Shown here piece after piece: positions 1-64,000 of a stretch of DNA of 64,000 nt (positions are counted from its first letter, which is position 1; each line of letters begins with the position of its first letter). Under the pieces are notes generated by a model. It ran no database searches, was not told where the DNA came from, and saw nothing but the letters and a program-made list of their open reading frames with translations. The DNA is from Eledone cirrhosa (Eukaryota): assembly GCA_964016885.1 (NCBI GenBank), contig OZ024756.1, forward strand, positions 43,400,001-43,464,000, in the 5' to 3' direction. A program made the position numbers and the translations under genes.

Positions 1-3000
1 CACTAGAGACAGAAATTGGACACCCACTAGAAACAGACATTGGACACACACACTACAGACAGACATTGGACACACGCTAGAGACAGACATTGAACACACT
101 AGAGACAGACATTGGACACACACTAGAGACAGACATTGGACACAGACACTTGACATATACATTGGACACACACAGTAGAGAAAGACATAGGACACACACT
201 AGAGACAGACATTAGACACACACTAGAGACAGACATTGGACACACACTAGAGACAGACATTGGACACACACTAGAGACAGACATTGGACACACTAGAGAC
301 AGACATTGGACACACACTAGAGACAGACATTGGACACACACTAGAGACAGACATTGGACACAGACACTAGAGACAGACATTGGACACACACAGAAGAGAA
401 AGACATTGGACACACACTAGAGACAGACATTTGACACACACTAGAGACAGACATTGGACACACACTAGAGACAGACATTGGACACAGACACTAAAGACAG
501 ACATTGGACACACACTAGAGACAGACATTGGACACACACTAGAGACAGACATTGGACACACACTAGAGACAGACATTAGACACACACTAGAGACAGACAT
601 TGGACACACACTAGAGACAGAAATTGGACACCCACTAGAAACAGACATTGGACACACACACTACAGACAGACATTGGACACACGCTAGAGACAGACATTG
701 AACACACTAGAGACAGACATTGGACACACACTAGAGACAGACATTGGACACAGACACTTGACATATACATTGGACACACACTAGAGACAGACATTGGACA
801 CAGACACTAGACACATACATTGGACACACACAGGAGAGAAAGACATAGGACACACACTAGAGACAGACATTAGACACACACTAGAGACAGACATTGGACA
901 CACACTAGAGACAGACATTGGACACACACTAGAGACAGACATTGGACACACATTAGAGTGAGACATTGGACACACACTAGAGACAGACATTGGACACACA
1001 CTAGAGACAGACATTTGACACACACAGTAGAGAAAGACATTGGACACACACTAGAGACAGACATTGGACACACACTAGAGAGAGATATTGGAGACACACA
1101 CTAGTGACCGACATTGGAGACACACACTAGAGACAGACATTGGACACACACTAGAGACAGACATTGGACACACACTAGAGACAGACATTGGACACACACT
1201 AGAGACAGACATTGGACACACACCAGAGACAGACATTGGACACACAATAGAGACAGACATTGGACACACACTAGAGACAGACATTAGACACACACTAGAG
1301 ACAGACATTGGACACACACTAGAGACAGAAATTGGACACCCACTAGAAACAGACATTGCACACACACACTAGAGACAGACATTGGACACACACTAGAGAC
1401 AGACATTGGACACACACTAGAGACAGACATTGGACACACACTAGAGACAGACATTGGACACACACTAGAGACAGACATTGGACACAGACACTAGACACAT
1501 ACATTGGACACACACAGTAGAGAATGACATAGGACACACACTAGAGACAGACATTAGACACACACTAGAGACAGACATTGGACACACACTAGAGACAGAC
1601 ATTGGACACACACTAGAGACAGACATTGGACACACTAGAGACAGACATTGGACACACACTAGAGACAGACATTGGACACACACTAGAGACAGACATTGGA
1701 CATAGACACTAGAGACAGACATTGGACACACACAGAAGAGAAAGACATTGGACACACACTAGAGACAGACATTTGACACACACTAGAGACAGACATTGGA
1801 CACACACTAGAGACAGACATTGGACACAGACACTAAAGACAGACATTGGACACACACTAGAGACAGACATTGGACACACACTAGAGACAGACATTGGACA
1901 CACACTAGAGACAGACATTGGACACACACTAGAGACAGATATTGGACACACACTAGAGACAGACATTAGACACACACTAGAGACAGACATTGGACACACA
2001 CTAGAGACAGACATTGGACACACAATAGAGACAGACATAGGACACACAATAGAGACAGACATTTGACACACACTAGAGACAGACATTGGACACACAATAG
2101 AGACAGACATAGGACACACACTAGAGACGGACATTAGACACACACTAGAGACAGACATTGGACACACACTAGAGACAGACATTGGACACACACTAGAGAC
2201 AGACATTGGACACACACTAGAGACAGACATTGGACACACACTAGAGACAGTCATTGGACACACAATAGAGACAGACATAAGACACAGACTAGAGACAGAC
2301 ATCTGAGACACACTAGAGACAGACATTGGAAACACACACTAGAGAGAAATCGACACACACTGGAGACAGACATTGGACACACACACTAGAGACAGACATT
2401 GGACACACACTAGAGACAGACATTGGACACACACTAGAGAGAGACATTGGACACACACAGTAGAGAAAGACATTGGACACACACTAGAGACAGACATTGG
2501 ACACACACTAGAGAGAGACATTGGACACACACTAGAGACAGACATTGGACACTGACACTAGTGACAGACATTGGACACACACTAGAGACAGACATTAGAC
2601 ACACACTAGAGACAGACATTGGACACACACTAGAGACAGACATTGGACACACACTCTAGAGACAGACATTGGACACACACTAGAGACAGACATTAGACAC
2701 ACACAAGAGATAGACATTGGACACACATCAGAGACAGACATTGGAGACACACTAGAGACAGACATTGGACACACACTAGAGACAGGCATTGGACACACAC
2801 TAGAGACAGACATTGGACGCACACTATAGACAGAAATTGGACACACACTAGAGACACACATTGGACACACACTAGAGACAGACATTGGACACACACACTA
2901 GAGACAGATATTGGACACACACTAGAGACAGACATTAGACACACACTAGAGACAGACATTGGACACACACTAGAGACAGACATTGGACACACAATAGAGA

Positions 3001-6000
3001 CAGACATAGGACACACAATAGAGACAGACATTTGACACACACTAGAGACAGACATTGGACACAGAATAGAGACAGACATAGGACACACACTAGAGACAGA
3101 CATTAGACACACACTAGAGACAGACATTGGACACACACTAGAGACAGACATTGGACACACACTAGAGACAGACATTGGACACACACTAGAGACAGTCATT
3201 GGACACACTCTATAGACAGACATTGGACACACACTAGAGACAGACATTTGACACACACTAGAGACAGACATTGGAAACACACACTAGAGAGAAATCGACA
3301 CACACTGGAGACAGACATTGGACACACACACTAGAGACAGACATTGGACACACACTAGAGACAGACATTGGACACACACTAGAGAGAGACATTGGACTCA
3401 CACAGTAGAGAAAGACATTGGACACACACTAGAGACAGACATTGGACACACACTAGAGAGAGACATTGGACACACACTAGAGACAGACATTGGACACTGA
3501 CACTAGGGACAGACATTGGACACACACTAGAGACAGACATTAGACACACACACTAGAGACAGACATTGGCCACACACTAGAGACAGACATTAGACACACA
3601 CTAGAGACAGACATTGGACACACACTAGAGACAGACATTGGACACACACTCTAGAGACAGACATTGGACACACACTAGAGACAGACATTAGACACACACA
3701 AGAGACAGACATTGGACACACACTAGAGACAGACATTGGACACACACTAGAGACAGACATTGGACACACACTAGAGACAGACATTGGACACACTCTATAG
3801 ACAGACATTGGACACACACTAGAGACAGACATTGGACACACACTAGAGACAGACATTGGACACAGACACTAGACACATACATTGGACACACACAGTAGAG
3901 AAAGACATTAGACACACACTAGAGACAGACATTGGACACACACTAGAGACAGACAGTGGACACAGACACTAGAGAAAGACATTGGACACACACTACAGAC
4001 AGGCATTAGACACACACTAGAGACAGACATTGGACACACACTAGAGACCGACATTGGACACACACTAGAGACAGACATTGGACACACACCAGAGACAGAC
4101 ATTGGACACACACTAGAGACAGACATTGGACACACACTAGAGACAGGCATTGGACACACATTAGAGACAGACATTGGACACACACGCTAGAGACAGACAT
4201 TGGACACACACTAGAGACAGACATTGGAGACACACTAGAGACAGACATTGGACACACACTATAGACAGACATTGGACACACACTAGAGACAGACATTGAA
4301 CACACACTAGAGACAGACATTGGACACACACACTAGAGACAGACATTGGACACGGACTAGAGACAGACATTGGACACACACAGTAGAGAAAGACATTGGA
4401 CACAGTCTAGAGATAGACATTGGACACACACTAGAGACAGCCATTGGACACACACTAGAGGCAGACATTGGACACAGACACTAGAGACAGACATTGGACA
4501 CACACTATAAACAGACATTAGACACACACACTATAGACAGACATTGGACACAAACTAGAGACAGACATTGGACACAAACTAGAGAGAGACATTGGACACA
4601 CACTAGAGACAGACATTGGACACACACTATAGACAGACATTGGACACACACTAGAGACAGACATTGGACACACACTAGAGACAGACATTGGACACACACA
4701 CTAGAGACAGATATTGGACACACACACTAGAGACAGACATTGGACACACACACTAGAGACAGACATTGGACACACACACACTAGACAGACATTGGACACA
4801 CACCAGAGACAGACATTGGACGCACACTAGAGACAGACATTGGACACACACTAGAGAGAGACATTGGACACACACTAGAGACAGACATTGGACACACACT
4901 AGAGACAGACATTAGACACACACAAGAGACAGACATTGGACACACACTAGAGACAGGCATTGGACACACACTAGAGACAGACATTGGACACACACTAGAG
5001 ACAGACATTGGACACACACCAGAGACAGACATTGGAGACACACTAGAGACAGACATTGGACACACACTAGAGACAGACATTGGACACACACTAGAGACAG
5101 ACATTGGACACACACTAGAGAGAGACATTGGACACACACAGTAGAGAAAGACATTGGACACACACTAGAGACAGACATTGGACACACACTAGAGACAGAC
5201 ATTGGAAACACAATAGAGACAGACATAGGACACACAATAGAGACAGACATTTGACATACACTAGAGACAGACATTGGACACACAATAGAGACAGACATAG
5301 GACACACACTAGAGACAGACATTAGACACACACTAGAGACAGACATTGGACACACACTAGAGACAGACATTGGACACACACTAGAGACAGACATTGGACA
5401 CACACTAGAGACACACTCATTGGACACACAATAGAGATAGACATAGGACACAGACTAGAGACAGACATTTGACACACACTAGAGACAGACATTGGAAACA
5501 CACACTAGAGAGAAATCGACACACACTGGAGACAGACATTGGACACACACACTAGAGACAGACATTGGACACACACTAGAGACAGACATTGGACACACAC
5601 TAGAGAGAGAGACATTGGACACACACAGTAGAGAAAGACATTGGACACACACTAGAGACAGACATTGGACACACACTAGAGACAGACATTGGACACACAC
5701 TAGAGAGAGACATTGGACACACACTAGAGACAGACATTGGACACTGACACTAGTGACAGACATTGGACACACACTAGAGACAGACATTAGACACACACAC
5801 TAGAGACAGACATTGGACACACACTAGAGACACACATTAGACACACACTAGAGACAGACATTGGACACACACTAGAGACAGACATTGGACACACACTCTA
5901 GAGACAGACATTGGACACACACTAGAGACAGACATTAGACACACACAATAGAGACAGACATTGGACACACACTAGAGACAGACATTGGACACACACTAGA

Positions 6001-9000
6001 GACAGACATTGGACACACACTAGAGACAGACATTGGACACACACTAGAGACAGACATTGGACACACACCAGAGACAGACATTGGAGACACACTAGAGACA
6101 GACATTGGACGCACACTATAGACAGACATTGGACACACACTAGAGACAGACATTGGACACACACTAGAGACAGACATTGGACACACACACTAGAGACAGA
6201 TATTGGACACACACTAGAGACAGACATTAGACACACACTAGAGACAGACATTGGACACACACTAGAGACAGACATTGGACACGAAATAGAGACAGACATA
6301 GGACACACAATAGAGACAGACATTTGACACACACTAGAGACAGACATTGGACACAGAATAGAGACAGACATAGGACACACACTAGAGACAGACATTGGAC
6401 ACACACTAGAGACAGACATTGGACACACACTAGAGAGAAATCGACACACACTGGAGACAGACATTGGACACACACACTAGAGACAGACATTGGACACACA
6501 CTAGAGACAGACATTGGACACACACTAGAGAGAGACATTGGACACACACAGTAGAGAAAGACATTGGACACACACTAGAGACAGACATTGGACACACACT
6601 AGAGACAGACATTGGACACACACTAGAGAGAGACATTGGACACACACTAGAGACAGACATTGGACACTGACACTAGTGACAGACATTGGACACACACTAG
6701 AGACAGACATTAGACACACACACTAGAGACAGACATTGGACACACACTAGAGACAGACATTAGACACACACTAGAGACAGACATTGGACACACACTAGAG
6801 ACAGACATTGGACACACACTCTAGAGACAGACATTGGATACACACTAGAGACAGACATTAGACACACACAATAGAGACAGACATTGGACACACACTAGAG
6901 ACAGACATTGGACACACACTAGAGACAGACATTGGACACACACTAGAGACAGACATTGGACACACACTAGAGACAGACATTGGACACACACCAGAGACAG
7001 ACATTGGAGACACACTAGAGACAGACATTGGACGCACACTATAGACAGACATTGGACACACACTAGAGACACACATTGGACACACACTAGAGACAGACAT
7101 TGGACACACACACTAGAGACAGATATTGGACACACACTAGAGACAGACATTAGACACACACTAGAGACAGACATTGGACACACACTAGAGACAGACATTG
7201 GACACGAAATAGAGACAGACATAGGACACACAATAGAGACAGACATTTGACACACACTAGAGACAGACATTGGACACAGAATAGAGACAGACATAGGACA
7301 CACACTAGAGACAGACATTAGACACACACTAGAGACAGACATTGGACACACACTAGAGACAGACATTGGACACACACTAGAGACAGACATTGGACACACA
7401 CTAGAGACAGACATTGGACACACACTAGAGACAGTCATTGGACACACTCTATAGACAGACATTGGACACACACTAGAGACAGACATTTGACACACACTAG
7501 AGACAGACATTGGAAACACACACTAGAGAGAAATCGACACACACTGGAGACAGACATTGGACACACACACTAGAGACAGACATTGGACACACACTAGAGA
7601 CAGACATTGGACACACACTAGAGAGAGACATTGGACTCACACAGTAGAGAAAGACATTGGACACACACTAGAGACAGACATTGGACACACACTAGAGAGA
7701 GACATTGGACACACACTAGAGACAGACATTGGACACTGACACTAGGGACAGACATTGGACACACACTAGAGACAGACATTAGACACACACACTAGAGACA
7801 GACATTGGCCACACACTAGAGACAGACATTAGACACACACTAGAGACAGACATTGGACACACACTAGAGACAGACATTGGACACACACTCTAGAGACAGA
7901 CATTGGACACACACTAGAGACAGACATTAGACACACACAAGAGACAGACATTGGACACACACTAGAGACAGACATTGGACACACACTAGAGACAGACATT
8001 GGACACACACTAGAGACAGACATTGGACACACTCTATAGACAGACACTGGACACACACTAGAGACAGACATTGGACACACACTAGAGACAGACATTGGAC
8101 ACAGACACTAGACACATACATTGGACACACACAGTAGAGAAAGACATTAGACACACACTAGAGACAGACATTGGACACACACTAGAGACAGACATTGGAC
8201 ACAGACACTAGAGAAAGACATTGGACACACACTACAGACAGACATTAGACACACACTAGAGACAGACATTGGACACACACTAGAGACCGACATTGGACAC
8301 ACACTAGAGACAGACATTGGACACACACTAGAGACAGACATTGGACACACACCAGAGACAGACATTGGACACACACTAGAGACAGACATTGGACACACAC
8401 TAGAGACAGGCATTGGACACACATTAGAGACAGACATTGGACAAACACGCTAGAGACAGACATTGGACACACACTAGAGACAGACATTGGACACACACTA
8501 GAGACAGACATTGGACAGACACTAGAGACAGACATTGGACACACACACTAGAGAGAAATTGGACACACACTGGAGACAGACATTGGACACACACACTAGA
8601 GACAGACATTGGACACGGACTAGAGACAGACATTGGACACACACAGTAGAGAAAGACATTGGACACAGTCTAGAGATAGACATTGGACACACACTAGAGA
8701 CAGCCATTGGACACACACTAGAGACAGACATTGGACACAGACACTAGAGACAGACATTGGACACACACTAGAAACAGACATTAGACACACACACTATAGA
8801 CAGACATTGGACACAAACTAGAGACAGACATTGGACACAAACTAGAGAGAGACATTGGACACACACTAGAGACAGACATTGGACACACACTATAGACAGA
8901 CATTGGACACACAATTAGAGACAGACATTGGACACACACTAGAGACAGACATTGGACACACACACTAGAGACAGATATTGGACACACACACTAGAGACAG

Positions 9001-12000
9001 ACATTGGACACACACACTAGAGACAGACATTGGACACACACACACTAGACAGACATTGGACACACACCAGAGACAGACATTGGACGCACACTAGAGACAG
9101 ACATTGGACACACACTAGAGAGAGACATTGGACACACACTAGAGACAGACATTGGACACACACTAGAGACAGACATTAGACACACACAAGAGACAGACAT
9201 TGGACACACACTAGAGACAGGCATTGGACACACACTAGAGACAGACATTGGACACACACTAGAGACAGACATTGGACACACACCAGAGACAGACATTGGA
9301 GACACACTAGAGACAGACATTGGACACACACTAGAGACAGACATTGGACACACACTAGAGACAGACATTGGACACACACACTAGAGACAGATATTGGACA
9401 CACACACTAGAGACAGACATCGGACACACACACTAGAGACAGACATTGGACACACACACTAGAGACAGACATTGGTCACACACACTAGAGACAGACATTG
9501 GACACACACACTAGAGACAGATATTGGACACACACTAGAGACAGACATTAGACACACACTAGAGACAGACATTGGACACACACTAGAGACAGACATTGGA
9601 CACACAATAGAGACAGACATAGGACACACAATAGAGACAGACATTTGACACACACTAGAGACAGACATTGGACACACATCAGAGACAGACATTGGAGACA
9701 CACTAGAGACAGACATTGGACACACACTATAGACAGACATTGGACACACACTAGAGACAGACATTGAACACACACTAGAGACAGACATTGGACACACACA
9801 CTAGAGACAGACATTGGACACACACTAGAGACAGACATTAGACACACACTAGAGACAGACATTGGACACACACTAGAGACAGACATTGGACACACAATAG
9901 AGCCAGACATAGGACACACACTAGAGACAGACATTTGACACACACTAGAGACAGACATTGGGCAAACACTAGAGACAGACATTGGACACACACTAGAGAC
10001 AGACATTGGACACACACCAGAGTAGACATTGGACACACACCAGAGTAGACATTGGACACACACTAGAGACAGACATTGGACACACACTAGAGACAGACAT
10101 TGGACACACTAGTAACAGACATTGGACACACACTAGAGACAGACATTGGACACAGACACTAGACACATACATTGGACACACACAGTAGAGAAAGACATTA
10201 GACACACACTAGAGACAGACATTGGACACACACTAGAGACAGACATTGGACACAGACACTAGAGAAAGACATTGGACACACACTAGAGACAGACATTAGA
10301 CACAGACTAGAGACAGACATTGGACACACACTAGAGACAGACATTGGACACACACCAGAGACAGACATTGGACACACACGAGACAGACATTGGACACACA
10401 CTAGAGACAGACATTGGACACACACTAGAGACAGACATTGGACACACACACTAGAGAGAAATTGGACACACACTGGAGACAGACATTGGACACACACACT
10501 AGAGACAGACATTGGACACGGACTAGAGACAGACATTGGACACACAGAGTAGAGAAAGACATTGGACACACTCTAGAGACAGACATTGGACACACACTAG
10601 AGACAGACATTGGACACACACTAGAGACAGACATTGGACACACACTAGAGATAGACATTGGACACACATCAGAGACAGACATTGGAGACACACTAGAGTC
10701 AGACATTGGACACACACTATAGACAGACATTGGACACACACTAGAGACAGACATTGGACACACACTAGAGACAGACATTGGACACAGACACTAGACACAT
10801 ACATTGGACACACACTAGAGACAGACATTAGACACACACACTAGAGACAGACATTGGACACAAACTAGAGACAGACATTGGACACAAACTAGAGACAGAC
10901 ATTGGACACACACTAGAGACAGACATTGGACACACACTATAGACAGACATTGGACACACACTAGAGACAGACATTGGACACACACTAGAGACAGACATTG
11001 GACACACAAACTAGAGACAGATATTGGACATACACACTAGAGACAGACATTGGACACACACACTAGAGACAGACATTGGACACACACACTAGAGACAGAC
11101 ATTGGACACACACCAGAGACAGACATTGGACGCACACTAGAGACAGACATTGGACACACACTAGAGAGAGACATTGGACACACACTAGAGTCAGACATTG
11201 GACACACACTAGAGACAGACATTAGACACACACAAGAGACAGACATTGGACACACACTAGAGACAGGCATTGGACACACACTAGAGACAGACATTGGACA
11301 CACACTAGAGACAGACATTGGACACACACCAGAGACAGACATTGGAGACACACTAGAGACAGACATTGGACACACACTATAGACAGACATTGGACACACA
11401 CTAGAGACAGACATTGGACACACACTAGAGACAGACATTGGACACACACTAGAGACAGATATTGGACACACACTAGAGACAGACATTAGACACACACTAG
11501 AGACAGACATTGGACACACACTAGAGACAGACATTGGACACACAATAGAGACAGACATAGGACACACAATAGAGACAGACATTTGACACACACTAGAGAC
11601 AGACATTGGACACACAATAGAGACAGACATAGGACACACACTAGAGACAGACATTAGACACACACTAGAGACAGACATTGGACACACACTAGAGACAGAC
11701 ATTGGACACACACTAGAGACAGACATTGGACACACACTAGAGACAGACATTGGACACACACTAGAGACAGTCATTGGACACACAATAGAGACAGACATAA
11801 GACACAGACTAGAGACAGACATCTGAGACACACTAGAGACAGACATTGGAAACACACACTAGAGAGAAATCGACACACACTGGAGACAGACATTGGACAC
11901 ACACACTAGAGACAGACATTGGACACACACTAGAGACAGACATTGGACACACACTAGAGAGAGACATTGGACACACACAATAGAGAAAGACATTGGACAC

Positions 12001-15000
12001 ATACTAGAGACAGACATTGGACACACACTAGAGAGAGACATTGGACACACACTAGAGACGGACATTGGACACACACTAGAGAGAGACATTGGACACACAC
12101 AGTAGAGAAAGACATTGGACACACACTAGAGACAGACATTGGACACACACTAGAGAGAGACATTGGACACACACTAGAGACAGACATTGGACACTGACAC
12201 TAGTGACAGACATTGGACACACACTAGAGACAGACATTAGACACACACTAGAGACAGACATTGGACACACACTATAGACAGACATTGGACACACACTAGA
12301 GACAGACATTGAACACACACTAGAGACAGACATTGGACACACACACTAGAGACAGACATTGGACACACACTAGAGACAGACATTAGACACACACTAGAGA
12401 CAGACATTGGACACACACTAGAGACAGACATTGGACACACAATAGAGCCAGACATAGGACACACACTAGAGACAGACATTTGACACACACTAGAGACAGA
12501 CATTGGGCAAACACTAGAGACAGACATTGGACACACACTAGAGACAGACATTGGACACACACCAGAGTAGACATTGGACACACACCAGAGTAGCCATTGG
12601 ACACCCACTAGAGACAGACATTGGACACACACTAGAGACAGACATTGGACACACTAGAGACAGACATTGGACACGCACTAGAGACAGACATTGGACACAG
12701 ACACTAGACACATACGTTGGACACACACAGTAGAGAAAGACATTAGACACACACTAGAGACAGACATTGGACAGACACTAGAGACAGACATTGGACACAG
12801 ACACTAGAGAAAGACATTGGACACACACTAGAGACAGACATTGGACACACACCAGAGACAGACATTGGACACACACTAGAGACAGACATTGGACACACAC
12901 TAGAGACAGGCATTGGACACACATTAGAGACAGACATTGGACACACACGCTAGAGACAGACATTGGACACACACTAGAGACAGACATTGGACACACACTA
13001 GAGACAGACATTGGACACACACTAGAGACAGATATTGGACACACACTAGAGAGAAATTGGACACACACTGGAGACAGACGTTGGACACACACACTAGAGA
13101 CAGACATTGGACACGGACGAGAGACAGACATTGGACACACACAGTAGAGAAAGACATTGGACACACTCTAGAGACAGACATTGGACACACACTAGAGACA
13201 GACATTGGACACAGACACTAGAGACAGACATTGGACACACAGTAGAAACAGACATTAGACACACACACTAGAGACAGACATTGGACACAAACTAGAGACA
13301 GACATTGGACACAAACTAGAGACAGACATTGGACACACACTAGAGACAGACATTGGACACACACTATAGACAGACATTGGACACACACTAGAGACAGACA
13401 TTGGACACACACTAGAGACAGAAATTGGACACACACACTAGAGACAGATATTGGACACACACACTAGAGACAGACATCGGACACACACACTAGAGACAGA
13501 CATTGGACACACACACTAGAGACAGACATTGGTCACACACACTAGAGACAGACATTGGACACACACACTAGAGACAGATATTGGACACACACTAGAGACA
13601 GACATTAGACACACACTAGAGACAGACATTGGACACACACTAGAGACAGACATTGGACACACAATAGAGACAGACATAGGATACACAATAGAGACAGACA
13701 TTTGACACACACTAGAGACAGACATTGGACACACATCAGAGACAGACATTGGAGACACACTAGAGACAGACATTGGACACACACTATAGACAGACATTGG
13801 ACACACACTAGAGACAGACATTGAACACACACTAGAGACAGACATTGGACACACACACTAGAGACAGACATTGGACACACACTAGAGACAGACATTAGAC
13901 ACACACTAGAGACAGACATTGGACACACACTAGAGACAGACATTGGACACACAATAGAGCCAGACATAGGACACACACTAGAGACAGACATTTGACACAC
14001 ACTAGAGACAGACATTGGGCAAACACTAGAGACAGACATTGGACACACACTAGAGACAGACATTGGACACACACCAGAGTAGACATTGGACACACACCAG
14101 AGTAGACATTGGACACACACTAGAGACAGACATTGGACACACACTAGAGACAGACATTGGACACACTAGAAACAGACATTGGACACACACTAGAGACAGA
14201 CATTGGACACAGACACTAGACACATACATTGGACACACACAGTAGAGAAAGACATTAGACACACACTAGAGACAGACATTGGACACACACTAGAGACAGA
14301 CATTGGACACAGACACTAGAGAAAGACATTGGACACACACTAGAGACAGACATTAGACACAGACTAGAGACAGACATTGGACACACACTAGAGACAGACA
14401 TTGGACACACACCAGAGACAGACATTGGACACACACGAGACAGACATTGGACACACACTAGAGACAGACATTGGACACACACTAGAGACAGACATTGGAC
14501 ACACACACTAGAGAGAAATTGGACACACACTGGAGACAGACATTGGACACACACACTAGAGACAGACATTGGACACGGACTAGAGACAGACATTGGACAC
14601 ACAGAGTAGAGAAAGACATTGGACACACTCTAGAGACAGACATTGGACACACACTAGAGACAGACATTGGACACACACTAGAGACAGACATTGGACACAC
14701 ACTAGAGATAGACATTGGACACACATCAGAGACAGACATTGGAGACACACTAGAGACAGACATTGGACACACACTATAGACAGATATTGGACACACACTA
14801 GAGACAGACATTGGACACACACTAGAGACAGACATTGGACACAGACACTAGACACATACATTGGATACACACTAGAGACAGACATTAGACACACACACTA
14901 GAGACAGACATTGGACACAAACTAGAGACAGACATTGGACACAAACTAGAGACAGACATTGGACACATACTAGAGACAGACATTGGACACACACTATAGA

Positions 15001-18000
15001 CAGACATTGGACACACACTAGAGACAGACATTGGACACACACTAGAGACAGACATTGGACACACAAACTAGAGACAGATATTGGACATACACACTAGAGA
15101 CAGACATTGGACACAAACACTAGAGACAGACATTGGACACACACACTAGAGACAGACATTGGACACACACCAGAGACAGACATTGGACACACACTAGAGA
15201 CAGACATTGGACACACACTAGAGAGAGACTTTGGACACACACTAGAGTCAGACATTGGACACACACTAGAGACAGACATTAGACACACACAAGAGACAGA
15301 CATTGGACACACACTAGAGACAGGCATTGGACACACACTAGAGACAGACATTGGACACACACTAGAGACAGACATTGGACACACACCAGAGACAGACATT
15401 GGAGACACACTAGAGACAGACATTGGACACACACTATAGACAGACATTGGACACACACTAGAGACAGACATTGGACACACACTAGAGACAGACATTGGAC
15501 ACACACTAGAGACAGATATTGGACACACACTAGAGACAGACATTAGACACACACTAGAGACAGACATTGGACACACACTAGAGACAGACATTGGACACAC
15601 AATAGAGACAGACATAGGACACACAATAGAGACAGACATTTGACACACACTAGAGACAGACATTGGACACACAATAGAGATAGACATAGGACACACACTA
15701 GAGACAGACATTAGACACACACTAGAGACAGACATTGGACACACACTAGAGACAGACATTGGACACACACTAGAGACAGACATTGGACACACACTAGAGA
15801 CAGACATTGGACACACACTAGAGACAGTCATTGGACACACAATAGAGACAGACATAAGACACAGACTAGAGACAGACATCTGAGACACACTAGAGACAGA
15901 CATTGGAAACACACACTAGAGAGAAATCGACACACACTGGAGACAGACATTGGACACACACACTAGAGACAGACATTGGACACACACTAGAGACAGACAT
16001 TGGACACACACTAGAGAGAGACATTGGACACACACAGTAGAGAAAGACATTGGACACACACTAGAGACAGACATTGGACACACACTAGAGAGAGACATTG
16101 GACACACACTAGAGACAGACATTGGACACACATCAGAGACAGACATTGGAGACACACTAGAGACAGACATTGGACACACACTAGAGACAGGCATTGGACA
16201 CACACTAGAGACAGACATTGGACGCACACTATAGACAGACATTGGACACACACTAGAGACACACATTGGACACACACTAGAGACAGACATTGGACACACA
16301 CACTAGAGACAGATATTGGACACACACTAGAGACAGACATTAGACACACACTAGAGACAGACATTGGACACACACTAGAGACAGACATTGGACACACAAT
16401 AGAGACAGACATAGGACACACAATAGAGACAGACATTTGACACACACTAGAGACAGACATTGGACACAGAATAGAGACAGACATAGGACACACACTAGAG
16501 ACAGACATTAGACACACACTAGAGACAGACATTGGACACACACTAGAGACAGACATTGGACACACACTAGAGACAGACATTGGACACACACTAGAGACAG
16601 TCATTGGACACACTCTATAGACAGACATTGGACACACACTAGAGACAGACATTTGACACACACTAGAGACAGACATTGGAAACACACACTAGAGAGAAAT
16701 CGACACACACTGGAGACAGACATTGGACACACACACTAGAGACAGACATTGGACACACACTAGAGACAGACATTGGACACACACTAGAGAGAGACATTGG
16801 ACTCACACAGTAGAGAAAGACATTGGACACACACTAGAGACAGACATTGGACACACACTAGAGAGAGACATTGGACACACACTAGAGACAGACATTGGAC
16901 ACTGACACTAGGGACAGACATTGGACACACACTAGAGACAGACATTAGACACACACACTAGAGACAGACATTGGCCACACACTAGAGACAGACATTAGAC
17001 ACACACTAGAGACAGACATTGGACACACACTAGAGACAGACATTGGACACACACTCTAGAGACAGACATTGGACACACACTAGAGACAGACATTAGACAC
17101 ACACAAGAGACAGACATTGGACACACACTAGAGACAGACATTGGACACACACTAGAGACAGACATTGGACACACACTAGAGACAGACATTGGACACACTC
17201 TATAGACAGACATTGGACACACACTAGAGACAGACATTGGACACACACTAGAGACAGACATTGGACACAGACACTAGACACATACATTGGACACACACAG
17301 TAGAGAAAGACATTAGACACACACTAGAGACAGACATTGGACACACACTAGAGACAGACAGTGGACACAGACACTAGAGAAAGACATTGGACACACACTA
17401 CAGACAGACATTAGACACACACTAGAGACAGACATTGGACACACACTAGAGACCGACATTGGACACACACTAGAGACAGACATTGGACACACACCAGAGA
17501 CAGACATTGGACACACACTAGAGACAGACATTGGACACACACTAGAGACAGGCATTGGACACACATTAGAGACAGACATTGGACACACACGCTAGAGACA
17601 GACATTGGACACACACTAGAGACAGACATTGGAGACACACTAGAGACAGACATTGGACACACACTATAGACAGACATTGGACACACACTAGAGACAGACA
17701 TTGAACACACACTAGAGACAGACATTGGACACACACACTAGAGACAGACATTGGACACGGACTAGAGACAGACATTGGACACACACAGTAGAGAAAGACA
17801 TTGGACACAGTCTAGAGATAGACATTGGACACACACTAGAGACAGCCATTGGACACACACTAGAGGCAGACATTGGACACAGACACTAGAGACAGACATT
17901 GGACACACACTATAAACAGACATTAGACACACACACTATAGACAGACATTGGACACAAACTAGAGACAGACATTGGACACAAACTAGAGAGAGACATTGG

Positions 18001-21000
18001 ACACACACTAGAGACAGACATTGGACACACACTATAGACAGACATTGGACACACACTAGAGACAGACATTGGACACACACTAGAGACAGACATTGGACAC
18101 ACACACTAGAGACAGATATTGGACACACACACTAGAGACAGACATTGGACACACACACTAGAGACAGACATTGGACACACACACACTAGACAGACATTGG
18201 ACACACACCAGAGACAGACATTGGACGCACACTAGAGACAGACATTGGACACACACTAGAGAGAGACATTGGACACACACTAGAGACAGACATTGGACAC
18301 ACACTAGAGACAGACATTAGACACACACAAGAGACAGACATTGGACACACACTAGAGACAGGCATTGGACACACACTAGAGACAGACATTGGACACACAC
18401 TAGAGACAGACATTGGACACACACCAGAGACAGACATTGGAGACACACTAGAGACAGACATTGGACACACACTAGAGACAGACATTGGACACACACTAGA
18501 GACAGACATTGGACACACACTAGAGAGAGACATTGGACACACACAGTAGAGAAAGACATTGGACACACACTAGAGACAGACATTGGACACACACTAGAGA
18601 CAGACATTGGAAACACAATAGAGACAGACATAGGACACACAATAGAGACAGACATTTGACATACACTAGAGACAGACATTGGACACACAATAGAGACAGA
18701 CATAGGACACACACTAGAGACAGACATTAGACACACACTAGAGACAGACATTGGACACACACTAGAGACAGACATTGGACACACACTAGAGACAGACATT
18801 GGACACACACTAGAGACACACTCATTGGACACACAATAGAGATAGACATAGGACACAGACTAGAGACAGACATTTGACACACACTAGAGACAGACATTGG
18901 AAACACACACTAGAGAGAAATCGACACACACTGGAGACAGACATTGGACACACACACTAGAGACAGACATTGGACACACACTAGAGACAGACATTGGACA
19001 CACACTAGAGAGAGACATTGGACACACACAGTAGAGAAAGACATTGGACACACACTAGAGACAGACATTGGACACACACTAGAGACAGACATTGGACACA
19101 CACTAGAGAGAGACATTGGACACACACTAGAGACAGACATTGGACACTGACACTAGTGACAGACATTGGACACACACTAGAGACAGACATTAGACACACA
19201 CACTAGAGACAGACATTGGACACACACTAGAGACACACATTAGACACACACTAGAGACAGACATTGGACACACACTAGAGACAGACATTGGACACACACT
19301 CTAGAGACAGACATTGGACACACACTAGAGACAGACATTAGACACACACAATAGAGACAGACATTGGACACACACTAGAGACAGACATTGGACACACACT
19401 AGAGACAGACATTGGACACACACTAGAGACAGACATTGGACACACACTAGAGACAGACATTGGACACACACCAGAGACAGACATTGGAGACACACTAGAG
19501 ACAGACATTGGACGCACACTATAGACAGACATTGGACACACACTAGAGACAGACATTGGACACACACTAGAGACAGACATTGGACACACACACTAGAGAC
19601 AGATATTGGACACACACTAGAGACAGACATTAGACACACACTAGAGACAGACATTGGACACACACTAGAGACAGACATTGGACACGAAATAGAGACAGAC
19701 ATAGGACACACAATAGAGACAGACATTTGACACACACTAGAGACAGACATTGGACACAGAATAGAGACAGACATAGGACACACACTAGAGACAGACATTG
19801 GACACACACTAGAGACAGACATTGGACACACACTAGAGAGAAATCGACACACACTGGAGACAGACATTGGACACACACACTAGAGACAGACATTGGACAC
19901 ACACTAGAGACAGACATTGGACACACACTAGAGAGAGACATTGGACACACACAGTAGAGAAAGACATTGGACACACACTAGAGACAGACATTGGACACAC
20001 ACTAGAGACAGACATTGGACACACACTAGAGAGAGACATTGGACACACACTAGAGACAGACATTGGACACTGACACTAGTGACAGACATTGGACACACAC
20101 TAGAGACAGACATTAGACACACACACTAGAGACAGACATTGGACACACACTAGAGACAGACATTAGACACACACTAGAGACAGACATTGGACACACACTA
20201 GAGACAGACATTGGACACACACTCTAGAGACAGACATTGGACACACACTAGAGACAGACATTAGACACACACAATAGAGACAGACATTGGACACACACTA
20301 GAGACAGACATTGGACACACACTAGAGACAGACATTGGACACACACTAGAGACAGACATTGGACACACACTAGAGACAGACATTGGACACACACCAGAGA
20401 CAGACATTGGAGACACACTAGAGACAGACATTGGACGCACACTATAGACAGACATTGGACACACACTAGAGACACACATTGGACACACACTAGAGACAGA
20501 CATTGGACACACACACTAGAGACAGATATTGGACACACACTAGAGACAGACATTAGACACACACTAGAGACAGACATTGGACACACACTAGAGACAGACA
20601 TTGGACACGAAATAGAGACAGACATAGGACACACAATAGAGACAGACATTTGACACACACTAGAGACAGACATTGGACACAGAATAGAGACAGACATAGG
20701 ACACACACTAGAGACAGACATTAGACACACACTAGAGACAGACATTGGACACACACTAGAGACAGACATTGGACACACACTAGAGACAGACATTGGACAC
20801 ACACTAGAGACAGACATTGGACACACACTAGAGACAGTCATTGGACACACTCTATAGACAGACATTGGACACAAACTAGAGACAGACATTTGACACACAC
20901 TAGAGACAGACATTGGAAACACACACTAGAGAGAAATCGACACACACTGGAGACAGACATTGGACACACACACTAGAGACAGACATTGGACACACACTAG

Positions 21001-24000
21001 AGACAGACATTGGACACACACTAGAGAGAGACATTGGACTCACACAGTAGAGAAAGACATTGGACACACACTAGAGACAGACATTGGACACACACTAGAG
21101 AGAGACATTGGACACACACTAGAGACAGACATTGGACACTGACACTAGGGACAGACATTGGACACACACTAGAGACAGACATTAGACACACACACTAGAG
21201 ACAGACATTGGCCACACACTAGAGACAGACATTAGACACACACTAGAGACAGACATTGGACACACACTAGAGACAGACATTGGACACACACTCTAGAGAC
21301 AGACATTGGACACACACTAGAGACAGACATTAGACACACACAAGAGACAGACATTGGACACACACTAGAGACAGACATTGGACACACACTAGAGACAGAC
21401 ATTGGACACACACTAGAGACAGACATTGGACACACTCTATAGACAGACACTGGACACACACTAGAGACAGACATTGGACACACACTAGAGACAGACATTG
21501 GACACAGACACTAGACACATACATTGGACACACACAGTAGAGAAAGACATTAGACACACACTAGAGACAGACATTGGACACACACTAGAGACAGACATTG
21601 GACACAGACACTAGAGAAAGACATTGGACACACACTACAGACAGACATTAGACACACACTAGAGACAGACATTGGACACACACTAGAGACCGACATTGGA
21701 CACACACTAGAGACAGACATTGGACACACACTAGAGACAGACATTGGACACACACCAGAGACAGACATTGGACACACACTAGAGACAGACATTGGACACA
21801 CACTAGAGACAGGCATTGGACACACATTAGAGACAGACATTGGACACACACGCTAGAGACAGACATTGGACACACACTAGAGACAGACATTGGACACACA
21901 CTAGAGACAGACATTGGACACACACTAGAGACAGACATTGGACACACACACTAGAGAGAAATTGGACACACACTGGAGACAGACATTGGACACACACACT
22001 AGAGACAGACATTGGACACGGACTAGAGACAGACATTGGACACACACAGTAGAGAAAGACATTGGACACAGTCTAGAGATAGACATTGGACACACACTAG
22101 AGACAGCCATTGGACACACACTAGAGACAGACATTGGACACAGACACTAGAGACAGACATTGGACACACACTAGAAACAGACATTAGACACACACACTAT
22201 AGACAGACATTGGACACAAACTAGAGACAGACATTGGACACAAACTAGAGAGAGACATTGGACACACACTAGAGACAGACATTGGACACACACTATAGAC
22301 AGACATTGGACACACACTAGAGACAAACATTGGACACACACTAGAGACAGACATTGGACACACACACTAGAGACAGATATTGGACACACACACTAGAGAC
22401 AGACATTGGACACACACACTAGAGACAGACATTGGACACACACACACTAGACAGACATTGGACACACACCAGAGACAGACATTGGACGCACACTAGAGAC
22501 AGACATTGGACACACACTAGAGAGAGACATTGGACACACACTAGAGACAGACATTGGACACACACTAGAGACAGACATTAGACACACACAAGAGACAGAC
22601 ATTGGACACACACTAGAGACAGGCATTGGACACACACTAGAGACAGACATTGGACACACACTAGAGACAGACATTGGACACACACCAGAGACAGACATTG
22701 GAGACACACTAGAGACAGACATTGGACACACACTAGAGACAGACATTGGACACACACTAGAGACAGACATTGGACACACACTAGAGAGAGACATTGGACA
22801 CACACAGTAGAGAAAGACGTTGGACACACACTAGAGACAGACATTGGACACACACTAGAGACAGACATTGGAAACACAATAGAGACAGACATAGGACACA
22901 CAATAGAGACAGACATTTGACACACACTAGAGACAGACATTGGACACACAATAGAGACAGACATAGGACACACACTAGAGACAGACATTAGACACACACT
23001 AGAGACAGACATTGGACACACACTAGAGACAGACATTGGACACACACTAGAGACAGACATTGGACACACACTAGAGACAGACATTGGACACACACTAGAG
23101 ACACACTCATTGGACACACAATAGAGATAGACATAGGACACAGACTAGAGACAGACATTTGACACACACTAGAGACAGACATTGGAAACACACACTAGAG
23201 AGAAATCGACACACACTGGAGACAGACATTGGACACACACACTAGAGACAGACATTGGACACACACTAGAGACAGACATTGGACACACACTAGAGAGAGA
23301 CATTGGACACACACAGTAGAGAAAGACATTGGACACACACTAGAGACAGACATTGGACACACACTAGAGACAGACATTGGACACACACTAGAGAGAGACA
23401 TTGGACACACACTAGAGACAGACATTGGACACTGACACTAGTGACAGACATTGGACACACACTAGAGACAGACATTAGACACACACACTAGAGACAGACA
23501 TTGGACACACACTAGAGACAGACATTAGACACACACTAGAGACAGACATTGGACACACACTAGAGACAGACATTGGACATACACTCTAGAGACAGACATT
23601 GGACACACACTAGAGACAGACATTAGACACACACAATAGAGACAGACATTGGACACACACTAGAGACAGACATTGGACACACACTAGAGACAGACATTGG
23701 ACACACACTAGAGACAGACATTGGACACACACTAGAGATAGACATTGGACACACATCAGAGACAGACGTTGGAGACACACTAAAGACAGACATTGGACAC
23801 ACACTAGAGACAGACATTGGACACACACTAGAGACAGACATTGGACACACATTAGAGACAGACATTGGACACACACACTAGAGACAGACATTGGACACAC
23901 ACTAGAGATAGACATTGGACACACACTAGAGACAGACATTAGACACACACTAGAGACAGATATTGGACACACACTAGAGACAGACATTGGACACACACTA

Positions 24001-24650
24001 GAGACACACATTGGACACACACTAGAGACTGACATTGGACACACACACTAGAGACAGACACTGGATACACAGTGGAGGCAGACATTGGACACACACTAGA
24101 GACAGACATTGGACACACACACTAGAGACAGACATTAGACACACACTAGAGACAGATATTGGACACACACTAGAGACAGACATTGGACACACACACTAGA
24201 GACAGACATTAGACACACACTAGAGACAGACATTGGACACACACACTAGAGACAGACATTGGATACACAGTGGAGGCAGACATTGGACACACACTAGAGA
24301 CAGACATTGGACACACACACTAGAGACAGACATTAGACACACACTAGAGACAGATATTGGACACACACTAGAGACAGACATTGGACACACACACTAGAGA
24401 CAGACATTAGACACACACTAGAGACAGACATTGGACACACACACTAGAGACAGACATTGGATACACAGTGGAGGCAGACATTGGACACACACTAGAGACA
24501 GACATTGGACACACACACTAGAGACAGACATTAGACACACACTAGAGACAGACATTGGACACACACTAGAGACAGACATTGGACACACACTAGAGACTGA
24601 CATTGGACACACACACTAGAGACAGACATTGGACACACACACTAGAGAAA
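1..24650. repeat. 24-bp tandem satellite, left array (consensus CACACTAGAGACAGACATTGGACA), runs off the window start; intronic, downstream of the V-like Ig exon of gene 2
   Basis: Uninterrupted head-to-tail monomers with point variants and frequent +/-2 bp (CA) length variants. It decays into CA/GA simple sequence at ~24650-24790. Confidence 0.99.
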
Positions 24651-24890
24651 GACTCATACACACACTATAGAGAAACATTACATTACACACACACACTAGA
24701 GAGAGATATTACACATACACTGGAGAGAGACGTTACATACAAACAATCATACATACACATACACACAGATACATCCATGTGCACACACATATATATATAA
24801 TATAGATAACATTAAAAACAATAAGTATTTCTAACTGAAATGAAACAACAACAAAAGTGATGACTAATGAGAAAATGGAATAAAACTTAC

Positions 24891-25256
24891 TTTTTACAGA
24901 CTTTGGTGGGGATTTTTCGTTATTTGTGGCACACTGAAAATTTGTTGCATCTTCGCAATTAGGGTTATTTTTCCAGCACTGATACTCTCCATTCCATCCC
25001 TTATTTGCTGGTATTTTACAGTCAAAACCAGGTGTAACTACTCCTCTCTGAAATACTGTTTTATCTTTGTTGTAATTAAATTGTAAAACCTGAGTTCCAT
25101 TTCGTAGGAGTCTCAAGACAGTTACCACATTTAAGTCACCAGTTAGCTTACATGTTATATTTATTCTAGCTGATGATCCAACTTCAAATTCAGGTGTTAT
25201 ATTTATTCTAGCTGATGATCCATCTTCAAATTCAGGTGTTATATTTAGTGATACCC
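24891..25256 (-). CDS. Gene 2 exon: N-terminal V-like immunoglobulin domain, 366 nt, phase 1-1
   Basis: Acceptor cttccatattttatatatag|GG and donor AAA A|gtaagt. Translation VSLNITPEFEDGSSARINITPEFEVGSSARINITCKLTGDLNVVTVLRLLRNGTQVLQFNYNKDKTVFQRGVVTPGFDCKIPANKGWNGEYQCWKNNPNCEDATNFQCATNNEKSPPKSVK has a B-strand ITC and an F-strand D-x-x-x-F-x-C, Leu at the usual Trp position, and extra Cys. Confidence 0.82.
25153..25247. repeat. In-frame 42-bp tandem duplication inside the V-like exon
   Basis: tgttatatttattctagctgatgatcca(a/t)cttcaaattcagg starts at 25153 and 25195, with a partial third copy at 25237. One substitution (D/V) separates the two full copies. Confidence 0.95.
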
Positions 25257-26639
25257 CTATATATAAAATATGGAAGAGCAGAAAATGATTAGACAAAGAT
25301 TTATTTAAAAAATAACATATATAATGGCAGGTAGAGAATAACTAAGACGGAGAAGAAATCAATAATAGAAAAAGGAGAGAAAATACAGTTGTGAATGATA
25401 AAATAAGGAGAAGTTGTGAATGATAAAACTGAAGATGAAAAAGAAGAGGAGAAAGAAAAAAAATGAAAAAGAAAAAAGAAGAAAAAAGGTGAAGAAGAAG
25501 AAAGACAAAGAAGAAGAATCATGTAGACTGATGGAGAGAAACATGGAGTATGAGATGGTGTGTGTGTGACAGTAAAATGTGTATCTCCTTTGTTAGATTG
25601 GTTTCCCCATTAGAGGTAAGTCGGGTCAGGTGACCATGCCTTTCTCATATAGAACTATTTCTGGCTAGGTTTCTACAGCTGGATGCCCTTCATATTTGTA
25701 GTGTGGTGAGTACTTTTTGTTGTGACACCTACATGACCACTGTAGTTATATATACAACGTTGACTGGTAACTCTGAAGATATGTGCTAACATTTATTGCA
25801 TTTACAGAAAGTTTTTAATGTTTTATGTTGGCAATTGAAGATTCAATCATGCTAGGAATTTTGTAGGTCCTTTCCAGTTACTTTGGGGCCACGCTGTATA
25901 TTGGAAATTGGAAATGTTCAAACCTTTTAAAAGTTTCTTTCGTTCTGTGTGATCTGTAGAATTGACGTGACTTAGCGTCTAAGGAAATCCGGGGGAAAAA
26001 ACCCCTACAGAAAAATCCAGAGAGTCAGAAAAAAGGACAATCAGGCAGATAGGTAGAGTTATAGTTGACTAATATCTGACATCCCTTGGGACCGGAGGTG
26101 TAACTAGGTAAAATAGCATTTATGGCAAGCAATGAAATTCTGCCAAAACAACTGACACCCATCTTTCTTTTAGATAACCATGAAATCAGCTCAAAAATAC
26201 CAATCACGCCGTTGTGAAATAACTATATATATATATATCATAACCAGATCAATGATGATACATAGTCATCTGATCCAGAAATATTATACGGAGTAGCGAA
26301 ACAATTGTAAACGGGCATTATTATTATTATTATTATTCTCTACATTCCTTACATCAAACTAACTATGTTGACAATCTTTTAATAATGTCTTCCTTGTGAA
26401 ATTTGTGGTCTTGTTTTGCTTAACTAATGAATATTTCCAGCTCTGCGCACCTAACCTCTGCATGAACCCAGCCACCTAGCTGCTTTCTACTGCATATTGC
26501 ACATTGAGCACATGTCTTTACGCTTTGGCTTCTAACTAACTCACCAATCTTTCCTCTCATATCTCCTCTACTATCTCAATCTCTCTCTTTAAGACTGGTT
26601 ACTCTTGAACTGTGTATATGTATAATATATATATATGTA

Positions 26640-26780
26640 TAATTGCTTCTACTTTTGGCACAAGGCTAGCAATTATCACAGTGTATTACTGGTACTTTAT
26701 TTTATCGACCCCGTAAGGATGAAAGGCAAAGTTAACCTCGGCGGGATTTGAACTCAGTCCATAAAGGGACGTAACTGTGC
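26640..26780 (-). mobile_element. SINE copy (same family)
   Basis: Reverse complement of the core: ggtactttattttatcgaccccgtaaggatgaaaggcaaagttaacctcggcgggatttgaac. Confidence 0.85.
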
Positions 26781-26934
26781 TAATGGTTTCTAATTGGATA
26801 TAGAGTGTATAAGAGAAGACTGTGTTGGTATGAACATGTGATGTCTATGGAAGGTAACAACAGAGAATCTCCTGGAAGAGGTAGATCTAAGGAAACATGG
26901 CAGGAAGTAGTGATATGATAGAGATATGACCCAT

Positions 26935-27050
26935 TATGTTCAAATACCGCCAAGTGGGCTTTGCCTTTCATCCTTACGGGGTCGATAAAATAAGGTACCA
27001 GTAATGCACTGGGATAATTGCTGGCCTTGTGCCAAAAGTAAAACAAATTA
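26935..27050 (+). mobile_element. SINE copy (same family), inverted relative to 26640-26780
   Basis: gttcaaataccgcc...gcctttcatccttacggggtcgataaaataaggtaccagtaat...ccttgtgccaaaagta. Confidence 0.85.
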
Positions 27051-27289
27051 TTACTATTGATCTCAAACAGGTATTAATATACAAAGTTAGAAGACTAACA
27101 AGGGACGGAACTGTAACTGATGAAAGCTGAACCATGTATATTTGGCTGGTAGGGCTAATGTCTTACCTGGGCATATATTGAGGGGGAGAGAGAGGGAGGG
27201 ATGAGGGGGAGAGAGGCAGGGATGAGGGGGATAGAGAGGGAGAAAGCAAAATAAAAGGGGGAAACACAGTAATAATCGTTTCTGATTAA

Positions 27290-27480
27290 GGAACAAAGCC
27301 AGCAATTTTAGGGGTGAGGAAAATTTAATTAAATCGACCACAGGGCGTGACTGATACTTTATTTTATCGACCCTGTAAGGAGGAAAGGCAAAGCTAACCA
27401 CGGCTGGATTTGAACTGAGAATGTAAAGGGTTATAACTCTATGTCGCGAAGTAGGGTGCCTGTCACTCTACCGATTATTG
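27290..27480 (-). mobile_element. SINE copy, diverged
   Basis: tactttattttatcgaccctgtaaggaggaaaggcaaagctaaccacggctggatttgaac. Confidence 0.75.
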
Positions 27481-27522
27481 CTACTCCACTACCTGCGTGT
27501 AAGAGAGAAGGAAAGTGTATAT

Positions 27523-27566
<44 letters not shown>

Positions 27567-27645
27567 GAGAGAGAGGGAGGTGGAGTGTGTAAAAGACAGA
27601 GAGAGCAACATGGGGAAAATTAAATTGTCTTTTGTCTTAACTTAC

Positions 27646-27766
27646 CGCCTGAAGTGGAACGAGCCATCATCATCATCACCATAACTATTACCATAGTCCT
27701 CAACAGGTTGGGCAGAAATAAGCGCCGACTGCCCCCATCAACAGTTGTAATATAACAGCAAGACAT
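27646..27766 (-). CDS. Gene 2 first coding exon: signal/leader peptide, 121 nt, ends in phase 1
   Basis: ATG at 27766. Translation MSCCYITTVDGGSRRLFLPNLLRTMVIVMVMMMMARSTSG has a basic n-region, a hydrophobic core and a small-residue cleavage region. Donor GGC G|gtaagt splices in frame to the exon at 25256. Confidence 0.78.
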
Positions 27767-28047
27767 ACTTTGATCCAGGTAAAATATGAATTATAACAGA
27801 AATAAAAAAATATTTTACAATAGATTTTCTTGTCTAATTAATGTCTGTGGTGTAATAAAATTAATTAAAAGAAATGTACAAATTATAAGGTAATTAAACA
27901 GGTTAATCTAAACATAAATATTGTGAATATGTGAAGTTATGTGTGTGTGTGTGTGTGTGTGTAAAAGGTAAACAGAAGTAACAACACAATCGGTACAGTA
28001 TATGGAAGGTATATATTAGGTTAACGATTGAAATAGCAGGAAGAGGG

Positions 28048-28083
28048 TCTTAACGTTTCGGACGCTAGTCCTTCATCAGAAGA
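28048..28083 (-). ncRNA. Minimal type-I hammerhead ribozyme (Penelope/retrozyme type)
   Basis: Minus strand reads TCTT-CTGATGA-A-GGAC-TAGC-GTCC-GAAA-CG-TT-AAGA. It has the intact core CUGAUGA/GAAA/UH, stem I TCTT:AAGA, stem II GGAC:GTCC and a palindromic (AACGTT) stem III. Confidence 0.8.
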
Positions 28084-28419
28084 AAGAAAGACAAATAAGA
28101 TAGATTGAAGGGACGGGCGGGTTGGAATTGAAAAAATGTCTTTAGATAAAAATAATAGGTCCATTCATGTTGACATCTCTTCGAAAATCGTTGATACTGG
28201 CGTTTTGTGTATGATTTATTTTTTTAGAAAAGTGGATGATGGAGCGCGTCTACCTGAAATAAAAAAAAACCGTTTTGGAGAAAGAGCTATACTTGTGCGC
28301 GTGCGTATGCATGTGTGTTCGTACGAAGCTAAGCGGAAATGTGTGTGTATATGTAAGTAAAAGTGTGTGTGTGTGCTTGTAAGTGCGAAGCTATCAGTAA
28401 AACTATGTTAATATAAGGG

Positions 28420-28603
28420 CGGTGGATTGGCAGTATCGGTAGATAGTCTGACACCATGCTTTTAAGCATAGAGTTACGTCCCTTTATGATCTGATTTCAA
28501 ATTCCGCCGAGGTTAACTTTGCCTTTCATCCTTACGGGGTCGATAAAATAAAGTACCAATAATGTACTGCGTGATTGCTGGCCTTGTGCCAAAAGTAGAA
28601 ACA
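28420..28603 (+). mobile_element. tRNA-related SINE copy with 10-bp target-site duplication
   Basis: A-box-like tggcagtatcgg and B-box-like tttcaaattcc, with core gcctttcatccttacggggtcgataaaataaagtacc (Meta-domain-like from memory). Flanked by aatataaggg at 28410-28419 and 28604-28613. Confidence 0.85.
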
Positions 28604-29635
28604 AATATAAGGGTGTGTATGTGAAGGGAAAAGTGTAGTTTGCATATTTTGTCGGTCTGTATTAGTTGTCAGAGAATATGTTTCTGCCCATAAGAGAGCC
28701 ATAGGAATCTAGGGGTGAATGTACAAGCCCGTGTGATAATGGACGGGGTATTAAAGAAATTGGGAGGTGAGTTGAGTCCATGAGGGAAATAGAACCCAAG
28801 GCGGTGAATCAGATAGAATTGTGTGGGTTATTAAATCGTGACGTTCTTTCTTGCAAATATCGAAAAATGCATAATATGACAAAGTTAGTTTTCCTTGTTT
28901 TATTAAACCCCAGAATGAAAGTAGTTAAAATAATCCGTATGTGAATAAACAACACATATACCCCATATATATTTCTCTAGAGTGGTGAGCGTGTATTAGA
29001 GAAACATATATTTTGAAATGAAATCTAAAAACAAAAGAACGACCAACTTTTAAAAATGGAACAAGTTGCAGGTAATATAGTAACAGGTTATTTTACCTCA
29101 ACTGATTTGTCTTGTAAATTAGTAGCAGCACAAATACACACTTACGTATGTAGCGTTCCAAATGTTATGATCAAAGAACGCCGTCTTATCATCTAACTCT
29201 CTGTGACAGAGTTTAGTTATTTTTTCTTCTTAAAATCCCAATAAAATTTTCTCTCTCCTTATTGACATGTATTTCTTTTTTCTCCCCTGTCTAGACATGT
29301 CTTTCTTTCTCTCCCACTCACTTCCCTGGTCTTTAGTTCTCTCTATCGATTTCTCTCACATTCTTTCATCTCTCCGTCTCTCTATTTCTCTTTCTCTCAC
29401 ATCCTCTATGTCCTTCTCTATAGAATGGAGAAAGAGAGATAATTCCAAAACAAAATGGCCTGATTGTTTTCAAATGATAACTGGAAAATAAATAACATTG
29501 AATTCCATATAAATTACTGTTTCGTTTCATTTTTCTTCTTTCATATTTCCACCCATATTTGCAAAGTTAACCTTGGCGGGATAATAAATGATTCTTTTGC
29601 AAGCAAACCTCAATACGCTATGTTTTTTTAGAAGA

Positions 29636-32592
29636 CTATCGGCATCGTTTTGTTCTAGCAGTGACACAGAGAATCAAAATGATATGCGTTCGGTCAGCAG
29701 CCAGTTGCACAACGTCCCGCCATTGTCTGTTTGTCGCTCGCAGGTCCCTCTCAACTGTCTGGCGCCAGTTCATTTTGAGTCGCCCTCTTCGTCTGCTTCC
29801 CTGTGGGTTCCATTTAAGTACTTGGTTCGCCAGTCTCTCCGGGGGAAGTCTCAAAGCGTGCCCAAACCAGCCCAGGCGTCGCTTGCAGATGGCAGAAGAG
29901 ACTAGCTGCTGGTTGGTGCGGTTCCTGACTTCCTGGTTTGTTACATGGTCACTCCATTTAATCCTCAGGATCTTTCGCAGACACCTGGAATCGAATGCGT
30001 CCAACTTCTTCTTTTGGCTGGTCTTAAGTACAAGAGTGTGGACAGCACGTTGCTGTTGTAGAATCTCATCTTTGTTTTGAGGGTGAACTTCCTGATCTTC
30101 CAGATCTTGACAAGCTGGTTAAATGCTGCTGAAGCCTTTCCCATTCTACATTGCAAATCACTGACCATGGCGCCCCCATTATCAATGGAGCTTCCTAAGT
30201 AGGTGAAGTTGTCCACTATCTCCACCTCCCCCTGTTCAATGAAAACACTAGTTGGTGATGGGTGTGTCCCAGATAACATGCTTTTGGTCTTCTTAGCACT
30301 GATATTGAGACCTAAGCTTCCTGCTTCGACATTGATATTGTTCATAATGATTTGCAGGTCAGCTGTGCTCTCTGCAAGTGCAACAATATCGTCCGCAAAG
30401 TCCAGGTCAGACAACTTTTGCTCTCCCACCCAAGATATACCCTGGTCTTTAGACGCTCTTCTTAGTATCCAGTCAATGGCTATGGCAAAGAGAATTGGAG
30501 AGAGCGAGCAACCCTGACGCACACCAGTAACCACCCCAAACCAGTCACTGTAACCATCCTCTGTCCGTATGCAGCACTTGGAGTTTGCGTAAATCTGTTT
30601 GATTGCCGAAATGACTTTCTGGGGCAGACCATACTCATGCATGATGCTCCAGAGTGACGGTCGATGAATGCTATCGAATGCTTTGGAGAAATCGATGAAG
30701 CTGACGGCGAGGGGCCTCTGGAATTCGTTGTACCTCTCAATGATGCGACGTAACGTAAAGATCTGCTCTGCACAGGAACGTTTTGGTCGGAACCCTGCCT
30801 GTTGTTCTCGCAGTTCCCGGTCTACCATGCCACGTATGCGGTTCAGGATCATCAGACAATAGACCTTCCCTGGTATGGAGAGAAGTGTCACTCCCCTCCA
30901 GTTGTCACAATCGGCAAGGTTGCCCTTCTTGGGGATACAGACAACCGCTCCGTTTCTCCAATCTTCTGGGACTTCACCCGTGTTCCACACAAGATTACAT
31001 AAGTGGCCCATCAACTTGACCATGCTTTCGCCTCCTGACTTCAGCATTTCAGCAGAAATGCCATCCATACCTGGTGACTTGTTATTCTTAAGGGTTTTGA
31101 TGGCCATGCGGACTTCCTTCTCGGTGAAGTCATCAGTATTGATAGGCAACAAACTAGTAGGTTCCTTAGTGTCTGCTGGCACACATGACTCCGGTCGGTT
31201 GAGGACTTCCTTGAAATGTTCAGCCCATCTGACTAACTTTTCTTCACCCTTGGAAAGCAGCGTACCATCTTTCGCTTTCACCGGGCCTGAGTTAGCTCTA
31301 GAGCTGCCGGTGATTTTCTTGGCAATTTGGTACACAGAGCGCATGTCATTGCGTGCCGCAGCTGCTTCCGCCTCCACTGCCTTACCCTCAAGCCACATTC
31401 GTTTGTCATTTTGGGCGCTGCGTTTCACCTCCTTGTCCTTGTCAACATACTGCTGATATACCTTGATGGCCTCTGGGGTAGTGGCATGCCTCTGCTGGTG
31501 TAGGGCTTTCCTTTCATTAATCAGCTGCCAGGTGTTGTCGCTGACCCAAGCTTCTCTGAGGGACTTCCTGTAGCCCAGGATTTCTTCCCCTGCAGCTTCC
31601 ATGGTCTTCTTCATTTCCTCCCACCAATTGACCGAGCCTGGTGCAGACTCCTCAAGGACAGCAAATCTGTTCCTCAAAGCAGCCTCGAACTGTGCTTCTG
31701 TGTCACCGTTCTTCAGCTTGGTAGTGTCGAAACGCCTTGTAGTGAGTGCTCTCTTCTTCTGCCTCCTCAGTCTGATTTTAAGTTTGGTAACAGACAGATA
31801 GTGGTCACTGCAGACATCTGCGCCCCGGTAGACTCGGACGTCCTGCAGGCAAGAAGCTCTCCAACTTGGGCCAATCGCAATGTGGTCTATTTGCGTCTTG
31901 GTCCTGTGGTCGTTCGAAGCCCATGTGACCTTGTGGATGTTCTTGTGGTCAAATAGTGACGAGCCGATTTTCATATTGTTCATGGCACAGAACTGGACAA
32001 ACCTGTCCCCGTTGTCCGTGCGGTTTCCATAAGCATGGGGGCCAAGGACATGTTCAAAGCCAACCCTGCTTCCCCCGATCTGTGCGTTCATGTCTCCCAT
32101 GATGATCAGGATGTCATGACGTGGGGTTTTGTTTACAAAATCTTGTAGTTGCTGGTAGAAAGCGTCCTTGTCATCATCGTTATGTTCGTTGGTTGGAGCA
32201 TAGCACTGAGCTATGGTGACCTTTGCATGTGATATGGTGAATATTGCTGTCATTAGGCGTTCGTTGATAGGAGTCCACTCCTCAAGGGCACCACTGGCAG
32301 CCCTGTCCATGATGATTGCAACTCCATCTCGGTGGGTCCCGTTCTGACGGCCTGAGAACAGGATGGTCTTGTTTTCATGGACAAATTTCCCAGAGTCAGT
32401 TCAGCGGATCTCGCTGAGGGCCAGGATATTAATTTTGTAGGCCTCCATTTCTCCGATAACTTGCGCAAGTTTGGATGGTTGGTACATAGTTCTTATGTTC
32501 CAATATCCAATACGTGTGGTTGTTTTTGCAGACAGAATTCTGGTCCTCAGGATGTCGGCTTCCTCATTGAAACTTTCGCCGACACCCGTCAT
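29636..32592 (-). pseudogene. RTE endonuclease/reverse transcriptase ORF, disrupted by one nonsense codon and one frameshifting deletion
   Basis: ATG at 32592 (MTGVGES...). An in-frame TGA at 32401-32403 sits where Trp is expected in SEIRW, and the same frame continues into ORF 29965-32310. Near 30030 the usual LLYG.E.W motif is cut after LLY and the frame shifts to LKTSQKKKLDAFDSRCLRKIL, ending at the stop at 29636. Confidence 0.9.
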
Positions 32593-32883
32593 ACAATCTC
32601 CGGTTAGAGACAACCGTTCTCCTCACTGCTTGGAATTTAAATCTGATGCACTATGAATTGTTTTCGTAGCAAGAGAGTTTTTCCGGGAACAGGTCGCTAG
32701 CCTGAAGCCCAACCACTGACATTTAGTAAAGAGACAGTCAGTGGAGTAGTCTCTGGTAGAACTGCAAACCGATGGCTACGGAATATGGTGTGGGTCGCCT
32801 TCAGTCCTGGACCGGTGCCGAGGGAGGATTTCCTTCTGCTTTAACGAGTACGGCCACTACCTTATATCCATGTAGGAGAACCC

Positions 32884-32965
32884 CTACCGATGCGCTGAAC
32901 GAATGTGACTTTTTAGTCCAGCCAGAGACTTGAATACTCTGGTACAAACACTACACTTGTGACAA
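32884..32965 (-). other. Single C2H2 zinc-finger-coding segment upstream of the RTE ORF
   Basis: HKCSVCTRVFKSLAGLKSHIRSAHR-stop matches C-x2-C-x3-F-x5-L-x2-H-x4-H. Confidence 0.65.
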
Positions 32966-34987
32966 TTATTGACACATGGTACCATGTGACGACAAGTGCA
33001 GAGAGATCTCCAGATACAAAGCAATGCCCGTGCCGTGAAGCTTTTATAGTGAGAAAAGGCACTGCACAAAGCCAGTCCCACTCACTTAATCAAGATGATA
33101 TTTACCAAAAAGAAGAACAAGTCAACATCATTGGATACCATCAGGGTTGCAGGTGTTATATCAGAGTTTTCCTTCTCCTAGAATTCTGCTTTGACAAAGG
33201 CTAAGGGGTCATCTCTCCCAGTGATTTTGGATGGCCATTGACTCTTAAGAGCTCCTTTGCCCTTTGTCAGGTTTTGTTTTTAGTCCTGCAGGATGTCCAA
33301 AGTCACCCTCCTCACCAAGAAACCTTGGTGGGGTTGCCAGTTTAGTCGCCAACGACCCGACCATGAGACAGGTTGTACTGGGATACATGTTACCAGTAGC
33401 ACCAACTGGTGACCAGCATATTGGCTTACCTCAAAAAGTATTAGAGGGCGGTTCCAGCACCCTTTGAGGTGTGTGACTGATTGACAAACTTAATATTGAA
33501 TTAATATTTTTTTCGATTTGATTCTATATTTTTATGTGAAATAGTTATGTAATTAAGCAGTATATCTGTTAGAACACGAAAAGTGTGAAACAACAGAATG
33601 TTCACTTTTCGTGTTCTAACATATATGCCTAGCTTCTATAAAAATTTTTCGGGGATAGCCGTGGTGGTGGTGATCGTATGTCATTGGCTAATTTTCAACC
33701 AATCAGAGTACCTCTCTCTATATCTCTTCCACTGTTACTTACGCCTGTTTCTCTCTATCTGTTCCGTCTCTATATATATCTCTTACTCTTTCGCTTTGCA
33801 CTCCTCCCCTTCAATACCATCTCTCCCCCTCTCTATATATTTGTTACTCTATCGCTGCACGCTCCTCTCCTTCAATATATCAATTACACACGCTTTACAC
33901 TCCTTTATCCCCAGCGCCCCTATATATACACCCCCCCTCTCCCGCATCTATATTTTAATGTACCGTTGCACCGTGAATATATGTGTCTATATATATATAT
34001 ACATATATATTGTATATACACATTCATGTATGTGTATACACACTCATGTATGTATATACACTGGTTTTATGTGTGTATTGTAAATTTGTACTGTTAAAAC
34101 ACGAAACTAACATTCGATTGACACTTTGATTACCTGTACAGGCAATAGTTATTAGAATGCTGTTGAAGTGTGTATATATTTTTGGGGGACATCCTGTATA
34201 TACACACATTATATATAATACAATAAACAGATAAATACACACATATATATATGAGCTTATTTAATTATAAATATTGTGAATTTTTAACTCAGTTCAATTA
34301 TATATATAAATGGCTTCTACAGGACTAGAACTGTTTCATTCGAAAGAAATCATCATAATATTGAGAGGGGGGACTAGATAAAATATTTCAAATCAAATGT
34401 GTATAAGTTATAAGTTAAAATGTATAAATAGAGACGATAGTGGAGGTATATCTGTTTAGTGGAACAGTAGACGATAGAATTAAATACAGACGAGAATCTC
34501 CCTTTAATGAAACAGCAGACGATAGAATTAAGGCAATTTAAATTTTAAGCATTTGCATTTTTGCCTTTCATCGTTACGGGGTCGATAAAATAAAGTACCA
34601 GTAATACACTTTCACTAGACGACTTTCAAATTGAATTGTTGGTTCCATTTCTTTAGTATTTTCAATTGTAGTTATCTACTTAAAAAGCGTTACACGGTTA
34701 GAGACATAATTCGTAAGTTATATCTTCCCTATTAAACCATTGCATTATTTCGCCTACAATAGAACAAAAATGAAATGTTCTTTAAAGAAACAGGAATATA
34801 ACTTTATAAAAAAAAAAGTTGCATCCGCTTCTTTTATCATTGATAATTTTTTTCGTTTTAATATTAATTGTTTTTTGTAGTTGTTTATATTAAAAATCTT
34901 ACTGTAATATTTACTTAAACGAAGGCAAACATCTAAACTTATAGATTAATCTTGAGCGAAGGACTAGATAAATCTCTCTCTCTCTCC

Positions 34988-35028
<41 letters not shown>

Positions 35029-35424
35029 AACGAAGAATGATAAAATTTCAAGCAAAGAGTTTAATTAGGTATATTTTGTAATATTATTAACTAATTATTA
35101 TAATTAACGCGCATATTTTGCTATCCTCAAACACGTTTACACATGGCATGAAATATAACTAATCCGAGATGGCTAGGTTTCATCTTCTAACTGGATATAC
35201 GAAATCCATTATGTCTTGACAACAACACGAGGTAACATTATGTTATTCACAGACACACTTTGTACACTGTTCCATATCAGAATGTATTTCCTTCGTCACA
35301 TTCACAAACAGTATTGAAAATATGTTCTTCGGCAAATAAAAATGTTTTGTTCATAATATTTCAACTAGCGATTGCTCTACTCCACGCACGACCACCATAA
35401 ATTAATGACCAGCTCAACACAAGT

Positions 35425-35590
35425 ATTGGTAGAGCGTCAGACACCATGCTTTGCAGTATTGTTATGGTCCTTTGCATTCTAAGTTCAAATCCTGCCGAGG
35501 TTAACTTCGACTTTCATACTTACTAATTCGATAAAATAAAGTACCAGTAATGGACTGCCGTAATGGATTTGTGCCGAAAAATAGAAACAC
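35425..35590 (+). mobile_element. SINE copy, diverged
   Basis: ggtagagcgtcagacaccatgc...gttcaaatcctgccgaggttaac...cgataaaataaagtaccagtaat. Further fragments lie at ~34560-34610, ~37597-37700 and ~39990-40220. Confidence 0.75.
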
Positions 35591-36145
35591 TATTAATGTG
35601 CAATAAGAGCAAAATATAACGACATTGCTCAATTATTTTATCTAATGTTGTAATAACACAAGGAAATGTTGTTTGTGTATTTTTTTTTATATTTGCTCAT
35701 AGGCTTTTACAATTTCGCTCAGCCAACAACTATTAAAAAGTGAGTTGCTTAAGATAACAATTTAATCACAAATTGTTGCTATCTTTTAATACACTCCAAC
35801 AAGTCATCAAATTATGTACAATAAAAACAAATCTTATTAATTTGCTCAGGGAATATAAAGAAAATGTATATACACTGATAATTGCAATTGTATGTAAATA
35901 TTTTGTTTTTGTATTGTATATTTTATGTTTTCTATTATGTATAATATATTGATTTAATATTGATTGTTTTTTGTAGTTGTTTATATTAAAAGTCTGAAAA
36001 TATTTTTATACATCTTACACTAATATTTATAAGATAATTTATAATAACAATTACATAATCTAATTACATTACAACGATAATTTATTATTAATATATATCC
36101 TGTTTAACTAGAGTTATTACAAGCGTTGCCTTAAAAAAATATTAA

Positions 36146-37102
36146 ACTAGACATGAAAAATGCGCAAGCTCAAAAGTGCCACAGAATGTTATAATAAACC
36201 TTCAAAAGTGTGGGACTAGAGTTGTTGCTAAAAAATATTGTAATCATTATATATCGTACATTCTGTGGCATCCTTTATAAAAATAGCTTAAACCAACGAA
36301 GCCTTTATTTTTACGCTATTTCACTTAGTTAATTCTTAGAGTGTAACATATAAAAATAAATACATCTATGTTTAATGTAATAACAGCTATAAATAATTAC
36401 GTAATATTATTATCATATACTCATAGTAACAAAATAATTGTGTTGAAACTTAATATGATGCTTATATGAACGATCAAATCTATAATGATAATTTCTTAAA
36501 TATACTAATAGTAAAATAATTTAGTTATCTATTGTTACATTTTCATAGAACTATAATATTAACAATCGTATTGCATTATCAAATTTTTATCACTACAAAC
36601 TTTCATATTGGAATTACCTTAAGCCACTTATTATTACTTCGCTTTCGTACTTTTACAGCTGTAGATATTGCGCTGTATCTTATATCTAATATCAATATCT
36701 CGTGGTAATTTGCATGAAGTGTAAAATAGGTTTATTAATAACTTTAATATGAAATGTATTATACAGGGCTGCGGAGTCGGCCAAAAATTGACTGGCTCCA
36801 ACTCAGGATCCGATACTCCATTATTTCCTAAATTTCAGCTCCGCAGCTCTGTTATTATATTAATTAATTTATTTTATAGTTGTAAATCATATTTTTATAT
36901 GTTACACTCTAAGAATTAACTAAGTGAAATAGCGTAAAAATAAAGGCTTCGTTGGTTTAAGCTATTTTTATAAAGGATGCCACAGAATGTACGATATATA
37001 ATGATTACAATATTTTTTAGCAACAACTCTAGTCCCACACTTTTGAAGGTTTATTATAACATTCTGTGGCACTTTTGAGCTTGCGCATTTTTCATGTCTA
37101 GT
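36146..37102. mobile_element. Non-autonomous foldback/MITE-like element with 213-bp terminal inverted repeats
   Basis: 36146-36358 is the reverse complement of 36890-37102, with no mismatch seen by eye. The interior is AT-rich and non-coding. The flanks atattaa/atattat are a near-match only. Confidence 0.88.
36764..36851. mobile_element. Small hAT-type MITE nested in the foldback element
   Basis: TIRs cagggctgcggag ... ctccgcagctctg, with 8-bp flanks gtattata / ttattata (7/8 identical). Confidence 0.75.
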
Positions 37103-37204
37103 ATATTATTTGTGTGTATAGTTTCATTCTGCGAAAATGCATGGAATAGTGGTTAGAACGTTGGGCTAACTTCGTTATTCTACTCTCACATTCTTTCTTC
37201 TCTC

Positions 37205-37936
37205 TGTCTCTCTCTATCGATTTCTCTCACATTCTTTCATCTCTCTGTCTCTCTCTCTATCGATTTCTCTCACATTCTTTCATCTCTCTGTTTCTCTAAT
37301 TCTCTTTTACTATCTCTTTCTCTCACATCCCCCCTCTTTCTCTCACATCCTCTCTGTCCTTCTCTATAGAATGGAGAAAGAGAGATAATTCCAAAACAAA
37401 ATGGCCAGATTGTTTTTAAATGATAACAGGAAAATAAATAATTCCATATAAATTACTGTTTCGTTTCATTTTTCTATCATATTTCCACCAATATTTGCAA
37501 TGTTATTTATACATCTGTAAATTAATATATTGTCTGTAATTTTATGTAATTTTGTAATTACAATGAATTCGTTAGTTTTATATCGAATAATAATAATTGT
37601 TTTTACTTTTGGCACAAGGTCAGCAATTATTTAAGTTTATTACTGGTACTTTATTTTATAGACGTCGTAATGATGAAAGGCAAATTTAACCTTGGCGGGA
37701 TAATAAATGATTCTTTTGCAAGCAAACCTCCTCAATACGCTATGTTTTTTAACATGACTATCGTCATTCGTTTTTTCTTTTTGTGGCTTGCCTTACTTTT
37801 ATATCAGGTGTTGCGTGTGAGGGTGCTTGGTTGCTCCAGCGCCTTAGCCACACCATCACCATATTGTCTTGCCTCAAAAAGTATTAGAGGGTAGTTCCGG
37901 CACTCCTTGAGGTTGTGACTGATTGACAAACTTAAT
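37205..37936. repeat. Local direct duplicate of the sequences at both ends of the RTE element
   Basis: 37205-37780 aligns with ~29335-29655, and 37860-37936 aligns with ~33417-33495. Confidence 0.9.
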
Positions 37937-38229
37937 GTTTGGGAGGGTCATGCTGCCAATTAAAAACACACACGCACCTGTTGGTTTTCACTTCAATTTA
38001 TTATAAATTATGAACACATAAAAACAAAGTGGTGTAGGACAGAACAAAGGAGAGACACAAAATAACAAATGTTTCACTGAAGAAGTCACAGAATGTGTGA
38101 CGAAAGAGCTTTGACAATAAACAAATAAACAACCATCTGGCTACTAAACTAACCGATTGGTAGTTTATAATAAACTGAAGTGAAAACTAACAGGTGCATT
38201 TGTTTTTATTGGCAGCATGACTCTCAAAC
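37937..38229. mobile_element. ~290-bp element with ~70-bp imperfect inverted repeats
   Basis: gtcatgctgccaattaaaaac...gcacctgttggttttcacttcaatttattataaa is mirrored by tttataataaactgaagtgaaaactaacaggtgc...tattggcagcatgac. Confidence 0.75.
38070..38120 (+). ncRNA. Hammerhead-like motif (type I, weak stem I)
   Basis: TCA-CTGAAGA-A-GTCACA-gaatg-TGTGAC-GAAA-gagc-TT-TGA followed by AATAAA. The core and a 6-bp stem II are intact; stem I has only ~3 clean pairs. Confidence 0.55.
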
Positions 38230-38513
38230 TATAACATTATATATGGATAAAGAGAGAGAGTGAGAGAGAGAATTATAGTATTATTCAATTTCCGTTAGTG
38301 TAATCAATCAATTGTAGTCGACAGTAATGGTAGTGGTGTTGTAGTTTTTGTTATCGTTGGTAGTGGTGTGGTAGTCAACAGCAGTGGTGGTGGTAGTGGT
38401 GTTGCTGTCGTTGATAGTGTGGTAGTCAACAGTAATGGTGGTGGTGGTGGTGTTGTAGATTTTCTTGTTGTTGTTACCACTGTTGTTCTTTTTGTTCCTG
38501 TATGGGTTTTATC

Positions 38514-38530
38514 TCAATTGATGCTCAACC
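38514..38530 (-). CDS. Gene 1 probable terminal coding exon (W-L-S-I-N-stop)
   Basis: Strong acceptor tgttttgcttattttccaacag|GG TTG AGC ATC AAT TGA, phase-compatible with the micro-exon. It is followed by low-complexity CAA/CAC sequence and a candidate minus-strand AATAAA at 38205-38210. Confidence 0.55.
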
Positions 38531-38617
38531 CTGTTGGAAAATAAGCAAAACAGTTGTCAGATATGTTGTCTCTACTGCCACACACTGTAATAAACAACCT
38601 TTAATTTAGTCTCTCTC

Positions 38618-38671
<54 letters not shown>

Positions 38672-38833
38672 GGAGGTGAGTTTTATTGTAGTACAATAAA
38701 GCAATGCAGATATCGGATAAGAAGCACTCTACAGTTTGTAGGACTGGAGTATACATAATATATAAGATCAAAAGATGGTTACATTGAAATGCGCATAATA
38801 AAATACATGGAACTCTTTTAACCATCTTTTTAT

Positions 38834-38894
<61 letters not shown>

Positions 38895-39143
38895 ATAATA
38901 ATAAATTTGAAGACTAAAATCCAAAGAGGGTTCGATAAGGATAAATATATATCAAATATATATATCAAATATATAAGAACCGTAGCGCAAATATATATAT
39001 ATATATGAAAGCATGGAAAAGCCGTCGTAAAAACGATGATGGTGAATTCATGGCTTTACTCAAATTCATGGTGCTAATAGTTTCATAGACTGAGCTGTTT
39101 TTACATACACACCTTCTATGAATATTTAACATGTGGAGGTTAT

Positions 39144-39291
39144 GACACTTTCCTTTGGCTGAATAGCATCTAGATGTTAAGACACCTTCACTGGGCTGAA
39201 TAAGCTCTTGATGTAAAGACACCTTCACTGGGCTAAATAAATTCTAGATGTTAAAACACCTGCCAAGGGCTGGATATCACATGGATGTTAA
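39144..39291. repeat. 37-bp minisatellite, ~4 diverged copies
   Basis: ggctgaatagcatctagatgttaagacaccttcactg-like units start at 39157, 39194, 39231 and 39268. Confidence 0.8.
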
Positions 39292-39299
39292 GTCTTCAA

Positions 39300-39440
39300 A
39301 AGAGAAGACTGCGCTGGTATGGACATCTGATATGTATAGATGATGACCATTTGGTGAAAAAGTGCCGAGAAATCCCAGTTGAAGAAAGCTGCCGTAAGGG
39401 TAGACCAAGGACAACCTAAGCAGAGGTGATGAGAGCTAAT
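39300..39440 (+). mobile_element. Decayed RTE LINE 3' fragment
   Basis: Encodes RRLRWYGHL...GRPRTT-like motifs. A similar remnant (GRGRSKETWQEVV) lies at ~26850-26915. Confidence 0.6.
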
Positions 39441-39700
39441 GACAATTGAAGAGAAAATAAAACATACGGCAAGACATGTTTTTAAGGGAACAACTTAAAA
39501 GAAGAAATTAAAACTAACAAAATTGTTTAAGACTAGTGGTTTAAATTATATTTTCTTGTTTTAATGTTCTATATCATGTGGTAAGTGGTAACTAAATAAT
39601 TGACATCAGGAAGGGCATCTGGATGTAAAACATTGTCACAAAACATCACATACAAACATGATAGATGGAAAAGTCAACATAAAAACGATAATGTACTTAC

Positions 39701-39726
39701 ATTTCCTTCTCTTCACAACAAGACTT
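39701..39726 (-). CDS. Gene 1 micro-exon (26 nt, phase 2-1): basic juxtamembrane cytoplasmic peptide
   Basis: tttttaattag|AAGTCTTGTTGTGAAGAGAAGGAAAT|gtaagt continues the frame as (R)SLVVKRRK, a positive-inside cluster after the TM segment. Confidence 0.7.
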
Positions 39727-39826
39727 CTAATTAAAAAACTGTAGTTATATTTATATTAAATTTATCTGAAATCATTACAGCTTGTTAGAGAAAAATATTT
39801 AAATCTGAAAGTTGTATATTACTAAC

Positions 39827-39941
39827 CTGTTGACTCCTTTAACTGGTAAATAACAAAGAACTAAATAAAAAAAGACAAGTACGTTAAATGCTATAACTCC
39901 AAGGTTGATACCAGCAGTAGTTCCACGACTTGATTCACCAG
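39827..39941 (-). CDS. Gene 1 exon: transmembrane segment, 115 nt, phase 1-2
   Basis: Acceptor ttttctatcttgatag|CT and donor AAC AG|gttagt. In frame with the Ig exon: (T)GESSRGTTAGINLGVIAFNVLVFFYLVLCYLPVKGVN, with a hydrophobic stretch of ~22 aa. Confidence 0.8.
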
Positions 39942-40399
39942 CTATCAAGATAGAAAACAGGAGCAATATGTTTGTTTCTAATATAGCCACATGATTTCAA
40001 ATTTGGTGGGAGGGTTATAGTTGATTATATGAACCCCAGTATTTCACTGGTACTTTATTTTATCAATCCCAGAAAGGTGAAAAACCAAGTTGTCCTCAAC
40101 AGGATTTAAAGTCAGAAAGTATAGAACATTTTAAATAATTTTTTATACAAGGCCAACAATATAGAGGAAGAGGAGAGTCTATTTTCAACCCCAATATTTA
40201 ACTGGTACTTTATTTTATTAATCACAGCTTTGACACTACGGACATCTCATCAGAATGTCTCAAGAACTAATCACCGGACTGATTTTATGGGGGCAAAACT
40301 AAACGGCAAGAGACCCAAGTGTAGACACCTAGCAAGATGTTTGGATAACATCCATGAGCTTAGCTGGTCTCACTTGGAGATCCAGCCAAATCAGTTGGA

Positions 40400-40740
40400 G
40401 ATACAGTGTGTGCTGGGTATTTTTGTTACGACACCTACATGACCAATTTACAGTGTGGATTGGGTACTTTTGGTCGTTGCTCCTACACGACCACTTTACA
40501 GTGTGTGCTGGAAGCTTTTTGTTGTGACACTTACATTACCACTTTACAGTGTAAGCTGAGAGCTTTTGTTGGGACACCTACATGACCACTTTACAGTGTA
40601 AGCTGAGAGCTTTTGTTGGGACACCTACATGACCACTTTACAGTGTGGGCTGGGTGCCTTTTACTAGGCACCAAAACACTCAACTGCCAGTTTGGACTGG
40701 GCGCATTTCGTTGTGACACCTATATGACAACTTTACACCA
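40400..40740. repeat. ~47-bp minisatellite, 6-7 copies, in the Ig-TM intron of gene 1
   Basis: ttttgttgggacacctacatgaccactttacagtgtaagctgagagc occurs at 40564 and again from 40611, with diverged neighbours. Confidence 0.85.
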
Positions 40741-41061
40741 TAGACGTGGGTCTAAGGTGAGACCTTAATTGTGTCAGTGATAATGAAGGTGATAGAGTGG
40801 TTACAATGATGATGATCATGAACATGGTTGTAGTGGCAGTCATAGTGATAGAAGTTAAACTGATCAAGATTATGAAAGTATAAATCCAAACACAAACACA
40901 GCAGTTCAGAAATATGTACACACTTAATCAAATATATGAATAATTATGTATTTTAAACATATACATACCTCACATGGAAACATACAATCATGCATATATA
41001 CACACATGCATGTATTGATAGAGGCAGACATGTATATAAAAATATGGAGTGATGCAGTGAC

Positions 41062-41171
<110 letters not shown>

Positions 41172-41215
41172 ATACACACACAAATGTAATACATAAAAGA
41201 AAATGATTTGCTTAC

Positions 41216-41530
41216 TTTTATCTTTAATGTAGACTACAAAGTCAAGTTCCATTTTAAATACTGAACAGGTGATGGTTATATCGGGGTAGTCTGCAATTGT
41301 TACGTTGTAGTCAAACTGTGACTCTAATGAAACATAACAGTTGTTAGTTTTTGGAACATTCACAGTTTCTAGACTGACTGCTGTTTCGTTACTTCCATGT
41401 GTTACACTCCATTTAAACAGGACAATCTCTTCAGAATTTGGGACAAGATTTAAATGACATCTGAAGGTAGATATCTGGTTAATTTTGTGGTTCTCAGTGT
41501 CAGACATCAGATCTTTCATAAAAGATTTCA
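41216..41530 (-). CDS. Gene 1 exon: C-type (C2-like) immunoglobulin domain, 315 nt, phase 1-1
   Basis: Acceptor ttttctcttttcag|TG and donor AAA A|gtaagc. Translation [104 protein letters not shown] shows the Ig pattern C...W...(ITITC) and N-glycosylation sequons NET and NVT. Symmetric phase-1 exons are typical of Ig domains. Confidence 0.85.
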
Positions 41531-41564
41531 CTGAAAAGAGAAAAAGTAAAATAAATAATTGCAA

Positions 41565-44500
41565 ACACACTAGAGAGAGACATTGGACACACACTAGAGA
41601 CATATATTGGACACACACTAGAGACAGGCATTGGACACACACTAGAGACAGACATTGGACACACACTAGAGAGAGACATTGGACACACACTAGAGACAGA
41701 CATTAGACACACACTAGAGACAGACATTTGACACACACTAGAGACAGACATTGGACACACACTAGAGAGAGACATTGGACACACACTAGAGACAGACATT
41801 AGACACACACTAGAGACAGACATTTGACACACACTAGAGACAGACATTGGACACACACTAGAGACAGACATTGGACACACACTAGTCAGAGACATTGGAC
41901 ACACACTAGACAGAGACATTGGACACACACTAGAGACAGACATTGGACACACACTAGAGACAGACATTGGACACACACTAGAGACAAACATTGGACACAC
42001 ACTAGAGACAGACATTGGACACACACCAGAGACAGACATTGGACACACACTAGAGACTGACATTGGACACACACTAGAGAGAGACATTGGACACACACTA
42101 GAGACAGATATTGTACACACACTAGAGATAGACATTGGACACACACTAGAAACAGACATTGGACACACACTAGAAACAGACATCGGACACACACTAGAGA
42201 CAGACATTGGACACACACTAGAAACAGACATTGGACACATACAAGAGACAGACATTGGACACACACTAGAAACAGACATTGGACACACACTAGAGACAGA
42301 CATTAGACACACACTAGAGACAGACATTGGACACACACTAGAGACAGACATTGGACACACACTAGAGACAGACATTGGACACACACTAGAGACAGACATT
42401 GGACACACACTAGAGACAGACATTGGACACACACTAGAGACAGACATTAGACACACACTAGAGACAGACATTGGACACACACTAGAGACAGACATTGGAC
42501 ACACACTAGAGACAGACATTGGACACACACTAGAGACAGACATTGGACACACACTAGAGACAGACATTGGACACACACTAGAGAGAGACATTAGACACAC
42601 ACTAGAGACATACATTGGACACACACTAGAGACAGACATTGGACACACACTAGAGAGAGACATTAGACACACACTAGAGACATACATTGGACACACACTA
42701 GATACAGACATTGGACACACACTAGAGAGAGACATTGGACACACACTAGAGACAGACATTGAACACACACTAGAGAGAGACATTGGACACACACTAGAGA
42801 CAGACATTGGACACACACTAGAGACTGACATTGGACACACACTAGAGAGAGACATTGGACACACACTAGAGACAGACATTGGACACACACTAGTCAGAGA
42901 CATTGGACACACACTAGAGAGAGACATTGGACACACACTAGAGAGAGACATTGGACACACACTAGAGACAGACATTGGACACACATTAGAGACAGACATT
43001 GGACACACACTAGAGACAGACATTAGACACACACTAGAGACAGACATTAGACACACACTAGAGACAGACATTGGACACACACTAGAGACAGACATTGGAC
43101 ACACACTAGAGAGAGACATTAGACACACACTAGAGACATACATTGGACACACACTAGATACAGACATTGGACACACACTAGAGAGAGACATTGGACACAC
43201 ACTAGAGACAGACATTGAACACACACTAGAGACGGACATTGGACACACACTAGAGAGAGACATTGGACACACACTAGAGACAGATATTGGACACACACTA
43301 GAGAGAGACATTGGACACACACTAGAGAGACATTGGACACACACTAGAGACAGACATTGGACACACACTAGAGAGAGACATTGGACACACACTAGAGACA
43401 GACATTGGACACACACTAGAGACAGACATTGGACACACACTAGAGACAGACATTGGACACACACTAGAGACAGACATTAGACACACACTAGAGACAGACA
43501 TTAGACACACACTAGAGACAGACATTGGACACACGCTAGAGACAGACATTGGACACACAATAGAGACAGACATAGGACACACACTAGAGACAGACATTGG
43601 ACACACACTAGAGAGAGACATTGGACACACACTAGAGACAGACATTGAACACACACTAGAGACGGGCATTGGACACACACTAGAGAGAGACATTGGACAC
43701 ACACTAGAGACAGATATTGGACACACACTAGAGAGAGACATTGGACACACACTAGAGAGACATTGGACACACACTAGAGACAGACATTGGACACACACTA
43801 GAGAGAGACATTGGACACACACTAGAGACAGACATTGGACACACACTAGAGACAGACATTGGACACACACTAGAGACAGACATTGGACACACACTAGAGA
43901 CAGACATTAGACACACACTAGAGACAGACATTAGACACACACTAGAGACAGACATTGGACACACGCTAGAGACAGACATTGGACACACAATAGAGACAGA
44001 CATAGGACACACACTAGAGACAGACATTAGACACACACTAGAGACAGACATTGGACACACACTAGAGAGAGACATTGGACACACACTAGAGACAGACATT
44101 GGACACACACTAGAGACAGACATTAGACACACACTAGAGACAGACATTGGACACACACTAGAGACAGGCATTGGACACACACTAGAGACAGACATTGGAC
44201 ACACACTAGAGACAGACATTGGACACACACTAGAGACAGACATTGGACACACACTAGAGACAGACATTGGACACACACTAGAGAGAAACATTGGACACAC
44301 ACTAGAGAGAGACATTGGACACACACTAGAGACAGACATTGGACACACACTAGAGACAGACATTAGACACACACTAGAGACAGACATTGGACACACACTA
44401 GAGACAGGCATTGGACACACACTAGAGACAGACATTGGACACACACTAGAGACAGACATTGGACACACACTAGAGACAGACATTGGACACACACTAGAGA

Positions 44501-47500
44501 CAGACATTGGACACACACTAGAGACAGACATTTGACACACACTAGAGACAGACATTGGACACACACTAGAGACAGACATTTGACACACACTAGAGACAGA
44601 CATTGGACACACAATAGAGACAGACATTGGACACACACTAGAGACAGACATTGGACAAACACTAGTGAGAGATATTGGACACACACTAGAGACAGACATT
44701 GGACACACACTAGTGACAGATATTGGAGACACACTAGAGACAGACATTAGACACACACTAGAGACAGACATTAGACACACACTAGAGACAGACATTGGAC
44801 ATACACACTAGAGAGAGACATTGGACATACACTAGACAGAGACATTGGACACACACTAGAGACAGACATTGGACACACACTAGAGAGAGATATTGGACAC
44901 AAACTAGAGACAGACATTGGACACACACTAGAGACAGTCATTGGACACACACACTAGACACAGACATTAGTCACACACTAGAGACAGACATTGCACACAG
45001 ACATTGGACACACACTAGAGAGAGATATTGGACACACACTAGAGACAGACATTGGACACACACTAGAGACAGTCATTGGACACACACACTAGACACAGAC
45101 ATTAGTCACACACTAGAGACAGACATTGGACACACACTACAGACAGGCATTGGACACACACTAGAGACAGACATTGGACACACACTAGAGACAGACATTG
45201 GACACACACTAGAGACAGACATTAGACACACACTAGAGACAGACATTGGACACACACTAGAGACAAACATTGGACACACACTAGAGACAGACATTGGACA
45301 CACACCAGAGACAGACATTGGACACACACTAGAGACTGACATTGGACACACACTAGAGAGAGACATTGGACACACACTAGAGACAGACATTGTACACACA
45401 CTAGAGATAGACATTGGACACACACTAGAAACAGACATTGGACACACACTAGAAACAGACATCGGACACACACTAGAGACAGACATTGGACACACACTAG
45501 AAACAGACATTGGACACACACTAGAGACAGACATTGGACACACACTAGAAACAGACATTGGACACACACTAGAGACAGACATTAGACACACACTAGAGAC
45601 AGCCATTGGACACACACTAGAGACAGACATTGGACACACACTAGAGACAGACATTGGACACACACTAGAGACAGACATTGGACACACACTAGAGACAGAC
45701 ATTGAACACACACTAGAGACAGACATTGGACACACACTAGAGACAGACATTGGACACACACTAGAAACAGACATTAGACACACACTAGAGACAGACATTG
45801 GACACACACTAGAGACAGACATTGGACACACACTAGAGACAGACATTGGACACACACTAGAGAGAGACATTAGACACACACTAGAGACATACATTGGACA
45901 CACACTAGAGACAGACATTGGACACACACTAGAGAGAGACATTAGACACACACTAGAGACATACATTGGACACACACTAGATACAGACATTGGACACACA
46001 CTAGAGAGAGACATTGGACACACACTAGAGACAGACATTGAACACACACTAGAGACAGACATTGGACACACACTAGAGAGAGACATTGGACACACACTAG
46101 AGACAGATATTGGACACACACTAGAGAGAGACATTGGACACACACTAGAGAGACATTGGACACACACTAGAGACAGACATTGGACACACACTAGAGAGAG
46201 ACATTGGACACACACTAGAGACAGACATTGGACACACACTAGAGACAGACATTGGACACACACTAGAGACAGACATTGGACACACACTAGAGAGAGACAT
46301 TGGACACACACTAGAGACAGACATTGGACACACACTAGAGAGAGACATTGGACACACACTAGAGACAGACATTGGACACACACTAGAGACAGACATTGGA
46401 CACACACTGGAGACAGACATTAGACACACACTAGAGACAGACATTAGACACACACTAGAGACAGACATTGGACACACGCTAGAGACAGACATTGGACACA
46501 CAATAGAGACAGACATAGGACACACACTAGAGACAGACATTAGACACACACTAGAGACAGACATTGGACACACACTAGAGAGAGACATTGGACACACACT
46601 AGAGACAGACATTGGACACACACTAGAGACAGACATTAGACACACACTAGAGACAGACATTGGACACACACTAGAGACAGGCATTGGACACACACTAGAG
46701 ACAGACATTGGACACACACTAGAGACAGACATTGGACACACACTAGAGACAGACATTGGACACACACTAGAGACAGACATTGGACACACACTAGAGAGAG
46801 ACATTGGACACACACTAGAGACAGACATTGGACACACACTAGAGACAGACATTAGACACACACTAGAGACAGACATTGGACACACACTAGAGACAGGCAT
46901 TGGACACACACTAGAGACAGACATTGGACACACACTAGAGACAGACATTGGACACACACTAGAGACAGACATTGGACACACACTAGAGACAGACATTGGA
47001 CACACACTAGAGACAGACATTTGACACACACTAGAGACAGACATTGGACACACCCTAGAGACAGACATTTGACACACACTAGAGACAGACATTGGACACA
47101 CAATAGAGACAGACATTGGACACACACTAGAGACAGACATTGGACACACACTAGTGAGAGATATTGGACACACACTAGAGACAGACATTGGACACACACT
47201 AGTGACAGATATTGGAGACACACTAGAGACAGACATTAGACACACACTAGAGACAGACATTAGACACACACTAGAGACAGACATTGGACATACACACTAG
47301 AGAGAGACATTGGACATACACTAGACAGAGACATTGGACACACACTAGAGACAGACATTGGACACACACTAGAGAGAGATATTGGACACACACTAGAGAC
47401 AGACATTGGACACACACTAGAGACAGTCATTGGACACACACACTAGACACAGACATTAGTCACACACTAGAGACAGACATTGCACACAGACATTGGACAC

Positions 47501-50500
47501 ACACTAGAGAGAGATATTGGACACACACTAGAGACAGACATTGGACACACACTAGAGACAGTCATTGGACACACACACTAGACACAGACATTAGTCACAC
47601 ACTAGAGACAGACATTGGACACACACTACAGACAGGCATTGGACACACACTAGAGACAGACATTGGACACACACTAGAGATAGACATTGGACACACACTA
47701 GAGACAGACATTAGACACACACTAGAGACAGACATTGGACACACACTAGAGACAAACATTGGACACACACTAGAGACAGACATTGGACACACACCAGAGA
47801 CAGACATTGGACACACACTAGAGACTGACATTGGACACACACTAGAGAGAGACATTGGACACACACTAGAGACAGACATTGTACACACACTAGAGATAGA
47901 CATTGGACACACACTAGAAACAGACATTGGACACACACTAGAAACAGACATCGGACACACACTAGAGACAGACATTGGACACACACTAGAAACAGACATT
48001 GGACACACACTAGAGACATACATTGGACACACACTAGAAACAGACATTGGACACACACTAGAGACAGACATTAGACACACACTAGAGACAGACATTGGAC
48101 ACACACTAGAGACAGACATTGGACACACACTAGAGACAGACATTGGACACACACTAGAGACAGACATTGGACACACACTAGAGACAGACATTGGACACAC
48201 ACTAGAGACAGACATTGGACACACACTAGAGACAGACATTAGACACACACTAGAGACAGACATTGGACACACACTAGAGACAGACATTGGACACACACTA
48301 GAGACAGACATTGGACACACATTAGAGAGAGACATTAGACACACACTAGAGACATACATTGGACACACACTAGAGACAGACATTGGACACACACTAGAGA
48401 GAGACATTAGACACACACTAGAGACAGACATTGGACATACACACGAGACAGACATTGGACACACACTAGAGACAGACATTGGACACACACTAGAGAGAGA
48501 CATTAGACACACACTAGGGACATACATTGGACACACACTAGAGACAGACATTGGACACACACTAGAGAGAGACATTAGACACACACTAGAGACATACATT
48601 GGACACACACTAGATACAGACATTGGACACACACTAGAGAGAGACATTGGACAGACACTAGAGACAGACATTGAGCACACACTAGAGAGAGACATTGGAC
48701 ACACACTAGAGACAGACATTGGACACACACTAGAGACTGACATTGGACACACACTAGAGAGAGACATTGGACACACACTAGAGACAGACATTGGACACAC
48801 ACTAGTCAGAGACATTGGACACACACTAGAGAGAGACATTGGACACACACTAGAGAGAGACATTGGACACACACTAGAGACAGACATTGGACACACACTA
48901 GAGACAGACATTGGACACACACTAGAGACAGACATTAGACACACACTAGAGACAGACATTAGACACACACTAGAGACAGACATTGGACACACACTAGAGA
49001 CAGACATTGGACACACACTAGAGAGAGACATTAGACACACACTAGAGACATACATTGGACACACACTAGATACAGACATTGGACACACACTAGAGAGAGA
49101 CATTGGACACACACTAGAGACAGACATTGAACACACACTAGAGACAGACATTGGACACACACTAGAGAGAGACATTGGACACACACTAGAGACAGATATT
49201 GGACACACACTAGAGAGAGACATTGGACACACACTAGAGAGACATTGGACACACACTAGAGACAGACATTGGACACACACTAGAGAGAGACATTGGACAC
49301 ACACTAGAGACAGACATTGGACACACACTAGAGACAGACATTGGACACACACTAGAGACAGACATTGGACACACACTAGAGACAGACATTGGACACACAC
49401 TAGAGACAGACATTGGACACACACTAGAGAGAGACATTGGACACACACTAGAGACAGACATTGGACACACACTAGAGACAGACATTGGACACACACTAGA
49501 GACAGACATTAGACACACACTAGAGACAGACATTAGACACACACTAGAGACAGACATTGGACACACGCTAGAGACAGACATTGGACACACAATAGAGACA
49601 GACATAGGACACACACTAGAGACAGACATTAGACACACACTAGAGACAGACATTGGACACACACTAGAGAGAGACATTGGACACACACTAGAGACAGACA
49701 TTGGACACACACTAGAGACAGACATTAGACACACACTAGAGACAGACATTGGACAAACACTAGAGACAGGCATTGGACACACACTAGAGACAGACATTGG
49801 ACACACACTAGAGACAGACATTGGACACACACTAGAGACAGACATTGGACACACACTAGAGACAGACATTGGACACACACTAGAGAGAGACATTGGACAC
49901 ACACTAGAGAGAGACATTGGACACACACTAGAGACAGACATTGGACACACACTAGAGACAGACATTAGACACACACTAGAGACAGACATTGGACACACAC
50001 TAGAGACAGGCATTGGACACACACTAGAGACAGACATTGGACACACACTAGAGACAGACATTGGACACACACTAGAGACAGACATTGGACACACACTAGA
50101 GACAGACATTGGACACACACTAGAGACAGACATTTGACACACACTAGAGACAGACATTGGACACACACTAGAGACAGACATTTGACACACACTAGAGACA
50201 GACATTGGACACACAATAGAGACAGACATTGGACACACACTAGAGACAGACATTGGACACACACTAGTGAGAGATATTGGACACACACTAGAGACAGACA
50301 TTGGACACACACTAGTGACAGATATTGGAGACACACTAGAGACAGACATTAGACACACACTAGAGACAGACATTAGACACACACTAGAGACAGACATTGG
50401 ACATACACACTAGAGAGAGACATTGGACATACACTAGACAGAGACATTGGACACACACTAGAGACAGACATTGGACACAGACATTGGACACACACTAGAG

Positions 50501-53500
50501 AGAGATATTGGACACACACTAGAGACAGACATTGGACACACACTAGAGACAGTCATTGGACACACACACTAGACACAGACATTAGTCACACACTAGAGAC
50601 AGACATTGGACACACACTACAGACAGGCATTGGACACACACTAGAGACAGACATTGGACACACACTAGAGACAGACATTGGACACACACTAGAGACAGAC
50701 ATTAGACACACACTAGAGACAGACATTGGACACACACTAGAGACAAACATTGGACACACACTAGAGACAGACATTGGACACACACCAGAGACAGACATTG
50801 GACACACACTAGAGACTGACATTGGACACACACTAGAGAGAGACATTGGACACACACTAGAGACAGACATTGTACACACACTAGAGATAGACATTGGACA
50901 CACACTAGAAACAGACATTGGACACACACTAGAAACAGACATCGGACACACACTAGAGACAGACATTGGACACACACTAGAAACAGACATTGGACACACA
51001 CTAGAGACAGACATTAGACACACACTAGAGACAGACATTGGACACACACTAGAGACAGACATTGGACACACACTAGAGACAGACATTGGACACACACTAG
51101 AGACAGACATTAGACACACACTAGAGACAGACATTGGACACACACTAGAGACAGACATTGGACACACACTAGAGACAGACATTGGACACACACTAGAGAG
51201 AGACATTAGACACACACTAGAGACATACATTGGACACACACTAGAGACAGACATTGGACACACACTAGAGAGAGACATTAGACACACACTAGAGACAGAC
51301 ATTGGACATACACACGAGACAGACATTGGACACACACTAGAGACAGACATTGGACACACACTAGAGAGAGACATTAGACACACACTAGAGACATACATTG
51401 GACACACACTAGAGACAGACATTGGACACACACTAGAGAGAGACATTAGACACACACTAGAGACATACATTGGACACACACTAGATACAGACATTGGACA
51501 CACACTAGAGAGAGACATTGGACACACACTAGAGACAGACATTGAACACACACTAGAGAGAGACATTGGACACACACTAGAGACAGACATTGGACACATA
51601 CTAGAGACTGACATTGGACACACACTAGAGAGAGACATTGGACACACACTAGAGACAGACATTGGACACACACTAGTCAGAGACATTGGACACACACTAG
51701 AGAGAGACATTGGACACACAATAGAGAGAGACATTGGACACACACTAGAGACAGACATTGGACACACACTAGAGACAGACATTGGACACACACTAGAGAC
51801 AGACATTAGACACACACTAGAGACAGACATTAGACACACACTAGAGACAGACATTGGACACACACTAGAGACAGACATTGGACACACACTAGAGAGAGAC
51901 ATTAGACACACACTAGAGACATACATTGGACACACACTAGAGACAGACATTGGACACACACTAGAGAGAGACATTGGACACACACTAGAGACAGACATTG
52001 AACACACACTAGAGACAGACATTGGACACACACTAGAGAGAGACATTGGACACACACTAGAGACAGATATTGGACACACACTAGAGAGAGACATTGGACA
52101 CACACTAGAGAGACATTGGACACACACTAGAGACAGACATTGGACACACACTAGAGAGACACATTGGACACACACTAGAGACAGACATTGGACACACACT
52201 AGAGACAGACATTGGACACACACTAGAGACAGACATTGGACACACACTAGAGAGAGACATTGGACACACACTAGAGACAGACATTGGACACACACTAGAG
52301 AGAGACATTGGACACACACTAGAGACAGACATTGGACACACACTAGAGACAGACATTGGACACACACTAGAGACAGACATTGGACACACACTAGAGACAG
52401 ACATTAGACACACACTAGAGACAGACATTAGACACACACTAGAGACAGACATTGGACACACGCTAGAGACAGACATTGGACACACAATAGAGACAGACAT
52501 AGGACACACACTAGAGACAGACATTAGACACACACTAGAGACAGACATTGGACACACACTAGAGAGAGACATTGGACACACACTAGAGACAGACATTGGA
52601 CACACACTAGAGACAGGCATTGGACACACACTAGAGACAGACATTGGACACACACTAGAGACAGACATTGGACACACACTAGAGACAGACATTGGACACA
52701 CACTAGAGACAGAAATTGGACACACACTAGAGAGAGACATTGGACACACACTAGAGAGAGACATTGGACACACACTAGAGACAGACATTGGACACACACT
52801 AGAGACAGACATTAGACACACACTAGAGACAGACATTGGACACACACTAGAGACAGGCATTGGACACACACTAGAGACAGACATTGGACACACACTAGAG
52901 ATAGACATTGGACACACACTAGAAACAGACATTGGACACACACTAGAAACAGACATCGGACACACACTAGAGACAGACATTGGACACACACTAGAAACAG
53001 ACATTGGACACACACTAGAGACAGACATTGGACACACTAGAAACAGACATTGGACACACACTAGAGACAGACATTAGACACACACTAGAGACAGACATTG
53101 GACACACACTAGAGACAGACATTGGACACACACTAGAGACAGACATTGGACACACACTAGAGACAGACATTAGACACACACTAGAGACAGACATTGGACA
53201 CACACTAGAGACAGACATTGGACACACACTAGAGACAGACATTGGACACACACTAGAGAGAGACATTAGACACACACTAGAGACATACATTGGACACACA
53301 CTAGAGACAGACATTGGACACACACTAGAGAGAGACATTAGACACACACTAGAGACAGACATTGGACATACACACGAGACAGACATTGGACACACACTAG
53401 AGACAGACATTGGACACACACTAGAGAGAGACATTAGACACACACTGGAGACATACATTGGACACACACTAGAGACAGACATTGGACACACACTAGAGAG

Positions 53501-56500
53501 AGACATTAGACACACACTAGAGACATACATTGGACACACACTAGATACAGACATTGGACACACACTAGAGAGAGACATTGGACACACACTAGAGACAGAC
53601 ATTGAACACACACTAGAGAGAGACATTGGACACACACTAGAGACAGACATTGGACACACACTAGAGACTGACATTGGACACACACTAGAGAGAGACATTG
53701 GACACACACTAGAGACAGACATTGGACACACACTAGTCAGAGACATTGGACACACACTAGAGAGAGACATTGGACACACACTAGAGAGAGACATTGGACA
53801 CACACTAGAGACAGACATTGGACACACACTAGAGACAGACATTGGACACACACTAGAGACAGACATTAGACACACACTAGAGACAGACATTAGACACACA
53901 CTAGAGACAGACATTGGACACACACTAGAGACAGACATTGGACACACACTAGAGAGAGACATTAGACACACACTAGAGACATACATTGGACACACACTAG
54001 AGACAGACATTGGACACACACTAGAGAGAGACATTGGACACACACTAGAGACAGACATTGAACACACACTAGAGACAGACATTGGACACACACTAGAGAG
54101 AGACATTGGACACACACTAGAGACAGATATTGGACACACACTAGAGAGAGACATTGGACACACACTAGAGAGACATTGGACACACACTAGAGACAGACAT
54201 TGGACACACACTAGAGAGAGACATTGGACACACACTAGAGACAGACATTGGACACACACTAGAGACAGACATTAGACACACACTAGAGACAGACATTGGA
54301 CACACACTAGAGAGAGACATTGGACACACACTAGAGACAGACATTAGACACACACTAGAGACAGACATTGGACACACGCTAGAGACAGACATTGGACACA
54401 CAATAGAGACAGACATAGGACACACACTAGAGACAGACATTAGACACACACTAGAGACAGACATTGGACACACACTAGAGAGAGACATTGGACACACACT
54501 AGAGACAGACATTGGACACACACTAGAGACAGACATTGGACACACACTAGAGACAGACATTGGACACACACTAGAGACAGACATTGGACACACACTAGAG
54601 ACAGACATTGGACACACACTAGAGAGAGACATTGGACACACACTAGAGAGAGACATTGGACACACACTAGAGACAGACATTGGACACACACTAGAGACAG
54701 ACATTAGACACACACGAGAGACAGACATTGGACACACACTAGAGACAGGCAGTGGACACACACTAGAGACAGACATTGGACACACACTAGAGACAGACAT
54801 TGGACACACACTAGAGACAGACATTGGACACACACTAGAGACAGACATTTGACACACACTAGAGACAGACATTGGACACACACTAGAGACAGACATTTGA
54901 CACACACTAGAGACAGACATTGGACACACAATAGAGACAGACATTGGACACACACTAGAGACAGACATTGGACACACACTAGTGAGAGATATTGGACACA
55001 CACTAGAGACAGACATTGGACACACACTAGTGACAGATATTGGAGACACACTAGAGACAGACATTAGACACACACTAGAGACAGACATTAGACACACACT
55101 AGAGACAGACATTGGACATACACACTAGAGAGAGACATTGGACATACACTAGACAGAGACATTGGACACACACTAGAGACAGACATTGGACACACACTAG
55201 AGAGAGATATTGGACACACACTAGAGACAGACATTGGACACACACTAGAGACAGTCATTGGACACACACACTAGACACAGACATTAGTCACACACTAGAG
55301 ACAGACATTGCACACAGACATTGGACACACACTAGAGACAGACATTGGACACACACTACAGACAGGCATTGGACACACACTAGAGACAGACATTGGACAC
55401 ACACTAGAGACAGACATTGGACACACACTAGAGACAGACATTAGACACATACTAGAGACAGACATTGGACACACACTAGTGAGAGATATTGGACACACAC
55501 ACTAGAGACAGACATTGGAGACACACTAGAGACAGACATTGGACACACACTACAGACAGGCATTGGACACACACTAGAGACAGACATTGGACACACACTA
55601 GAGACAGACATTGGACACACACTAGAGACAGACATTAGACACATACTAGAGACAGACATTGGACACACACTAGTGAGAGATATTGGACACACACACTAGA
55701 GACAGACATTGGAGACACACTAGAGACAGAAATTGGACACACACTAGAGACAGACATCGGGGACACACTAGAGACAGACATTGGACACACACTAGAGACA
55801 GACATTGGACACACACTAGAGAGAGATATTGGACACACACTAGACGCAGACATTGGACACACGCTAGAGACAAACATTGGACACACACACTAGAGAGAGA
55901 CATTGGACACGCACTAGACACAGACATTGGACACACACTACAAAGACATTGGACACACACTAGAGACAGACATTGGACACACACTAGAGACAGACATTGG
56001 ACACACACTAGAGACAGACATTAGACACACACTAGAGACAGACATTGGACACACACTAGAGACAGACATTGGACACACACTAGAGACAGACATTGGACAC
56101 ACACTAGAGACAGACATTGGACACACACTAGAGACAGACATAGGACACACACTAGAGACAGACATTGGACACACACTAGAGACAGACATTGGACACACAC
56201 TAGAGACAGACATTGGACACACACTAGAGACAGACATTGGACACACACTAGAGACAGACATTGGACACACACTAGAGACAGACATTAGACACACACTAGA
56301 GACAGACATTGGACACACGCTAGAGACAGACATTGGACACACACTAGAGACAGACATTGGACACACACTAGAGACAGACATTAGACACACACTAGAGACA
56401 GACATCGGACACACACTAGAGACAGACATTGGACACACACTAGTGAGAGATATTGGACACACACACTAGAGACAGACATTGGAGACACACTAGAGACAGA

Positions 56501-59500
56501 CATTGGACACACACTAGAGACAGACATCGGACACACACTAGAGACAGACATTGGACACACACTAGAGACAGACATTGGACACACACTAGAGAGAGATATT
56601 GGACACACACCAGACGCAGACATCGGACACACGCTAGAGACAAACATTGGACACACACACTTGAGAGAGACATTGGACACGCACTAGAGACAGACATTGG
56701 ACACACACTAGACAGACATTGGACACACACTAGAGACAGACATTGGACACACACTAGAGAGACATTGGACACACACTAGAGACAGACATTAGACACACAC
56801 TAGAGACAGACATTGAACACACACTAGAGACAGACATTGGACACACACTAGAGACAGACATTGGACACACACTAGAGACAGACATTGGACACACACTAGA
56901 GAGAGACATTAGACACACACTAGAGACATACATTGGACACACACTAGAGACAGACATTGGACACACACTAGAGAGAGACATTAGACACACACTAGAGACA
57001 TACATTGGACACACACTAGATACAGACATTGGACACACACTAGAGAGAGACATTGGACACACACTAGAGACAGACATTGAACACACACTAGAGAGAGACA
57101 TTGGACACACACTAGAGACAGACATTGGACACACACTAGAGACTGACATTGGACACACACTAGAGAGAGACATTGGACACACACTAGAGACAGACATTGG
57201 ACACACACTAGTCAGAGACATTTGACACACACTAGAGAGAGACATTGGACACACACTAGAGAGAGACATTGGACACACACTAGAGACAGACATTGGACAC
57301 ACACTAGAGACAGACATTGGACACACACTAGAGACAGACATTAGACACAGACTAGAGACAGACATTGGACACACACTAGTGAGAGACATTGGACACACAC
57401 TAGAGACAGACATTGGACACACACTAGAGACAGACATTGGACACACACTAGAGACAGACATTGGACACACATGAGAGACAGACATTGGACACACACTAGA
57501 CACACACACCAGAGACAGACATTGGACACACACTAGAGACAGACATTGGACACACACGAGAGACAGACATTGGACACACAGTAGAGACAGACATTGGACA
57601 CACACTAGACAGACATTGGACACACACTAGAGACAGACATTGGACACACACTAGAGACAGACATTAGACACACACTAGAGACAGACATTGGACGCACACT
57701 AGAGACAGACATTGGACACACACTAGAGACAGACATTGGACACACACTAGAAACAGATATTGGACACACACTAGAGACAGACATTGGACACACACTAGAG
57801 ACAGACATTGGACACACACTAGAGACAGACATTAGACACACATTAGAGACAGACATTGGACACACACTAGAGACAAACATTGGACACACACACTAGAGAG
57901 AGACATTTGACATGCACTAGAGACAGACATTGGACACACACTAGACAGACATTGGACACACACTAGAGACAGACATTGAACACACACTAGAGACAGACAT
58001 TGGACACATACTAGGGACAGACATTAGACACACACACCAAAGACAGACATTGGACACACACTAGAGACAGACAGTGGACACACACTAGAGACAGACATTG
58101 GACACACACACTAGAGACAGACATTGGACACACACTAGAAACAGACATTGGACACACACTAGAGACAGACATTGGACACACACTAGAGACAGACATTGGA
58201 CACACACTAGAGACAGACATTGGACACACACTAGAGACAGACATTAGACACACACTAGAGACAGACATTGGACACACACTAGAGACAGACATTGGACACA
58301 CACTAGAGACAGACATTGGACACACACTAGAGACAGACATTGGACACACACACTAGAGACAGACATTGGACACACACTAGAAACAGACATTGGACACACA
58401 CTAGAGACAGACATTGGACACACACTAGAAACAGACATTGGACACACACTAGAGACAGACATTAGACACACACTAGAGACAGACATTGGACACACACTAG
58501 AGACAGACATTGGACACACACTAGAGACAGACATTGGACACACACTAGAGACAGACATTAGACACACACTAGAGACAGACATTGGACACACACTAGAGAC
58601 AGACATTGGACACACGCTAGAGACAGACATTGGACACTCACTAGAAACAGACATTGGACACACACTAGAGACAGACATTAGACACACACTAGAGACAGAC
58701 ATTGGACACACACTAGAGACAGACATTGCACACACACTAGAGACGGAGATTGCACACAGACATTGGACACACACTAGAGAGAGATATTGGACACACGCTA
58801 GAGACAGACATTGGACACACACTAGAGACAGTCATAGGACACACACACTAGACACAGACATTAGTCACACACTAGAGACAGACATTGGACACACACTAGA
58901 GACAGGCATTGGACACACACTAGAGACAGACATTGGACACACACACTAGAGACAGACATTGGACACACACTAGAGACAGACATTAGACACACACTAGAGA
59001 CAGACATTGGACACACACTAGTGAGAGATATTGGACACACACACTAGAGACAGACATTGGAGACACACTAGAGACAGACATTGGACACACACTAGAGACA
59101 GACATCGGACACACACTAGAGACAGACATTGGACACACACTAGAGACAGACATTGGACACACACTAGAGAGAGATATTGGACACACACTAGACGCAGACA
59201 TCGGACACACGCTAGAGACAAACATTGGACACACACACTAGTGAGAGACATTGGACACGCACTAGAGACAGACATTGGACACACACTAGACAGACATTGG
59301 ACACACACTAGAGACAGACATTGGACACACACTAGAGACAGACATTGGACACACACTAGAGACAGACATAGGACACACACTAGAGACACACATTGGACAC
59401 ACACTAGAGACAGACATTGGACACACACTAGAGACAGACATTGGACACACACTAGAGACAGATATTAGACACACGCTAGAGACAGACATTGGACACACAC

Positions 59501-62500
59501 TAGAGACAGACATTGGACACACACTAGAGACAGGCATTGGAGACACACTAGAGATAGACATTGGACACACACTAGAGACAGACATTGGACACACACTAGA
59601 GACAGACATTGGACACACACTAGAGACGGACATTAGACACACACTAGAGACAGACATTGGACACACACTAGTGAGAAATATTGGACACACACACTAGAGG
59701 CAGACATTGGAGACACACTAGAGACAGACATTGGACACACACTAGAGACAGACGTCGGACACACACTAGAGACAGACATTGGACACACACTAGAGACAGA
59801 CATTGGACACACACAAGAGACAGATATTGGACACACAGTAGACGCAGACATCGGACACACACTAGAGACAAACATTGGACACACACACTAGAGAGAGACA
59901 TTGGACACGCACTAGAGACAGACATTGGACACACACTAGAGACAGACATTGGACACACACTAGAGACAGACATTGGACGCACAATAGAGACAGACATTGG
60001 ACACACACTAGCGACAGACATTGGACACACACTAGAGACAGACATTGGACACACACTAGAGACAGACATTGGACACACACTAGAGACAGACATTGGACAC
60101 ACACTAGAGACAGACATTAGACACACACTAGAGACAGACATTGGACACACGCTAGAGACAGACATTGGACACACACTAGAGACAGACATTGGACACACAC
60201 TAGAGACAGACATTAGACACACACTAGAGACAGACATCGGACACACACTAGAGACAGACATTGGACACACACTAGTGAGAGATATTGGACACACACACTA
60301 GAGACAGACATTGGAGACACACTAGAGACAGACATTGGACACACACTAGAGACAGACATCGGACACACACTAGAGACAGACATTGGACACACACTAGAGA
60401 CAGACATTGGACACACACTAGAGAGAGATATTGGACACACACTAGACGCAGACATCGGACACACGCTAGAGACAAACATTGGACACACACACTTGAGAGA
60501 GACATTGGACACGCACTAGAGACAGACATTGGACACACACTAGACAGACATTGGACACACACTAGAGACAGACATTGGACACACACTAGAGAGACATTGG
60601 ACACACACTAGAGACAGACATTAGACACACACTAGAGACAGACATTGAACACACACTAGAGACAGACATTGGACACACACTAGAGACAGACATTGGACAC
60701 ACACTAGAGACAGACATTGGACACACACTAGAGAGAGACATTAGACACACACTAGAGACATACATTGGACACACACTAGAGACAGACATTGGACACACAC
60801 TAGAGAGAGACATTAGACACACACTAGAGACATACATTGGACACACACTAGATACAGACATTGGACACACACTAGAGAGAGACATTGGACACACACTAGA
60901 GACAGACATTGAACACACACTAGAGAGAGACATTGGACACACACTAGAGACAGACATTGGACACACACTAGAGACTGACATTGGACACACACTAGAGAGA
61001 GACATTGGACACACACTAGAGACAGACATTGGACACACACTAGTCAGAGACATTTGACACACACTAGAGAGAGACATTGGACACACACTAGAGAGAGACA
61101 TTGGACACACACTAGAGACAGACATTGGACACACACTAGAGACAGACATTGGACACACACTAGAGACAGACATTAGACACAGACTAGAGACAGACATTGG
61201 ACACACACTAGTGAGAGACATTGGACACACACTAGAGACAGACATTGGACACACACTAGAGACAGACATTGGACACACACTAGAGACAGACATTGGACAC
61301 ACATGAGAGACAGACATTGGACACACACTAGACACACACACCAGAGACAGACATTGGACACACACTAGAGACAGACATTGGACACACACGAGAGACAGAC
61401 ATTGGACACACAGTAGAGACAGACATTGGACACACACTAGACAGACATTGGACACACACTAGAGACAGACATTGGACACACACTAGAGACAGACATTAGA
61501 CACACACTAGAGACAGACATTGGACGCACACTAGAGACAGACATTGGACACACACTAGAGACAGACATTGGACACACACTAGAAACAGATATTGGACACA
61601 CACTAGAGACAGACATTGGACACACACTAGAGACAGACATTGGACACACACTAGAGACAGACATTAGACACACATTAGAGACAGACATTGGACACACACT
61701 AGAGACAAACATTGGACACACACACTAGAGAGAGACATTTGACATGCACTAGAGACAGACATTGGACACACACTAGACAGACATTGGACACACACTAGAG
61801 ACAGACATTGAACACACACTAGAGACAGACATTGGACACATACTAGGGACAGACATTAGACACACACACCAAAGACAGACATTGGACACACACTAGAGAC
61901 AGACAGTGGACACACACTAGAGACAGACATTGGACACACACACTAGAGACAGACATTGGACACACACTAGAAACAGACATTGGACACACACTAGAGACAG
62001 ACATTGGACACACACTAGAGACAGACATTGGACACACACTAGAGACAGACATTGGACACACACTAGAGACAGACATTAGACACACACTAGAGACAGACAT
62101 TGGACACACACTAGAGACAGACATTGGACACACACTAGAGACAGACATTGGACACACACTAGAGACAGACATTGGACACACACACTAGAGACAGACATTG
62201 GACACACACTAGAAACAGACATTGGACACACACTAGAGACAGACATTGGACACACACTAGAAACAGACATTGGACACACACTAGAGACAGACATTAGACA
62301 CACACTAGAGACAGACATTGGACACACACTAGAGACAGACATTGGACACACACTAGAGACAGACATTGGACACACACTAGAGACAGACATTAGACACACA
62401 CTAGAGACAGACATTGGACACACACTAGAGACAGACATTGGACACACGCTAGAGACAGACATTGGACACTCACTAGAAACAGACATTGGACACACACTAG

Positions 62501-64000
62501 AGACAGACATTAGACACACACTAGAGACAGACATTGGACACACACTAGAGACAGACATTGCACACACACTAGAGACGGAGATTGCACACAGACATTGGAC
62601 ACACACTAGAGAGAGATATTGGACACACGCTAGAGACAGACATTGGACACACACTAGAGACAGTCATAGGACACACACACTAGACACAGACATTAGTCAC
62701 ACACTAGAGACAGACATTGGACACACACTAGAGACAGGCATTGGACACACACTAGAGACAGACATTGGACACACACTAGAGACAGACATTGGACACACAC
62801 TAGAGACAGACATTAGACACACACTAGAGACAGACATTGGACACACACTAGTGAGAGATATTGGACACACACACTAGAGACAGACATTGGAGACACACTA
62901 GAGACAGACATTGGACACACACTAGAGACAGACATCGGACACACACTAGAGACAGACATTGGACACACACTAGAGACAGACATTGGACACACACTAGAGA
63001 GAGATATTGGACACACACTAGACGCAGACATCGGACACACGCTAGAGACAAACATTGGACACACACACTAGTGAGAGACATTGGACACGCACTAGAGACA
63101 GACATTGGACACACACTAGACAGACATTGGACACACACTAGAGACAGACATTGGACACACACTAGAGACAGACATTGGACACACACTAGAGACAGACATA
63201 GGACACACACTAGAGACAGACATTGGACACACACTAGAGACAGACATTAGACACACACTAGAGACAGACATTGGACGCACACTAGAGACAGACATTGGAC
63301 ACACACTAGAGACAGACATTGGACACACACTAGAAACAGATATTGGACACACACTAGAGACAGACATTGGACACACACTAGAGACAGATATTGGACACAC
63401 ACTAGAGACAGACATTAGACACACATTAGAGACAGACATTGGACACACACTAGAGACAAACATTGGACACACACACTAGAGAGAGACATTTGACATGCAC
63501 TAGAGACAGACATTGGACACACACTAGACAGACATTGGACACACACTAGAGACAGACATTGAACACACACTAGAGACAGACATTGGACACATACTAGGGA
63601 CAGACATTAGACACACACACCAAAGACAGACATTGGACACACACTAGAGACAGACAGTGGACACACACTAGAGACAGACATTGGACACACACACTAGAGA
63701 CAGACATTGGACACACACTAGAAACAGACATTGGACACACACTAGAGACAGACATTGGACACACACTAGAGACAGACATTGGACACACACTAGAGACAGA
63801 CATTGGACACACACTAGAGACAGACATTAGACACACACTAGAGACAGACATTGGACACACACTAGAGACAGACATTGGACACACACTAGAGACAGACATT
63901 GGACACACACTAGAGACAGACATTGGACACACACACTAGAGACAGACATTGGACACACACTAGAAACAGACATTGGACACACACTAGAGACAGACATTGG
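41565..64000. repeat. 24-bp tandem satellite, right array (same monomer and orientation), runs off the window end; intronic, upstream of the C-type Ig exon of gene 1
   Basis: Same consensus as the left array. It begins abruptly at ~41565, about 33 bp from the splice acceptor at 41531-41532. Confidence 0.99.

Follow-up and report, generated by a model that had tools for sequence, protein, structure and literature searches.

The DNA analysed here is a stretch of 64,000 nucleotides (the window) from a single 3-Gb assembly of Eledone cirrhosa (GCA_964016885.1, contig OZ024756.1:43,400,001-43,464,000, forward strand). It contains parts of two different immunoglobulin (Ig) receptor genes, in that the V exon in the window belongs to gene B and the C exon to gene A:

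1-24702, plus strand: satellite array of 24-bp monomers filling the V1-C1 intron of gene B; its full length is 33.6 kb (C17:43,391,095-43,424,702)
24891-25256, minus strand: V-set Ig exon, V1 of gene B (phase 1/1)
27646-27766, minus strand: leader (signal peptide) exon of gene B, ending in a phase 1 donor and sharing homology with the LOC115221679 N-terminus of octopods
38514-38530, minus strand: candidate last coding exon of gene A, originally read as the stop exon, with plausible splice sites
39701-39726, minus strand: candidate 26-nt micro-exon with plausible splice sites
39827-39941, minus strand: derived transmembrane (TM) exon of gene A, one of six copies with a varying T-run
41216-41530, minus strand: C-type Ig exon, C3 of gene A (phase 1/1)
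41565-64000, plus strand: satellite array of 24-bp monomers filling the last V-C intron of gene A; its full length is 107.8 kb (C17:43,441,565-43,549,409)

Both arrays consist of the same 24-bp monomer in one orientation (88-90% matches), and their coordinates agree with the original prediction that each abuts an Ig exon: the right array ends 34 nt from the C exon, and about 190 nt separate the V donor from the start of the left array. The V donor and the C acceptor are canonical and both phase 1, so that the proposed joint PKSVK-M-KS would read in frame. Partner exons had been expected beyond both arrays. The C exon belonging to the left array indeed lies 9.5 kb left of the window and the V exon belonging to the right array 86 kb past it, but no leader precedes this right-hand V. 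The proposed gene layout leader-V-[satellite]-C-TM does not hold, as the window genes are instead of the (V-C)n type, with four and six Ig domains. Degenerate 26-bp precursor repeats lie between V1 of gene B and its array, and this V1 carries an N-terminal internal duplication otherwise present only in V1 of gene C.

The leader exon has 12 copies in the cluster, six of which are identical over 139-161 nt. An alternative leader at window positions 26,093-26,162 was rejected, as it has a weak donor and just five copies, and the orthologues match another exon (27,646-27,766). Likewise, a 658-aa repeat open reading frame within the array is a product of the 24-nt period and is interrupted by 22- and 26-nt monomers. 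Three sequencing runs (one sample) that cover the leader and V have the character of DNA, lacking splice joints, and are uninformative on expression.

The general architecture of the genes is leader-(V-C)x1-3-TM, with three V-C units in gene A, two each in B and C, and one in D; seven of these eight V-C introns hold an array. About 12 copies lie inverted beside a plus-strand founder of the structure leader-V-C-stalk-TM-long tail. This founder is the orthologue of octopod LOC115221679, which it matches in the tail exons including LHYAEL and a C-terminal motif. LHYAEL fits the ITIM pattern [ILVS]xYxx[IVL] as defined in the available part of PMC9546547. The ITIM exon and the second tail exon are single-copy within the fetched cluster, and a search for the distal tail exons in the inverted copies found them in none. 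The T-run of the TM exon comprises 7, 7, 8, 8, 9 and 9 T in the six copies, lengths which may include assembly errors; four copies stop inside or just past the hydrophobic stretch, while those of A and B continue in a shifted frame. In the founder, the micro-exon sequence follows the TM exon and precedes the first tail exon, with a stop in the founder's frame. The search found no copy of the candidate stop exon at the founder gene, and neither of these two small exons finds support in the orthologues. Taken at sequence level, this pattern suggests that the tail-less copies may be decoy or adhesion receptors, GPI-anchored or with a short tail, that work alongside an inhibitory founder.

The domain assignments rest on structural models, from which the window genes are predicted to be V-set plus C-type (C1 or C2) receptors of the Ig superfamily (IgSF). 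The V exon is predicted to adopt a V-set fold (AlphaFold2, pLDDT 72). Its structural matches (VIA-align) include antibody and TCR V domains, CD8, PVRIG and nectin-3 (Z 8-9, rmsd about 2.8 over 90-95 residues), nearly all of the best 50 are V domains (Z 7.7-9.1), and the Atlas also contains V-set look-alikes (0.88-0.91). The C exon is predicted to form a seven-stranded Ig-like sandwich (AlphaFold2, pLDDT 91) with invariant C24, W40 and C88, i.e., the B- and F-strand cysteines and the C-strand tryptophan. Its best IgSF match is SIRP-gamma domain 2 (Z 10.1, rmsd 2.4 over 97), ahead of which 14 non-IgSF sandwiches rank. Pfam gave no significant match for either window exon and a single "ig" match above cut-off among 14 relatives. 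Searching PDB sequences with alignments of V and of C returned nothing significant, and the family profile only weak PDB matches (best E 0.006: Fab light chains, CD22 and Fc receptors), a list from which CEACAM is absent.

A protein search with the V exon against longer proteins found no homologue, and an HMM search yielded 38 matches, of which all 20 looked up are octopod. The leader, V, C and TM of LOC115221679 (Octopus sinensis, O. vulgaris, Argonauta hians) are homologous to the E. cirrhosa genes, and its tail exons to the founder. Octopod V-C paralogues, all uncharacterised, comprise O. bimaculoides LOC106878948/52/54, LOC106880713/15 and LOC128250265-67, and O. vulgaris CAI9737731-38; they are grouped on one long contig per species, some are predicted as multi-(V-C) genes, and they share with E. 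cirrhosa the conserved V positions F-x-C, CWK and C-x-D-x-x-x-Y-x-C. The E. cirrhosa copies differ from the paralogues of other octopods in being a lineage-specific expansion of one gene, LOC115221679. Searches of main texts in the open-access literature found no description of the receptor family or the satellite, although supplementary gene lists could name the loci, and none of six locus identifiers of the octopod relatives is mentioned in that literature.

The ectodomains appear to evolve under diversifying selection. The pN/pS ratio is 1.94 for nine V exons and 2.23 for ten C exons, and V exons differ by 9.6% as against 1.1% in the adjoining 100 intron bases. These 19 exons contain no stops, where 5.3 and 4.3 would be expected (P 0.004 and 0.012). 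We have to weigh this against the possibility that the giant arrays have silenced or are killing the genes, A, B and C being recent pseudogenes of a birth-and-death cluster. Such decay would agree with the degraded TM exon of the young copies, with the broken or incomplete state of genes E, G and J, and with the roughly 34 pyrimidine-AG acceptor-like sites per kb on the sense strand. However, all V and C exons of genes A-D retain open frames and canonical splice sites, and the deficit of stops and the excess of pN over pS likewise speak against decay. Megabase satellite introns are moreover spliced in Drosophila, according to the available parts of PMC6508613 and PMC11207136, and we regard pseudogenization as improbable.

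As had been suspected, the satellite occurs only in V-C introns of this receptor cluster. Genome-wide mapping placed all 10,656 exact 24-bp monomers of the whole 3-Gb assembly inside the cluster, and all 4,278 exact 46-mers inside the fetched cluster; reverse-strand monomers are lacking, and a backwards control sequence gave zero matches. Arrays are present in seven of the 15 V-C introns examined, as against none of the 12 other introns of genes A-D. The seven arrays, of 0.3-493 kb each, make up 765,711 of 823,657 bp (93%) of the cluster core, whereas none of 20 flanking 10-kb tiles is pure satellite and the largest arrays there reach about 3 kb. Other repeats have also expanded in the cluster: one C-V intron contains 8.9 kb of a 46-mer, and a 21-mer has grown to 1.7 kb. 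Two distant family members, used as queries, match only this cluster, and hence there is no second cluster to serve as a control.

Array sizes or gene order could be assembly artefacts, and gaps of 200 N do occur within the largest array and next to the founder's leader. Yet the arrays show ordered, locally graded private variants instead of a collapsed consensus, and the tiles on either side of the array gap match each other best (0.21 and 0.14 versus at most 0.05 to other arrays). Summed V-exon contig depth is about 9-14 times single-contig depth, which is consistent with ten similar V exons but is a poor measure, coming from the three DNA-like, probably non-independent runs of one sample. 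An artefact of this kind is very unlikely.

The original prediction likened the arrays to antibody switch regions. Ig heavy-chain switch regions are long, strand-asymmetric direct repeats in the intron upstream of the C exons, 1-10 kb in length and rich in AGCT/WRC and G-rich targets of AID, by which alternative C genes come to share one V. The E. cirrhosa arrays are likewise long, strand-asymmetric direct repeats in an intron ahead of C exons, but the switch motifs are missing from the 108-kb array and every V has its own C. In this array AGCT does not occur, GGG is sparse (about 0.25-0.27 per kb) and WRC amounts to 3.5-6.8 per kb; its sense strand is 42% T and 24% G. Programmed somatic deletion, joining an upstream V to a downstream C/TM in single cells, would profit from the uniform direct orientation of all arrays and from the near-identical leader regions of different genes. 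It would also keep the frame across an inter-array deletion, because the inspected V donors and C acceptors of array-bearing units are all phase 1; a shared phase is, however, the ordinary state of Ig exons. No APOBEC_N (PF08210) match was found in the genome at E 0.001, a weak result, as this exon-by-exon search is insensitive and exon-split or divergent deaminases would escape it. Rearrangement is also unnecessary, given that every gene comes with a leader and partner exons of its own. We consider such a somatic switch hardly credible.

The arrays themselves preserve traces of their history. Precursor 12-mers occur at the same V-C intron offset in three array-free units (the founder and two X1 units), transitional monomers lie at the V-side array edges, and the C-side junction region is common to five of the seven arrays. 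We interpret this as an indication of a likely single origin of the 24-bp repeat from a degenerate 26-bp intronic repeat. Subsequent growth, in contrast to the paralogous flanks, which are 94-98% identical, left little similarity between arrays. The claim of tens of kb of near-identical sequence between arrays is contradicted by a longest exact match of 210 bp, the only one of at least 200 bp over all 21 array pairs, in a comparison that included 213 kb out of the 493-kb largest array. Exact matches inside the five large arrays reach 1.6-6.3 kb; similarity of 4-kb tiles is mostly 0.2-0.9 within arrays and at most 0.10 between them. Private variants are found in every array, together with internal kb-scale duplications peculiar to it, and exact-match and tile comparisons of the arrays found no tract moved from one to another. 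The arrays also contain a few abrupt internal changes, which correspond to nothing in the other arrays and carry no information. The arrays have thus likely expanded separately and in place in each gene copy, presumably through duplication inside the array, be it by unequal sister-chromatid or allelic exchange, by slippage or by conversion. Since fast turnover would erase older inter-array crossovers, the missing shared tracts exclude only recent exchange.

The V and C domains of the cluster have decoupled histories and have likely been reshuffled. Trees of V and C exons from 15 units are incongruent, as anticipated (AU p about 1e-6 to 1e-7 for congruence), but splitting the V exon into halves gives trees that disagree as strongly as those of V and C do, and units lacking the satellite are involved. 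We have therefore discarded the V-versus-C AU tests as decisive evidence, the half-exon control having likewise rejected congruence. Among 12 young units, the Mantel r is 0.74 and 0.84 within exons but -0.19 across the V-C intron. After correction, internal mosaicism is significant in two V exons and borderline in a third. Gene B is itself mosaic, with a change of ancestry across its array, so that the V-C intron served as a breakpoint interval at least once, as one of several exchange sites. A break there would be in keeping with the crossover proposed at the satellite to re-pair V and C; re-pairing is also seen in units without a 24-mer array, as divergent V with common C and as common V with divergent C.

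These data bear on the alternative that the satellite is a working part of the cluster, drawing most allelic and unequal meiotic crossovers into the V-C intron, uncoupling V from C, producing hybrid genes and copy-number change, and being kept or favoured for that. The strict confinement of the array to this intron and the lack of linkage across it are in line with such a role. So is the resemblance between two blocks, one running from gene A's C2 to gene B's V1 and the other from C1 of gene B to V1 of gene C (exons 98.7, 91.0, 97.1 and 97.1%; TM region 98%); both ends lie in V-C introns, as expected from unequal crossover. The C1 flank of gene B shares two short-repeat insertions with C2 of gene A which are absent from C1 of gene C, and most array pairs have dozens to nearly 200 exact matches of at least 100 bp. 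Against it stand the want of any long common tract, the re-pairing in array-free units, the discordance within V exons described above, and a switch in gene B ancestry from C-like (gene C) to D-like (gene D) near the V donor, outside the array. Satellite blocks also often suppress crossovers. We regard a working role as possible, but unlikely. Somewhat more doubtful still is that the locus-private satellite evolved as a recombination spacer, with meiotic exchange channelled between domains, V and C re-paired and domain number changed each generation, and the inhibitory founder kept array-free.

We favour, as probable though far from certain, in-place intron expansion ("stuttering") as a passenger in a germline-shuffled receptor cluster similar to CEACAM and KIR. 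The 24-bp repeat would have arisen once from the degenerate 26-bp intronic repeat, gene duplication would have handed the repeat seed on to the V-C introns of the copies, and the repeat would have expanded separately in each copy with the satellite riding as a passenger, while ordinary germline gene conversion and unequal crossover would have reshuffled the V and C domains. It counts against this explanation that a single unit has undergone six large expansions in one homologous intron, to sizes of 108-493 kb, which is extreme; such expansion could reflect selection or a special property of the repeat unit.

In birds, "sequence stuttering" (Hron et al. 2026, PMC12954441, as far as its available text goes) likewise involves imperfect local tandem repeats of tens of bases in single introns with intact exons. 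Most stuttering introns there have their own motif and lie on GC-rich dot chromosomes, whereas in E. cirrhosa seven paralogous units have one motif in their homologous intron, where it extends to as much as 493 kb without being GC-rich. A repeat seed inherited through gene duplication would explain one monomer in seven paralogous introns.

The cluster may work like a CEACAM-like paired or decoy set, with an ITIM member and tail-less relatives of similar ectodomains under diversifying selection and gene conversion. CEACAM genes have repeated constant-domain units. In E. cirrhosa the repeated unit is V-C and both domains have pN > pS, and the likeness is by analogy only. The available parts of PMC2832619 and PMC8860441 describe for mammalian CEACAM, as here, an ITIM-bearing founder, paralogues whose TM exon has stops or deletions, and positive selection with gene conversion of the N-terminal V domain; they describe no giant satellite. 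KIR hybrid genes (PMC2816608, in part) and sea-urchin Sp185/333 (PMC5103432, in part) similarly are tandem immune receptor genes with germline rearrangements, whose breakpoints fall within or next to intronic or flanking repeats. KIR breakpoints, however, map to Alu/MLT1 elements and the short tandem repeats of Sp185/333 flank the genes, unlike the locus-private intronic satellite of 100-kb scale, and both systems rest on population data where ours rests on one assembly. Hydractinia Alr, in the accessible portion of PMC9546547, is comparable as a clustered invertebrate IgSF family with an unusual V-set and ITIM/ITAM tails.

Almost no variable surface-receptor family has been described so far from cephalopods, and the main text of a 2025 review of invertebrate IgSF mentions neither octopus, squid nor cephalopod. 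The cluster offers such a family, and its ITIM founder, multi-domain copies without tails, mosaics and pN > pS are hallmarks of an arms race in recognition. It is also a rare natural experiment, in which seven homologous introns carry the same satellite at 0.3-493 kb beside array-free siblings. One locus thereby allows testing whether intronic satellites raise domain shuffling or ride along, and how transcription and splicing proceed across half a megabase of acceptor-like repeats.

The window spans the end of one Ig-receptor gene (gene A) and the start of the next (gene B), so that its V-set (V) and C-type (C) Ig exons belong to different genes. Its two satellite arrays are separated by 17 kb of unique DNA.

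Features of the window, in window positions
1-24,702: array of the 24-bp satellite
25,256-24,891, minus strand: V exon
27,766-27,646, minus strand: leader exon
29,636-32,622, minus strand: near-full-length LINE with an 811-aa open frame, between TM and leader exons
39,941-39,827, minus strand: TM exon
41,530-41,216, minus strand: C exon
41,565-64,000: second array, same monomer and orientation as the first

The V donor and C acceptor are canonical and in phase 1, as originally read. Pfam recognised neither the V nor the C exon of the window. The former is predicted to adopt a V-set fold and the latter a seven-stranded Ig-like sandwich, with which both the Atlas look-alikes and the weak PDB matches of the family profile (38 of 39 are Ig proteins) agree. 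The LINE, which we take from its motifs to encode an endonuclease and a reverse transcriptase, is interrupted by a single early stop and, close to the 3' end, by a break in frame; the alignments listed show no long copy of it between genes B and C. At window ~35,100-37,100 lies an A+T-rich element of 2 kb that contains long inverted repeats; it has an inverted copy, 99.5% identical, at 42.63 Mb of the contig OZ024756.1 (C17) and another, 97.6% identical, at 43.59 Mb, and is perhaps a recently mobile non-autonomous element.

The C17 sequence is 44.7 Mb long and ends about 1.2 Mb beyond the window. In the region analysed in full (C17 42.46-43.80 Mb), V and C exons have 17 matches each and the leader has 12 copies, together about 13 gene units. 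Gene models follow exon order and phase, and gene names were assigned in the present analysis.

Genes of the cluster and their 24-bp arrays
Gene A, minus strand: leader-V1-C1-V2-C2-V3-C3-TM; arrays of 4.1 and 107.8 kb
Gene B, minus strand: leader-V1-C1-V2-C2-TM; arrays of 33.6 and 114.6 kb
Gene C, minus strand: leader-V1-C1-V2-C2-TM; arrays of 12.4 and ~493 kb, the larger with one 200-N gap
Gene D, minus strand: leader-V-C-TM; array of 0.3 kb
X1, X2 and E-J, minus strand: other copies, either with 2 or 4 domains or broken

A uniform leader-V-satellite-C-TM layout, as originally predicted, is not borne out, since gene A has three V-C units and genes B and C two each. The partner exons expected past the arrays are present, a C exon beyond the left and a V exon beyond the right, but the latter is internal and lacks a leader of its own. 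Of the 12 copies of the leader exon with its flanks (window 27,600-27,760 and 11 others), eight agree at 99-100% identity, among them one from a gene with a V exon just ~41% identical at the protein level; the 5' ends of the cluster genes thus appear strongly homogenised.

The satellite is a genuine feature of striking size and is fully private to this locus. Genome-wide, all 4,278 exact 46-mers and all 10,656 exact 24-mers, every one in forward orientation, fall inside the analysed region, which upholds the suspected confinement. The seven arrays account for 765,711 of 823,657 bp and are restricted to V-C introns, where they occupy 7 of 15 examined (gene J left out) against none of the 12 other introns of genes A-D. 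The surroundings are repeat-rich, and none of 20 flanking 10-kb tiles consists purely of satellite. On the sense strand the monomer resembles a miniature 3' splice site, with a pyrimidine run and TAG at about 34 per kb, and a common variant carries a branch-point-like CTAAT; AG-GT and strong donors are almost absent from it, giving no clear sign of sites for recursive splicing. The C1-V2 intron of gene A contains an 8.9-kb expansion (C17:43,565,246-43,574,098) of an unrelated 46-bp repeat, which read depth shows to be abundant elsewhere and which has a 0.9-kb version past the C exon of gene E. The putative final exon of gene E contains 83 copies of a 21-bp repeat (C17:42,713,522-42,715,266); window 38,300-38,500 is related to this repeat and reads as a Thr/Pro-rich frame.

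Three array-free units, including the plus-strand founder gene at the right end of the cluster, carry related 26-55-bp units at the same intron position, over 1-2 kb or less. Transitional monomers occur along the V-side array edges, and five of the seven arrays terminate at or near one C-side junction, the other two having lost most of this flank. By these patterns, the 24-bp repeat likely arose once, in the V-C intron, and was passed on as a seed. The arrays are not, as had been supposed, near-identical over tens of kb: the longest exact match is 6.3 kb inside one array but 210 bp between arrays (using 213 kb of the largest), and between-array tile similarity stays at or below 0.10 even when the whole of the largest array is included. 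Perfect copies make up ~30-37% of the monomers, and both the variants and the internal duplications (0.2-13 kb) are private to the individual array. As the flanks of array-bearing genes are 94-98% identical while the arrays are private, the arrays likely grew or turned over after the gene duplications, at least six times. This fits intron stuttering as described in PMC12954441.

The proposed re-pairing of V and C exons among paralogues finds support in their trees, which reject each other (AU p ~1e-6 and 1e-7, 15 units; p <0.001 for the seven array units alone). Among 12 units, the two halves of an exon are correlated in pairwise identity (r 0.74 and 0.84), whereas V and C, on either side of their intron, are not (r -0.19); in the seven array units the V-half correlation is weak (r 0.32, p 0.08). 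We consider it rather unlikely that the satellite itself drove this shuffling, although fast array turnover would hide old crossovers and so leaves room for such a role. It would account for gene B, whose B_V1 is 97.1% identical to C_V1 while its B_C1 is 98.7% identical to A_C2, with which it shares two insertions, and for the similarity of two blocks, one running from the first array of A to the first of B and the other from there to the first of C, the outcome expected of unequal crossover in the V-C intron. However, the intron flank right after the V donor of B is D-like, a second ancestry switch outside the array, and mismatched types occur in units that lack a 24-mer array (divergent V with common C in X2 and the first unit of A, common V with divergent C in the founder and X1). 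Exchange also reaches into the V exon: after correction, A_V3 and C_V2 stand as internal mosaics and the founder V is borderline (the 7 top triplets of 612 were retested), and half-exon trees likewise reject each other, V5' against V3' as strongly as V against C. Judged from these sequence comparisons, exchange is pervasive in the cluster.

The suggested analogy with Ig switch regions, for which AGCT, G runs and WRC sites serve as a yardstick, stands for the layout alone. The 108-kb array lacks AGCT, is nearly devoid of G runs and is poor in WRC sites, and each array-bearing gene has its own leader and partner exons. A weak search of the genome for APOBEC_N gave no match. Somatic switching via the arrays is thus highly improbable.

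Of the 38 proteins matched by the V-exon HMM, 20 were traced to their records: all are uncharacterised, come from Octopus vulgaris, O. sinensis, O. bimaculoides and Argonauta, and lie mostly on one long contig per species. The O. vulgaris predictions P0001 and P0002 have 3-5 V-C repeats, P0001 also Thr-rich stalks, and V-C unit multiplication recurs in the family beyond the present species. The main texts of the open-access literature searched yielded no description of the receptor family or the 24-bp repeat. The founder is the orthologue of LOC115221679, with leader, V, C, stalk, TM and tail exons reaching 43,797,903. It ends in GSSV, which we take to resemble a PDZ-binding motif. One tail exon has LHYAEL, matching the ITIM consensus in PMC9546547. 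Within 42.46-43.80 Mb, this exon and the second tail exon occur once each; a remnant of the first tail exon is kept in four old copies. In six young TM copies either a TAG closes the founder frame or a T-run, 7-9 bases long, shifts it; four of these stop inside or directly past the hydrophobic stretch, and A and B continue in a new frame. In stop position the four resemble CEACAM GPI signals derived from TM exons, which end likewise near the hydrophobic stretch (PMC2832619). The candidate micro-exon and stop exon originally proposed would give an open frame in A and B only; in the founder, the micro-exon sequence precedes the first tail exon and would terminate translation there. X1 has two tandem TM exons, one of founder type and one stop-bearing, each followed by a micro-exon copy (C17:43,639,712-43,640,160), possibly an alternative anchoring. 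The first C exon of X1 (region C17:43,653,400-43,664,240) is 98.4% identical to that of the founder and is followed by a founder-stalk-exon copy; X1 lacks a leader, and a 200-N gap adjoins that of the founder. Either a recent inverted duplication or a scaffolding error may explain this arrangement.

pN/pS is 1.94 for nine V exons and 2.23 for ten C exons (codon bootstrap P 0.017 and 0/300, from pairs that are not independent). These sets exclude both divergent V exons, a V exon carrying a deletion, the divergent C exon and the old copies. V exons differ by 9.6% against 1.1% over the next 100 intron bases, and the 19 exons contain no stops, against ~5 (V) and ~4 (C) expected. Until recently at least, the cluster genes were functional. 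The best-supported mechanism, which we hold to be probable, is one in which an inherited intronic repeat would expand in place, gene copy by gene copy, and the CEACAM/KIR-like receptor cluster itself would be reshuffled in the germline.
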